Assembly: GCA_965178125.1 (NCBI GenBank)
Contig: OZ237762.1
Location: 620,001 to 684,000, forward strand
Direction: 5' to 3'
DNA: 64,000 nucleotides
Source: Bilabrum cf. latius
Lineage: Eukaryota
Shown here: positions 1 to 64,000 of the stretch, piece by piece
Numbering within the stretch: the stretch's first letter is position 1
Layout: every line of letters starts with the position of its first letter
Notes under the pieces: model-generated
The model's database searches: none
The model's input: the letters and a program-made list of their open reading frames with translations, nothing else
What the model was told of the DNA's origin: nothing
Program-made: the position numbers and the translations under genes

Positions 1-3000
1 CTTGGGCGGTGGCAGCGCTTGCGGCTTCATCTTGTATCCCGCCGTCCATGCGGAAATCGTCATCCTGTGCACCTGGTGCCGGATTTCGTACCTAGTCCGG
101 TACTGGGACGTGTCGATCAATGCACACAGGGGCGTGTCGCTGCCGAAAATGCTCTAGAAGCGGGTGTGGGTAGACACCGAGCTGGGCATGGGGAACATGG
201 ACCTGCCCTGGACATACACCTCTGCTGTTTGCACGTTGAGCTCCATGCCTGACTTGCTGTCGCGGTAGAACCCTGCCGCCTCGCTTTCCTCTGCCTGCTG
301 CTCAAGGTTGCGCTTGCGGGCTTCGTCCATCTCGCGCATGTCGTCCAAGTTCGCCCCCAGCCACTTGCGGGCAGCGTCCTCGTCGTTGTTGCACTTGGCC
401 AGGGCGCGCTTGCACCACCTCAGCTGTGCCTTGGGCTTGCCGTCTTCTCCGGTGCCGAACGACTCAACCAGGACATTCGCAGTCTGCTCGGAGACTTCGG
501 CAGTCACCGTGCACTTGTATCCCCAGCGCTGTTGTGCGTTGATCTTGGTTACACGCAGCTGGTTGCGAGACCTGATTTCCGTCACAACGACCAAATGGTC
601 TGCCGGAATTACAAGAGGAGGGCTCCCGTTCATCCCGGGGAAATTCATTTCGCTTCCCCCAACGCCGTTGTATCCCTTACTGGAGCCCCATGTCTCATCC
701 AAGGTCTCATCCTTGTAGAACTTGATGAAATCATTCCAAGTGAGTGCTGAGCGGGAGTCGAACGAGATCGTGATGCTCTTTGCCCCCGGAAACCGAATCG
801 TTTCACATGAGGACGTGTTAAGCGCCACGGGGTGCTGCGACTCTAGCGTCCGTTCGCACACCATATCATCCTTCTGTGCGGGCCTCCACTTGCCAATGGC
901 CGTGGAATCCTGCCGCAGTGCAATGGCGGCGATAGAGGACAAGCAGGCCAGGCGCTCTGTCAACGGGGCCAGAGAGATGGCACGCATGGCGCTTTGCCTA
1001 GCGCGGAGCATCGCACTGAACACATCCTGCCCCGGAACTCGCAGTGTCTTTCCGTCGGACGTGTGCGCGTTCTCACTGGCTCCGCTGTGGCGCCACATTC
1101 TACCTCTGCGGCGCCCAAAACGGTCCTTGGGCACATCGCTCTGCGACAGCCATGACCGGACCAAAGCAGCCGAGCCCATGATGACTTTTGCATCCTCTAG
1201 GGTCATGTGCCCATCGCTGCTACTAACTCCGGCAGCAGCCTCGATCGCCAGCATGAGGTGGGCATGAAGCCGCAGCAGCGTCTCAATCTTGAGCCGCTCT
1301 TTCTCAGCCTTCTTGTTGTCTTCGTCATTGTTGTTGTTCTGCTTGTTCTCCTCTTCTTCTTCATCTTCCTCCTCCGCAACAGCCTTCTTCTTCTCTAGCT
1401 GTGCGAGCATCCCCTGTAGCTTTGCTCTCGCGGTGCCCTGCAGAAAGAGAGCCGCACGCTCCATGGCCCTCTTGCCAGCTTGCTGCGCGAGGGTCGATGT
1501 GAATGCACTGCACTGGTCCACATCTTTGAGGAACGAAAGCACCTTGCTGATGGCACCTGTCAGGAACAGGAACGTGGAGCTGAACCCACCAGTGGGTTGG
1601 TCCGTGCACATCCGCACTACCTCGTGCGCCATGGCCAGCAGCGGGTCAACCACCCCGCCAGGAGCCACCCTCAGCTCGTTCACCAGGAAGCTCTGCCTCG
1701 CGCCCAGCACATCACGCTCAACCGGGCCCTGCAGAGGAACACGCTCGATCAGCTCCAGCGAGGGAAGCTCCGGTTCATCTTCCGCCTTTTTCTTCTCAGC
1801 ATCGGCGCCACTTCCACCCTTGATCGTGGTCATCTTCGTCACGACAAGAGATCCGTCTTCTGCTTCCACGATATCGATGTCACCGTCCTCGTCATCATCA
1901 GCGTCACCCTCCTGAGGCCCTGCCTCTGCCTCTGCCTTCCTCTTTGCCTTCTCCTCGCGCCTCTGTCTGGCCGACACGTCTGCATCCACGGCATGGGCGA
2001 ACTTGAGAGCGCGATTTTTGCGCTCTTTCGCGGCATCAGAGTAGTGGTATGGCTCAAACAGCACCCGCTCCACCAGTCGCTGCACCTCAGGATGGGACAG
2101 TGCGCCCAGCCTGCCTCCCGCCAGGAACCGCAGCAGCATAGGGATCCGCATGTACTTCGCGCACAGGGACAGCAGGAGCCCTTCGGCGTCCTGAGGTGAG
2201 ACAGATCCATCGTAGTCGGGCAGGTTTACCGCACGCAGCACCATCTCTTCTGCTCCTTCGCCCCTGCCTGTCAGCTTGAAATCGTCGAGGCTGCCGTGGG
2301 TGGGATCAGCGCGGTAAAGGATAAAGCCAGGCTCAGTCAGCTTGTCGCGCAAGTCTGTGGGAGGGCGGCACGGCACGGAAGTGTCCATTGCATAGATGCG
2401 CAGGCACACGGGAGGGTGCATGTCCAAGCACGGGTTGCGGGTGTTGAAGTTGGGCTGCGCTCGCTGGGGGGTACGAGGTGTCTGCTGCAGGTACAGAGTA
2501 GTCGGATCGTATGCCGACCCCAGGTGCGAGATAACGGCTAGATCCTTTAGGTGGTCAAGCTCAGGGCATCCCCTGTTTGACCACCTCGTCGTCATGAAGA
2601 TCCGGAGCTTTTCCTTTTCGGACAGATCGGACGTTGACAGAGTTGCCAGAATCTCCGGTGGGATCACACCGTCATACGTCTATGATCTCTTCTCGTTGTG
2701 GACATCCGAGAGAGTTATCTCGGCGTCCTTGGTCGAAGCGAGAGCAGACAGGGTGGCACTCCAGCAGAGATGCTTGGGTCTCAGCATGTACTCCATCGTG
2801 ACCTTGTTGAAGCGCTTCAGAGGGTAGTGGAAGGCAAACCCGTGCGACTGCTCCTCCATGCCCCTAAAGTACTCCAGCACCAGCGGGCGCGCTGCCACCG
2901 CTGCAGGGGTGCTCATCAGCCCGTACTGCATGTGATAGCGGAAGGAACGAGTACCGCACGCATCCAACCGGATGTGGATCGCTGGCTCAATGGGCACCAA

Positions 3001-5569
3001 CCCGTAAAGACGGCCCCAGGTCTTGTGGTCGACGCCTCCACTCGAGGCAGCATCGTCTGCACCCGCGCCAGAGGATGCACCTGCTGCAGCACCTCCATCG
3101 GCATCGCCGGCAGATTTGCCCACCTGCCCCCCCGGGGTGATGTGCCTGGGTCCGTGGTTCAGCACAGTCGTCACGCCCAACGGACCGTCAGTGGCCTCAA
3201 TCCGTGCCACCCGCTCCCACAGCGCGTGCAGGGCAGCAACAGTGAGGTTGTAGTGGGAGCCATAGGATCTGTCGTACGCAACACCACGAGTCGCGCACAG
3301 GTAGGACTGCATGATCTGGTAGATATCACGCAGAACAGTCCGCTGCTGCGCCTTGGGCATGTGCGCGCAGTCGAACACGTCAGGCCTGTTCTTGAGGCTG
3401 CGGGCCGCGTCCCTGGATGCAGCTGCATCTCCGTGTGCAGCCACCACGTCCTAGGGCACAGCTTGCGGGTCCACTCCGGGCCGCAGTGGCCCGCCGTCAT
3501 CGGTGGACTTGACAAGGGGAGGTGCATCACCGGTGTCCTCGTCGTCCTGCTTGCCCTCTGCCGTCTTGCGTTCCGAGTCACCAGCACCCGAGGTCTCTCC
3601 CTCCTCCTTCTTCTTGTCGTCTTCGTCGTCATCTTCGCTGCCCGACAGCACCACCGGGGCTCGAGGGACCGGCACCCGCTCCAGGATCACCTCTTCGATG
3701 TAGGCGCGGAGCTGCATGAGGGGTGCGGCACCGCTGCCGCCAAAGGACCGAGTGATCATCTGCATGCAGCGCCCCTGGGTCTTCCCCAGCGCACGCCTGA
3801 TGTCATCGAATGCCTGCCGCTGAGCCTTCACGTAGTCCTCGGGGCTCAGCTCCTCGACGTCCTCCCGCGCCTCTGCTCCCACAAGCACGCGGCCCCAGCT
3901 GTCCCGCTTGGGCTTGCTGGGCTCGGTCAGGTCCAGGAACGGATCAGCGCTCGTGGCTGCCTCGCCGCCTGCGAACACGTCCGTGGAGCGCATGTCAGCC
4001 ACTGCGTCCCAGCCATGGAAGCCGCGCACCGGTTCCGCAGGGATAGACGCGCCCAGCCCCAGTTTGGGAGGGCCCAGCACCAGGGCCTGCCTCTCGCACA
4101 TGGCCACCACCTCGGGCCCAAGCTCAGAGGCCTCGTCAGGGGTAAGCCCCATGGCCCCCGTGTGGTCAAGCAAGGCTGTCCGGAACCGAATCTCCCGGAT
4201 CAGCTCCGATGTGTGACGAGTGCCCGCATCGTCCAGCAGCCCCGTGGTTCTCCTCTTGGCAGCGGCCCGCGCAGTCTGCCTGCAGGCGATGTCCAGGATA
4301 CGGACCTCCCAGGGCAGCAGCACGATCCTGCCCAGAGGGGCCTCCTCCTCGCTCGTCTTGCTCTCAGATGCGCCCGCGCCCGACGCGGCGCCGCTGCTTG
4401 CGGAACCAGCCGCCCCCTTGCCACCCTCCGACGTCGGCACGTCGGAGCTCTTGGGCGCCTCGATGCCCACTTCTGCCTCGAGCGCCTTGAGCTCCTCGTC
4501 CTGCTCGTCCTCGATCTCCTCCCAGTCCTTCTCCTCCACGTCGTCGTCCTCGTCCTTCTCTTCGTCCACTGCCGGGGCCTCGTCACCGACACCTGCACGC
4601 AGCTGACGCAGCGCCACACGAAGGTACTGCAGGCGGACGGCGAAGGTCACCTGCTTGATCTGGTCAGGCGTGAATGCCATCCGCTGCATCATGTAGCGCA
4701 GCGCGTGCAGCACGCACCTGTAGTAGCAGGACCCCGCCCGCTGCAGGGTCGCGAAGGGCCCGTGCTCGCCCGCAGCCTCGATCATCGCCTCCCGAAGGGT
4801 CGTTTTGCCCGCCAGGTGCGGGAGGAGCACCTCGTACAGGTCCTCTCTCGAGCTGTGATGTTGCACTGAGAACATCTTTCCGTATAGCATGTACCATACA
4901 CCGCGGTCGGAAATGCGTGACAGCGGGATGTTCTTCATCGCGATCGCTGTGCGAGCTTGTTCACTCTCGAGCGGCTGCTGCAGCCTGGTCATGGGGTGAT
5001 TTTGGACACCCGACCCAGTATTGATGACAGCAAAGAGGTACGAATCCTTCGCTTGCCGCTCGACGAGAAACATGATTGCGTGTCCTCCTGAACCTGACAT
5101 CCAGCCCGCGGGTAGAAGCAGCCTGTCTCCGACAGGAATCTCGGCACATTCGTCCGCAGCCCGCGCAGCCACACGCATAAGTACTTGTGCGTCTTTTACG
5201 CCTTTCTAAAGCTGCTCGTCGTAGCGGGCAGCCTGGATCATCTGGTCAGCGATCGACTTCATCTTGATAAGATCGCCGTCGGGAATACAACCTAAGTCTG
5301 AGCGGTTCGTCTCCACCAAACCGCGAACGATTCGCGACATTGTTCGTAGAGATGGAGCAATATGCCCACCTTCCCATCCAGTACCTGAATAATTCGAGGA
5401 GTTGGGCGGGGTATGTGGATGTAAGCATGTGTTCTCGGGGAGCGATGAAGGTCTCATTTGAGCGTTTCAAAGACTCACCGTCTGCATAAGGGTCCGCAAA
5501 CTGCCCCACAAATGCTGCAGAAGTCCAGATGCGCTCTTTAATACCGAAACGCAGCTTACGGCGTTCCAT
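1..5569 (-). CDS. Very large protein (3' end runs off the window) with an N-terminal putative cysteine-peptidase region and a UBA-like motif
   Basis: ATG at 5569 (MERRKLRFG...), then a GTGAGT...CAG intron at ~5478-5386. ORF pieces 5206-5457, 3451-5178, 2680-3447 and 154-2667 are all in one frame and separated only by TAG. Motifs: GGHAIMF...INTG...QRAGSCYY (H/N/Q-C peptidase-like) and WCKRALAKCNNDEDAARKWL (UBA-like). Confidence 0.7.
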
Positions 5570-5777
5570 GGCACGATTCGAGAGATGTGTTGCGCGCGAC
5601 CACCGCTGATGCTGTAATGAAGTACACGCTACAACTATGATACCGGCCGCAAAGTGCAAGACATTGCACCGGCAGACTTGGATCCCATCGGATGGAGTAG
5701 CAGATGTGCATTCAACGCATGCATGGAGGCGAGTTTGGAAGCACGCAAGCGAATGCGAAACCCTCAGAAGTTGGGAC

Positions 5778-8700
5778 TCACAACGGAGGCAGTTTCTTGC
5801 CTTTCCCCTGCCCACGGCCAGACTTCCTGGCAGAATCGCTTCCGGTCTATTCTGCAGCCCTACTACCAGCCGACGAGGCTGCCCCGGACGACCCAGAACC
5901 AGTACCAGCAGTGCCAGAGGCCCCACCCTCCAGGCCAGCCCCCCCCGGCACCTGCACGCCCGAGGACTTGAGCTATTCGCGCACAGAGTCAGGTATGACG
6001 TCCATGCCCCCCGCCCGTCCACGCCAGCCGGCCTCCCGGGCCAGTACGTCCACCGTTTGCGCGGCGCCGGCTGCAGCGGAGCCATCACCAGCACGCGCAG
6101 AACCGCCCGACTGCGACTGCCTGCCCTGCTGATGCTGATGCTGATGCTGATGACCTGGCGAGCCCCGGCTCCCGCTGCCGCGGCCCCCACGCGACCGGCC
6201 TCCGATGGGTCCCGTCCCCGCCCCTGAGCCAGAACCCGCGCGGCGCTGCGAGCCGCCCTGCGTTCTGGCTCCGGATCCACCCGCGCCGCTGGGCAGGGAG
6301 GGCAGCGAGGCCTGCGACTGCGAGTGGCCACCGGCACCACCGTGCGATGCACCTGCACCGCTGCCGCCACCCATGGCGCGGGGCATCGCCGAGGATCCTG
6401 CCGCCGTGCCGGCACCAGGGCCGGGCACGCCCTGTGGGGAACAGTCTCTAGTGTCCACCACGCACACGGTCGCAACGTCCGAAGGCCCGCCCCCGGCACC
6501 CGCACCATCGTTCGCTGCACCCAGTGCCTCGATCCTGCCCCCCGCGTGCACGTACACGTGCCTGACTCTCGCCGCCCGATCCAGCCCTTCCACGATGCTC
6601 CTCACACCCAGGGAGGAGAGCCTGTTCCCCCGCAGGTCGAGCAGGCCCAGGGAACATCCAGTGTCGCTCAGAAGCGCCGCAAACGCCCTCGCCCCATCGT
6701 CCCCGATCGAGTTGTTCCTCAGCCTCACCTCCCTCACGCTGTTCCCCGCCCCCCGCAGCGTGGCCGCCAGCGCGTGTGCCTCCTCGTCCCCCAGCCCGCT
6801 CTCGTCCAGCTGCAGGCTGGCCCCGACCCCACGGTTCCCGTCGATCTGTGACTCGGCGTCCGCCCTGGCCCTGGCCTCGTGCACGTACCTGATGAGCGTC
6901 CTCCTCCTGGCCTCCTCTTCCTCCGCTAGCCTGGAGTGCGTCTCCGTGGAGGCTCTCTGCGCCTCTGCCGCCCGACCCTCCGCCTCCCTCTGCCTCTGCT
7001 CCGCCAGCACAGCCCTCTTCTCGTTCACCAGCACGAGTCCCAGCAGAGCCGCCATCCGCTCGAGCACCCTGGGCTTGAAATGGGTGCCCTTCTGCGCTTT
7101 CTTGAGGAACACATTGATGCCCAGCCTGCGGAGGAGCTGCTTGGCCTCGTTTCTCGCAGCACGAATCATGATAAGGCCCTGGGTTGGCTTGGCATCGAGG
7201 TAGAACCGCCCCTTGCCTCCTTGCTTGAGCACCTCCTCGTCGCTCGGCTCGGCTCCCTGGGCCTTGGCGTCCTCTGCAGGTGGCGCGTCAGCGTCAGCCC
7301 CACCGTCGTCATCGTCCCCGGCACCATTCCCAGCGCCCGACCTGGCGCCGCCCCTCCCTCCCCGGGAACCGTCACCAGCCCCATCCCCAGCTCCCCCCCC
7401 CGCAGCATCCTAACCGCTGCCGCCTCTCCTCTGCCTGAGTCTGGCGCGGAGCACCTCCAGCTCCGATGTTGCCTCCTCCGCCTCCTTGGACTTCTCTCTG
7501 AGGGCCTGGGTCACCACCCGATTGCTCTCCGCCACCCGGGAGAGCTGCCCCGCCAGCTCCTCGTTCCTCTGGGCGGAGGCGCGGAGCTGCGCTTCGAGCT
7601 TCTTGACTTCCTCTCTCTGGGCGGCTCGCGCCTCCTCATCGGCCTGCATCTTGTTGAGCAGGAAGGCGAGTCGCCCGCTGAGCGTCCTAACTTTTTCCTG
7701 CGCGGTCTTCCTCTCGTCGTGCTCCTTCATCTTGGCCCTTACCTCCTCCTTGGAACGAGCTGCCAGCTGCCCGTTGTGCTGCTTGAGGGCCTACAGCCTC
7801 TCCTACAATGCCTTCAGGTCCATCTCCGCTTTGACCCGCAGCTGCCCCTCCTTGGCCGTCTCTTTCACCAGCCGTCCCGCCTTTTTCCGCATGGCCACCA
7901 GCTCGCCCTCCCTCGCCCTCACCGCCTCTACTGCCTTGGTCTTGCCCAGCTCAGCCAGCTTCAGCCGCTCCAGCAGCTAGAACACGCGCTGCGCCATCTC
8001 CCTGAGTTGTTCCCCGGCATCTCTCGCCTCTGCCTCGAGCCGCAGCCTCTCCCCCTCCGCCGTCTCGAGCCGCTTCGTGAGGAGAAGAGCCTGCTGCCTC
8101 ACGTTGCCTTCCTCGGTGATCAGCTTCTTGTTCGCGTCTTCCTAAGCTGCCTTGGACCTGCTCTCCACCTGCAGTTCCGTCTCCAGCTCTACGATTTTCG
8201 CCGCCATGGCCTTGACCCTCTCTTCCAGGGCACCCACGGCGTCATCTGCCTTGCGCTTGGAGTCCTCCGCCGACTGGGCCTTCTCTAGAAGCTGGTACTG
8301 CTTCTCTTTCCGCACCCTTAGCTGTTCCTACAGGCTCTCCAACTCTACCTGCGTTTTTCGCTTCATTTCCAGGTTGCTACTCCGCAGCTGCTCTGTCTCT
8401 GTCCGCAGCAGCCGAAGCTCCTCCGCCCGTAGCTTGGCTTCCTGTGCAGCCTGTCTTGCCAGCTCCTCCTGCCCTTTTGCCGTGTTTAGCAACGACCTGT
8501 GCTGGTCCCGGAGGGCCTGCAGCTCCTGCCTCATGGCTGTGTTCTCCGACTGCAGCTGGGACGTGCCTTTTTCCTCGCCTTCCAGCAGGCGGAGGAGCTC
8601 GGCGTTCTGGTCTGTCAGGATCTTCAGCTGCCTCTCCTTGTCGCCCGCCTCCTGCTGTGCCCTGCGGAGTGCGCCCGCCTCGCTCCTGAGCTTGGTCTAC

Positions 8701-9113
8701 ATCTCAAAGTTCTGCTCCCGCATGCGGCGCAGCTCCTCCTCCACGGCTAGCTTGTCCACTTGCATCCTGCTCGTCTCTGCCTCCACCTGGTCCAGCGAGC
8801 GGAGCAGGTGAGAGTTCTGCTCCTGCAGCACGCGCAGCTGCTCGTCTTTCATTCGAAGTGCCTCGGCAGCGCGCGATTCGCGGGGCATGCCGCTTCCAGT
8901 ACCGCCCAAGCCGCCGCCAACGCCGCTGCCGGCCTGGCTCGCAGAGCCGACACCCCTCCCTCCAGGCGGCGTAGCAGCGCCTCGCATCGACGTGGCCATG
9001 CTTCCATGAGAGCGACCCGTCTCATGGAGTCCGTGTCCCGCGCCATTTCCCGAGTAACCGTCCCTGCCACTCGAGCCAGAATACTGCTCGTGACCACTCC
9101 GGTTTGCCTTCAT
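5778..9113 (-). CDS. Coiled-coil protein with C-terminal leucine-rich repeats (RNI-like)
   Basis: ORFs 8697-9176, 8328-8534, 7410-7730 and 5973-7232 share one frame, are joined by TAG and end at TGA 5778-5780. Contains long heptad-rich segments and the LRRs LRNNSIGDDGA and LDLRGNRLSSLG. The start could instead be 9176. Confidence 0.75.
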
Positions 9114-9704
9114 CTGGCGACCAGACTGGGGATCAGCATCACTGTCCTGGGATATTTGAGATACATCGTAGCACACACGGAAGACGAAGACTTGTCAGCA
9201 CAATCATAGGATGCGAGCGGCCGGGCGAAAACAGTAGTGTGCAACAGAAATGCGAATAACAGGGATTAATGATTTCATATTTATCACTACACCAGTCCAT
9301 GCCAAACGTATTGCCAATTAACTTACCTTTCGTTCGTCCATGTTCAATTTTGTACCACAACAGAGGCCCTACGGCCCTGTTTTTGACAACCTCAACGGAA
9401 AGCGGACGATATCTGCACGTTACAGTGGGCACCGCGCAAGATGGGTGCGGAACTCGAAAGAAGCAGATCCGATCACCAGTGGTACCAAGAACCGTCCCAT
9501 CTGCAGTTTAGGGGTTTACTGAGTGAGTAAGCGACGTGACGGCTGCATCTTATGATTGATGGTTATGTATTCAACGGTTATACTTTGAAAGTGTTCGATT
9601 GGCCTGCCTGTATAATGGTTTTTAGTGGATTGAGGTGTACCTTGCACTTGCACCTGCCGTTCACCCGACATCTTCGAGTGCTGCACCTGGTCTTTCTTGC
9701 AGAT

Positions 9705-10535
9705 ATGGCGAGCCTTAAGGAGCTCGATATGCAGTCCAAGTCTAAGCCGGAGAGCGTGCTCCTGAAGGAGAAGCGCGATGCCGAGATTCGCGATGCCCGG
9801 GCCACCGAGGCGTCGAAGAAGGATGCCGCCGAGAAGGAGCGCCAGGACAAGGCGTTCAAGCGCGCCGAGAAGTACGTTGCTGAGTACCAGCGCATGGAGA
9901 AGGATCTTGTGACTATGCGCCGCGCCGCCAAGGCTTCCGGCCGCTTCTTTGTGGAGCCCGAGGCAAAGGTTGCTTTCGTGGTTCGCATCCGTGGTATCAT
10001 GGGCGTAGCGCCCAAGACCCGCAAGATTCTCCAGCTGCTGCGCCTGCGCCAGATCCACAACGGTGTGTTCGTGCGCCTGAACAAGGCCACCCTGCAGATG
10101 CTGAACTTGGTGACCCCTTACATTGCGTGGGGATACCCCAACCTGAAGACCATCCGGTCGTTGCTCCTCAAGCGCGGGTTTGGCAAGCTGGGCAAGGCCC
10201 CTCGCGTCGTCAAGCGCAAGTCTAAGATGGCCGCCGACGGCCGAAAGGACCTGGAGAAGGGCTACGACAAGCTCTCCCCCCAGCGGATCGCCCTGTCCGA
10301 CAACCGCGTGATCGAGACCGCCCTCGGCCACCTCGACATCCTGTGCATGGAGGATGTGGTGCACGAGCTGTACACGTGCGGCACCCATTTCAAGGAGGTG
10401 AGCAACTTCCTGTGGCCCTTCAAGCTGTCGTCCCCCTCGGGCGGATTCAGCAAGAAGCTCCTTCACTACAACGAGAAGGGAGAGGCTGGCAACCGGGAGA
10501 GTGCCATCAACAAGCTCGTGCAGCGCATGCTCTGA
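9705..10535 (+). CDS. RPL7: 60S ribosomal protein L7 (uL30)
   Basis: Motifs FFVEPEAKVAFVVRIRG, LQLLRLRQIHNGVFV, PYIAWGYPNLK and NFLWPFKLSSP. Ends in TGA and has no internal TAG. A TTGCAG acceptor just before the ATG suggests an upstream intron. Confidence 0.97.
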   Translation: MASLKELDMQSKSKPESVLLKEKRDAEIRDARATEASKKDAAEKERQDKAFKRAEKYVAEYQRMEKDLVTMRRAAKASGRFFVEPEAKVAFVVRIRGIMGVAPKTRKILQLLRLRQIHNGVFVRLNKATLQMLNLVTPYIAWGYPNLKTIRSLLLKRGFGKLGKAPRVVKRKSKMAADGRKDLEKGYDKLSPQRIALSDNRVIETALGHLDILCMEDVVHELYTCGTHFKEVSNFLWPFKLSSPSGGFSKKLLHYNEKGEAGNRESAINKLVQRML

Positions 10536-11571
10536 GCAGGTTAATTTGTGCGGGCTACAGCAGCTAGTCCGGTTTGGTTTGATTCTGGGGTCAGGTGCGG
10601 TACATTGTCGCGGCCCGTTGCAAGCGGTCCTGCCACGCGGCAGTGCTTTGGCTCGAGGGGACGAATGCAGTGAGTGTGCCGGTCGAATAATAGGCTTCAG
10701 GGTTTACGTTTTTCCAATCATGATAAGCACCGCCACAGTACGATACTGCGGGGCGCATGCGCAATCGTACGACTGCGACACTCAGGTGGCGTGGTAATAC
10801 AGGTGTCTCTCTGTTCAATTTCCGAATAAATGATATCATCGCCTTCCCCCCTCCTGTTCTTCTTCCTTAGAGGCGTCAATTTGCCCTGAGGCGGGTGCTT
10901 CCTCGCTTGCATCTTCCGCTGCCGGTTCCCGTTCCTCGTCTGGCACCCCAAGCTCATCCATCAGGGCCTCCTTGGCGTGGTAAATCTTTGCCTACAAGTA
11001 CAAGGACCCGCCTACATCAACTGAATTCGACTAAAATAACTTTGCGTACCGTTCAAGCACGAGCTATCGGGAGTACTCGGACGATTCGATTCCAAGAATG
11101 TCTCTCGCGGCCTTAATTGGCATTCTGCCCCTCCTTAGTCGTGAAGCCGCGGCTCCAGTCGCCACCTTTCCGCCTTCTGCGATCCAGTGGATTGAATACG
11201 AATGTAGTTAGATCAGTAATCCAATTGATGCGTTTGTAAACCAGCCATGCATCATACAGCACTGCCCAGCCATACTCACTTGAGGCTGCTTGCTGGTAAG
11301 CCTGCATGACACCTTTCAAAACCATTGAGGATGCCATACTAGCAACCTATAACGCAACGCGAGCGACCAACTGCGTCCAGGGCGCCATGGTAGTCTTTAT
11401 TGAGGGTGTTGCAGTTGGCCCGACCGCGAAAAACAAGATTGGCTAGTAGCGTGTATATTTGCCTTGGCCGGATCTGGTGACGTCCAGTTTCGACTGCTTG
11501 CCTCTCGAGTGCAGAGGCGTTCACGTCGCATTTTTCCACGCTCCCTCCGAATATAGACGGTAGTCATTGAA

Positions 11572-14387
11572 ATGGCGCAACCAACTGGAGTTTTCATCGA
11601 CATAACGGGTTGGGGGCTCGCCAAGGAGCAGCGGGGACCTTTCGCGGTGAGCTGAGACCCGGTACTTCCCTTTGGCGCTTCGCTCCGCCCCGAGCATGGC
11701 GGATGGTCGAGATTCTGCTATGATCTACCTATCGAGCAAGCTGATGCTCTTGAAGCCGTTCGGTTGTGAATCTGGTGCATTTCTTTGCCGCATCGCCGGT
11801 TCATTGTTCGCAGGTTTTTGTCATACGCATCCGGCTGGGCAAGTATGCCTGGACGGTCTTTCGAAGGTACTCAGAATTTGCCCGACTTAACGCCCAGGTT
11901 AGTTTCGTATCTTGTCTATTTGCTGGCCTGGTTGACCGACGAATCCGGGCGCTGCTTGTGAATCGGGGCGGAGATTCGTCGCAAAGCCGGTCAGCTGTAC
12001 GATGCATCCATCGAGAGCGCCTCGTGCACTGCTTGCGTGTTACATCCAGTTTATTTGATGTCTAGTTTTCACAATGGGCCCATGCCTGCGGATTTCATGG
12101 TCCTCCTGGGCCCTGTGGAGGACGGGCCGGTCGATACGAGTCCTGCTCGAGATGCGTTGAGGCCGACCTCGCTGTGGTGGACGGAGTCGGACATAGCAAG
12201 CCACTTGGACCCTGCACCTGCTTTCATATATTATATTTTATTCTAAGCTTCCTTTGTGCTCTCTCGCAGCTCCAGGAGCAGATTTAGGGCGCTGCTCCGT
12301 GCCCGCCGAGAGGCCCGGGCGGCGTGGACCACGCCACGCTCGCAAACTTGCGTCTAGTGCTCTTAGAATGGATCAGAAGACTTGCAAACGACGAAAGAGT
12401 GTGCCGTTCCGCATCATTCCACGATTTCCTGCGAGCAAACGCGAACCGACCGCCGGCAGGAATGGGGAAGCCCGTCACCGTCCAAGCAAGCAGGCCGCCC
12501 GGGGCGCACCCGGCAGGAGGAGGAGCAGGTGGCGCCCCCGGGGGTCCCAGGCCATCGGGTCCTCACGGAAGCGGCGGGCCGGGGCACCCTGGAGGGCACG
12601 GCGGCCCGGCGGGAGGGGCTCCTCCCTCCCATTCCGCACGGGGTGGTGCCGGCCCCGGTCCCGGCCCGGGACATTATTCCGCCGGGGGTGCGGGGGGACC
12701 CGGAGCCAGGGCCTCCGGGCCCTCGAGCGGCGCTGCGCCCATGGACGGCCGTGGCGCGAGCGGCGGCCCCCCGGGGGGAAGGCCCTCCGGAGGCGGGTCA
12801 CCAGCGAAGAAATATGGCGCCGGCGGTGCCATCGGCCTGAGGGACTTTATGCTCCTCAAAGTGGTCGGAAAGGGATCCTTCGGGAAAGTCATGCAGGTGC
12901 GCAAGCGCAGCAACAACAGGATATACGCCATGAAAGTGCTGGATAAATCTTATGTCGTGGCAAGGAACCAGGTAGCGCACACGCAGACGGAACGGAGCGT
13001 GCTGGGCCAGGTGCGCCACCCATTCGTGGTCGGGCTCAAATACGCCTTCTAGACAGAAGACAAGCTGTATTTCGTCCTGGATTACTGCGCCGGCGGCGAG
13101 CTATTCTTCCATTTGTCCCAGGTGGGGAGGTTCGAGGAGCCCAGGGCCTGCTACTACTCGGCCCAGATCGTGCTCGCTCTCGAGCACCTGCACAGCAAGG
13201 GCATCATCTACAGGGACCTCAAGCCCGAAAACGTGCTTCTGGATCACCACGGAAACATCCGCATCACGGACTTCGGCCTGTCCAAAGAGAACGTCCATGA
13301 AACGGCCGAAGGGGCCCACTCGTTTTGCGGCACGCCAGAGTACTTGGCCCCGGAGATCCTCGATCGGTCGGGGCACGGCAGGGGGGTGGACTGGTGGTCG
13401 CTTGGTGCTCTCCTGTACGAGATGCTCACCGGATTGCCCCCGTTTTACTGCAAGGACAGGTCGGTCCTCTTCAAGCAGATCAGGACGGGGACCCTCGAGT
13501 TCCCGCCCTACCTGTCGAACGAGGCCAAGGACATCTTGTGCAGGCTGCTGTGCAGGGACCCGAGGAGGAGGCTGGGCTGCGGGCCCAGGGACGCGGAGGA
13601 CATCAAGGCGCACCCTTTCTTCAGGCGGATCAACTGGCCGGCCATGCTCGCGTGCAAGGTGCCCCCGCCGTGGAGGCCCAGGGTCACGCACTCCCTGGAC
13701 ACCTCGCAATTCGACTCCGAGTTTACAGACATGCCGGTGAGCGCGGACGACGCCCCCGGGGCGGGGAAGGCCCCCCTGAGCAGCAGCATGAAGTACAAGG
13801 CGGACCAGGCCTTCAGGGGCTTCACCTTCACGGGCGACCACGCGCTGGCGGGGAGGGGTGGCCCAGGCGCTGGGAGTGGTGGTCCCCCAGGGCGGGGAGG
13901 GGGTCCGGCACCGGGGGGTGCGGGGGGATCCGGGGGACCCCCCACGGTGGGGTCGTACGCCTCCAAGGCGTTCGGAGGGGGTGCCAAGGAGGTTGCGACC
14001 GGCGGGCCGGGCCCTGGCCCGAGTGGCGCGCCGGCGCACCACCCCTCTGCGATTGCGGGGGCGGGCCCCGTGGGGTTCGGAGGCCCCAGGCCGGGCCCTG
14101 GCCCATCGACGGCAGGGATGCCCCGACCGATGGGTCCTCAGGCTGGCTCTGGAGGTGCCGGTCCTGGTCCTGGCATGGGTGGAATGGGCACGGGCACGGG
14201 CATGGGGAGGGGTAGTGGTGGTGGTGCCCCCATGATGGGGGGCCATGGGCCAGGGGTAGGCATGCCGGCGGGGCATGCGATGGGTGGGCCGGCCATGGGC
14301 GGCATGAGCGGGGGAGGGCCGGGCGGGGGCGGGCGCATGGTTGCGATGGGCAGCGCGGGGTCTTCCGGGCAGGTGGAGATGGACTGA
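11572..14387 (+). CDS. PX-domain AGC Ser/Thr kinase (SGK/PKB-like), 3 exons
   Basis: Exons ~11572-11646, ~11814-11897 and ~12270-14387 with GT-AG introns. PX motif WTVFRRYSEF. Kinase motifs GKGSFGKV, YAF(TAG)[31 protein letters not shown], and hydrophobic motif FRGFTF. Confidence 0.93.
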
Positions 14388-15247
14388 TTGAGACCAGCGA
14401 AACGTTCTATTATATGACGAAGCGATATGTAATCATGGTGGAGCCAGACTGAATGAACTCTTCCTTCCTAAAATGGGTACAGTGGGGTGGATATGCCTAT
14501 AGTCAATTAATTCCTGCCAAAGAATCTTAAACTGCAATTGGAAATTAATCGATGAATGCAAGGTATGCATGCCTCTCCAGCCCTGGTCAAGCAACCAGTT
14601 TTGGCGGGGTGACCAGCTCCGGAAAACGAAGTTGCAGCTTTCAATCACAAAGGAGTGCCGCTGTCAGTGACGCAAGGAGCTCTACTAGGAACTGCTTTAG
14701 GCTTCAACTCAAAGTGATAGGTCACAAGCCTGATCAGAAAGTTGTGATTGTCCGGCCGTGAATGGCACTTCATCGACTCTCGAGCCGGGCCTTTTTGCAC
14801 GTACCCTTTGCCAAGTATGACATTGATCGACTCGAACTCTCCGATGTCGTCAGGAACACCTGCTGTTGCAGGACGAACAGTGGTTTGCGACAAAGGCCTT
14901 GTTGCTGGCTTATTTCCAGAACCCAGATGGATGCCGTGAGGATGCGACCCAGAGTATCCATAGAAAATGTACTCTCGAACCACGAGTCCGACTACTCGCG
15001 GTAGTCCGGATTCTACATGACCTCCCGCAATCGCAGCCATACTCGAATGATAGGGTCCAGGGAAATTGTGAAGTCTGAATCAGCCGAGTGGACAAAGCCG
15101 TGTTCCGGATTCTATATGCGCCGTGGCTGTAGAGCTCTGCATATCGACATGTTCGCATTGCGGGGGGTTGGGTATAAGTAGACGCTGACATTTTGAACAG
15201 TTTGCGGTGTCCCCCGTGGGGCCCGCCCCCGACAGTCTGGCCCTGCT

Positions 15248-15778
15248 TCGACGGCAGGGATGCCTCGACCGATGGGTCCTCAGGCTGGCTCTGGAGGTGC
15301 CGGTCCTGGTCCTGGCATGGGTGGAATGGGCACGGACACGGGCATGGGGAGGGGTAGTGGTGGTGGTGCCCCCATGATGGGGGGGTCATGGGCCAGGGGT
15401 AGGCATGCCGGCGGGGCATGCGATGGGTGGGCCGGCCATGGGCGGCATGAGCGGGGGAGGGCCGGGCTGGGGCGGGCGCATGGTTGCGATGGGCAGCGCG
15501 GGGTCTTCCGGGCAGGTGGAGATGGACTGATTGGGACCAAGGAAACTTTTTATTATATGACGAAGCGATATGTACTCATGGTGGAGCCAGACTGAATGAA
15601 TTCTTGCCTTCCAGGGTGTGTGCAGTGGGGTGGATATGCCTCTATGGTCAACGAATTCCCGCCAAAGAACCTTGAACTGCAATTGAAAAGTAATAAATGA
15701 ATACAAGGTATTCATGCCTCTCCAGCCCGGGTCAAGCTTCCAGTTTTTGCGGGGTGACCAGCTCCGGAAAACGAAGTT
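15248..15778 (+). pseudogene. Duplicated 3' end and 3' flank of the kinase gene (copy of ~14106-14633), frameshifted
   Basis: Near-identical sequence from TCGACGGCAGGGATG through GGAAAACGAAGTT. An indel in the G-run shifts the MMGGHGPG frame. Confidence 0.85.
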
Positions 15779-17521
15779 TCTCGAGATGCAGTACTACTAG
15801 TACTACTAGTAGTCTCGGTTCCACTGGCAGTTCAATCCTTGGGCCTCCAGCCTGCTGAGCATCACATCGGCTTCGCCGCCGCAGTGTCCGTGATTCCAGT
15901 GGGGGCTGCCCTGGCGGGAGGCCTCTCGAAGTGGTAGGTCACATCTCTCGTCTTAATGCTCCAGTGAGTGCTATTATGAGCATGAAACGACGAAACGAAT
16001 TCTCGAGCCTCTCCCTTCTGCACGTATCCTTTACCTAGGATGACGTTGATTGATTCTGCCTCACCAAGATCGTTTGGGATGCCAGCCGTAGCAGGGGAGA
16101 CTCTCGTCTGCTACAGCGGATCTGTGTCCGTGCGTCTCTCATTTCCCAGATGGATATAGTGCTGTCCTGGAGGTATGGATGCGCTGATATTAAACGCGAT
16201 GTACTCGCGAACAACCAGGATCACCACCCGTGGCAAGTCGGTCTCTGCGCCTCCTGCAACACCTGCCATTCTTTCTTGGATTTCTGAGTGATTGAATGTG
16301 CAAAGAGCCACGGTTGGAATTCTGCGTTACTCCATAATGCACTCAACAACCACTTGACTCGGAGCTGAAAACCAGTTCAAATTTTGGCTGTGTTTGCATT
16401 CAGAGCGGATTTTGGCGGACTTCAGTGCCGAGGAGCTAGCATAACTAATAGAGCTTTAGCTTGATGAGGCAATAGTGGTCCCTAGATCGCTCAAGGTCTT
16501 CCACTGCATCGGAATTTTGAGTCTGCTCGTGATGGGCATCCACGACTCAGATATGTTGGCTGGTTTGAGGACTCGTCTAGTTGATATCGACCCTAACGGA
16601 AGGCTGACCTATATTTATGATTAGTTCAGGGCGAAAAGCACGTTCAAACGTCATTCAGGACACCGGGGTGGTGGGTCCCGGCAGTAGGGGGTGATGGAGG
16701 AGTTGCAGGAACAGATGAGGAGGCGCTTCACAAGTACATGGGACTGAAGGGGCTTGCCATGCAGGCAGTTGATGAAGAAGAGATCAAGATGGTGCATGAT
16801 TTTTGTGACAAGATGGACAAGGAGGGGGCTGCTCGAGCGGCCGGGGCTGAGGCGGAGCAGGGCAGGAGGGCGGAGAGGGCGGGGCTGTTGGGGGTGATGG
16901 AGACTAGGGAATGGAAGCTGCTCGAGGTGGTACCGCTGGGGTTGCCTCCAAGCCAAATATAGTGCAGCAGGAGTATGAGGCTATGGTCGCCCAGGGCACA
17001 CTGCCCAGTGAGCTTGCGGCAGGGGACGAGTTCTTCGCCAAAGAGGAGGAGCCGGTCAAGAGTGCCATCAAGCGTCTGCGGGAGGTGGTCAAGAAGCGCG
17101 AGGCAAGCAAGAAGAGCAAGAACAGGAGCGGTGGCGCGGTATCGCATGGTGCTGCACTGGGGGGGTGCTGGTGTGGCGGGGGTGCGCTGGTGTGGCGTGG
17201 GCCGTGGTCGCAGCAGCTGTAGACCCCGCCCCCACCAACAGGCAGCTGATGAGGCAGCGGTAGGAGCAGTAGGGCCCGAGTGCATGCGGCATGATACCAT
17301 AGTACTGCTTCGGGGGCAACTTGCGCAAGCTGCAGAGGCTATTCGCGGCTTGCAAGAGAAGGGGCGGAGAGCCGTGGAAGCCTACCAGAGACTGGGGCGA
17401 GAAGCACGCGACCTGGAACTCGCAAAATAGGAACTAGCCAGAATCGACCCGAAAACGTGCTAAGTTCAGCATCCCGTATCTCAGCATCAAATGTATGAGC
17501 AACCGAAACCAGAGAACATGA

Positions 17522-17753
<232 letters not shown>

Positions 17754-19515
17754 TACACGGACCCGTGACGAATCACCTTGACCCATATTGAAGCAACTTG
17801 AATTTCTGCTGGTGCCACGGTGAAGTCTCTACTACCCCGGGAATGGATTCTGCCACTCTCCAGAGATGCTCTATTGAGCCCCTAAGACATCAAGAGGTAC
17901 TGATCTTCGATACATTCAGGTCAAGCTGTTTAACACTACTAGTAGCCCTAGATTGCAGGTACCGGTACCATACACCGGCTTTCACCATGCCCTCGCAGAT
18001 AGACGTAGCTGCAGCTTTCGATATCAAAAGAGAAAACACAGGTTCTACACGTGTACAAGGTAGGTATTGTAAGGAATGTAGCAGCTTAAATCACAGTTCA
18101 CCCCAAAATTACTGCGGCTTCGAGCTGACTGTATCACCAACGCCGGTCGGTGCTGCCCGTAGCGCGGGACGAACGGGTTGCTCGAACGAGTAGATGGTAA
18201 CCCGTGTTGTGAAACACTAGTTGTCAGGCCGTACAACCGTCTGCATGGATTCTCGTGGTTCGCCACGCTGCACGTACCCTTTCCCGAGAATGAGGTTGAT
18301 GGATTCGAACTCGCCAATGTGATCTGGAACCCCAACAGTAACAGGACGAACCATTGACTGCGATAAGGGCACGTTCGTGCCGGCTCCACTGGAACCTAGG
18401 TGCACTCCGTGCGGTGCTAGTCTCAAATCGCTCCCGAAGAGTATATAGTCTCGAACAACGAGACCACAGATGGGGGGAAGTCCTGACTCTCCAGATCCAG
18501 CGGTACCAGCCATTATTAGCTCTTTACTGGCTTATTTTGTTAGATTTTAGAATGAATAGATCGAGTGGTGGGCTCACGATAGCTCGACTCGGAGTCGACT
18601 GATGAATGGGCAGCCTGATGAGGTCTGCCATGCCACTGGCACGACTAGCTGTGAAACTGGAATGTGACCACGGCAATACAAATACACCTACAGAATATCA
18701 GTTCTATCATGCTATAATTGCCGCGCCGTCGGCTCAATTCTGCAATCTCAGCTCGATGGCATTTACCATCGTTGGAGACTGGGCAAAGCCAGTTGGCCGT
18801 CTACCCCAATCCAGTGCGCTGCATTCTCCATGCTTGGCCACCATGCCCATGCCGCCACTTCATCTCCAGACAAATAAAATCCTTCCATACTGAGCTCCGC
18901 ATCGAGCCCGCTTTCTATCTTTGGATCTCCACTGCCAGCATCACATCGGCTTCGCCGCCGCCGTGTCCGTGATTCCAGTGGGGGCTGCCCTGGCGGGAGG
19001 CCTCTCGAAGTGGTAGGTGACAACCCTCGTCTGCACGCTCCAGTGATTTGAATGGGTTGCATGGAATGAAGACACAGATTCTCTTGCCTCTCCCTTCTGC
19101 ATGTACCCTTTACCTAGGATGGCGTTGATGGATTCTGCCTCCCCTAGATCGTTTGGGATGCCAGCCGTAGCAGGGGAGACTCTAGTCTGCTACAGTGGAT
19201 CTGTATCCGTGCGTCCCTCCGTTCCCAGATGGATATAGTGCTGTCCTGGTGGTATGGATGTTTTGATATTAAACGCGATGTACTCGCGAACAATCAGGAT
19301 CACCACCCGTGGCAAGTCGGTCTCTGCGCCTCCTGCAACACCCGCCATTCTTTCTTGGATTTATGTGTGAATGTGAATTAGTGGTGCTGGCATAGGTCGG
19401 GTGGCCAAAGCCGGGGGAAAGACATCCATGTGACGAGTTGGCATCAGCTGCACTGCACGGTGCGACCACTTAGCCACCGAGCCGAGATTCAAAAGCTCAA
19501 CCTCCACTCTCGACC

Positions 19516-22500
19516 ATGGCAGAATCCCAATGGCCAGATTGGGAACGGTTATGCTCCAAATATCAGGCAAGAGGCCTGTACGAGCTATCTATTGTACATT
19601 TGTCGCCGGCAGCGGACCTAGCGCTCGAAGTATCGAGGTCGAAGTCCGCCATTGCAATCGTGAGCTAATGAGTCGTAGTCGTTGCAAGTGAATCAACATA
19701 AAAACTAGTATGTATCGGAGTTGCTGGCATTTTAAAGGACCGCAGTCAAGCACGTCATGGATGCACGCAGCAGGCGCAGCCTCGAAGCCGCACTTGCTGA
19801 CAAGCACCCGAGGCAGAGAGCACATCGATGCCGCTTGCTTCAGCCCAGACGGCAGAACTATACTAACATCAGACGGAGCGATGACACTCGGCGCGGTAGA
19901 TGTTGCCCGAAACGATCCAGGGCACGCTCACGTGTTTGCCGGGAGCATCCCTGGCGCGTCGATCGGACCGTCGGACAGAAGCAGCGCGGTGGCGTGGGTC
20001 CAGCTGGAAGCATACGCAAGCAATCGCATTGCATCGGGCACGGAATCAGCCCTATCCGCAGTTTCGTCTGTCCTGCCCGCCCCGATGCCCCTGCCTACAA
20101 AGACCCAGGCTCTGCTCGGCGCCATGCTCCGCCGCTCGCAGCAGGCCGCACTCGCACTCGTCAGCCCGCGGTCCATCGTGCCGCCCCCGCATGCAGTGGC
20201 AGAGCTGGAGGAGGAGCCCAGGCCACTGCAGGACGAAGCCACGCTCGCGCCCCACGTCGCGACTGAGAGGGCTAGCACCGGCTCAGACGCGGCCGCGCTT
20301 GCCATCGGGACAGGGCGAGCCGCCCTGCCGCTCCTGGGAGAACCCGGAATCAACAAACAGAAAGGACTCGGAGTTGATTTTATGGAAGTGGGATCTGGCT
20401 TCGGATCCGGCGGGCTCCTCTTGCCTGTGAGCAGACAGCAGGGTGGTAGAGCTGGTGCTGCTGCCGGTTCGGGGCACCAGCTCACCGGCGCCGCGCACTG
20501 GAGGCAGGTTGACGGAACTTAGGGCACCTTTGACACGGCGGGGTATTCTAGCGGCGCACCGCACTCCGCCCCAGCCGCCTCAATGTACAAAGCTGCCTCC
20601 GTGGCGCAGTCCGCGGCACGTGGCCCTGGCCTGCTGTCCGCCTCCAGAAGCACCAGCGTGCACGGGCCGGTGACCGCCGTGCTGAGGCCAGGGGCCGTCA
20701 GCTGGGAGTGGGGCCGTCGAATGGCGCAGCAGGTGGTCGCAAATGTGTCCGTTGGGGGCCGCGTGACCTTGTTTCTCGGGTGCATGCCGGTGCTTGACCT
20801 GCCCACGTTGCCCGGCCTGACCTCTGTGGGATTCTCGGGACCGGTAGGATCCTCGGACACAAACGAAGGTGGATCGCACGGCGGTGGCGGGGCATCCTCG
20901 AAATCAAGCACCATATTGCTGCGTGGCGGCGCAGCTGGATCGGGTGGTGCATCGCACGGTGGTGCCAGGGTGTACCAGTCACCGCCAATCCTGCCTCGGG
21001 CCAAACCGTCCAAGTCTGGCGCTGGGGACTCGGAATCAGAATCAGAGGACGAGGACAGCAGCGATAGCGACCCGGACGACGAGGATGTCCCCTACCTTGT
21101 GGCTCCGCAGATCAAGAAAGCGGCTTTCCGGCGGGTACCTATGCCCACGGAGCTGCGGTCGGCCAGCGGCGTGAGTGTGGATCCCGGGCTGGGATCCGTC
21201 GCGCTCGTCACACCAGTAGTATCGGGCGAATCCAGCGAAGGTTCCTCGGGCTAGAGCATGATCCCTACGAGCGTCCGGTCCGGCGTTGTTCTCTCGCTCG
21301 TCGGCACTCCTGCCTTGCAGCGGGGCGGAGATCCCATGGGTAGGCTGCTCGGTTTGTGTCTGCAGGCAGGCCAGCTGAGCAGCGCGCTGCTCACGAGTGT
21401 GGAGGTGCTGCGGCAGCAGACGTACGCGGTGCGTAGACAGGCCAGCTCGATCGTGGGTGACCTCGGCCGCGAGCTGGCAGTGTCTTCGCCCGATCTAGAG
21501 GCCAAAGAGGGGGAGCGGTGGGCGGCCTCTGCACTGCTCGCGCTGCTGCTGGGCGGAAGCGAAGGGGCCACCACCGTCCTTGCCGCCAGGCGAGGCGCCC
21601 GGATCGTTGATCCTTCTTCATCTTCAGATTTTGCCGGGGAACAGGACGGAGAGGGGTGCGGAGACGGGCTGCCAAGCGGGCAGGAGAGGAAGAGCAGGGC
21701 GGAGCGGGTGCTGCGCCGCGTGAGTGCATCGTTGTACAGTGCTGTGTGTGGGCCGACATCGGCGGCAGGGGCGGGTGCTGGTGCTGGTGCTGGTGCTGGT
21801 GCTGGTGCTGGTGCTGGCGCTGGTGCTGAAGCTGGTGCTGGTGCTGAAGCTGGTGCTGGCGCTGGTGCTGGTGCTGGTGCTGGTGCTGGTGCTGGTGCTG
21901 GTGCTGGTGCTGGTGCTGGTGCTGGTGCTGGTGCTGGTGCTGGTGCTGGTGCTGGTGCTGGTGCTGGTGCTGGTGCTGGTGCTGGTGCTGGAGCTGGTGC
22001 TGGTGCTGGTGCTGGTGCTGGTGCTGGTGCTGGTGCTGGTGCTGGTGCTGGTTCTGGTGCTGGTGCTGGTGCTGGTGCTGGTGCTGGAGCTGGTGCTGGT
22101 GCTGGTGCTGGTGCTGGTGCTGGTGCTGGTGCTGGTGCTGGTGCTGGAGCTGGTGCTGGTGCTGGAGCTGGTGCTGGTGCTGGTGCTGGTGCTGGTGCTG
22201 GTGCTGGTGCTGGAGCTGGGCAGCAGGCCATGGAGGACGGCTCTGAGCCTGCCTCGCCGGCGCAGGCTGGGACCATCGGGAATGAAGCCTCGCCAGCCCC
22301 ATTCAGCCTCGCCAGCAGCGACATCACGGATCTAGCGGCGGATGCCATGCCGGAATTGCGTTTTTCCGAAGCCGCGGACCGGTGGTTGGAGAATTCTGTG
22401 CCCGCTGCGTGGTTGCAACGCGGCAGGCGGCTGATCGCAGGGGCCGTCGCAGCGGTGGAATCCACCGTGCTGGGCACATCCATGCGATCAATCGAGGCTA

Positions 22501-25214
22501 TGCAGCTTGTTTACGGAGAGATGGAGGCGGTTTTGGCAGCTTCACCCGACTAGCGTGGGGGTGGTTACGCCATGGGATGGACGGCAAAAGGGGCCAGGCA
22601 AGCTCAGGCACTCGCGGCAGTTGCGAAGCGGCGGCTGGTCGAGTACCGCAGGTGCGTGATGGAGGGCATGCTATGCTACGACGCACTATTCGAGGTGCTG
22701 CTGGACATGCAGGAGGGGGCAGCAAGCGAGGAAGGGATCTAGTCGAAGCAGAGGCAGGAGGAAGCCTCCCTGTAGCCCAGGGAGGTTGCAGCGGCGAGGC
22801 GGGCCCGGCGCTGGCAGCGGCTTCTCACTGCCAGGAGGCTGCAGCCTGAGGCGTACAGGCGCTGCGTGTGGTTCCTACAGCTGAGAGAAGCAGCAGACGT
22901 GGCGTTTGCTGCTGTATCCAAGCACAAGGACATCATCGAGTCGGCGTATGTCGCGGGCGATGGGGCTGCTGATAGCGAAGGCGGCGGTACTGGTGCGGCC
23001 GCTGGGTCCGTCTCCCCCTCATCGTCCACAGGCCCGTGGAGCAGGATGGATCCTCTGCTGCCGTTCTCGACGGCCTCTCCGAATGCAGCCGCGGGGGGAT
23101 CCCCCAAGGAAGCTCAGAAGACTGCAGACCGGAGCGATGACGAAAAGGCGCCATCGAGCCGCCCCGGCGTCTTTGCAACAGCCGTGCCTGCCTTTGATGA
23201 CAGGCAACAGGGCCAACACAGCGTCGGACTAACAAGAGAAACCCAGCACGCAGCCGATGTAAAGTGGGCGGCATCGGCACTAGAGGCTGGAGCCACTGGG
23301 CTGGCTCTATCGAGTGCTGCAGATGGTGCAAGCCATGCCATGCAGGACAGCGTGTCGCTCAAAGTCGACAACGTGTAGTGGGCGCAGGGCGCTGTGGCTG
23401 CCCAAGTCATTGGAATCGCGGGGCAGGCCATAGGTGCATCCCATCGGGAATCAAACCTGCGAAGATGCAGCGAGGGTAAGGACCTGCTGGATCCCGCCAT
23501 GGCGCCACCCTGTCTGCTAGCACCGGCACTGCACGGGTATAGTTCAGCTGCCGGTGGCAATGGCAGCGGGCTCGGAGCGGACTGTCGTGACCGAGTAAGC
23601 ACAGGTGGGGGCGGCGGCACCGAGGCGCCCAGCTCGCACGAACGGGGCAACTTGCACGGCTGCTGCGTGCGCCTGCTTCGGCTGTCCTCTGCGATGCAGC
23701 TGGGCCTCGTCAAGCACTGCCAGGGCGAGCCGGGGGCCGCACTCGTCACGTCCCAGGTGGAAATCGCCCGATCGGCACCTGACCTGAGGGCCACTCCGGA
23801 TGGCACTGCACTGCCGCGCAGGTCCCAGCCATCCGCTGCGACTGGCACGTGCCTCGACCCGGGGCTGGCCGCCGTCTTGCACGCTCCCATCTAGGGCCGG
23901 ACTGCCTCCGATGTGTTGGGTGAGTCGCGGGCCGGGGCCTGCCACGTATCTGCCATCGCGGTGGCCCCGCCAGGAGCAGAGAGTGGGGATAGTCCGACGA
24001 ATCCGCTGGAATTCAGTGCGCGGGCTGTCCTCGTGGTCATCACGCCGGGGCAGCCCATGGGCGACGTTGGCTGCGGAACCAACCCAGGTGCATTGCGCGG
24101 CGCCCCCGCGCTGGCAGCACGGATCGACGCGCCGGAGGGCTACGAGGTGCTCGCCGTGAAGACCTGGTGCAGCCCACTGCAGCGCGACGCGGCGGACCCA
24201 TCGGTGGCGTGCACGAGGGCTGGCAGTCTGGCGGCAGGTGCCAGTACCAGGGCAGCACTGGCTCAGGTGAGGCTAGTACGAGGGCGAGAGCCGATGCGCT
24301 GCAGTGCAGTGCTTGGCTGCGATGGGTCGGAGGAAATGAACCGGTCAATCCACCCTTCGGTGGGGCGCAGCTTCGTGGTGCGGGGGGCCCGGGTGCGAGG
24401 CCCTGAGGCGGCGGAGTGGTTCGGTGCATTGCACGGCGGTGCAACCAAGGCAGGTGCAGCTGGCGGTGGTGCTGACGGTGAGGAGGAGAGCAAAGTAGAG
24501 GTGGACCCTAGCCTGCAGGAATCAAAAGGGGGTGAAGAGGAAGAGGACGAGGAAGAGGACAAGGGCGAGGACGAGGGCGGGGATGGCGATCGAGGGGTTG
24601 TGGGTGGTGATGGCAGTGGCAGCGAAGAGGAGGAAGAGGTGGACTTGCAAGAGACAGTGGGAGAGGATGGCCTGGTCATTCTACTGCGGAAAAAATCGGA
24701 GGGCGTCTTCGTCCTTTGTAAGGTGCACTTTCTGCGCCTACCGCTTAGGATGGTGCACCTGGGCTTGAGCGGTGGGGCTGGCACAGGCCCCGCCGCGATC
24801 CCTGTCCTCGACCCGTGGGCCGGATCGGATCAAGAAGGATCGGATCAAGAAGAATCGGTTGCAACCGGTCGCAGGGCATGCGGCCTGCTCCCTGCCGTGA
24901 CGATTGGCGGCACGTCGGCGGCTCAGCTGATGCGCCTCGAGGGCCTCAATAGCCGGCTTGGCACGCAGAACGTTCGTTGGAGTTCGCTGGAGACGCAGCC
25001 GGCCCGTGGTACATGCGTGTGCCGCGTGGTTGCGGATGGAGGAGGGGAGCACATCGAGGTGCTGGACCTGTCGACGGTGGACGCGGAGGATTCTGATGAC
25101 GAGGAGGAGGAAGAAGAGGAGGAGGAGGAGGAGGATGAAGCGGATGAGAGCAATGCAAGCGGGGCTGGCAGCGGTTAGGATGAAAGCAGTGCGATGATGG
25201 ACGAAGAGGGATGA
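19516..25214 (+). CDS. Anaphase-promoting complex subunit 4-like protein with low-complexity insertions
   Basis: ORFs 19710-20522, 20583-21254, 21258-22553, 22866-23378, 23394-23894 and 23913-25178 are in one frame, joined by TAG, and end at TGA 25212-25214. APC4-like segments: SPAADLAL, CFSPDGRTIL, GGRVTLFLGCMPV, RWLENSVPAAWLQR. The 5' exon structure is unresolved. Confidence 0.55.
21773..22219 (+). repeat. (GGTGCT)n hexamer microsatellite encoding a poly(Gly-Ala) tract
   Basis: About 450 bp of GGTGCT with few variants, in frame within the APC4-like CDS. Confidence 0.97.
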
Positions 25215-25311
25215 TGGCAGACTGGGCTCCGTCGAGGGCTGCTTCTGGGCAACGAACTTTATCGAACCTTCGACAGGTCCACGTCAACACTCGGCGCACT
25301 TGGTTGGTAAA

Positions 25312-27423
25312 ATGTCGAAGTCCAAAGTATAGCTTCACGTGTATGACCTTAGCAATGGCATGGCTAAGCAGCTGAGCCCCATGTTCTTAGGGCAGCAGAT
25401 TGACTATGTCCCTCATTCGTGAGAAATTTACGTAATTTACATGTGCTACGTCGGCCACGTGGAACAGCGCTATTGTATGGTTTATTTGCTAGTATCCAGC
25501 ACCACCGGTGTCACCAATGGTTCCAAGAATAGATACAGACGTACTTGGTAGCCACTCATGCGGCGCGGTGATCTTTTCATGCCCAACCATGTACTTCGTT
25601 CTTGCTGCATTGCATGTCGCTGGCCCCGTGTGTTGCTTGGTTTATCATCGCAGTGGCATCGTCGTATATGGAATTGAGTATTTTTACGGTGGTGGAGTGC
25701 AGGCAAGCAAGCCAGATGATGTAGCGCGGGCGTACGGGATGCGGCCGGCAGAGGTGCTCGACCTCGGTGAAACCGAGATCGACATTGGCACATTCGAAGA
25801 CTTTTTGGCCGAAATTAAGGGCAAATACACAGCTGCGACGTATAATCTTATGGTGAGAGGCCGGTTTGCAAATGGTCGAGCCGTCCACATCCGCGCACTT
25901 CAGTAGACAACGTCCTGCAACTCAGCCAGCTTGCCCCGCCATCGCAGCGAAACAACTGCAACCACTTCGCTGACGAGTGCGCTAGATTCCTACTGGGCAA
26001 TGGGATCCCCGACAAGATCGTAAAACTGCCCGAAATTGTGCTCAGCTCCCCGCTTGGCGGTCAGCTGAGGCCACTGCTGGAGCAGATGGACGGGCAGATG
26101 AACAGCGTCCACGGAAACATCAACCCTTTCGAAATGCGAAGGGGTGGTCCCACGGGCGCGGGTGCAGGTGCGGGCACACCAGCGAGCAGCAGCAGCAGCA
26201 CCGGAGCACCTGCTCCCGGCGGGGCTGCATCAGCGGTTGCAACCAGCGTGCTGCCCAGCAAAGTGCTTGAGGGGCCGGGCCTGCCCGTGGTAAGGGCCAA
26301 AATCGCCGACGCCGCGCCCTTCCTGAAGGCGATCCGGAGTCACAATTCCAAGCACAGCGCCGCGTCGGCTGCTGCAGGCGACTCGGAAGACTCTAAGCCG
26401 GCCGCGGCAGGTGCCGGAATCACTGCCGGAGCGGGGAGTGGAAGTGCCAGCGGTCCCAGTAAGGGGCCCAGGATGCTCTCGGAGGAAGAGATAAAGAACG
26501 TGGAGATTGTCGCAGCGAACCTGCAGCGAAGGTTTGCCAAGGACGGGTCCGGCGCCGTCGGTGGTTCTGATTCCGAGTCGCCCGACTGGCGCTCCTTCCA
26601 CGAGTGCATGGGGTCGTGCCTCCTGACGTGGCCAGCGGGGGCGCACACCGCCTGGTTGTTCCTCCTGAGGTCCAGTTTGGCCACCCCTGAAGGCATGATG
26701 TTCTTCAGTGCGCACGCGGCCAAATCGGCAAGCGGAAAGCTGGCGCCTCCGTCTGCCGCCGCCGAAGCCGCCATGGAAGGCGGTGCTGCGCCCATGTCGG
26801 ATGACGACGGTAGAGCTGAAGATGAAGATGATCACGGCGCGGTGCTGGTGACGGTTGCGACCAACTGCGCGGAGGGCAAGTACGGCGCGCTGGCTCTCCA
26901 GTCTGCCCTGGGCGCATTTGCCAACCATATGTCGCACCCTCCCGCCGTAGTGGCCGCGCTGGCCTCTGGCGCCATCGAGCCGGCCACCCAGGCGGCGCTG
27001 GCGGTGCTGACCCAGGGATCACAAGGCGGGGTCAGCGACGAATCGGCCCTCGCGGCGCTGAAAAAGGCGGGCGAGAAGCCCGGTGTTCGTGCGGAAGCGG
27101 CCGCGTTCCTGCGGAACCTCGTGCTCTTCATGCCAGTGCAGGACCCCGGGGCGGGAGAGGGGGAGCTGGTAGACGCTGCGGTGGAGCTGCTCTTCGGTCT
27201 CCTTGGCGGGATCGAGACGGAGAAGGTGGTGGGGGTGCTGCGGCCTCGGCTGGAGGCCGCTGGCAGGCTGCTCGCCCGCACGGGTGAGACGGGGCAGGTG
27301 CTCGCCGAGGAGCTCGGCCTCGGGATGGGCCCAGAGACGATCGCGTCCGACGCGGCGCGGCCCGATGATCTCCGCGCGTTGGCCGGGGAGGTTGCTAGGC
27401 TGTTCCCCGCCGATGTTGATTGA
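25312..27423 (+). CDS. DeSI/PPPDE peptidase with a C-terminal helical (PUL/ARM-like) region, 3 exons
   Basis: MSKSKV(TAG)LHVYDLSNGMAKQLS...H|SGIVVYGIEYFYGGG...YNLM|RNNCNHFADE, with two GT-AG introns. Confidence 0.9.
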
Positions 27424-27602
27424 GGCCCCTCCTTAGTTTCATGCCTGTGTAGTCTGTTGGTCCTGTCGCGTCGTGCGCGTGGAACTGGCGCCTCGCCGAT
27501 GCTCGTCATGCGCCGTAACGGGACCCCTTTGACACCATTCTGAGTAGCAGTATGGTGAAACATGACCGTGACAATATAACATGTAGCAACACTCGAATAC
27601 CA

Positions 27603-29240
27603 ATGAAGTGGCCAAGAGTGCTGTAGCTGAGTCTATTGACTGTGTTCATCGGCATTGGGGCCGCAGTGCTGAGGTCCTAGGTACCTTCTAAACGAGGCGT
27701 ACCGAGCGTATCGAACACGAAGAGGGGCTCAAAGTCGCCAATACGAGGACGTGAAACAGAGGGCACGGAGGCTGAAAGGGTGTCACGCGTGGGTTTAGAG
27801 TCAATTGAGTCTGTGTGTTCTGCTGCCGACACAGCCAAGGTCTCCCCTAAGATTGACGGGATTCCGTCCTCCCCGTATCAGCCTTTCTCGGCAAGTAGAT
27901 CAAGAGAAGTAACATAGTCAACGGGTGGTTGCTCTTGGCAGCGACGAACAGTTGCAAGGGTGCCTTTCCAGATGTGTGTGCTCGACGCTGGCAGCGATGC
28001 CCATATCAGCAGATAGATTCTGCAGGATGGCATGTGGTCAGACGATCGACGCAAGATCATGGAGGCAATGCTTCCCATTCCAAAGAGCGTGCTGGCCTGG
28101 GCGGCGCCTGGTGGGCTAGGGGATCTGTCCCAAGGCTCGGCTCGCTCCATCCTGGCGGCACCCGCGCCTCCTGCCGGCACCATGCGCCGCGTGGTGATCG
28201 ACATTGGGTCATCTTCCGGTATATTTACAGCACTAGCCATTGCTCGGGGCTACGATGTCATATCTGTTGAGCCACTCGCGGATTAGGCGGCCAGGGCCGC
28301 GATCTCGGCTGAGGCGTCCGGTGCTCGCATCTCGGGGACCCTCCAAGAGGCACAGTCGAGAGCGAAAGAGAGGCAAGATATGGCCATCGGAGACATTCTA
28401 ACTGCCATCAATGCCCACGGTGCCAAGCCCCATCCGGTAGATGCCGCTATTGCTCAGTAGTTGAGGCCTACAAGCAGCAGCTAGGCGGCAGGCCAGTTCA
28501 GCAGCTGGCTTACCGCGGGCAGCGACGTGGATGAAGGCCCTGGCACGTCGTAGGGAGATAAACCGACAGGTCCTGCCCCGCCTACGATCGCGCAGCATCT
28601 CACTGGCCCCGCGCGGCCTGTGGCGACCGTATTGCGAGCAGCTGCTTCCGACGGCGGCCGCGCCGGCAGCTCCTCGCCTCCCATGGCCCCATCGGTGCCT
28701 CCAGGGAACAAGGAGCAAGGAAGACAGGAAGCAGTTGTGGTGATGCGGCCGAAAGGCAATCCAGGTGCCTCCTACATCGCTCCGTTGGCCGCAGCCTCCG
28801 TGCAAGCGTTCGCGTAGGGACTGTCGGGCAAAGGTGCATCTTCGCCTGGAGGTGAAATACTCGGGGCATCCGGTGAATTGGAGTCGCTGGCTCCCGTGGT
28901 GAGCGTGGATGGCATGGTGGAAGCAGGCCTCGTGGCCCCATGGGAAGTTGCCTTGCTGAAGATCGACGCGGAGGGAAGCGACCTGCGTGTGCTTGAAGGG
29001 GCCAGGGGGCTCATAGCTGGCGGCAGGCCGCCGTTCATTATGGTGGTGATCAATGACGTGCAGGCGCAGCAGCACGGTTGCGGGGCGAGTGCCATGGTGC
29101 TAGAGGTGGTCAAACTGGGGTACGGTGTCCTCGATTTCGGAGTACTTCGGTCCGAGCCAGAGGCCGTGGAGGCCTACCTGAGCAAGATTCAGGGTAGGTC
29201 GGTCCGTGTTGTACTCGTGAGGAACGGAATTCGGATATGA
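27603..29240 (+). CDS. FkbM-family SAM methyltransferase with an N-terminal membrane anchor
   Basis: Single frame with TAG readthrough. Motifs VVIDIGSSSGIF, VISVEP and LLKIDAEGSDLRVLEGA. Confidence 0.8.
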
Positions 29241-29423
29241 GGGTGGCGTGAGAATGGAGACTGACATGTGGTTTTATAATATCCGCCAACATGTGACGCT
29301 CGCGTCATGTTTGTTCCGCCGCGGCACATGCCAAGTTGCTTTGCAACTCATCAGGATCTGCAAATATTGATCTTCCGTGACTTCCTTCATCGACTCACGT
29401 ACGGTACAATCAATACTTTATTC

Positions 29424-32400
29424 TCAATTCTACATGGCTGCGTCTGCCTCTGCCCTCAATGCCCGGATGGCCGCGACAGAGACAGCGCCTGGCAGCCGGC
29501 CCGACGATGCTGCTCCACCTGTAGCCGCGCTGCCTCCCCCACTCATCGTTGCTTCTGCTGCTCTTCTCGCGGCACACCGCTGCGCCCTCTGTGCCTGAGC
29601 CTGCACGCTCGCGCCCAGAAGGCCTGACCCCTTGGAGCGCCACTTGACCCGGAGCTGCTGCCGCCTATGCCGAATCTCTTCCGAGATGCCATCCTCCACG
29701 TCATCGCCGTACTCTTCCTCCGAGTCATAGTGCAGCATCACCTGCCGCGGCACGGCCGTGCCCTGATCAGCTGCTCCAGCCGGTCCGCTGCCTTGACGGC
29801 CTTCGAGTCCAACAAGGCTACCGGGAACTCCTTGCTCAGCTTCCTGCGAGGACCTATCCTGTCGAGTACCACTCCCACCACCATAAACATGCGTGATACT
29901 GGCCCTCGGGCCGATGAGTCCTCCGTCTGGGCCACCGTGCCTGGCAATGTCACCCCGAATGCGAGCGAATGCAAGCGATGCTTCGAGCGACGCCACGGAC
30001 GCGGGCATGATCTCATGCACGTCGAAATTGATGACACTCCGCTCCTCACCATGACCAGAGCCCGGGGTAGCATCGCTCTGCCCAACTGGCAAGTCATGCT
30101 TCTGGTACCTGGTCGCCTGGCGTGCAGCAGCCGAGGGCCCATGCACCAGCATCGCTACCTCATCTGGCCTGCCTTTGGCTCCTGACACCGCCTGCTGGAC
30201 CGCGGCGCGAGCCCACAGGAACTCGACTGGCTTCAGCGTGGTTGTTTTATCGCTAGATTCGTCTTGCCTAAGTGCAGCCGCGCTTTGCTGCATTGTTGCG
30301 GAGACTGTTGTCTCTGCCGCCTGCGAGCCCTTCCCCTCTACAAGTACGTCCGCTCCATCGTCAACGCTGCCGGTGCTCTGCCCATTCGATTTGCCGCGAT
30401 CATCACCAGCAGCACTGTTCCTGCCGCACTCAAGCATGCGCACTGAAGCTGCATCAAGCAAAGCTCCTGCCAGCTCCTGCAGTGGCGAGCTTGGCCGGTT
30501 TGTGGATCGTGCGAGAGGAGATGAGGGCCTGCTGTTCGCCCTCATGATCCCCCGTTCTGACGCCTTCGAGCTGCGGTGGAAGCTCTGCCTTGAGGCTGGG
30601 CGGCTGGTGGGCGAGTGATTTCCGTAGTCCACAAGGGAGAGCCTCCGGTGCCGCGCTTCTGCCCGCGCCACTGCGATGTCGACTGCCATGCTGGACAGAG
30701 GAGTCTGAGGCGCGGTCCGCTGGTGCGTTGCCCTGCTCTCCAGCAGCTCGCGCTCATCGCGCTCCGCCCGCACGTCTTGTTTGGCCATGTGCAGGGCTCC
30801 CTATAGAGCGACGATAGTTTCTTGGAGCCTGTGGACCTGGGCGTCCTTCCGCTTGAGCTCTTCATGCATGGTGGCTTTGTGCCTCGCTCTTAGGTTGAGA
30901 CCCGTGGAGCCGGTGGCCACGACATCCTCCGCAACCCGACGAGTGGGCGACTACTTGGTCTCACTCATGAGCTGGTGCTTTGACTCTGCTCCTAGATTGC
31001 GCAACGCCCTGGCTTCAATGTCCTCCTGCAAGCTGTCTCGGACTGGGTTCACGCTGGCAGCAGGTCTGTTCTTGTCTTGATCCTGTTCATCGTCGGCATC
31101 AGCTTCTGTTGCTTCGGCTTTAGAGCTATGGCCGACAACGTCAATACTTGCTGAATCCAATGTTAATGCTTTATCGTCTTCCACGTATCCCCGAAGATTT
31201 GCAGGCTTCACGTCGGGAGGCATGTCAAGCTCTTCCCCCATCTCGTCCACCATGCGCCTGGCTCGCTCGTTGAAGGCTTCCCACAGGTACGGCTCGAACA
31301 GGCGGTACGCGATGAACCATATCGTGCCATTTGTGAAAAGGAGTCGGATGAGCGCCTCGGTCTCCAGTCCTCCGCTCCACGCACCAGACATGCGCAAGAA
31401 TGCAAGGAACGTGCAAATGGCTGCCGCCACGAGCAAGCCGATCGTCACCTAGTACGTCCTCATTATAACTCGTTTTGGCGATGGAGCCCAAAGGATAGAA
31501 CGCGCAGCTACATGCAGCACTATCAGCCCGGCCGCGTCTATGCACAGCAGGATCCACCACACGAGGCCAGACCCGGGGTGCACCCACGCACACTCAGCGC
31601 GGTACTGATCGACTCGTGCACCGCCCGACTGTATCACCAGTGCCAGTGTTTGGATGCCTAGGGCGGAGCAGACGAATAAAACCACGTACTTAACCGAAGG
31701 AAAAGCAGCCTGGTATCGCGTTGGTGCGTCCGTCACGTTTCTGTGATGTGACACAACTGCCAGCATCGGTGCCAGAACGCATCCCGCGGCCAATCCTCGG
31801 AGCCACTGCCGTGCAGTGCATTTCCATGGCGCTGGAACACCGACAAAAAGAGACGGATATATGGCGAGCAACCAGAGGCCCACTAGCACGGGAGACCACA
31901 CCTGCCACGGCATGGTTCGCATTGCGTCCGTATCACGCACGACCCACAACGCCCAACCCAGCACCACGATGGCAATACACTGACCAGCTGTCACAAGCTG
32001 TGTCAAAACCGACCATTCGTTGCTGCCGTAGAGAGCTCTACTGAGTGGATACGGGAGCACTACCTCCAGCGGTCGCTGCAAATTACTGTTCCAGCCGCTT
32101 CTCGTGACACCAACGGGATACAGCTGAGCGGAGAACCTGGTCCTGCCGAGATCGTTGGTCCTCCGCTCACCATTCCGATGAATCTTTCCGGGTGGAGCAC
32201 GCCCGTCCAAGAATCCACGGGTGGATTTCGAGTCGGTCGCGAAGGCCTGCAGGAGCACGTGCTCAGCGGCGTCGTTCTGTCCGTTGGCGCCCAGCATCAC
32301 GTCACCTGCTATGGTGCGGATGGGGCGAGCACCCCCCGTCTGGTACGTAGAGGAGGAAGCCACGCCTGCGATTGACGCATCTCCGGCGCTTGTTGGACCT

Positions 32401-34226
32401 CCGGGGTAGCTGCGGGGGCGGAATTCGTCGAGGATCCGCATGACCGGCAGATCGACACGCACGGTGCGTGGCTCGTTGATGGCGCGCGAAGCTGCGCCTG
32501 GCTCGAACGCCGCAGCTGCGTCGGCTGGCATACCGCACAGGAATGATGCGAGCTCCAACTGGTGCCGCTTCAGGCCTTCCGCTGCAGTTCCCCTCGTTTG
32601 GAACACAACGGATGCGTTGAGTGCCTGGGGTCGCGTGGGCGCGCCGGGTCCCCAGGCCACTGTATACGTCGCATCGCACAGAGCCTCCTGTCCCAGTTGC
32701 CTGGGTACAGATGCACTTGTTGTTGATATGGAGGGGCAGTCCCACGCATCCACCCCCCGTGGATTGTTGGCAAGCCATGCGATGTCCGGAGAGAGGTCAG
32801 CTGTCCTGCACCTGCCAACGGCTCGCTGCCACGACTGCACGAGAGCTGATACGGCCGCGCCACCCTGCACAACCAGCTCGTCTTCAGTTGGACCAAACGA
32901 ACCAAAAGTCTCGGCTGCTGCAATCCTTTCGGCAGCTGTAAATCCTCTTTGACTTGCAGCCGTTGCGTTGGATGCTCGCTTCATCAGTACCTCTGCTATG
33001 ATCGGGTCGTCGGGCGCTTCCCCCGCCTAAATCTGCTCCAAGGTGCTCTGGACAACTTCTCTGGCTCTACGCAAGAAGTCCTACGTCGAGCCTAACAATG
33101 GATCACCGTCCATGGCGGCAACCGGGTGCCAGCTCGCCGATGTCAGGAGCAGCTGCGCGAGGTCTGGTCGCAACCGATCTAGGAAGCCTCGTGCAAGCGG
33201 GGCTGGATGGGCAAAGAATCCCTCCAGGGGATACCCGGCGGCTGCCAGCTCGCTAGACAGATACTCCACGTCGTCCTGAAACCCGCACTAGATAACGTGC
33301 TTAATCTGGTTTTCTTGGATCTCCGCCAGGGCAAGCCGGATGCGCTGGCGGTCCGTCTGAAAGTAGGATAGGGGGAGAATCGTGTCGTTTTCTGTCGCTA
33401 ACCGCAATTTTTCAGCGTTGTATGCTTCATCTGGCATGGCTGGTGTGCCCGGTGCCTAGTCGCTCTGCCAGCCCGAGGCCCAGCCCCAGTCCTGGGTAGA
33501 ATCGCGCGAGGACACGTATTCAGCGTACGCCGCGACGTGTAATCCGATATGCTCAGCAAGGGACTTTGCACCTTCTGCGCACAACCTGCGTAGTGCATTG
33601 AGAACAGAATTTGAGCAGGAACGGCAGTGGTACCGCCAGTGGGAGGTTGTCTGCATGCTCCTAGGAGCGAATGCCTCTCACTTTGTTGCCGGGTCATTGC
33701 CGGCTCCGATTATTGCGACCTTCGTCGCGCCAGCTTTTGCAAACTCAAGCACTGCACCAGTCGCGATTCGAGCTGGGCGAGGTGCCAGGGCCACCAGCAT
33801 TGCGGCGTGGGCTGAGGACGACACATGCGCAGAAATGGCGGACACCTGCACATAAACACGCCCAAACAGTGAAGTCGTCTACATTCCAATATTAGCAAAC
33901 GATGGAGTTGCCCCAATCACTGCATGCAGCGGGTCTTGGCTTCTTGACAAGGAGTGCTCGACGAGGTGTTTATGTCGAGAAGCGATAGACATATCATCAT
34001 GCAGCTCGATTGATACCCTAAGAGGATTTGAGGGCAACAAGGAATCCTTGATAGCCCATGCGCCGCTGCGATCAGTGTTTGCCAACCTTGCAGCTACCTG
34101 CATGCCGAGCATAACCGCACTGTTCCGGTTCAGCCTGCCAGACAAGGAGCCCACGCAGCCAATTCGAAATTGCAGCTGGGCTTGCGCTATAGCTATAAAA
34201 TAAGCCGCAAGTGTGAAAATACGCAT
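29424..34226 (-). CDS. Class C GPCR-like receptor (signal peptide, periplasmic-binding-like ectodomain, 7TM, long tail)
   Basis: Six ORF pieces share one frame and are joined by TAG. N-terminus MRIFTLAAYFIAIAQAQLQFRIGCVGSLSG, a hydrophobic TM cluster at ~31300-31990 including CTARQWLRGLA, and a TGA stop at 29424. Confidence 0.7.
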
Positions 34227-35437
34227 TTCTACAAAGCGTGCTGCCCTCTTGTTGGATTGGGCGCTGCTGCCGTGCGCAGTGCTCAGTTCAACGGACGGTT
34301 CCGGTTTCACTGCCAGTGGCACGATCGGAATTCGAAAATTTCCAGTTGTTTGGTCTACTCCTTGCACTTCTCACGTGATTGCATTCCTAGAACCCGCCTC
34401 AGGCATAGGTACTACATAGTAGTATGCACGTTTGCGTCCGATTCTCTTGCATGCCCCTCCCTCGGCAAATGCCCCTACGTCCAGCAGGCAACCCCAGACT
34501 TAGCGAATCGTTTTGGTGGTTGTAGTTAGAACCATATGTATGTGGCCTAGGTTGCAGCTGGTACTACTCGCGATATTGGCCCGCGCCCCCCCCCGCGGGG
34601 CAATGGCAGCCGCTGTGCGGCACATCCGCAGCTATGTGAGTGCCCTAACTAGCACGGGATCAGTGACTGGATATTGGGGTAGCTGCGTCGTATGGAGCGC
34701 TAGTGGTAGGTTCCAGTAGAGGCGTTTGAAGGAGGCCAACACTCAGTTGGTTCGGCATTGCTCGCCTGTGATAGAATATCTGCTAGCTGGGGCGGGGGGG
34801 CAGCAGCCGTGCCGGTAGCTTGGAATACCCATGCTGGGTGCCAACCCTACCCGAAAACCCACCGTGCCACTACAAAAGTGTGACAAAGCGACAAAGTGCA
34901 CTTTTAACATAGCATGCAGCATTGCAGCAGCAGCATTCAAGCCAGCCACAGAACAGTGATTAGATGCAGTGCACGCAGGCACACATAAAACGGGCAATTT
35001 TCGATATAATAAGACATTCGAAAATTATCAATGATAGTCTGGATGATTCTGTTGGGGATAAATGGAGCGCTGGGGACCACTTCAATATCTGAGTCCATAC
35101 GCTTGGTTGTGCCACATGCGTTTCGATTTGAGGAGTATCAACAGCCTGGATCATTCAGCCTGCACCAGTACTGCAACAGTAAGAGGACAGCTCTGCGTTT
35201 AACGTTCTATCTTGTATTTTTCGATCCACCTCCACGACCGCTAGTATCCATACATTGTTTGCAGGTTCCTGGCAAAACATGCAAGACATTCGGTCGCTTG
35301 GTCTAGGTGGTCGCATCAAGTAGAACCGAATCCTGAACCACACGGCGAGATTTTTGCTACAGAATAGCTAGTGTGGTGCAAATATAGGCATTTCTCCGTG
35401 GAATGGCCCCACCCAGCTTGAAACGTAGCAAGAGTGG

Positions 35438-38400
35438 GTGCCGAAAGCGTTGCCGTCAAGCCCGCGTCGGAGCCCTCGCGACCGCGGCAGAACCGCAGAA
35501 TGGCGAGAAATAACAGGTTCACCTGTTAGCATGATCGATATTTCTGCCATGGCGACAGGCCAGCAACACCCGGTATCAGGGGAGTATTTGCAATCCTTCG
35601 AGGCAGGCCTGGCACCCCCACCTCGAGCAGCCGAGCCCTACACGATCGAGCATTGGGCCATTGTCCTGCAGCCTCGGTATCGTGGTGCGAATCTGCTAGG
35701 AAATAGATTGCAGCTCTGGGCACGGAGCAACAATGGCGTCAGGTACGGTAACGAGGCGAGTTTCTGGCAAGTCGCGGCGAGCGGCTTCGATTGGCTGGGC
35801 GCTACTGCCTCCCAGAGCCTGAATGTGATGATGCTGGGCGGGGCCGTCAGACAGCAGGTATGTGCTGGAATCACTCTGGTCGACTGCCCCCGCCGCACCT
35901 TCGACCCCGACTGCACCCCCATGGACGTGCCCATCCCCCTCAACGACACGTGCCGACAGACGGTGCTGTGGCCAAAGACGTGGGGAGAGCACCAACATAA
36001 TCGCGAGGAACCGGTTCAATCAGTATTTGGCAACTGCACTAGCTGTCCATCGATTACAGCTAAAGTACAGCCAGAAAGTGAATACGTCGTCCTGTCTCGA
36101 GGAGAGCCCGGTGCCGAACACGGGTGGGTTCACACCGTTGCCACGTGCTCTGAGAGATCCAACGAGGGGAATACTAGGCCTGGGATTGCAGCCCGGGCCA
36201 GGACAGCCGTGTGGACGCAGACCGTCACCACCGTATGGCCTCCCGGCACTGTGGCCGTACTGCCTGTCGGGCCCAACGCCACAGCCTCGGGCGATTTCAA
36301 AGACTACCCCTGGCGCGTGAATCGGGCGCACGTGGTGACGGTGGTGAGCAACGTGCCGAGTACCCGCGTGCCCGGCTCTTCAGATGGTATAGAATACTCA
36401 GCAACATCGTATAACAGTATGCGATGTGGTTCGGATCACCCCGATTACGATGAGCCAAACCGGGCGCAGCTCACGTTCCTGGACGACACATCGTGCATCG
36501 CCTCCAGGTCGTGCAGACCAGCCGTGGGGTCATCCACCAACGCCAGCAGCCCGCAGTACAGGCAGGCCGTGCATGACTACGTGGCATCCGACATCGCCCA
36601 TCTGTTTCCGACTGGCATGGTAGGGTGCGCGCTTGCATATGACATGGATCGCGAGTAGTACACGACGGACATCCTGCCGGTGGACATGCCTCTTGCCCAG
36701 AACGGGGCTGGGTTTGCATTCGGCGGATTCGGAGCGAACTACATTCAGGCTAATGAGTATGTTCCCGCGTTGAAGGGCCGATGGAACCAATCGGATGTTT
36801 TGCACAGCCACCGGCTTGCAGACTCGAACGCACCCAAGGTCAGCTCTGAGTCCATCGACGCCCCGGTGTTCCCGCCTGGTGCCATCCACGGCCCATACGC
36901 CCTCTACAGAGGACCCGTCCCACACCGCATGCTGCCCCCATCGCCCAATGCCACCCTGCCACCCATCAGCAGAGGGCGGTGGGCATGCGCCCGCACTGCC
37001 CCGCAAGGGTACTTCCAGGAGCGGCCGCACTGCCTGGCCGTGTGCGACGATCCCAGCCACATCGCGGTGGACGTGGGTCTTGAGCGGGATGCGAGGCTGG
37101 CAGCGGCTGGCATCGGGGCAGGGGCGGCGGGGGCAGCTCGAGATGGGTGGGCTCTGGTGGCGAGCCAGGCGCGTCACTGGTACTCGTACTGGCTTGGATA
37201 TCCTGGTCTGGTGCAGGACGAGAGGCTGTACGGGAACGATCGTCTGGCGCAGGTGCCAGCTCTGGGGTCGGTGCACCCAGTGGTGGATGGCTTGTCCGGT
37301 CCGATGTATGGCAACGTGAGCGTGGGCAATGGCTCCTTGTCGTTGCCATCTCCGTCGATGTCTTGCGAGGCAGATGACGACGACTTGTGGCATCGTTCGT
37401 GGTCTCGATCATCGCGTTGGGCGCAGCGTCTGCCAGAGAGTCGAGGGTATGTGTAGTTCGATTTGTCATTCGATGCGAGCACGTGGCCAGCGTCAATCCC
37501 GCTGCTTCGGGGTAGCGCTGAAGCACCGGGACTTGACTGGCCCACCCCATCAGATGACTAGCTCCGCTGGCTTGTCGGCGATGTTGCTATGGACTTAGAT
37601 GACCTGTCAGGATGCAGGCAGGGCAAAATATGTTTTTGGCATATTGAAATAGTCAGTATACATGCAGGCGATCCCTCTGGGTTGCGTCCGAACTGCAGCA
37701 ATCGTCTTGAAAAGAGGGGTTGGTGCCGGGAACTGCCGATGAGAATCAGGGTACGAGCCAGCCCAACCGTTGACCTGACGAGGCATTCGATAGGGTTAGA
37801 AATACAACGACTTAATACGATAGGAAGCATATTGCAGCGCGCGTGCTCCCGCCTGCACAATGGTGCAGCGTTCGGCCTGGCTGGCGTTTGGGTGATGGCA
37901 CTGGATCCCAGCACCGTTCATCTGGAGGTCTCACTGCCCCGGATTCGAATTTTTGCGAATCCACGCGAGACGTCAAGACTCAGTACCACACGATTGTGGT
38001 TTCATGTAGCCTGCAACCTCTGTGGCGTTGTGGTACTTGTTGTGGCTAGCATCTCGTCAATCGTTGCAGCCTGCTGTGCTTGCTACCCACGCCATGCCGG
38101 GAAGATTGGAAAGATCGCTGTGCTCATCATTGCTGTGTGTGCCCGTTTCTCGCTATGGCTTGTAGCTGCTGCTCTCATGCAGGCAGACTTGCATTGGCCG
38201 GGGATAGCGCTGCTCTTGTGCCTGTCAGGGGCAGTTGTTCTTCGTGCCGGGCAAGTGCTATCAACGAGTCTAGCCTGCCCTGTAGTCCACTACCGGGAAA
38301 ACCCGGATGATGAGCCAACTCAGTTCACGCATTGGATGGACTCTTTGTCGGAGATTGAATTACGAACGGTAGAGTCTCTGGAAAGCGAAGGCTCTGCGGC

Positions 38401-39436
38401 TTCGCCTGAAAGCAGCTGCGCCGTACAGCAGGTTGATGCTCTACCCGATGTGCAACCACGGCTGCAAAGCATCCTGACTGTCGTAAGTGAACAAACCAAG
38501 GAAACGTCTACCAGCGAGAGTTCGGGCACTTTAATGCATGGACCTAGAAAACAAGCAGCTGAACGTGATGCAGTTGCGTCTGAGAACGTGTAGCGTACGC
38601 CTCGCGCGAGTACATAGCGAATCACCCGCAGCTCTTGGCCCGGTGCTGGCGAGATGAATCCGCCTTATGTTGCCACGAATACAATGTGGAGCATACTCAC
38701 CGTGGCTGGTGTGCTGGGCTAGGAGTTATAGGCCCGTGTGCTTGCTGTGCACATCGCGATACATCAGGAATCGTCGAAGGTGGACCCACTTCGCAGGCAG
38801 TTGCTGCACACTCGGCCTGAGTTGAACTAGCTTGTACATGGAAGGCCTCGTGCGGTACGATAGCACGCTGCCGTACGCCTGTAGGATGCGAATAGCTTCA
38901 CTAACATCGGAGTTGCAACTGCACAGGGTGACAGCGCGACGTTGTCCCATCATGATGGTGTCTAGCAGTGCGCTCGTTCTGCAGAACCCCCTTCAAGTAG
39001 TAGCCGCGAGCTGCATGGAAGCAGGACACACCTGAATGAATTCGCCACTCAATAGAGGGTATCAGACCAATCTGTGATCCTCGCAGACAGGCACTCAGGA
39101 AGTTAGGCTAGTATCCGCCAAAGCGGCGAGATAGCAAAGGACCCCCGGAACAGTTGCCATCAGGACCAGCCAAGTGGCAACGACTGCAGAACTTCTGGAT
39201 GCGCTTCGATGGGTTGGTCCCACTGGATCGACACGATAATGTGCGGTGCTTGTATTCTCTGGGCTATCTTGTGCACTTTTGGAGCCTGCCCCACGGCTGC
39301 CTGCATGCGTGCGCAGGCTGCCCCTGACCTGGCCCAGATGCCTTGGGCCCTGCTGGTGTGGGACCGTGTGGCAGCGAGTGGGGTTTCCGTTGTACTTGGC
39401 CTGATTGGTTCACTATTTGTCACAATCGGTCCGTGA
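35438..39436 (+). CDS. Large multi-pass membrane protein of unknown function with a Cys-rich ectodomain (5' end uncertain, possibly ATG 34540)
   Basis: ORFs 35438-36658, 36680-37456, 37589-38593 and 39209-39436 are in one frame and joined by TAG. Several hydrophobic segments are present. Confidence 0.6.
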
Positions 39437-39694
39437 AATTCCGTTGAATTGTGTGGAAAGCAACTTTGTTGGTGAGGCCAGCAAGGTCTCTGAGATTGAG
39501 GTCGCTCGGTGGGCGCAGGACCCGCTCGAGGAGCAGGCTCAGATGCGACGTAGCGATGCGGAGGAGTGAGAGAGAGAGAGCGGCTAGGGAGGGAAGTACA
39601 GGGGTGGGGTGGGGTGGCGAATGGGGGGGGGGCTGGGGGGGGCGGGGTGGGCGAATGGAAGGGGTTGGGGAGGGTAGAGCAGAGGGAGGGGGGA

Positions 39695-40698
39695 GGGGGG
39701 GACAACAGGTGGTGGTAGGTACACCAAGCGTTTAGGACGAGGGCTACGCTACGCTCGCCCCTCCTTTAAAGGCATATTTAGCAACTCAAGTGTTTCCCCT
39801 ATAAACCTAAATGATTTCACAGGGGGTTCCCCAAGAACCCCTATAGAACCCCTCTATGTACCCATTTTCAGATATAAAATTTACTCCTACGAAGTAGGGG
39901 TAAATTGAAGAATTCTAATATTTAACCCCCTTATAAACTCTAACAGCAAAGACAGAGATGTTTTAGTAAAGTAGGAAAAAATGAAGAAATTAACCAAGTG
40001 TCCAAAATATCTCTGTGTTTGCTGTAGGAACGGAAGGATGAATTCCCAAGAGACCAAGAGACCAACCGAGGATTTCCCCAAGAGAACAAGGTATTTTATC
40101 AAGAGACCGAGGTATGTTCCCAAGCGACAAACCGATAAACCGACCGATGAACCGACCGATGAACCGACCAAGGATTTCCCAAGGATTTCCCAAGGATTTC
40201 CCAAGGATTTCCCAAGGATTTCCCAAGCGACTAAATTGTTCTCCGAAGCAACCAAACCGATTACCCAAGAGATGATACATTATAAGGAAAACGAAAACGT
40301 ATTTTAAGTCCCTTTGGAAAAGTCCCCCAAGATGCTCGGGCTTTGCCCTCCGCTCTTTTGATATCTTTTTCAAAGATTAAAATTGAGAGATTTTACAGGT
40401 CAATTTTAAGAGACTTAGAAAGAATAAATATATTTTCCAATTAAAATTAAATGTTGTAATTCCTATGATGCCACCATAAAAATTAAAAGGAAAACGAAAA
40501 CGTATTTTAAGTCCCTTTCGAAAAGTCCCCAAAAAACTTGTCAATTTTACAGGTCAATTATAAGAGACTTAGAAAAAATAAATTAAGTTCCCTATTAAAA
40601 TTAAATGTTGTAATTCCTATGATGCCACCATAAAAATTAAAAGGAAAATAAAAAACAAATTATAATTGTTTTCCAATTAAAAACACAAAAATTGATTG
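39695..40698 (+). repeat. Left terminal inverted repeat of the provirophage
   Basis: Begins GGGGGGGACAACAGGTGGTGGTAGG and is the reverse complement of 55960-57020. Contains 11-bp (CCAAGGATTTC)x5 and 12-bp (ACCGACCGATGA) tandem repeats. Confidence 0.95.
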
Positions 40699-40713
40699 CC
40701 TAAAGTGGAAATG

Positions 40714-40749
40714 TCGTACCTTAAGCATAACTTACGTAGTCTATAGTAC
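40714..40749 (+). promoter_or_regulatory. Conserved upstream motif TCGTACCTTAAG-N8/9-CGTA(G/T)TCTATA(G/A)TA (copies at 40714, 42132, 43846)
   Basis: Three near-identical copies lie immediately upstream of ORF 40760, the helicase and the pPolB. Confidence 0.75.
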
Positions 40750-40759
40750 AACCACATAA

Positions 40760-40999
40760 ATGGCAAAATCACAAAAGGAACTCGAGAATTACATCTTGGC
40801 GACCAAAGAATGTCTTAAATCAGTCCCGTTTATTACAACACGAGAAGCATACGATATGGCCAAAAAGTACCTTGAATTTACAAAGACTATTATTTGGATT
40901 AATTATGATGATGACGATGACCTGCTTGCTGACTTTGAGGAAGCTAAAGATTTAAGTCAAATTGTAGTTGAATGGCACGAAAGTACCAAAACCAAATGA
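40760..40999 (+). CDS. Virophage hypothetical protein (79 aa)
   Basis: Clean ORF preceded by the same TCGTACCTTAAG...TCTATAGTA motif as the helicase and polymerase genes. Confidence 0.7.
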   Translation: MAKSQKELENYILATKECLKSVPFITTREAYDMAKKYLEFTKTIIWINYDDDDDLLADFEEAKDLSQIVVEWHESTKTK

Positions 41000-41064
41000 T
41001 TTTTTCCCAAGAATTATTTTCCCTACTTTACAAAAGTAAGGAGAATGATACAACTATATAGCAA

Positions 41065-42120
41065 ATGAGTAGCGCCTTTGAAAGAATATTACAATCCCTA
41101 AACATTTATCCCAACAGTCGTATTGTAAATTTAATGAAACGACCAAAACGACCCAAAGGAGTAAATCGACCCCACGTAAATGTACCAGAACCTCACCAAG
41201 TGGTACAAATGGATTTATTATCATTACCCCACGACAATAATTATAAATACGCATTAACTGCTATTGATTTACATACAAAGTAGGCCGATGCTGAACCGCT
41301 CAAAACCAAGCGTTAGAACGAAGTATTAAAGGCATCAAAAAAGATTTTCAATCGTGGTAATGTCCAGAAACCGCAGCACCGTTTGGAAATAGATAATGGA
41401 AAAGAATTTAACGCTTTACAAAGATATTTAGAAGAGACCGATGTATTTGTACGAAGAAATAAAGCAGGTCGCCACCGACAACAGGCATTAGTGGAAAACC
41501 TAAATAAAACGTTGGGAAAAGCCATATTTACCCTATAGAACGTTAATGAGTTAAATACAGGTAATGAAAGCGTAGAATGGGTGGATATGCTTCCAAACAT
41601 CATTGAAAACTATAATGAATATCAACTAGAAAAGTATATAGAAGAACCACCTTTACCCCCAGAACACTTCGACTTTACGTAGTGTAAAGGAGACGCTTGT
41701 AATATATTGGAAGAGGGTACAAGAGTTCGTATACCATTAGAAGAACCCAGAAAGGCTACAAATTTACAGCAAAAATTATCCGGAAATTTCCGTGCTTCAG
41801 ATTTACGCTATAATCCAGAAATCAAAACGATAACTAAAGTATTATTAAGACCGAGACAACCACCCTTATATGTTGTGGATTAGGATGATTTAGTGGCTTA
41901 TCCAAAAGAGGAATTACAGATTATCGACTTTGATAATGAGGACAATAACCGAGATGCTCAGACAATCTTTCTCCCAAAAAAAATAAAATCCGAGAACGAA
42001 ACAGAATATCAAATAGAATGGAAAGATTTTCCAGAACCAGAACATTGGACGTGGGAACCAAAGAATAAAATCCAAGAAATTGCTCCTAATTTAATTTTGG
42101 AGTGGGATATAGAAAATTGA
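41065..42120 (+). CDS. Retroviral-type (rve) DDE integrase with a C-terminal chromodomain (351 aa)
   Basis: With TAG=Q: QMDLL...YALTAIDLHTK...EIDNGKEF...QQALVENLNKTL (D-D-E), and C-terminal YQIEWKDFPEPEHWTWEP. Confidence 0.92.
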
Positions 42121-42177
42121 GATGCCCCGTATCGTACCTTAAGGATTATTTTCGTATTCTATAGTACAACAACAAAA

Positions 42178-43839
42178 ATGTCATTCACTCTGCCGACTAA
42201 AGCGTATTCGTCAAAAAGCCTTATGGACCTATGTAATGCCGGAAAACAAGAGGAATGTATTCAATACCTTAAACAATACTTCTACCGCACCCACGAACAA
42301 GGTGGCGGGGTGTATTTTCTAATAGCATCTGAATTAAATCGGAATAACATAAGTGATGACGAACCCCAGAAACCAGTCTGGTAGTTCCTTACGAATAAAA
42401 ATATTACTGAAAATTACCTGATTGGGGGACACTGTATTTACGCGATTGTGGGCAACAAAAGAGTAAAGACTTGGTCAGCACGAGACTGGTTCTTAAATGA
42501 GAATACCGACGTATTTACGATTGTAAGAAAATTCAATTCACCTACCGTTGATTACGACAATCAAACAATTAACGTTATGGGTTCACCTATACTTACACGG
42601 GAAAACTGTGGAAACATAGAGGATTTAACCGAAGACGCAAAAGCAGGCGCGACTATGATTTACGAACATATCCAGAAGGTGTGGACTTCAGAAGACAAAG
42701 AATAGTGTGATTTTGTGATGAAGTGGTTGGCTCACGTTATTGTGGGCGGAAAGAAGTTGGGTACAGCACTATATTTGAAATCTCCACAAGGAACTGGTAA
42801 ATCGATGATTATTACCTTCCTTATGAGAAAACTACTCGGATATACCCTCACACTATAGACGCTTACACACAAGATGCTTCAACCCGACGCCTTCAACTCA
42901 ATTCTGGACGGGAAACTATTAGTCAATTTTAATGAAATTCCAAAAGCCTCGCCAACTATTTGGGACGCCATGTAGGCAACACTAAGAAATCTTATTACGG
43001 AAAAACACTTTTCCTGTAATGAGAAGTTTGTCAAATCCGAAAGTCGTCCGAATACATTCAATTTAATTATTGATACGAATGATAGTCCAATCAAAATCAC
43101 CGAGGAAATCCGTAGATATTGTGTTTTGGATGTGAATACATCTAAGAAAGGAGACAAAGAATACTTTACAACACTAAAACGTTTTACAGAAAATCCAGAA
43201 GTGGCTAAGGCATTTTATATGTTATTGGTTGAAATCTATGATACATCACCAGACTTTACAGGACAATTCGCACCAAAATCAAAGAATTTTTACAAAGGAA
43301 TTCTTGATGGCGCACATCCGGTTTTAAAAATTCTAAAAGAAGAGTGGCTGGACGAAGGCAGAGATTTTAAAATGACAGTCTTGGAATTCCGCAATTATCT
43401 AAAGCAGGAACTGAACGGTAGAGTGAAGAACCTTGGTACACCTATGATTAAAACACTATTGTCAGAGGTAGGTGTTCATTCAACGATGAACAAATAGAGA
43501 AAACAAGAATTTAATGTGAAACACGCAGACTTACTAAAAGGCTTCCAATCTAAATTTTAGGCACTTCGTCATTCTGCTGAGATGGAAAAAGCAAAATCCG
43601 AGGTAGATGTTCTTCGAGAATAGATTAGAGAACTACAGAAACAAGTCGCATAGCAGTAGGAAACGATTGAATAGTTGGAATTAGAAAAGGAGATTACACC
43701 GACGGAACAAGTCCATAAGAAAATCCAGAAACAGCTGAGTGTTGAGAATAGCATCGCTATTCAAAAATGGATAAAAGAGAACCCACCAAAGAACAAAAAA
43801 GGAAAACTTTCCAAATTCCTCTGTAAAATTGAGAAGTGA
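42178..43839 (+). CDS. SF3/D5-like helicase with a C-terminal coiled coil (553 aa)
   Basis: Walker A YLKSPQGTGKS, Walker B-like LVNFNE, motif C-like IIDTN and RRYCVL. Continuous frame through TAGs to TGA 43837-43839. Confidence 0.88.
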
Positions 43840-43896
43840 GTGAGTTCGTACCTTAAGAATAATTATCGTATTCTATAATATAATAGATACTATAGA

Positions 43897-45738
43897 ATGC
43901 CCGAAATCGATTTTACGGAACCCCAAAGAACCAAATTGCGTCTTAATGGGAAACCAATATGGAGTATGCGATTTGAGAGCGAGGACCTTATCACCGTAAA
44001 AAATGTCTTGGAATTTATTCGTGATTACGACGATGGTGGTGAAAATCCGTTTGATGACTTTAAATTTAAGGTGAATATCAATTACCAAGATACAGGTTGG
44101 CGAACACGAAGCACTTGGATTACTACAGATGATTTAGAAAATCAAGATAGTTTATGGGCGGGCTACGAAGACGACGATGACGACGAATATAGAAAATTGA
44201 ATTCTTTTGAACTACTGCTTATTAGAAAGCCAGAACCAGAAGGCGGTGCTGACGAACATAACGATTGTTTATATAACGCTATAAAACAGGCTTTTCCTTT
44301 TTCAGTTGGTCGTAAGGTAAATGTAAAGAACGCAAAAGGCAAATGGAAAACTACTATTAAAAGAATGTCATAGTCCGACCTGAAAGAATTCTTGAAAATT
44401 GGGCGTGATGACCCCGTTGATTACAGAAGAATACCAGAGATAGAAGACGAACTAGAAATACGTATTAACGTTGTGGGCGACTTTGAATACACATCTGGAA
44501 AAACTCATTTTGACCGTCTTCTAACTGTATCATTAACAAATGGGCATTACAAGTATGTTCCCCCCATTAGTTAGAAAGAATTATTTACACCGCCGTCTAA
44601 AGAACCGTGTACGCTAATTACCCGCTTGTATCAATCCGAGAATTCTTATTTACTATTTGATGGAGACCGTGAGTATCAATCAGAAGGCATTACATCAGTT
44701 TCCAAGGATAAATTCATCTTTGAAGTCAAGTCCAAGGAAGAACTAAGAACAAAACACGAAGAACGGATGAAAAATGTAAGGGCATTAGCGAAGGAGACGG
44801 GTGGATATATGGATTTATCACGATTTATGTTTAGAACATCCCTATTTGTAAAGTCGTATTTCAGTAAGTTTTCCAAACTTTACCCTGCCGACCCGATTGA
44901 CCAAGTTGAAGCACTATGGATTTCAAGAGCATCAGGTGGTGGATTGAATTGGGCAAACAAGAATACTACATTGAAAAACGCATACCAGTACGATATTAAC
45001 TCATTTTATCCAAGTATTATGAAGGGTACATTTACATTTCCGGTTAGAAGGGGTAAGTTCGTACAATTTAAAGTACCATCCAGTGGGTTCTATCCGTACG
45101 GCATTTTTAGGGTACATATTGAAAATCTCAATTCTAAATTAGTACAAAAAAGAAAAAACAATTATTATACCCAATATGACATTAACCGAGCGATTGAGAC
45201 GGGCGCTTAGGTGTCTCTGATTGAAGACGGTGAAGCCAACGCTTTACTTTACGATGAGACAACAAGGGTGAAGGCAAATGGACTGTTCAAAACGATGATT
45301 GAGCGATTGTACGGTTATAAAAAATAGGGATTGAAGTGTGCGAAGGAGATACTAAATAATATTTGGGGTTCTCTATGTTAGAAAAACACAATCACAAAAA
45401 CACTCCGAGATGGTGATTGTATGAATTTTAGACAATTAAAGAACGCGTATCCTAAAGCATCTGGACGACTTGTATCGGGTATACTATATGACGAAGAGTA
45501 CGATTACAAAACAGCCTACGCAAGAATGGGCCCCTTTCTGACTGGACTTGGACGAAGTAAATTGTCCAAAATGATTGAGCCATATCTTGAAAACATTCAC
45601 TATGTCAACACGGATGGTTTCATTAGTGAGAAAGAATTACCTCTAAAGTTATCAACGAACCTTGGGGGTATGAAGTTGGAGCAATCAGGTGAATGTCAAA
45701 TTATTCACAGTAAGAAGAAAATTTTTAGAAAAGATTGA
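43897..45738 (+). CDS. Protein-primed family B DNA polymerase (613 aa) with an N-terminal OTU-like module
   Basis: Polymerase motifs YDINSFYPSIM (A), KEILNNIWG (B), YVNTDGF (C) and HSKKK. NDCLYNAI...LTNGHY lies upstream. Confidence 0.92.
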
Positions 45739-45739
45739 A

Positions 45740-46012
45740 TTAAATAGTCTGCTTTTCCTTTAGTCTCTAAATTTCCTATCGCAAACTATCAAGTTCATCC
45801 ATAATATTAATTTGTTCCCTTTTTGTGTCTTCCTCTTTTTGAAGCCAATCAAGGTGTTTTTTGGTTCTACAATGATGTGATTTATTGTACTTCTTATATA
45901 CACCACCACAGGAACACTTTATCTATTCTCCAAGTTTTTCCTTGTTTTTCCGGTAGTATTCACGGGCATACAGCTTATCCTGTTCTTTTCTTTCTGAATG
46001 ACTGAGTGTCAT
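45740..46012 (-). CDS. Small zinc-finger protein (90 aa)
   Basis: With TAG=Q: YYRKNKEKLGEQIKCSCGGVYKKYNKSHHCRTKKH, a CxC...H...H motif typical of virophage and giant-virus Zn proteins. Confidence 0.75.
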
Positions 46013-46053
46013 TTTTGTATTCTATAGTATTATACTATAGAGTTAGATTTAAG

Positions 46054-46695
46054 TCATACATTCTACCAAGCAATTTTTAGAGCATCACTTTTCCCATATC
46101 CTCTACCTCTTAACTACTGAGCGATTTTCATTGCTAGTTTTGCTTTTGGGTTTTTCCGACGGCGCCTCCCTTTTCCAGTTTTTTGTGGTTTAAAACTCTA
46201 CTTCGCTCTTTCGTTCGAGCCCCAATCAGGCACTTCACCACCCATTCGCATTACTCTAGCCTATCTCGATGATAATAGTTCTTTCTAACTATTTCCCTTC
46301 TCTCTAGCATCAAAAAATTCACGCATAGTATCTCTCCGTTCTGACGCATATTTTCTATGAATTGCCTAATTAAAATCATCAAGTGTTGTGTCGTGTTGCT
46401 CGTGTAGTGATGGTGATAAGAATTTTAGTATACCCACGTCATAATCACCATCACTATCTTTGTCAATTCCTAGCGTATCAAATTCTTGTTCGGTCTTTTC
46501 GGCGAGCATTTCCATCATTTCCCTTTCCTAAGGGTTTACATATACACGATTAGCGTACTTTTCCCCTATACTCTAGTGCTTCCTCAATCCTTTCAAAATT
46601 GCTAGTGCTTGTCTAGCGTCTTTCCCCAAACTCTGATGTGGCTAACTAGCCAGTAAATGTAGTTGTTCTTCGGTATAATCATCAACACCCGCCAT
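46054..46695 (-). CDS. Virophage putative core protein with a basic C-terminus (213 aa)
   Basis: TATAGTAA-ATG start. Open under TAG=Q to a TGA stop. C-terminus GKGRRR...LRGRGYGKSDALKIAW. Confidence 0.7.
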
Positions 46696-46715
46696 TTACT
46701 ATACACAATCATAAA

Positions 46716-47972
46716 TTAATCATACGCAAACATTTTCCAAGCCTACTTAAGTGCTGTCTTCTTGGATATTCCTTTTCCTCTTAAAATGGACGCCATTTTC
46801 ATAACTCTTGAACGTTTTGTTTCACACTGACATTGACCTCCAAATATTTCCAGATACATACCCGATACTGGGTCATTCGTATGCGAATGGATTTCTTTCA
46901 TAATTGGTCTTCCAACTGTTTTAGTTGCTAAATCCCAACCTTCCTTAAAATCTTGTCCAAAATCCCTTTCTGTGTTCTACTTATGCTTTTCCTAATTTTT
47001 TCTTAAAGCGTTTCTTACATCTTCCGGTAAATCATCTAAGCCTCTCCCAAACCATTTGGAAAAATAACCAGCCACATCAGTAGCAGCATTAGCCACTCTC
47101 TTAGTAAATCCCGATACGTTCTTAGCAATACTCTCTACATCCTACATAATAAATTGGTTTAAGGGTGGTGTCAAAAACCCATTTGTGCGTAGAACATCCT
47201 AAATGAACTTTTGACAATTCAACGAGAAAGCACGATACTAATAAAAATTGTATTCTCCTATTTTCTGTAAAGTGGTTTCATATAATTCCCTTACTGTTTT
47301 CTAAGGTTTTCCATTAATATTTACTTCCATAGTTTGTGTTTTCTTGTTGGTGGAAAATCTTGAGGACAAATTAACCCTCTCATTCTTCTCAAGATAAATC
47401 TTTTTTCCACCTCCAAGGTTCAACTCTAAGGCTAAGTGAAAAAAATCATTATATCCGTGTTTATTTTTTAACTTTTTCATTTTTCCAAGGGTAATCCAGT
47501 TAAGCAACCGATTAATCGCGCCACTAATGGGGGTTCTAATTACTTTCATAGCTATAATTGTTCTATCCCCGTATTGCTGTAGTGTTCTCTGGACTTCGTT
47601 TGAATTCCCATACACTACTCCACCCTTAAGCTGTTGCGCCAGCTAACTGCGCCGAGAGGGGGTGCTTCGCAAACCATCTTTTAAATACTAATGAAGTGTG
47701 TTGGATTGTGTGGATTTCTTCTAGGATTTCTTTTTTGGTTTTCCTTTTGTTCCCACACCATCTTTAAGCTGTTGCGCCAGCTAACTGCGCCGAGAGGGGG
47801 TGCTTCGCACACCATCTTCAAACTTAATTGCTTTTTCAAGGGCTTCTTTAGAATAAGGATGTTCACTTTTCCATGTCCTTGTTGTTTTACTCTTTGGTTC
47901 TTTGACACTAATGTACGTCTTAACAAAACCAGAATTCATTTTTCCGCCACTAAGTGTATAAAAACTATCCAT
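46716..47972 (-). CDS. Virophage protein with a permuted papain-like (H...NC) domain (418 aa)
   Basis: Open under TAG=Q to a TAA stop. Motifs FFHLALEL...LEKNERVN...YRAFSLNCQKF. Confidence 0.72.
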
Positions 47973-47997
47973 TTAGTATAGGCTTGTATTAAAAAAC

Positions 47998-48615
47998 TCA
48001 TAGACGACTTCCAAGACCGAAGGTTTTCCGGACGAATTCCTCCAGTTGCTAAAAGGATGAATAGACACAGTACTAACTCTAATGTAATCCAGCGATTAAA
48101 TTCGTTCTTGAGCGTTCTACAGACAATAAGTCCCCCGATTTTTTCCCTTCACGGATTTCCTCAAAAAGACTGTGAGAAGGCACACACACAAAAATTGAAC
48201 TTTCCTTAAATAAATCTTTCGCTAATTCCAACGAACCAACCATAACAATTAAACGCCTGGATTTCTTTGTGAGCCAATCCGCTTTAATTTTTTCATACAC
48301 TAATCTTGACTAAGAGTAATAAAAGAGACGGTGGGTGCTTTCATCACCATCAATTAGCATTTTCTCCATTTTCTATTTTTCCTACCCTGAAATCTAACCA
48401 TTTACGCATTCATCTAAGTCAATGACCAAAGTGTCTTTATCAACACTTTCTATAGAGCGACACAAAGTAGTTTTCCCAGAGCCCTTAGGTATAACCACGC
48501 AGGATTTCTGTTTCTAAGTTCCGTCTTTCGTCCACCAAGAATATAGGCACTTGCTTCCTGTATAAGCTAAAGGGGCTAAAGTCCCAGCAACCATTACAGC
48601 AGTTGATACTGACAT
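47998..48615 (-). CDS. Small P-loop NTPase/kinase-like protein (205 aa)
   Basis: With TAG=Q: CVVIPKGSGKTTLCRSI...LVIDLDE. Has a hydrophobic N-terminus. Confidence 0.75.
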
Positions 48616-48670
48616 TGTTTTGATATACTATATACCAAGACAAATATTTATTGGTTTACCCTTTTCATAC

Positions 48671-50437
48671 TCAACCTTGGAGCATTGCGAGTAATTGGTT
48701 GCGAGATAAAGATTTCCCACCTGTTAAGCCCGAGCCTAACTTGGCACCTGTTAAGCCCTTGCCTTTCTTGGTAGTTTTTCGGGGTTTCCTTTGGCGACCC
48801 ATTCCAGCCATTTCACCCACCATTTTAGCGGTGTCAAATACCTACTTACCATCCTTTAATACTTTTTTGAGATTGCCTTTCTTTACCCAATCAGCGGTTT
48901 TGTGTGCGAACTTTTTTAAGGCGTGTCTAATCTTTTTACCAAGACCCCTACCGTGTAGTCCGCTTAATTGACTTTCATATACTACGGGTAATTTAGAGGC
49001 GGAAAGAACATCTGCCCGTGAGATGACACCCTGCTAATACTCAATCTTAGAACCATCAATCACATTCATTACTCCTTCGTACAATCCCACAACCACACAC
49101 TACACATTTTGGTAATCTACAACATCATTATTCTTCACTCGTAGGGTGATAGACAATTGGTTAGAGCCGTTGCTTCCATTTGTCTAATCTACATCTAGGC
49201 TCAAATCCTTGGCGGGGTCGATGGAGAGAATTGCGCCTGATAGCACCCTATCCCCGAATTTACGCATAGCCCATTCCGCGTATTGCTATTCAAGTCCATT
49301 GCTTCTGGATAAGTCCCATAGCTACTGAGGTGAAGCATCTGCGAGTAATCCACTTTGGTTATTCATCTCAATAGATATTCCCTCAATTCCAAGGAATGTG
49401 TTTCCCTAATCTACTGAGACGCTGGTAGGTGAGCGACGGGCAAACACAAATAGACGAGATGGAACTGAATTGCTAAGTTTAATATTGTTGTTCGTAAGAG
49501 TTGCTGTTGTTCCTGCGCTGATTGTTGCACCATAGCTTTGAGTATATGAAGTCATTTCAAAAATATCATAGGATACCTGTTTTGGAAGGACAAACCCTGT
49601 TTTAGGGGTAATCTATTCAAGGTATAAATAGGGGTTCTGGACATCTACCGACTAAACGGTAGCAGTTAAGTCCTATTGTGGAATACGAGACCACACGGTT
49701 CTACTCAGTTGCGACCAATTGATATCCAAGGAAAGAGTTTCTAAACCGAAAATGGCTGGTTGTTCCTATTTACTTTCGTAATGGAAAGGTGGGCAAAGAA
49801 CCGCCTCAGTACATTCAAAGACAAGAACACGATTTTGCGTTTGACCTGCGGGCACTGGAGTGTTATCCATTTGAACCAAGTTATAAAATCCACTTCCTCT
49901 TGCGGGTTGGTCCTAAAGCACGTCCTCATACGAAGCAAGAGCGTTATTTGTAGCCTAACTCATCATCGCGTATGAAGGCACATTGTCGCGTCTATACACA
50001 CTATCAAGGCAATTCACACGATGAACATCATCATCTAAACAATGGGACACTACGTCCATTATTTCCGCGTTATTCTAAGTAAAGCGAATGTTATTGATAC
50101 CAACTGTCTGTGTTGCAATGGAGCGATTAAGTGGATATGAGCGTGGAGCATCGTAATCTGGTGTAAATGGTACGAGAGCACCTGCGGTTTGATTATTCAC
50201 GGAAAAGGTGATAGAAAATCGGCATGAGACATAGGCGCGGCGGCACAAACCTACACCTGAAGGCATACTAATATTCCAATTCACACCTGAATTATAATTA
50301 CCGGCTGAACCAGATGGAGCGTATCTGCGAAACGTTCGGTTCTCATAACCTTCTTGAACTTCATAAGGCTTTGGTTGTACGTCTAATGTTGCGGGAGATA
50401 CTTTGACTGGCTGAAGGGCAAATGTATTCAATGACAT
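48671..50437 (-). CDS. Virophage major capsid protein (double jelly-roll, Sputnik-like; 588 aa)
   Basis: The N-terminus LQPVKVSPATLDVQPKPYEVQEG...VNWNISMPSGVGLCRRAYVSCRFSITF parallels the Sputnik-type MCP. The size fits, it has a Gly/Lys-rich C-terminal tail, and it lies next to the penton gene. Confidence 0.87.
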
Positions 50438-50515
50438 TTTTGTTTTCCTTGTATATTATATACAACGAATAAAATTCTATGGGGTTGCGTCTCCATCCGA
50501 CGAATTATCATTTAT

Positions 50516-51631
50516 TCAAAGTCCTTTCCGTTTCTTAAATAAAAACTTCACACTCACACTTCCGTGGCGTAAATAAAGAGGTCTTAGATTTGAATAATTA
50601 TCTTTCCAATAAAGATTAAACTAAATCCTATCTACTGAATGTGTATCTAAAAAATCAATTTCGTGGAGAATATGGGGCTGGTATTGAAGAACCTACTAAT
50701 TAACTGTTTCAGTGTCATCTAATACACAGTCCATATCCACTAATAAACTCTCGGTCCCTGAACCTGAATTCTAATCTGTATTTGTGGATTGTCCATAGGC
50801 GGATTTCTAGGATATTGCCTCACTCCTCACTGGAAGACTTGAAGATGTGAAAACTATTCCGCGAAAAATCTAAAACTACACTAAACTCCCTCGTTCCTAG
50901 GTCATCATTAATCTGTAGTCTCCCGTTGGGTTTCCCTCGAAGTATGCCTAAGGTTCATATTTTCCAACAGAAGAGCCATCATCGAATAAAACATTGGTTC
51001 CTAGGGTTTTGAATAGAATACTGGCGTATAAGTCGTCATCTTGGATATCCATTCGTTCCATAGGAAAACCCGTCATCAGTTCGTTAAGGGCTTCATTCAA
51101 CACTAATTTAAATTTTTGTCCTGAGTTTTCCTCGTCGTAATCGGGGTTTGCTACTAAACTGAACTTTCCATCTTTGAATAGTAAAACCGGAACTGATGTA
51201 ATATCCGCTGATAAAGCGTTCTATAGGGTTTCGTTGAATAAATCAACAAAATGCTACACGGAATACATATAATAATAAGGAACAAACTACATAGGATTGG
51301 AAAAAGATGGTTGGTTTTCCCCTGTTAACTAGGGTCTCCATATAATACTTTCCGTCCATAATTGTACTCCACTTTCATCTGTAATGCTAATTCTATACAC
51401 CGTTTGATTAGGATTTGAAGATGGATTTTTCACTTTATCGGTTTCTATGTGTGGAACCCATAAAGGTATTGAATTGGTGCTTATGGAAAACCGGAATACT
51501 GACATCGTATAATCACCAACATCCTTATCTAATAATGGCTACTTGCGGGTTTCGCTATAGGTCGCTGGTTGGAAAGTATCTTCGTTATTTCGTATGTTTG
51601 CGGTAATGTAAAATCGGTCTGGAGAACTCAT
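50516..51631 (-). CDS. Virophage minor capsid (penton) protein (371 aa)
   Basis: With TAG=Q: YSETRKQPLL...DYTMSVFRFSI...IPLWVP at the N-terminus and YWKDNYSNLRPL...SVKFLFKK at the C-terminus. Missing from the supplied ORF track. Confidence 0.87.
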
Positions 51632-51687
51632 TTTACTATAGACGTTTATAATTATGGGGTGGGTTTGATTACTTTTCTAAAGTATAA

Positions 51688-52179
51688 TTAAGATGGTGTA
51701 ATAAGTGAACCTGACACTAAGGATTTCCAACTAGATGTAGAAGAACTGCCAATCGCCACATAGACATCGTTGTCGCTTCCATTATACACTAAAGCGCCCT
51801 TGAACTTTCGCTCTGCTGACGTATTAATAGGGGTAGAAGCGTCAGCCAATGTAGCTCCAGCAACCTCACTCAGCCCAACAACACCCTCTTGAGAAGTCTT
51901 GAATGAACCAACTAGTGAAATATCGCATCTTTCTCCTTCTTCGCTCATACTGAACTGACAACCAGCAGACGCTCCATTTTTTCCAAACCGTAGAACAGTT
52001 TCACCCCACTCCATATAAGGCTCTCCGTCTTTGAATTCAATACTTGGATTGCCTATGACTGCTCCCGTAGAGTTAGTAATTGCGGACACTTTAATTGCGT
52101 CGCTACTCACAACATTACACGTAATAGTTTGAGACATAAGGTCTAGACTGTTCTTAGATAGAAGATTTGAAACTGACAT
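51688..52179 (-). CDS. Virophage hypothetical beta-rich protein (possible spike/fibre; 163 aa)
   Basis: Clean ORF ending in TAA, directly upstream of the penton gene. Confidence 0.7.
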   Translation of the reverse strand: MSVSNLLSKNSLDLMSQTITCNVVSSDAIKVSAITNSTGAVIGNPSIEFKDGEPYMEWGETVLRFGKNGASAGCQFSMSEEGERCDISLVGSFKTSQEGVVGLSEVAGATLADASTPINTSAERKFKGALVYNGSDNDVYVAIGSSSTSSWKSLVSGSLITPS

Positions 52180-52244
52180 TTTATAGTATATCCACAGAAA
52201 TAATTTTTATCAGGTTGCCAAAAGATGTAAATAAGAGGTTTTGG

Positions 52245-53426
52245 TCAATCTTTTCCTAAAAGATGTAATAGTTCCATAGCAACCTAATGATGAATATCTT
52301 TATCGGCTCCTTTTACTTTCTTGGCTACATTCATTGCTGTATCATAGATAATCCTTTTTCCACCTCGTAATCCTTTCCCCTTTTTTGGTTTTCCACTTTC
52401 TTCTACAGTCATTGCGCGTGATGGTGGGTCTTCTAAATCAGGCTACTAAATTCCATAGGGCGGACTAAACCCCGTAAATCGCTACACAGGTCTAGTAGCA
52501 CGTTTTCCAATTCCCTGCTCAATTTCTATCCTACTCGGCATATCATAGTACTCACCAGTTTCTGGGTCCCACGCCCCCGGAGTGCTTCCTTGCGGTAGTG
52601 GTCTTTCATTGCTCGCTGCGGCTAATATGGCATCTAAGTCTTTTGATGTTTTTGACGCATTACTACTTGAACCCTCTTGAAAATGCTAAAACATATTTGT
52701 CTGCCCCTGTGATGTTCTTTGTGAGAAATTCTTTCCCTATTCTAAATCCCACGCTATTCGTTGTTTTTCAGTTAAGGGTCTGTCTTGTTGTATTCTTTCT
52801 CTGGCTCTTTCCAATAACTATTTATACGCACCCGAAGACCTTTTTGGAAGCTGTACTTGTGTTGGAGCGGAAAACGTGTTTCTTCTTGTTGTTCGAGCAG
52901 GTGTTTGTAAAGATGTTGGCTACTAATCAATTCCCAACATTCCCTACGGTATTCGTTGTCCGGATGCCTCCTATATAACTTTCCCTAATTCTAAGAGTTG
53001 TTTTCTGTCTTCAGCTGGAACTCTCTGCAGTCCTTCGTAGCCTTTCCTTTGAAATCTCTCAATATTTACGTATTGACGGGCTAGTTGTTGCTTCATTTGT
53101 GGAGACATATTGATATTACCAACAAAATCCTTCAATGCTTTCACTGCTGGACTTACATTTTTACCCTCAATAATACCTTTCATTATACCAGATATTGACT
53201 TAGATATGATTTCCTCGTTGCTTTGGTCTGCCTATTTTCTCTACGCTGGAGTTCCATACCTTCCACTTTCTTTTAATCGTTCAATTTTTGCCCTTTTCCT
53301 TATAAAATCACTATATTCTGTTTCTAAATCTACGTCGTCCCTTGCCTGTAAATCTAACATTTTAGCATTGTCCAGTTCCCTTTCTAGGGCTTGCTGAATA
53401 AGAGCATTCACTTTAGCAGTTTTCAT
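52245..53426 (-). CDS. Virophage hypothetical or core protein (393 aa)
   Basis: TATAGTAA-ATG start. ORFs 53241-53426 and 52971-53183 are joined by TAG and continue to TGA 52245. GKGLRGG occurs near the C-terminus. Confidence 0.72.
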
Positions 53427-53491
53427 TTACTATAAGCTTTTATAAAAAGCTTGACCAAAAAATAAAAAATAAAGTGTTTGTGTATAGTATA

Positions 53492-53728
53492 ATGGATATT
53501 GATAAGTGGATTATATAGAGAACCAAACAACTCGCGCTATAGAAAGAACAAGACGCTTTAAATAGAGTTAAAAACCATCATATTAAAGTTGGAAAAGGTT
53601 TAAAGCCCAAACGAAAAGTTTCTGAGAAAATGAAACGTCGCAATAAACTTGTAAAAATGGTGATGTAGTAGACTGGTATGAGTTTACCTCAAGCAAGTCG
53701 GTATATACGAGAATAGAATATTATTTAA
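53492..53728 (+). CDS. Small basic core protein (pVII-like DNA-condensing motif; 78 aa)
   Basis: With TAG=Q: VGKGLK...RRNKLVKMVMQQTGMSLPQASRYIRE. TATAGTATA precedes the ATG. Confidence 0.72.
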
Positions 53729-53757
53729 AGAAACTTTTATAACAAGTTTGACCAAAA

Positions 53758-54660
53758 TTACATAAGGTAAGCCTACTTTTCTCCTAATAAATACCTCGGG
53801 TAATTCCTGTGGACACATACCCACCTAGAAGGCATTTTTAAGACTTTAGAGATTTCTTGTTTCTCAAGTCCTATATAATTTTTTAGTAAATACCTTAGAG
53901 AATGTGCGGAAGAACACTAAGGGAATATAACGAACTTATGACTTTCCGCAAGAATAATTCGGGTACTTTTATAGTTGGTAGATAAATGACTTGTGATTAA
54001 TACAGAAGTATTTGAATGTCTTCCAACCTACAATATTTCATCCTGTAAATGATTGAGGGCTTCCCTTAACTTCTTATCTTTGATTGTATCAATATCATCC
54101 AAGATTACTAAGGCGTCCCTTAATTCCTAATGAATATCAATCGGGTTCTCCACCAGTTCCTCATTTAAAATAATCCTTTTCAGTCCTTTCACTTCATCTA
54201 AGACTTTATCCTACTATACTCGTGAAAATAAAATAATTCTCCTGTTTGGAAACATTCTGTGATAATTCTTAGCATATTTGGAAACCCAAGTAGACTTCCC
54301 AGCACCTGATGGTGCGGTGATATAAATGACCTCTCTTCCTTTTGGATTTGGTAATGATTGGAATTCACCCTATTTTAATGTAATCTCTTTATGTTTCTTT
54401 TCCTATGCTTTTTCATACAAGTATTTGATGTCTTCGTCTAGGGGTTCGACCTGTTTGATTAAGTGTCGTGCTAATAAATCCATTTTCCTCTGCGGAAATC
54501 GTTTCCCTGTAAGTGATGATACTTGAAAATCCTAGAATGATATACTATCATCTCCAAATTGGTTGTCTGTCTTTTCCGCTGTGTATAAAATACGTTTTCC
54601 GTGTGTGTCATATGCGATAGGTGTTGATTTTGTAGTTTCCTTCCAAGAAAAATGTGCCAT
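53758..54660 (-). CDS. FtsK/HerA (A32-like) genome packaging ATPase (300 aa)
   Basis: Motifs IYITAPSGAGKS, LVILDDID, GRHSNTSVLITSH and TRIILAESH. Ends in TAA. Confidence 0.92.
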
Positions 54661-54850
54661 TTTAGTGTATTTACTATATGTTTTTATATTTTCTAAAGTG
54701 TTTTGTCTTTTTGTTGAAAACTTATTTTGAATGATTGTCTTTTATGCTATCCACAAATTCCAAAACGGATTTTGTAGAAATACTTCTACGCATAAATAAT
54801 GGTTAAGAGATGTTTTTATCTCCCCCAATATATATGTATATAATAAATAT

Positions 54851-55387
54851 ATGGATTATGCTCTTAGCGATAGTGATATTCGTGTTCTCCTCCAAAATCC
54901 ACCAAATATTAAGGCATTTCTTCCTACGTCGGTAAACATCGTTCCATATACAGAATTAGGATAGTACAATAGTATTGATGGATTATTTAGTCGTTGTAAT
55001 TGTTGTATCATTCTATACCAAGAAGAAATAAACTCTGGACACTGGGTCTGCTTATTTAAGCGTAATAAAACAATATACTTCTTTGACAGTTATGGAATTC
55101 GTCCTGATAGGCAATAGCACACAATGAGTGAAAGCGTGCGGAAACGTTTTTATGAAGACCCTGAGTTAATTTATTTAATGTATCATTCTCCGTATAAGAT
55201 TGACTATAACCCATATTAGTTTTAGGCGGATGGAATGGATATAGCAACCTGCGGGAGACATTGTATAGTTCGTCTTTGGAATAGAGCGAAAAACGCTAAT
55301 TAGTATAAAAAGTGGGTGGATAAGGTTTGTAAGAAACATACATTAAATCCTGATGAATTAGTGTATTTATTGACGTGTCATTTATGA
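54851..55387 (+). CDS. Virion maturation cysteine protease (adenain/Ulp1-like; 178 aa)
   Basis: Motifs SGHWVCL, FFDSYG and (TAG)F(TAG)ADGMDIATCGRHC. Confidence 0.92.
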
Positions 55388-55666
55388 ACTCCAAAGGTAA
55401 AAATGTGAGAAGAACTTTGGGGTTCTTGGTTTTACTTCGATACCGTGTCGTTTGAAGTATCTAAATTGGCGGTCCGTATCTAAATGATTTAAATGGCTGT
55501 AATACCCTATTCTATCGTAAAATTGCTAATACCGCCTATCACCAAACGATGTAATATATTCATCATTTTCGTCAAAAACATCATACTTCTTATTCTTGCG
55601 TCTTGAGGGTGCTTTAAATAGAAAATTCTCAACAACCTTTTCAAAATCGTAGGTATGTAGCTTCAT
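55382..55666 (-). CDS. Small conserved viral protein (DUF5754-like; 94 aa)
   Basis: Pattern KNKKYDV...SFGDRRY(TAG)QFYD...RYFKRH...PKFFSHFYLW, as seen in virophage, PLV and giant-virus small proteins. Family assignment is from recall. Confidence 0.7.
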
Positions 55667-55697
55667 AAGTACTTTATAGTATAGTCTTCTACTTATA

Positions 55698-55811
55698 TCA
55701 AAGCCCGAGCTTCTTGTATTCCTTTAGTTTTTCGTGTAATTTTTTCCAAATACGTGGATTAATTTGCTTGACAATATGCTCTATCATCAACTCCTTTAAA
55801 AATGGGTTCAT
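55698..55811 (-). CDS. Virophage micro-ORF (37 aa)
   Basis: Preceded by the CTATAGTAA-ATG motif shared with the other viral genes. Confidence 0.45.
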   Translation of the reverse strand: MNPFLKELMIEHIVKQINPRIWKKLHEKLKEYKKLGL

Positions 55812-55959
55812 TTACTATAGTGATATAGAATGGCTTAAATTATCATCTCTTGGGAAATCCAATCTTTGAAAAAGATATCAAAACAGCGGAGGGCAAAGCC
55901 CGAGCATCTTGGAAAATTAATTTTAATATTTCTTTGTATCCTATATTGTCAAAATTTTT

Positions 55960-57020
55960 CAATCAATTTTTGTGTTTTTAATTGGAAAACAATTATAATT
56001 TGTTTTTTATTTTCCTTTTAATTTTTATGGTGGCATCATAGGAATTACAACATTTAATTTTAATCTTTGAAAAAGATATCAAAAGAGCGGAGGGCAAAGC
56101 CCGAGCATCTTGGGAACTTAATTTATTTTTTCTAAGTCTCTTATAATTGACCTGTAAAATTGACAAGTTTTTTGGGGACTTTTCGAAAGGGACTTAAAAT
56201 ACGTTTTCGTTTTCCTTTTAATTTTTATGGTGGCATCATAGGAATTACAACATTTAATTTTAATTGGAAAATATATTTATTCTTTCTAAGTCTCTTAAAA
56301 TTGACCTGTAAAATCTCTCAATTTTAATCTTTGAAAAAGATATCAAAAGAGCGGAGGGCAAAGCCCGAGCATCTTGGGGGACTTTTCCAAAGGGACTTAA
56401 AATACGTTTTCGTTTTCCTTATAATGTATCATCTCTTGGGTAATCGGTTTGGTTGCTTCGGAGAACAATTTAGTCGCTTGGGAAATCCTTGGGAAATCCT
56501 TGGGAAATCCTTGGGAAATCCTTGGGAAATCCTTGGGAAATCCTTGGGAAATCCTTGGTCGGTTCATCGGTCGGTTCATCGGTCGGTCGCTTGGGAACAT
56601 ACCTCGGTCTCTTGATAAAATACCTTGTTCTCTTGGGGAAATCCTCGGTTGGTCTCTTGGTCTCTTGGGAATTCATCCTTCCGTTCCTACAGCAAACACA
56701 GAGATATTTTGGACACTTGGTTAATTTCTTCATTTTTTCCTACTTTACTAAAACATCTCTGTCTTTGCTGTTAGAGTTTATAAGGGGGTTAAATATTAGA
56801 ATTCTTCAATTTACCCCTACTTCGTAGGAGTAAATTTTATATCTGAAAATGGGTACATAGAGGGGTTCTATAGGGGTTCTTGGGGAACCCCCTGTGAAAT
56901 CATTTAGGTTTATAGGGGAAACACTTGAGTTGCTAAATATGCCTTTAAAGGAGGGGCGAGCGTAGCGTAGCCCTCGTCCTCAACGCTTGGTGTACCTACC
57001 ACCACCTGTTGTCCCCCCCC
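55960..57020 (-). repeat. Right terminal inverted repeat of the provirophage
   Basis: Ends CCTACCACCACCTGTTGTCCCCCCCC. Has the 11-mer x7 and an extra ~50 bp module at ~56065-56113. Confidence 0.95.
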
Positions 57021-58222
57021 GGGGACGACGGTTCACCGGAAAGGGGGAGGAAGTAGTGGAGGAGAAGATGATTGGTGGGGTCATCGGTTTGATGCGGCGG
57101 ATCGGAAGGGGGAGGCACAGGCCGGGCAGGTGGGGGTTTGGGCATGTGTGTGACGAGTGACTCGGATCAGGGGGATCGGATCACCCGACCACATGCGGAT
57201 GTGGACTCGAGCGGCAATCAAGCCGCGTGCTATTCGGGCGCTAAGGGGCAGCGCTCGCCATTTTTTCTTAATTAACCTCTTGCTCTTCTATGGATTCAAG
57301 TAAGGCATCGTAGAAGCGCACAGAGCGCGCTGAGCGTCGGGCGGCATCAAAGAGCCGGTCCAATTCTGTATCATCTGGCGGGATGCGGGCGGCCGCCGCT
57401 GCGTCCCCGGCGCCGCAGGCCGGCCCATCTATTGTTCCTGCTGCTAGTCATGGCCCGAGACCGGCGGTAGGTGCAATGCAGCCCGCGATGCGGCCGTGTC
57501 CAAGACCGGTGAGTGGACGGCGCCCGCTGGATGCGGAAGTGGCGGCTGCTGCCAGAGCTCGCCTCGCGGTTACGTGTGATCTCACGGGGGATAAGGCCAC
57601 ACCCCTGCTCTTGAGGAAGGATCGTAACATACTCTGGTCGCCAAAGCCAGCTAGGATAGCTGTGGCCCTCAGGCCTTTCGGAAGTGCGTTTGATTCTTTG
57701 TTGGGGTCCGCCTTGTCCGACACTGGTTGCCACCCCTCCTGGTGGATTCGGACGAACTCCTCCTTCGGGAGGTGGAGAGATTTTTCCATCGGGGGCCGGT
57801 GTCCAGTTTGTAACGCGCGCACGATAGCCTGAATAGGCAGCTTGCGGTACTCATCAGGGTACCGGCATATGCGCCGCTTTGTTCCAGGGGTCGCGAAACC
57901 CAGTCTTTACAGGTTGTGCTGGAGCTCCGGGTTACAGGCTGCCTGTAACAGGCCACCCCCCCCCCCCCCCCCCCGGGGTCTCGAGCCGGCTCGAGGGTCA
58001 CGTTTCCGATTCGTAGTCGAGACACTCTGCGTTTCCGAGTAGTCTTTACAGCAGGTTTCGAGGCTGGTTTTTCCGTCTGGTTGGTAGATTTTGGCTGCTC
58101 CTTCGGCTTCCTGCCGTACTGAGATCACACGTTGTACAGCACCCTAATCTCGCAGACAGTCACACATGGTTGCAGTTGGTTTCCTCCGAGAGCCCATTCT
58201 CAAAGTTACCAAAAAGAAATAC

Positions 58223-58763
58223 TGGCGAGCGCTGCCCCTCAGCGCCCGAATAGCACGCGGCTTGATTGCCGCTCGAGTCTAATTGTGACCTCTCAACTTC
58301 CACATCCGCATGTGGTCGGGTGATCCGACCCCCCTGATCCGAGTCACTCGTCACACACATGCCCAAACCCCCACCTGCCCGGCCTGTGCCTCCCCCTTCC
58401 AGTCCGCCGCATCAACCCGATGACCCCACCACTCATCTTCTCCTCCACTACTTCCTCCCCACTTGGTGAACCGCCGCCCCCTCCTCCCTGCTTTGCTCCC
58501 CGGGCCATCCCTCGCCCTCTCCCTCTGCTCCGCACCCCCCCCCCACCCCCACCCCTCGCTCTCTCTCTCTGCTCCGCACCCCCCCCCACCCCAGTTTCCA
58601 TCCCTCGCCCACCCCGCGTCGCCGCCCCTCCTGGTCTGTATCTCTAGCCTATATTTCTCTCTCTCTCCTCCGTATCGCTACGTCGCATCTGCCCCTGCAC
58701 CTCGAGTGGGTCCCGCGCCCACCGTGCGACCTCAATCTCAGAGACCTTGCTGGCCTCACCAAC
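58223..58763 (-). repeat. Uninterrupted paralog of the host repeat that the virophage split (39468-39694 + 57021-57260)
   Basis: Its reverse complement matches both virophage flanks colinearly across the junction. Confidence 0.88.
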
Positions 58764-58806
58764 GGAGACTGCGACGGGTGTGACTCTGCCTGCGATCGAT
58801 CGAAGC

Positions 58807-59847
58807 TTACTCGTCGGTTATCTCTTGCAATCGTGCGGATACTTCCACTTCTGAGCGTAGGGACTCCACATATCCCTTCAGGCGTGACTTGTCTGCCTCT
58901 AGGTCTTGTATACGGCGCTCCAGGTGGCTCCTCTGGGACTAAGACTCTTCCGTCGTCTGTGTCGCTTGCCTCCGGGCCTCGCTGGGGTGCTTGAGGTCAG
59001 ATTGAAGTTCAGAGATCTTAGCAGTCTAGCTTGCTACTTCGTCCAAAGCATTTGATAGCTTGGCTTGAAGGCTGGCTACATCGTTCTTCTTGTTCCAAAG
59101 ATCAGCCTGCAGATCTCGGAGCCTCGATTCCAGGGACCTGCTCTGTTCCTGGGACTTCTTTTCGATTGATTCGAGAGTCGCAGCTGCATCAGCACGGGTC
59201 TTCTGCAGTGTCTCTGTAAGCTGGTGGTTTGCGGCAGACAGTGAGTGGATCGCCTCAGCCTGCACCGCTGATCGTTCGTCGAGGAAAAGTCGCAGTCGTT
59301 GAGTTTCGCCATTTGCCTTATCCAGTGCCTTCTGGAAGCCCATTTTCTGTTGCTCAAAGTTTCCCGAAATTCGGCGCAGCTCTTTCTTCGCCTCCTTGAG
59401 GTCGTCCGCCGCCCTCTGGAGGTATGCCAGTTTGTTGTGCAGCGCAAGAATCTCGGCGTTTTGGGAGTTGCCCAGCTTTCTCCTGTCCTCTAGTTCTTGT
59501 CTCATTCTGTCTCTCTCGACTGTGGTTCCCTCCAAGGTGGTACTTTTCATCTGCAGGATGTTCGTGAGTCGAGCCACTTTATGCTTCTGATCACTCAGGC
59601 ACTCGTGATCGAGTGATTGTAGGTAGCTTAAGTGAGCAACACAAAGAATACTTGCGAATGCTACCAATAACGCGACATCAAAGGCACTAAGTGGTGTGAA
59701 CCATGATCCACGACGGGCTCGACCCGTGGAGTCCGCGTCCTCGTACCACTGGTCGTTTTGAGCATCTACACCCTAGAGGGTTGTAGTAATGATGATAGAC
59801 AGCATAATCAGCCATGGTAGCGGCTTGGGCCAATTGCGCGGAGCCAT
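58807..59847 (-). CDS. Signal/TM-anchored coiled-coil protein
   Basis: Starts MAPRNWPKPLPWLIMLSIII. One frame through TAGs to TAA 58807. Confidence 0.65.
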
Positions 59848-60297
59848 ATAGCCCTTGACTGTCCAAGAAAGGTAGGAAAGGAAAGGATGATGAAGATAAG
59901 CAGTTGCGCGAATCCGGATTGCGTTTTGCGCTTTGGTCGCTGCTTTAGCCCTAGGTTAGGCGTGGTGTAGAGCATAGCAATAGTGCAATAACCCAGCCGC
60001 TGCCACGCCGTTGGCAGCGAGATGCTCCGGTTCGCGAACCATTTGCATGACTAGACTCTGCAACGGTCCGGGGGACCGCACTATTAATGCTGGTTCTTAT
60101 GTTGGCGCTGCTGACGTCGACAGCGTCAGTGGATGCATTGGAAATGATTGAAACGCTCATGCACGTTTGTCGCGCCTTGATACTCCAGCGTGTTACGAAA
60201 CCGATGCGCCACATGAACTGAGACGAACGTTCTCGAGGTTCGCTAAAAAAAATCTGCTGACGGCAACTGTGGCGTGTCACACTCACAACAATCCATT

Positions 60298-62361
60298 ATG
60301 CTGACAGCAATTGCTTTGATTTTGGGTGCAAGCCAGGTATATGGAGGTGCAGTAACTGTTGCCCATACTTCGTTCGGAGCACCAGGTGTAGATGTGCTCG
60401 TGGATGGCGCCAAGGTGAGACGTGCGGTGAATCGCTACCGTGCGAGGGTTTTATTGGGCACGGACAGCTTGATAGAGTACGTGCCGAGCAGCTTGTTCAT
60501 AAAATGGCTTCTTTCCCCGTGCAAAACTGGACGCGGTTTGTTTGTGTCCAATGCCTGTCACGTGGAGGCTCTAATTATGTGACGGGCGGTCACGTAGCGC
60601 GGTGACGTGCGCGGTCAATCTGCGCGAATTTTCGCCTAATAGCTTCACCAATCAGGTTCCACGACAATGAATGGCAATAACATACATCGCAGGTTGCTAC
60701 CAATCTGGAGTTTGGCCACACTGCCACGATTGATGCCCCAGGAGGGCTCTACGAGGTCGAGCTGCAGGCGGGCGGCGCCACGGTCCTCAAGCGCAAGCTG
60801 AACGTCTTCTCCTCGGTGCCTGGGATCGACATCGGACAGACCATCTACGCAGTTAATCCTCTGGAGGGGCTCACGCTGAGCACCTTGGAGCACGACGTGC
60901 CGCGCACTACCGATGACCACATTGTCGTGAGAATATGCAACATTCCTTGGCTTGGCTCGCAACACAGCCAGGTTGACTACCTACCTATTAGACTTTTGTT
61001 TCCTTGGACTAGTATGCGGTGTACCATGATGTCGCGATGCCGCTCAGATCGAGAGCGTCGCATTCCCCGCATCGTGGCGCTGATGGCGGCCGTGACACGT
61101 CACCCGGTTCATTCCCCGCATCATGGCAGCCGTGGCACGTCACGATCCAAGGTTCGTAGCTCAAAAACTCTCCCAGCATTATTTTTAATTATTACAAATT
61201 TGTTCGCAGTTCAGGTACCACCACCTAGTGGCAGATGCCCCTGCCGTGACGGTCATCACCACCAACGACGAGGGCAGGCAGGTGTGCATCGACGCCACAC
61301 TCGAGTACGGTGACGCGACCTCGGTCTACTGCTTCGTGGACCGCAGGGAGCGCGAGATTAACGTGGCAGTGACCCTCCCCGGAGACGCCGGCGAGGTGCT
61401 CTTCAAGGCCACTCTCAAGCCGGCTGAGATCCCCGCGGGGACGTACGGCGTGTCGGTGATCGGCAGCGCGGCAGCCAAGCAGCTCGGCGCGGCGATCATC
61501 CCGCTCTCCGGCGCCAAGGCATCCCTCAACCTCACCGAGGCCATCCAGCAGCAGCGGAACCTAGGCACGTTGCGCGGCGCCGCCGCCGCCGCCCCTCAGC
61601 AGGCCAAGGTGCTCCCCATGGCACTCGCCGACTCCGTGCCCTCGACTGAGGGCTTCCCCGCCATGCAGAACGTGGAGGCCGCCACCGTGCCAATCCGCGT
61701 GGTGCACGGGTGCGCCGATGCCCCCGCCGTCAACGTGCTCGTGGATGGGGCCAAGGTGGCCACTCTCAAGTACCTGCAGTACACCCCCTACGTCCCCGTG
61801 GGTGCGGGCAACCACAAGGTGCAGCTGCAGCTGGAGTCGGGCACCGTGGTGCTCGAACGGCCCCTGTACGTGTCTCCTCCTTCCACCCGCGCCGCCCCCG
61901 AGTCGTTCAGGACCGTGGTGGCCGTCGGCAGTGCACTGTTCGGGACCCTCGACCTCGCGGTCTACAACGACGGGGAGTTCCCCCCTGAGGAGGTGCTCTA
62001 CCGCCAGGCCAACCTGTTCGAGAGCGACCTGCCCAACGTGATCCACCTGGACAACGCCGCCATCCAGGAGGAGTTCCCCCTGTACTTCACCCGCGCCACC
62101 AACCACTTCATCAAGTCCATCCCGTTCCGTGCGGTGTTCGGAACCGTGGACCAGCTTGAGAGGGACGGCGGGCGCCGGTTCATCGGGGCTGGAGCCCTCA
62201 ACGGGACTGAGGTGACCGGCCTGTATACTGCATGGGCACTCGGCATTGGGGAGCGCGCTGAGCTCGCCATCCTGCCCGATGCCACTACCGCGCAGGCTGC
62301 CTCGGTCGTGCCGGTCGAAGGCCTGGCCGCCATCGATGCCGTCGTTTCGAAATCGGAGTGA
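60298..62361 (+). CDS. Secreted protein with repeated DUF4397-like domains, 3 exons
   Basis: Signal peptide, then the repeats VAHTSFGAPGVDVLVDG, YHHLVADAPAVTV and VVHGCADAPAVNVLVDG. GT-AG introns at ~60415-60692 and ~60926-61209. Confidence 0.8.
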
Positions 62362-63254
62362 TTTTCGCGGCTCACTAGCAGGGGCAAGGTGACCACAGAC
62401 TTACGCTGAGGCGTGGGAATTGTTGTCCGCCCGTGCTCTTGATTTCTTCGTGAATTGAACGCTGCCTAGGAGTTGCAGATGCACCTCCAAGCAGTCCTAG
62501 ACGACAAATCAGGAACACTCTTTACGCATAAGATAAGCAATTTTACAACGTGCCGTGCAACCGTTCAATGTGGAGACTGTATCTTGGAGACAGTAGTATC
62601 CTTAGACCTGTGCCACGTTCACGGGGATGCGAAGCCCATTCTTCTGTACAGTTAGTGGTCACGGTCTAGTTTGTGTGCACGCGCACGGCATACAACCTTT
62701 TCGCACAAACTCCATGAATGACTCTTACCATTTTGGGTGAACGGGCTGTATTTGATGATCGCATTGCGATCATCCCGAACCGAAGCTTCGCGAAGGCACC
62801 AGCACTGCCACTGGTCGGTCGCTCGCGGAAACTGGCGCAAATTGTCAATTTCACTCGACAACAATCGCATTGAATTGCCTGTAAGTTACAATATGCAACC
62901 AATGAAAGGAGGCCCACGATGTGGTGGTGGGCTTGGGGCTGGGGGAGCGACGTCTCCGGCGGAGATCCGGGAAGGATCGGCGCATCAACAAGCAGCGCAG
63001 GGTACGACACCAGTAAGTGATGGACTGGGGGTGCATATTTCTACAAGAACATATTAAGGGCTTGGTCATTTCGCCGATCCAAGGCTACACTGTGCGTGGG
63101 GCCTGTCGTCATATGGCAGTTTCGCTTCCGCACAGCCTGACTGAAGCCGCATCTCTCGCGAAAACCGAAGTCTAAGTCATCAATCATGCTATTATACATA
63201 TACATTATTACATCGCAGGTTCATTATATGTTGCTGACGGACAACTACGCCGCA

Positions 63255-64000
63255 ATGGCTGCCACGGGCTACCAACCAGCCACAATTGACGCGAGGGCGC
63301 TCCGGCGCGGCCCGTCACCATTAGCCAGCGCTGGCGGGCGGCAGGCAGTCAAATCCTCGAATACAACCCATACCGTGCATCTCAAAAGCAGGGGCTGCAA
63401 TCGTCTCCAGGGGGCTGGAATCCAACTTGCGACCATTGGCAGCGGCTCCGGTCGCAAAGCCGCGACGATGGCTCGCGATGCTTGCAGCGAGGCATGCCTG
63501 CCTCACCCAGAGTCGCAGGCGGGACAAATCTGCGCCAGAGCAGACACATCTAAATCCGATTCGCGTGTTCCGGGCGCGCACACAAGCAGGCTGCGCGAAC
63601 TGGGAAGGCTGGCAGCAGCCGAAGCAGCTAGTGGCACGGCACCGGCAGGCCAGCGCACGACCGCCCCACCTGCAGCGCAGGGCGCGTCGATGCCACCGGC
63701 GGCGAGCAGCTCAGCGGCATCAAGGTGCTTGGACCAGGTATCCTCGGTGGTCTCCCGAAGTTCTGCCGCCAGGGAACACCAAGCTACAAGCCCGAGCCCG
63801 AGCCCGAGCCCGAGCCCAAGCGTCTGCAAAAGCTCGGGCCGTGGCCGGACCCTGCGGCGCAAGGCACAGTCCAAGAAGACCACGCATTTCCAGCGCTGGC
63901 TTCAGCTCGAAGACGAGCAGAACCAGCGCAAGAAATCGGAGCTTATGCTGCAGCTGCAGTAGCTCCAGCGGCAGTCTCACACTACGGCCAGGTACTCGGC
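63255..64000 (+). CDS. Hypothetical low-complexity protein, truncated by the window end
   Basis: Long ORF whose apparent stop at 63960 is a TAG in a Gln-rich context. The start is uncertain. Confidence 0.4.

Follow-up and report, generated by a model that had tools for sequence, protein, structure and literature searches.

Evidence that UAG is read as glutamine, with UAA and UGA as stops, in GC-rich protist nuclear DNA and its integrated virophage

Host genes and an integrated virophage

We analyzed a 64-kb stretch of GC-rich protist nuclear DNA, which is called the window here. Host open reading frames (ORFs) were read through every TAG and were delimited by TAA and TGA. The host features were as follows.

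1 to 5466, minus strand: host ORF of 1822 codons, running off the window start; 4 TAG, 0 TAA and 0 TGA in frame
5778 to 9194, minus strand: host coiled-coil and LRR ORF of 1138 codons; 9 in-frame TAG; TGA end
11754 to 14387, plus strand: host PX and AGC kinase gene (Pkinase 1e-72, Pkinase_C 1e-08); TGA end
13050 to 13052, plus strand: in-frame TAG in the kinase catalytic domain; Gln in 120 of 120 homologues
19692 to 25214, plus strand: host ORF of 1840 codons with a long Ala-Gly repeat; 8 in-frame TAG; TGA end
25312 to 25419, plus strand: exon 1 of a DeSI/PPPDE gene (Peptidase_C97 4.9e-08); TAG at 25330-25332
27519 to 29240, plus strand: host FkbM-like methyltransferase ORF; 9 in-frame TAG; TGA end
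29424 to 33677, minus strand: host 7tm_3-like membrane protein ORF of 1417 codons; 8 in-frame TAG; TGA end
35183 to 39436, plus strand: host ORF of 1417 codons; 16 in-frame TAG, 10 of them in codons 1137-1308; TGA end
58807 to 59955, minus strand: host coiled-coil ORF; 3 in-frame TAG; TAA end at 58807-58809

The kinase domain and tail of the AGC kinase gene were located at 12846-14387, and the upstream part of the open frame (11754..14387) probably contains introns. The closest homologues of this protein were PX-AGC kinases, and its named best matches were all stramenopiles. These matches point to a protist host that is probably a stramenopile, a placement made from one kinase. Later exons of the DeSI gene were found near 25640-25860 and within 25846-27423. 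Pfam gave no family for the ORF at 1..5466 (minus strand). For the host proteins at 1-5340 and 29424-33500 (both minus strand) we obtained no homologues at E ≤ 1e-3 at the lengths searched, and these proteins are not callable as orphans.

Between the host genes lies an intact integrated mavirus-like virophage, with the following features.

39695 to 57019, no strand assigned: integrated virophage of ~17.3 kb, AT-rich (GC 0.35-0.40), with inverted ends and virophage genes
40972 to 42120, plus strand: virophage rve integrase with chromodomain (rve 3.3e-09, Chromo 7e-06); 6 TAG; TGA end
42121 to 43839, plus strand: virophage primase-helicase-like gene (DUF5906, 6.5e-15); 10 TAG; TGA end
43879 to 45738, plus strand: virophage protein-primed-type family B DNA polymerase; 5 TAG; TGA end
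46716 to 47972, minus strand: virophage ORF of 418 codons; 11 TAG; TAA end
48671 to 50455, minus strand: virophage major capsid protein; 14 TAG; TGA end; 60% identity to L001
50516 to 51781, minus strand: virophage penton (minor capsid) protein; 16 TAG; TGA end; 53% identity to L001
53758 to 54741, minus strand: virophage P-loop packaging-type ATPase; 9 TAG; TAA end at 53758-53760
54800 to 55387, plus strand: virophage ORF of 195 codons; 5 TAG; 55% identity to L001

L001 is a metagenomic relative of the element. The terminal inverted repeats of the virophage (39695-40698 and 55960-57019) were ~1 kb long and near-perfect, and their arms were 100% complementary over 425 nt. An upstream motif, TATAGTA, was also observed in the virophage. 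We found an integration module of the mavirus type, with the rve integrase and the inverted ends, and with a polymerase whose match to DNA_pol_B_2 (1.6e-04) was under the curated cut-off; this polymerase was 37% identical to an L001 ORF over 616 aa. The major capsid protein matched Sputnik_MCP_1st (PF21915, 3.6e-21) and MCP_V20_C (PF22031, 1.2e-25), both over their cut-offs, and had 2244 homologues at E ≤ 1e-3. The penton protein matched V18-19 (PF21507) at 8.8e-08, with 31.8 bits against a cut-off of 27. The ATPase matched AAA_22 (1e-05) with 26.3 bits against a cut-off of 27, and no specific FtsK/HerA family was matched in Pfam; its alignment with L001 (58% identity) reached the last residue of both proteins. 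The ORF at 54800-55387 may encode a cysteine protease. Pfam gave no significant family for it and no protease match in any remaining virophage ORF.

Reading frames and terminators

The original prediction had stated that TAG is the only stop triplet found in frame in long host genes. Our counts agreed with this statement, as ten host ORFs (10,016 codons) contained 58 TAG, 0 TAA and 0 TGA in frame, and TAG was present in eight of the ten. It had also been stated that no internal TAA occurs. We observed none in frame in either host or virophage ORFs; for the host this observation is partly circular, because TAA and TGA had been used to set the limits of the ORFs. Further, we compared the three frames in seven long ORFs of the host, with 8,719 codons in total. 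In the coding frame there were 0 TAA, 55 TAG and 0 TGA, while the corresponding numbers were 24, 61 and 142 in one off-frame and 23, 52 and 172 in the other. Therefore TAG is equally common in and out of frame, whereas the coding frame admits neither TAA nor TGA. Among the nine host ORFs that terminate inside the window, eight ended in TGA and one in TAA. The latter end, at 58807, had been predicted as a host terminator. The second predicted TAA or TGA end, at 53758, belongs to the virophage ATPase gene and not to the host.

When TAG was freed, six plausible ORFs of 877-1840 codons were obtained, with 0.22-1.13 TAG per 100 codons, together with two shadow frames. A naive ORF test favours TGA instead, as 59 ORFs of at least 300 aa (27,068 aa) were found with TGA freed versus 36 (22,169 aa) with TAG freed. 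The greater length with TGA freed results from GC-richness. Only two TGA-freed ORFs of at least 700 codons contained TGA, and both were overlapping shadow frames with 1.85-2.06 TGA per 100 codons. We also tried counting the stops that separate neighbouring long standard ORFs (flanks of 100+ aa, positions 1-40900), which gave TGA 17, TAG 18 and TAA 4. This test was dropped in favour of the frame-specific counts, since shadow ORFs in GC-rich DNA confound it.

The TAG-rich virophage, which had not been used in the earlier reading, is the strongest evidence in the window. Its 11 ORFs (4,375 codons) contained 107 TAG, 110 CAA and 43 CAG, with 0 TAA and 0 TGA, and the share of TAG among the virophage Gln codons was ~41%. 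The Pfam domains of the capsid, penton, integrase and helicase continued across TAG codons. The ORFs ended in TGA (9 of 11) or TAA (2 of 11). In L001, ORFs of 150+ aa amounted to 1,052 aa under the standard code versus 4,635 aa with TAG as sense. Judged from these frames, L001 is recoded in the same way as the integrated virophage, and the code is common to the virophage and its free-standing metagenomic relatives.

A code in which UAA and UAG both encode Gln (the ciliate and hexamitid code, table 6) could be masked if UAA were merely rare through the GC-richness of the host. The host indeed prefers G-ending Gln codons (CAG 328, CAA 79), so that few in-frame TAA would be expected anyway. However, the AT-rich virophage has a CAA:CAG ratio of 110:43, from which ~270 TAA would be expected, and we observed 0 against 107 TAG. 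The host itself had 23-24 TAA in each off-frame and 0 in the coding frame. Further, TAA ended two virophage genes and seven of the eight paired L001 genes, at homologous C-termini. In five pairs (ATPase, 48001-48723, penton, 54800-55384 and pPolB) the alignment came within 3 residues of both C-termini; the L001 genes were all TAA-ended, while those of the window ended in TGA in four cases and in TAA for the ATPase. TAA is therefore a working terminator in both the window and L001, and we regard table 6 as very unlikely.

UAG could also be ambiguous, encoding Gln inside genes and acting as a context-dependent stop for some of them, as in Condylostoma or karyorelict ciliates. As our ORFs were built, no TAG could end one, and the first of the 10 TAG in the last 280 codons of the ORF at 35183-39436 could be a real stop. 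However, this TAG-dense tail contained no TAA and only the terminal TGA in frame, against 5 TGA in each of the two other frames. All complete ORFs (9 of 9 in the host, 11 of 11 in the virophage) ended in TGA or TAA, and the C-termini of the virophage proteins matched those of their L001 homologues at such ends. Nothing in the window requires an ambiguous UAG, and we consider it unlikely. Both the host and the virophage use TAG as a sense codon in their genes; TAA and TGA never occur in frame there, and both serve as terminators.

The residue read at UAG

Two TAG triplets had been predicted to stand where Gln is expected, and both were present at their positions (13050-13052 and 25330-25332). 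The expectation was correct for the kinase, where we found Gln in 120 of 120 homologues and where the TAG aligned with Gln of S6K1 in structures. It failed for DeSI. The TAG at 25330 aligned with Lys of human DESI-1, and Lys was present in both of the only solved homologues (2wp7, 3ebq); on this alignment the site is not a Gln-conserved one and is uninformative on the residue. Six-frame Pfam scans of 14400-19300, 55600-60500 and 60400-64000 revealed no further conserved host TAG site; their only new matches were a kinase fragment that is a duplicate and, in an ORF free of TAG, a DUF4397 domain. The identity of the residue in the host itself is given by one conserved site, that of the kinase.

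For the virophage, we compared the codons of the window with those of L001 in 10 protein pairs (2,871 standard columns). There were 12 TAG-TAG sites and 92 sites at which TAG was opposed to a standard codon. Gln was the commonest partner of TAG (22 sites), with Lys at 10, Thr at 9 and Arg at 9, and CAA/CAG was paired with TAG about as frequently as the reverse. Gln also had the best likelihood; relative to it, the log-likelihoods were -37.2 for Glu, -41.8 for Lys, -65.5 for Ser, -138.6 for Leu and -171.9 for Tyr. In the control of this method 49 of 50 codons were assigned correctly. Distant capsid homologues (150 sequences, 24-31% identity), a set too divergent to decide the residue alone, gave a weak signal, with Gln in 223 of 1,901 pooled residues at TAG sites, 2.4 times the background, compared with 2.1 times for Asp and 2.0 times for Glu.

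A sense UAG could still stand for another residue, e.g. Glu, Lys, Leu, Ser or Tyr. Variable sites with other residues would fit this, among them Lys in DeSI and Tyr in 97 of 148 homologues at the TAG of capsid position 275. Against it stand the gap of at least 37 likelihood units for every alternative, the controls of the method (49 of 50 correct) and the kinase column, in which Gln was found in 120 of 120 sequences, and we give it very little credence. TAG behaves like a Gln codon.

The same credence, and no more, is given to a standard code in which the TAGs are lost before translation through in-frame introns or U-to-C editing, although a change of UAG to CAG would likewise yield Gln. There is no room for introns around the TAGs in the uninterrupted conserved domains of the kinase and of the capsid (14 sites), and the free metagenomic virophage shows the same TAG usage. 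Editing would have to act at 162 sites in 64 kb (55 in the host and 107 in the virophage) with TAG as the only target. To our knowledge, TAG-only editing at such a scale is unprecedented for nuclear genes.

Pseudogenes, or errors of assembly at the TAGs, are extremely unlikely explanations. Assembly artefacts are reported to account for many of the stop codons seen in endogenous viral elements (Bellas et al. 2023, PMC10120064), but here only one of the three stop codon types is ever in frame, the 425-nt arms of the inverted ends match with 100% complementarity, and the TAG pattern recurs in L001, an independent contig from a metagenome, with which 12 TAG sites are shared.

We conclude that UAG very probably encodes Gln in the cytoplasmic translation of this GC-rich protist nuclear DNA, with UGA and UAA as stops, and that the intact virophage uses the same code. 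The code is of the NCBI table 15 type (UAG = Gln; UAA/UGA = stop). As far as 64 kb can show, it is supported; this length is too small to exclude a rare sense UAA or an occasional UAG stop. The support comes from the kinase site (120 of 120 Gln) and the frame statistics, and independently from the virophage and its relative L001. The UAG-only Gln code of the original prediction thus stands on the frame counts, the kinase column and the virophage, while its DeSI example gave no support for Gln. By analogy with other UAG-only lineages, the host would possess a CUA-anticodon tRNA-Gln, and its eRF1 would have lost recognition of UAG. Translation of the virophage, and of any giant virus on which it depends, would then rely on the UAG-reading machinery of the host. 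Rfam and ARAGORN detected no tRNA or Rfam RNA genes in the 64-kb window, and no tRNA was found in L001 or L002; the eRF1 gene does not lie in the window.

Known UAG codes and recoded viruses

This kind of code is already known from Iotanema and some ciliates. In Iotanema spirale (Fornicata) the nuclear UAG encodes Gln, UAA and UGA are stops and UAA is the main terminator, as described from transcriptomic data (Panek et al. 2017, PMC5304391). The codon table is identical to the one found here, with UAG alone reassigned to Gln and uncoupled from UAA. However, the host is unrelated, and UAA is primary there versus UGA here (8 of 9 host ORFs, 9 of 11 virophage ORFs). The evidence for Iotanema is transcriptomic, whereas the present case is known from genomic sequence only. 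McGowan et al. 2024 (PMC11687900) describe UAG = Gln alone in two phyllopharyngean ciliate lineages and in Protocruzia tuzeti, UAG = Leu in an uncultured rhizarian and UAG = Ser in Scotinosphaera, and propose for UAG-only lineages a route through a tRNA whose CUA anticodon leaves UAA unread. The UAG-only ciliates share with our case a sense UAG and a UAA kept as stop, but UAA ends 86.9-98.3% of their genes (PMC11687900), while here long intron-containing genes in GC-rich DNA mostly end in TGA. We found no UAG reassignment in stramenopiles in the open-access literature, where supplementary code tables may exist.

The virophage resembles mavirus and the endogenous mavirus-like elements of Cafeteria, with which it shares an rve integrase, a protein-primed-type polymerase, virophage capsid genes, long inverted ends and a low GC content inside a GC-rich, stramenopile-like genome. 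Those elements and their host are reportedly annotated with the standard nuclear code, whereas here TAG = Gln is required by 11 of the 11 counted ORFs. The only non-standard code mentioned in the available portion of Hackl et al. 2020 (PMC6972860) is mitochondrial UGA = Trp. In Streblomastix strix, the capsid genes of endogenous polinton-like viruses use the TAA/TAG = Gln code of their host (Bellas et al. 2023, PMC10120064). These are likewise integrated small DNA viruses written in the non-standard code of the host, but both UAA and UAG are reassigned there, in polinton-like elements whose capsid is of the metamonad type. Our element is a virophage in which UAG alone is reassigned; its capsid and penton domains are of the Sputnik type, and it has recoded free relatives.

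The GVMAGs V2 catalogue of 2026 (PMC13524828) contains giant-virus metagenome genomes whose genes are called best under an alternative code, code 15 among them; it states that every isolated giant virus comes from a standard-code host, and that no recoded host is known for any isolate. The genes of these genomes, similarly to those of our virophage, are open only when one stop codon is reassigned. Those giant viruses have no known hosts, whereas here the recoded cell is seen directly, together with a virophage and with no giant-virus sequence. The crAss-like phages use code 15 as well (PMC9523058), with TAG = Gln in the virus as here, but they are bacterial and their code is unlike that of the host, while here virus and host agree. 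In the open-access literature (supplementary code tables may exist) we found no recoded virophages, and a scan of viral contigs with the capsid protein and the capsid alignment gave no relative. The closest database capsids were fragments of 133-270 aa, two of which stopped precisely where a TAG stands.

Changes of code in which UAG is uncoupled from UAA are rare and known from only a handful of lineages (McGowan et al. 2024, PMC11687900). Each independent UAG-only case tests whether the coupling of UAG and UAA is a real mechanistic constraint. The present one would add to the UAG-only set a GC-rich, TGA-terminating, non-ciliate genome, the opposite of the known UAG-only ciliates. It is also a natural experiment, in which the code has been taken up by an intact virophage as well as by its free relatives, with heavy use of TAG. 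Virophages depend on giant viruses, so there should be one that can express its genes in the UAG = Gln code. Standard-code gene calling shatters TAG-containing genes, and as the closest database capsids are fragmentary, two of them ending at TAG, such hosts and viruses are being missed or mis-annotated.

In summary, these results may represent the first nuclear stop-codon reassignment in a stramenopile-like protist and the first direct view of a cell able to host the TAG = Gln eukaryotic viruses so far seen only in metagenomes, a reading that we offer tentatively. One UAG = Gln code would then serve the host, the integrated virophage and the free virophage clade, made up of L001, L002 and the capsid fragments from databases, and by extension a giant virus as well. 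The code could be a marker, perhaps even a barrier, that ties these viruses to their host lineage.

Stop codons in the host reading frames

We analyzed the base composition of the window and observed a GC content of 0.53-0.66 at 1-40000 and 56000-64000, and of 0.35-0.40 at 40001-56000. Reading through TAG opened six long host frames that look plausible:

1-5466 (-), 1822 codons
5778-9194 (-), 1138 codons
11754-14387 (+), 877 codons
19692-25214 (+), 1840 codons
29424-33677 (-), 1417 codons
35183-39436 (+), 1417 codons

Ten host ORFs with 10,016 codons in all held 58 in-frame TAG codons, present in eight of the ORFs, and no TAA or TGA. Nine host ORFs closed within the window, eight with TGA and one with TAA (58807). 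The original prediction had stated that genes end in TGA or TAA and that TAA is absent internally. Both statements held, the second also for 4,375 virophage codons; its other example of a host gene end, 53758, was misattributed and belongs to a virophage P-loop ATPase gene.

We compared the coding frame of seven host ORFs (8,719 codons) with the two off-frames of the same ORFs. TAA, TAG and TGA occurred 0, 55 and 0 times in the coding frame, and 24, 61 and 142 or 23, 52 and 172 times in the off-frames. Host TAG is equally frequent in and out of frame, and TAA and TGA are wholly barred from the coding frame. Off-frame rates predicted approximately 157 TGA and 23 TAA, and judging from these counts their absence is far beyond chance.

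Comparison of ORF lengths ran counter to this result. Across the window, ORFs of at least 300 aa numbered 59 (27,068 aa in total) when TGA was freed, 36 (22,169 aa) when TAG was freed and 22 (10,050 aa) under the standard code. The total was largest with TGA freed because the DNA is GC-rich. At 1-40000, freeing TGA gave four ORFs of at least 700 codons; two carried 1.85-2.06 TGA per 100 codons and overlapped real genes in other frames, and the other two contained few or no TGA. Freeing TAG gave eight such ORFs with 0-1.13 TAG per 100 codons. A test of which stop divides adjacent long ORFs was dropped, as it was likewise confounded by GC-richness.

Three host ORFs had further features. The ORF at 61189-62361 (+), of 390 codons, contained no TAG and encoded a DUF4397 domain (1.2e-14). 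In 19692-25214, a dinucleotide-type repeat at about 21700-22200 encoded approximately 150 alternating Ala/Gly residues in frame. In 35183-39436, 10 TAG fell within 172 codons (1137-1308; 38591-39104), about ten times the density of other host ORFs, with no in-frame TAA or TGA and five TGA in each of the other frames. This end could be a Gln-rich tail or a different exon, or the first TAG could terminate the gene.

A virophage written in the host's code

The AT-rich island (39695-57019) is a virophage written in the host's code, and it is densely coding once TAG is read through. Its recognizable genes were:

40972-42120 (+): rve integrase with a chromodomain
42121-43839 (+): DUF5906 helicase
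43879-45738 (+): family B polymerase, match below the Pfam cut-off
48671-50455 (-): capsid protein, both Sputnik/V20 capsid domains (3.6e-21 and 1.2e-25)
50516-51781 (-): penton protein, V18/19 (8.8e-08)
53758-54741 (-): P-loop ATPase

No maturation protease was found by Pfam among the virophage ORFs. Inverted repeats at 39695-40698 and 55960-57019 bound the element; their 425-nt arms show 100% complementarity. Given this gene set and these repeats, it is an intact, mavirus-like and probably recent integration. The 11 virophage ORFs contained 107 TAG, 110 CAA and 43 CAG, and neither TAA nor TGA in frame.

The inverted ends also carried tandem 11-nt repeats (unit CCAAGGATTTC; 40168-40227 and 56477-56558) and larger internal repeats. 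The heptamer TATAGTA occurred 16 times in the window, always inside the virophage (40742-55819); whole-window shuffles gave an expectation of 2.1 and a maximum of 6, which sets the expected number too low for the AT-rich part. Half of the 12 virophage ORFs (helicase, 46054-46695, 47998-48723, penton, 52245-53426 and ATPase) had a copy no more than about 20 nt ahead of their first in-frame ATG, and near-variants preceded others. TATAGTA is probably a virophage promoter motif, and possibly also that of the giant virus on which the virophage depends.

A search of 1.84 billion representatives gave 2,244 capsid homologues at E≤1e-3; no relative was found in IMG/VR. The five closest were fragments of 133-270 aa with 56-70% identity. 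Two of them stopped directly before the TAG at capsid residue 384, the expected effect of standard-code calling on a recoded gene. A metagenome scan yielded two related contigs, L001 (15.1 kb, with a GC content of 0.30-0.45 along its whole length) and L002 (1.3 kb). L001 was syntenic with the window virophage (identities: capsid 60%, penton 53%, ATPase 58%, polymerase 37%), and its ORFs of at least 150 aa totalled 1,052 aa when read in the standard code versus 4,635 aa with TAG as sense. The relatives use the same code. Two small ORFs, 55385-55723 (-) and 47998-48618 (-), shared 64% and 55% identity with L001 ORFs; one had a borderline DUF5754 match (4.9e-06; 26.9 bits, cut-off 27.4), and the other a P-loop and no significant family match.

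The residue at TAG and the remaining terminators

The original prediction had placed Gln at two host TAG triplets, 13050-13052 in a PX and AGC kinase gene and 25330-25332 in a DeSI (PPPDE) gene, and both triplets were found there. The Pkinase domain (1e-72) ran unbroken through the first, which aligned with Gln of human S6K1 and with Gln in all 120 best database homologues (MAFFT). Comparable conservation was seen at only two of nine ordinary CAG/CAA positions of the gene (120/120 and 108/120 Gln). Removal of TAGs by splicing is excluded for sites inside conserved domains, and their change by RNA editing is very unlikely. The DeSI site did not bear out the expectation: exon 1 (25312-25419) matched two solved PPPDE structures, both with Lys opposite TAG. 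Six-frame Pfam scans of three more regions gave no further conserved host TAG site, so direct host evidence for Gln comes from one invariant site. Database searches with two long host proteins, over the lengths searched, found no homologues.

Partial duplicates of the kinase gene lay at about 15300-15900 and 17567-17716, one being a Pkinase fragment (6.3e-12) that runs straight into a copy of the final residues of the gene. Copies of the Gly-rich 3' end and of the downstream sequence also recurred, and the stretch before the next gene was repeat-rich and apparently non-coding.

We then compared window and L001 proteins (10 pairs, 2,871 standard columns, 53% identity). TAG was shared at 12 sites and one-sided at 92, where the partners were Gln 22, Lys 10, Thr 9, Arg 9, Ser 8, Asp 7, Glu 6 and others. 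With substitution frequencies drawn from the same alignments, the log-likelihood was best for Gln (differences from Gln: Glu -37.2, Lys -41.8, Ser -65.5, Leu -138.6, Tyr -171.9). A blind control on ordinary codons with at least 40 observations was correct for 49 of 50, ATG being miscalled as Leu. TAG stood opposite CAA (17/152) and CAG (8/48) nearly as often as Gln codons did (33 and 9). In distant capsid homologues, 14 pooled TAG columns gave a weak residue signal, with Gln commonest (223/1,901, 2.4 times background) and Asp, Glu and Tyr at 2.1, 2.0 and 1.9 times.

Gln as the meaning of TAA as well is very unlikely: A-ending Gln codons are preferred in the virophage 2.6:1, so that approximately 270 in-frame TAA would then be expected there, and none was seen. 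Five window-L001 pairs (ATPase, 48001-48723, penton, 54800-55384 and polymerase) aligned to within three residues of both C-termini; L001 ended in TAA in all five, and the window in TGA in four and TAA in one (ATPase). In this virophage clade, UAA thus works as a terminator. Evidence for UAA as a host stop is thinner, namely one TAA-ended ORF and the contrast of 0 with 23-24 between frames. The AT-rich virophage favoured TGA ends (9/11, TAA 2/11) as the GC-rich host did, and seven of eight L001 ORFs paired with window genes and closing inside the locus ended in TAA. Terminator choice seems to follow the host and not the element's own base composition.

The host and its code

All 22 kinase matches naming an organism were oomycetes or ochrophytes (59-68% identity), both stramenopile groups; unnamed matches reached 69%, and several shared the PX and kinase architecture. 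The host is probably a stramenopile, which is a lead from the database matches of one gene. The DeSI gene has three exons in different frames; this spliceosomal-type structure and the chromodomain integrase are more in keeping with a nuclear chromosome than with a GC-rich giant virus. The 64-kb window contained no tRNA genes and no Rfam families at gathering score. By analogy with other UAG-only lineages (Panek 2017, PMC5304391; McGowan 2024, PMC11687900), a tRNA-Gln with anticodon CUA, without wobble onto UAA, would be a likely route, alongside an eRF1 likely to have lost UAG recognition.

According to McGowan 2024, UAG is read as Gln and UAA kept as a stop in Iotanema spirale, Protocruzia tuzeti and two lineages of phyllopharyngean ciliates, whereas a rhizarian reads UAG as Leu and Scotinosphaera reads it as Ser. 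Endogenous polinton-like elements of Streblomastix are described as following the host's code, as the window virophage does, but there both UAA and UAG are reassigned (PMC10120064). One virophage clade is described as carrying an ochre-suppressor tRNA (Paez-Espino 2019). A 2026 catalogue (PMC13524828) describes giant-virus MAGs open under alternative codes only, code 15 among them, and states that none of the giant-virus isolates comes from a recoded host. Searches of the main text of open-access papers turned up no report of a stramenopile with a reassigned nuclear stop codon, nor of a virophage in which TAG is recoded.

In summary, the original prediction of UAG = Gln with UAA and UGA as stops was right, and it is more strongly supported than was then apparent because the virophage uses the same code. 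This type of code was already known; what this case adds is that a cell and its virophage are seen using it together.

Follow-up and report, generated by a model that had tools for sequence, protein, structure and literature searches.

A structurally intact virophage, probably integrated in the nuclear genome of a eukaryote with TAG as a glutamine codon

Results

In a window of 64,000 nucleotides (the whole stretch of DNA analysed), we found an AT-rich island of about 17.3 kb that is very probably a structurally intact virophage, a small virus of a class parasitic on giant viruses, integrated in the nuclear genome of a GC-rich eukaryote in which TAG encodes glutamine and TAA and TGA are stops. 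A sequence-only reading had described an intact endogenous virophage written in a TAG=Gln code; that observation was confirmed, and our results support its interpretation as an integrated virophage in a recoded host.

The island, 39695 to 57019 or 57020, is set in a GC-rich protist chromosome. GC content was 0.327-0.429 in 1-kb steps over 40001-57000 and 0.51-0.72 in the neighbouring steps on each side. Two pairs of terminal inverted repeat (TIR) arms were found, 39695-40223 with 56491-57019 (529 nt, 93%) and 40168-40592 with 56112-56536 (425 nt, 100%), and a gapped alignment of 39695-40698 with 57019-55960 gave 997 matches, 7 mismatches and 5 gaps (99.3% identity). The left TIR (39695..40698, 1004 nt) holds an 11-nt tandem repeat, CCAAGGATTTC, and subrepeats of about 200 nt; internal repeats account for 56 extra nt in the right TIR (55960..57019, 1060 nt). 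The GC profile and the alignment thus agree with the AT-rich 17.3 kb island and TIRs of about 1 kb reported earlier. The target site duplication (TSD) reported with them stands less firmly: the 5-bp sequence GGGGA is present on both sides (39690..39694 and 57021..57025), but this candidate is weak on its own, being part of a G-rich tract and having a single unpaired C (57020) between its right copy and the right TIR.

Read in the standard code, the island looked like wreckage, as had been noted. The longest ORF was 163 aa, the major capsid protein (MCP) was reduced to a 120-aa piece (50075-50437), and the intervals of the penton, the ATPase and the protease contained no ORF of at least 80 aa. 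Re-translation with TAG as Gln, which the sequence-only reading had proposed, opened 16 packed ORFs without any frameshift (382, 553, 613, 90, 213, 418, 205, 588, 371, 163, 393, 78, 300, 178, 94 and 79 aa); the genes were full-length and tightly packed as claimed, but numbered 16 instead of about 17. Their 4718 codons contain 113 in-frame TAG and neither TAA nor TGA, whereas the two off-frames contain 262 TAA and 276 TGA, so that uninterrupted stretches of 300-600 codons greatly exceed what chance would give. Ten ORFs end in TGA and six in TAA, and none needs TAG as a stop. TAG is required as an amino acid by 14 of the 16 ORFs (o79 and o163 have none) and makes up 2.4% of all codons and 41% of Gln codons.

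We then asked which residue TAG encodes. For 11 ortholog pairs between the element and a metagenomic relative, TAG was masked as X before alignment. Gln had the highest log-likelihood over 113 sites, -286.7, against -337.1 (Lys) and -347.8 (Glu), a lead of 50 and 61 units, respectively. Of the 97 TAG codons of the window in these pairs, 23 stood opposite CAA/CAG, 12 opposite TAG, 11 opposite Lys, 9 opposite Glu, 2 opposite Tyr and 4 opposite gaps. Among 81 informative sites, 23 faced CAA/CAG; in the control, CAA/CAG codons of the window faced Gln in 42 of 119. In MCP homologs, the Gln rate was about equal at TAG and CAA/CAG sites (7/14 versus 10/25 in P0002, 4/14 versus 9/25 in P0003), and at TAG site 384 Gln occurred in 8 of 9 homologs. 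Because TAG may itself have been translated to give the Gln residues of P0001 and P0002, these two are not independent. At MCP residue 175, also TAG, a conserved Tyr or Phe stood opposite in 7 of 9 homologs. A deep ATPase alignment (48 homologs) showed mainly Glu, Lys, Gly and Asp at TAG columns, with Glu the commonest (88/375 cells); Gln occupied 24/375 cells there versus 28/254 at CAA/CAG columns, so the ATPase gene by itself does not single out Gln. A tRNA search within the window found none. Overall, TAG sites follow the Gln substitution pattern, and the ortholog pairs and likelihoods favour Gln over Lys and Glu, supporting the assignment of TAG to Gln that had been claimed, with TAA and TGA as stops in the element.

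Recoding is not confined to this element. The relative, with about 56% protein identity, is present in at least three metagenome records. The relatives L002-L004 are likewise disrupted in standard-code translation but intact when TAG is read as Gln, which indicates that a recoded virophage lineage exists, with members integrated in a host and on metagenome contigs. ORF lengths in the element and L004 were nearly the same (553/547, 613/613, 588/587, 371/375, 178/175 and 205/206), and 12 TAG positions are common to the element and its 56%-identical relative. The four hallmark genes of the distant virophage L001 contain no TAG. The claim that standard pipelines would miss such an element was overstated: the 120-aa MCP piece survives in the standard code, and close relatives, called in full or in part, are already in public protein sets (P0001, P0002, P0004 and P0012).

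All four virophage hallmark genes named earlier were found, two by Pfam matches above cut-off in the HMM search that had been suggested, and two by confident fold matches. The MCP (48671..50437, minus strand, 588 aa, 14 TAG) is of the Sputnik V20 type (PF22031 2.2e-27, PF21915 1.9e-22) and matches Sputnik-type 3j26_A at 5.4e-29 and mavirus 6g45 at 1.6e-8 in the PDB. The penton, or minor capsid, protein (50516..51631, minus strand, 371 aa, 14 TAG) is of the Sputnik V18/19 type (PF21507 8.9e-10; 3j26_N 2.7e-13). From their models, we confidently assign the other two as a predicted packaging ATPase and clan-CE protease. The FtsK-HerA/A32-type ATPase (53758..54660, minus strand, 300 aa, 9 TAG; pLDDT 92.7) matches the fold of STIV2 B204 (5.5e-7, TMt 0.62) and, among virophages, matches Yellowstone Lake virophage 5 (2e-31), Sputnik V3 (3.6e-28) and mavirus (7.7e-17). 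The adenain/Ulp1-like cysteine protease (54851..55387, plus strand, 178 aa, 5 TAG; pLDDT 96.2) matches OtDUB (2e-5), adenovirus protease (1.2e-4), Ulp1, ASFV pS273R and mpox I7L in fold; among 2634 relatives, H64, Q125 and C134 show no variation and D79 almost none.

Three plus-strand genes encode an integrase, a helicase and a polymerase. The integrase (40972..42120, 382 aa, 6 TAG) has an rve core (D81, D141, E175) and a C-terminal chromodomain, both above cut-off (PF00665 1.7e-9, PF00385 6.7e-6). It is followed by a D5/VapE-type superfamily 3 helicase (42178..43839, 553 aa, 10 TAG; PF19263 3.3e-15; PDB 'Primase' 6k9c 1.8e-10), 56% identical to its L004 ortholog, and by a short protein-primed family-B DNA polymerase (43897..45738, 613 aa, 5 TAG). 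The polymerase scored 23.5 bits for PF03175, just below the cut-off of 25.8, and its 60%-identical L004 ortholog scored 37.2 bits; a PDB search gave no sequence match. The label mavirus-like given earlier fits the integrase/polymerase module, which is mavirus- or Polinton-like, but not the capsid module, which is nearer to Sputnik and Yellowstone Lake virophages.

The remaining nine ORFs are as follows. On the plus strand, o79 (40760..40999, no TAG) has both promoter-like motifs upstream and gave no match in the Pfam search, and o78 (53492..53728, 5 TAG) has an ortholog in L003 and L004. On the minus strand are o90 (45740..46012, 3 TAG; ortholog in L003 and L004), o213 (46054..46695, 9 TAG) and o418 (46716..47972, 11 TAG; L002-L004 ortholog, 44%), the latter two with a basic C-terminal tail in common, and o205 (47998..48615, 8 TAG; L002-L004 ortholog, 55%), a small P-loop-like protein whose AAA_24 match (0.0086) is below cut-off. 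Further minus-strand ORFs are o163 (51688..52179, no TAG), possibly a fibre or spike protein from a weak atlas lead (0.90-0.92), whose 381-aa L004 counterpart has the N-terminus in common; o393 (52245..53426, 13 TAG), with a partial ortholog in L003 and L004; and the DUF5754 protein o94 (55382..55666, 1 TAG; PF19058 27.6 bits, cut-off 27.4).

A promoter-like motif, TATA[ACG]TA, lies 8-27 nt upstream of 15 of 16 start codons (0.034 expected per region), the integrase ORF being the one without it, and precedes 9 of 12 L004 ORFs. Exact TATAGTA occurred 16 times (2.7 expected). The motif overlaps TCTA in five upstream regions. In the non-TIR core, AAAATTGA occurred 6 times against 2.7 expected, with a maximum of 7 in 100 simulations, and was not significant by count.

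The host was also claimed to be recoded, and its genes bear this out. In the host part of the window, the number of ORFs of at least 800 aa was one in the standard code, seven with TAG as sense, one with TAA as sense and three with TGA as sense. A host Pkinase match (4.3e-73), a single stretch over residues 367-623, reads through TAG at residue 433, which we take to occupy the Gln position in the Phe-Gln-Thr motif of AGC kinases. Host ORFs with in-frame TAG, open only when TAG is sense, support the view that the host probably reads TAG as sense as well.

The dominant element contig had a depth of 30.6 in X1 and about 431 in X2, and the adjacent unique flank contig 4.1 and 31.3, which suggests 7-14 near-identical copies. 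It differed from the copy in the window at 35 of 5735 nt; among the 39 listed of 249 differences between copies, 27 were synonymous and 12 were not. The insertion site is a multi-copy host repeat, and both flanks are GC-rich and host-like. The aligned runs are all contigs, and none of those listed spans 39695 or 57019. An apparent empty-site joint of 39690 to 57021 in X1 and X2, with a short side of 21-24 letters at 90% likeness, derives from the multi-copy flank repeat and has one G more than a precise empty site of a 5-bp TSD.

Discussion

The interruption of every large gene in the standard code could mean that this is a dead, mutation-riddled relic in a standard-code host, with TAGs as nonsense mutations. 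This is hardly credible, being contradicted by interruption by TAG only (113, with no TAA, TGA or frameshift), the Gln substitution pattern at TAG sites, a 56%-identical relative likewise recoded with 12 TAG sites in common, TIRs 99.3% identical, and host ORFs that also need TAG as sense; moreover, copies differ chiefly at synonymous sites. That TAG is sense but stands for Glu, Lys, Tyr or Leu, or is a stop or sense codon depending on context, we judge very improbable. Glu at the ATPase TAG columns, the conserved Tyr opposite MCP residue 175 and the ambiguous codes known, in the parts of the literature available to us, from some ciliates speak for it; against it are the likelihoods, the 23 of 81 informative sites opposite CAA/CAG (Glu 9, Tyr 2), ORF lengths that equal those of orthologs when all TAGs are read through, and the lack of any ORF that needs a TAG stop.

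It is also very unlikely that the assembler fused a host contig to virophage DNA that was free or episomal. The element is 7-14 times deeper than the flank contig, so that a large part of the DNA could lie outside the chromosome, short-read contigs stop short of the junctions, and the tip of the TIR, 57019, is exactly where one X7 contig ends. Nonetheless, both ends adjoin GC-rich sequence in one window, the flanks come from a single host repeat family and are joined in other contigs, at the TIR boundaries or close to them (39690 to 57021 in X1 and X2, nearby in X7), and the element has a 5-bp duplication and encodes an rve integrase. Somewhat more weight, while still unlikely, goes to a self-sufficient Polinton-like virus or transposon that carries a virophage-type capsid and is independent of a giant virus: like Polintons, the element itself encodes an rve integrase, a helicase and a protein-primed polymerase, no helper virus sequence was seen, and the significance of AAAATTGA is weak. 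However, the closest matches of its MCP, penton and ATPase are proteins of Sputnik and the Yellowstone Lake virophages. Nearly all its genes are preceded by a single short AT-rich motif, which overlaps TCTA in the five regions noted; in the literature as far as available to us, such a motif is described for mavirus-like elements and their giant viruses, and mavirus, which depends on a helper, combines the same two enzymes, integrase and polymerase.

For an integrated virophage, we propose the following course. A linear genome would be inserted by the rve integrase, producing the 5-bp duplication, and the chromodomain may steer the integrase to repeat-rich chromatin, as the insertion in a multi-copy host repeat suggests. 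The genes would remain unexpressed until one of the host's giant viruses brings transcription machinery that recognises TATA[ACG]TA before nearly every start codon. The mRNAs would be translated by the host ribosome using a host tRNA for TAG, and particles would be assembled and then matured by the element protease. As the sequence-only reading suggested, the element might thus be reactivatable and might protect its host, and a helper giant virus would have to avoid TAG stops. Heavy TAG use and the 12 shared TAG positions suggest that the lineage has long resided in TAG=Gln hosts.

The element resembles mavirus and the EMALEs of Cafeteria burkhardae, integrated virophages of about 17-25 kb that are AT-rich in an AT-poor host, in its long TIRs and short TSDs (3-5 bp in EMALEs and 5-6 bp in mavirus, in the portion of PMC8547959 available to us), rve integrase with protein-primed PolB, and type-specific promoter motifs upstream of genes. 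EMALEs are likewise multi-copy, with insertions variable among strains. Both use the standard code, whereas the present element uses TAG=Gln. It differs further in its short polymerase (613 aa) and separate D5-type helicase, and in a capsid module to which Sputnik and the Yellowstone Lake virophages are closer than mavirus is (MCP 5e-29 versus 1.6e-8; ATPase 32% versus 17% identical). One EMALE type is reactivated by a giant virus, according to the accessible part of PMC10945749. Sputnik and the Yellowstone Lake virophages have the closest named MCP, penton and ATPase and the four-gene morphogenetic core in common with it; unlike these free virophages, it is recoded, chromosomally integrated and equipped with an rve-chromodomain integrase and protein-primed PolB.

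With regard to the code, the codon assignment is identical to that reported for the nuclear code of Iotanema spirale, UAG=Gln with UAA and UGA terminating, which in the sections available to us is a cellular transcriptome result involving no virus (Panek et al. 2017, PMC5304391). The Polinton-like endogenous viruses of Streblomastix strix are, like our element, integrating DNA viruses with genes in the host's non-standard stop-codon code, and their recoding was taken as a sign of long virus-host association in the part of the study at hand (Bellas et al. 2023, PMC10120064). As described there, those viruses have MCPs of the metamonad PLV/Polinton group and read both TAA and TAG as Gln (table 6), whereas the present element is a Sputnik-type virophage in which only TAG is reassigned and TAA is a stop, and it has recoded relatives on metagenome contigs too.

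An AT-rich island and its ends

The GC content per kb is 0.33-0.43 at 40001-57000 and 0.51-0.72 in the remainder of the window. The AT-rich island is bounded by terminal inverted repeats (TIRs) at 39695-40698 and 57019-55960, which pair in inverted orientation in a gapped alignment with 997 matches, 7 mismatches and 5 gaps. The left arm is 1004 nt long and the right arm 1060 nt, the latter having 56 extra nt of internal repeats. Both arms are themselves repetitive: 40168-40227, 40279-40698 and their mirror images in the right arm consist of an 11-nt tandem repeat, CCAAGGATTTC, and of subrepeats of about 200 nt that each contain AAAATTGA, a candidate mimivirid-type early motif. There are more of these repeat units in the right arm than in the left.

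Directly outside both ends stands GGGGA (39690-39694 and 57021-57025), with an unpaired C at 57020; because of its G-run context this putative target-site duplication is weak evidence when taken alone. We compared the Logan contigs of four sequencing runs (X1, X2, X7 and X8) with 38300-58299, with likeness set to 90%. Contigs of X1 and X2 joined 39690 to 57021, the form expected of an unoccupied copy. The short side of this joint covers 21-24 letters at 90% likeness and is repeat-derived, and a precise empty site would lack one G that the joint contains; the joint is therefore supporting but not decisive. No contig among those listed for the four runs crosses a host-TIR junction.

The immediate flanks (39468-39694 and 57021-57205) belong to a multi-copy host repeat, with depths of 40 and 1571 against 4 and 31 for unique flank. 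To the right of the element lies a pair of 162-nt inverted repeats (57044-57205 and 58299-58460), 1.1 kb apart, and contigs join the two on opposite strands. The pair may represent an invertible segment or a further mobile element.

Open frames with TAG as a sense codon

Read in the standard code, the island has no ORF longer than 163 aa. Of the capsid gene a 120-aa stub remains, and the penton, ATPase and protease are not covered by any ORF of at least 80 aa. The sequence-only reading had claimed that genes broken in this way become whole when TAG is read as Gln, and re-translation bore this out: with TAG as sense, 16 ORFs of 78-613 aa, separated by short spacers and free of frameshifts, fill the island. 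These ORFs comprise 4718 codons, with 113 in-frame TAG and neither TAA nor TGA, and they end in TGA (10) or TAA (6). The other two frames of the same DNA contain 262 TAA and 276 TGA, indicating that the open frames are not due to chance. At least one TAG occurs in 14 of the 16 ORFs.

Four virophage hallmark genes

Each Pfam family was judged against its own cut-off. The MCP matched PF22031 (96 bits, 2.2e-27) and PF21915 (80 bits, 1.9e-22), both beyond the 27-bit cut-off, and a search of PDB sequences returned Sputnik V20 (3j26_A, 5.4e-29) far ahead of the mavirus MCP (1.6e-8). It is thus a virophage-type double jelly-roll MCP. The penton matched PF21507, the Sputnik V18/19 family, at 38.3 bits (cut-off 27, 8.9e-10), and its sole match among PDB sequences was again Sputnik (3j26_N, 2.7e-13). 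A capsid of the Polinton/PLV type was considered and rejected, the only capsid families matched in Pfam being those of Sputnik virophage.

The ATPase gave only generic AAA matches in Pfam, all under cut-off, and its profile found nothing better than weak P-loop matches among PDB sequences. Its structural model (pLDDT 92.7) had the packaging NTPase B204 of STIV2 as the best PDB fold match (5.5e-7). In BFVD the model matched proteins of Yellowstone Lake virophage 5 (2e-31), Sputnik (V3, 3.6e-28) and mavirus (7.7e-17), with an identity of 32% to the Yellowstone Lake and Sputnik proteins and of 17% to that of mavirus. G119, G121, K122, D188 and D189 are invariant. On the modelled fold, the gene is predicted to encode a packaging ATPase of the FtsK-HerA type.

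The protease belongs to a family with 2634 relatives at E <=0.001. An alignment of 61 members showed no variation at H64, Q125 or C134, and D79 was conserved to at least 90%. None of the 61 members scanned had a Pfam match, and no PDB sequence match was significant; apparent WD40 hits in the PDB sequence search were sums of sub-threshold repeats and not real, and a match to SdeA at E 0.3 was not significant. The AlphaFold model (pLDDT 96.2) matched OtDUB (2e-5) and adenovirus protease (1.2e-4), followed by Ulp1, ASFV pS273R and mpox I7L; overall these fold matches ranged from 2e-5 to 3e-3, with moderate TM values of 0.4-0.5. The model points to a clan-CE cysteine maturation protease. Taken together, the Pfam and PDB matches of the MCP and penton and the fold matches of the ATPase and protease place all four virophage hallmarks in the element, in agreement with the gene set named from sequence alone. 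The Sputnik/mavirus group of virophages corresponds to the class Maveriviricetes.

A recoded lineage in metagenomes

Scans of viral and metagenome contigs with single proteins returned no related loci, whereas alignment-based scans did. A distant virophage from IMG/VR (L001), with 25% MCP identity, has no TAG in its four hallmark genes and therefore serves as a standard-code control. Seven metagenome contigs (L002-L008) are closer, at about 60% MCP identity, and three of them (L002, L003 and L004), from three records, have MCP genes that are 99% identical.

We used L004 as the main comparison, of which 13.8 of 15 kb were examined. In the standard code it is broken: no ORF exceeds 283 aa, and the MCP is reduced to 109 aa. 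With TAG as Gln it is whole. Eleven of the 16 genes of the element have BLAST orthologs in L004, and a twelfth, o163 (ORFs are named by length in aa), matches at its N-terminus only. The 11 orthologs contain 46 TAG in 3820 codons and stop at TAA (7) or TGA (4). In L004 the MCP, helicase and polymerase pass the cut-offs of the Pfam families assigned to their counterparts in the element, and the penton falls just short for PF21507 (23.7 bits, cut-off 27). Because L004 is recoded too, recoding is a property of the lineage and older than the split between the two. TAG positions common to the element and L004 number 12.

The examined parts of L003 and L004 showed no GC-rich flank; these contigs may be free genomes or may lack their ends. 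No tRNA was found in scans of L001-L004.

Integration, replication and other genes

The element encodes an rve integrase, which matched PF00665 at 38.3 bits (cut-off 32.6) with D81, D141 and E175 in place, and which also contains a chromodomain (PF00385, 26.4 bits, cut-off 25.1). Its ORF, within 40760-42120, follows directly on a stop codon, and its first 28 nt coincide, in a different frame, with the end of o79; the o79 transcript may therefore also serve to express the integrase.

The helicase is of the DUF5906/VapE type, above cut-off in Pfam, and matched a phage 'Primase' entry of the PDB at 1.8e-10. The polymerase, a candidate protein-primed family-B DNA polymerase, scored 23.5 bits against PF03175 (cut-off 25.8), whereas its L004 ortholog, 60% identical, scored 37.2 bits; a search of PDB sequences returned no match. 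The protein has 613 aa in both lineage members (43897-45738; 1821-3662 in L004). The match is confined to the polymerase half, with the Pfam family spanning residues ~332-518; the N-terminal 330 aa are conserved but have no family match, and no exonuclease part was recognised in the 613-aa protein of either the element or L004.

Several smaller features were observed. A similar basic C-terminal tail (...LRG.G.SK..AL..AW.) ends o213 (46054-46150), o418 (46716-46815) and the L004 ortholog of o418 (12494-13414), and Gly/Lys-rich tails end the MCP and o393; these tails may be processing or packaging signals. The N-terminus of o163 (51688-52179) is common to a 381-aa L004 protein (3777-4922), the latter with Gly-rich repeats. 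A weak lead from the protein atlas (0.90-0.92) was to phage tail-like trimerisation proteins, and o163 may be a length-variable fibre or spike. The last ORF (55382-55666) matched DUF5754 just at the Pfam threshold (27.6 bits, cut-off 27.4).

TAG is read as glutamine

We examined which amino acid the TAG codons stand for. In the MCP, homologs had Gln opposite TAG codons about as frequently as opposite CAA/CAG codons: 7/14 against 10/25 in homolog P0002, 4/14 against 9/25 in P0003, and 3/11 against 6/19 in P0004. Of 9 homologs, with identities as low as 25%, 8 have Gln opposite the TAG at MCP residue 384, whereas the TAG at residue 175 is opposite a conserved Tyr or Phe and does not fit a clean picture. 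A further homolog, P0001, is 90% identical and has Gln at 13/13 TAG sites; we gave it no weight, because its Gln may merely reflect how its source translated TAG.

A codon-by-codon comparison was made for the 11 genes aligned with their L004 orthologs (3631 columns, 56% identity). The 97 TAG of the window were opposite CAA/CAG (23), TAG (12), Lys (11), Glu (9) and Tyr (2), with 4 gaps and the rest scattered; as a control, the 119 CAA/CAG codons of the window were opposite Gln in 35 cases and TAG in 7. In a likelihood test, the alignments were made with TAG masked as X, and each amino acid was scored from the substitution pattern in those alignments. Over 113 sites, the log-likelihood was -286.7 for Gln, -337.1 for Lys and -347.8 for Glu.

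The ATPase alignment (48 homologs) is ambiguous by itself: Glu, Lys, Gly or Asp prevail in its nine TAG columns, and Gln fills 24/375 cells at TAG columns against 28/254 at CAA/CAG columns. The MCP homologs, the L004 codon pairs and the likelihood test nonetheless show TAG aligning with Gln, in agreement with the earlier reading. Reading through every TAG gave proteins equal in length to their orthologs, and there is thus no sign that TAG also acts as a terminator.

The host also reads TAG as sense

Proteins encoded in the flanks are eukaryotic and include an AGC-type kinase with a Pkinase_C domain, a family-3 GPCR-like protein and a PPPDE peptidase. When ORFs of at least 800 aa were counted across the host part of the window, the standard code gave one (longest 841), as did TAA read as sense (longest 841); TGA as sense gave three (longest 1353) and TAG as sense gave seven (longest 1840). 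TGA triplets are nearly twice as frequent as TAG in the host part, yet freeing TAG gave the bigger gain. Eight host ORFs with 9616 codons contained 57 TAG but neither TAA nor an internal TGA. The match to the kinase domain (4.3e-73) runs uninterrupted over residues 367-623 and passes a TAG at residue 433, presumably the Gln of the conserved Phe-Gln-Thr in AGC kinases. In the element and in these host ORFs alike, TAG occurs in frame within conserved genes and TAA and TGA never do, as in a nuclear code that has the TAG assignment of NCBI table 15 and keeps TAA and TGA as stops. The share of TAG among Gln-type codons is 41% (113/273) in the element, compared with 13% (57/429) in the eight host ORFs. 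No tRNA and no Rfam family match was found within the window.

The host proteins of the window contain many low-complexity Gly/Ala/Ser tracts. The 1840-aa ORF (19692-25214) has a very long Gly-Ala run encoded by a GA-type microsatellite.

Promoter-like motifs

The motif TATA[ACG]TA was present 8-27 nt before the ATG of 15 of the 16 ORFs, the integrase being the exception, and of 9 of 12 L004 ORFs, where about 0.034 is expected per 40-nt region. All 16 exact TATAGTA of the window lie within the element, against ~2.7 expected from a composition-matched model, and L004 has 11 against 1.6. In five upstream regions TC precedes the motif and creates TCTA, which PMC5294985 gives as the core of the late-gene motif of Cafeteria giant virus.

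The same paper describes AAAATTGA as the early motif of mimiviruses and Cafeteria giant virus (PMC5294985). In the element it precedes three replication-side genes (o79, the helicase and the polymerase) at a distance of 55-70 nt, and in L004 it precedes the polymerase. Fourteen of its 15 matches in the window are inside the element, 8 of them in the TIRs; in the non-repeated core there are 6 against 2.7 expected (simulated maximum 7), which is not significant. The motif gives a hint, but no more, of a mimivirid-like helper; together with the shared TATA[ACG]TA element it is at most an indirect sign that replication may depend on a co-infecting giant virus.

Copies of the element

The whole element is present in X1 and X2. 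Its main contig has a depth of 30.6 in X1 and ~431 in X2, whereas the unique flank contig next to it has 4.1 and 31.3. These ratios (~7 and ~14) fit several integrated copies or extrachromosomal DNA, depth not being the same as copy number. Over 5735 nt, 35 positions of the main contig differ from those of the window copy. Of 249 differences in total, 39 were listed; all of these are in genes, 27 being synonymous and 12 not, and one turns TAG into AAG. Between the window copy and the dominant X1/X2 copy, differences in the polymerase gene cluster at 44330-44529 and 44925-45141, which suggests that the copies are of mosaic or recombinant origin.

In X7 and X8 the left flank (38300-39496) is present without difference and the interior (40301-56308) is uncovered at 90% likeness, which, these being contigs, is no proof of absence. 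None of the runs is listed as RNA, and X7 is classed as probably DNA. X7 also has a 492-nt contig that equals the outer right TIR (56529-57019) and stops exactly at the TIR tip, while nothing of the interior was covered at that likeness. This contig could represent a solo TIR, the free end of a linear molecule, or a sister element that shares these ends but is otherwise divergent.

A probable provirophage in a recoded host

Endogenous virophages have been proposed to be an inducible defence of protists against giant viruses, and alternative genetic codes to be barriers to viruses. An intact provirophage is the best reading of the element, whose anatomy and code were observed directly. The TAG=Gln provirophage noticed by the sequence-only reading is confirmed as an observation, and its interpretation is supported in the parts that were tested. 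The element is an endogenous virophage and, with its metagenome relatives, represents an environmental virophage lineage adapted to the rare TAG=Gln code.

By analogy with mavirus and endogenous relatives, as described in PMC8547959 and PMC10945749, we infer the following life cycle. The rve integrase would have inserted the element, with the chromodomain possibly steering it to repeat chromatin. Infection by a giant virus would then lead to expression from the uniform promoter element, and host ribosomes reading TAG as Gln would translate the mRNAs.

We are evenly divided on whether a whole virophage lineage, translatable only in TAG=Gln hosts, is circulating. On that reading the element would represent recent multi-copy insertions under purifying selection, and the metagenome records would be genomes 99% identical to each other. 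If it is true, there should be a giant virus adapted to this recoded host. The virophage, the giant virus and their host would then make up a three-partner system closed off by its code from standard-code hosts, and the idea of a code change as an antiviral barrier would become directly testable.

A complete virophage and a metagenome sister lineage have followed a host into a rare code that reassigns no stop codon but TAG. Parasitism by DNA viruses has thus persisted in this host lineage despite the reassignment. A giant virus able to cope with TAG as a sense codon is predicted from this. Because recoded elements look like wreckage in the standard code, surveys that call endogenous viruses degraded from their stop codons will misclassify them.

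Comparison with known systems

A full-text literature search returned no virophage with TAG alone as sense; supplementary tables lay outside the search and may list cases. PMC11502894, PMC12220804, PMC12480563, PMC13215967 and the Halocafeteria preprint held nothing relevant on recoding in virophages. In the searched literature the sole comparable report is that of polinton-like endogenous viruses of Streblomastix strix, in which TAA and TAG are Gln (PMC10120064). For one clade of metagenomic virophages, PMC6905037 took an ochre-suppressor tRNA as a hint of recoded hosts. A code with UAG as Gln and UAA as stop is described for Iotanema spirale in PMC5304391.

The sequence-only reading had also likened the element to mavirus-like elements. 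This comparison held for the integration and replication module, which is of the mavirus/Polinton type, but not for the capsid genes: the MCP, penton and ATPase are nearer to those of Sputnik and the Yellowstone Lake virophages than to those of mavirus. The element thus combines a capsid module of the Sputnik/Yellowstone type with an integration and replication module of the mavirus/Polinton type.
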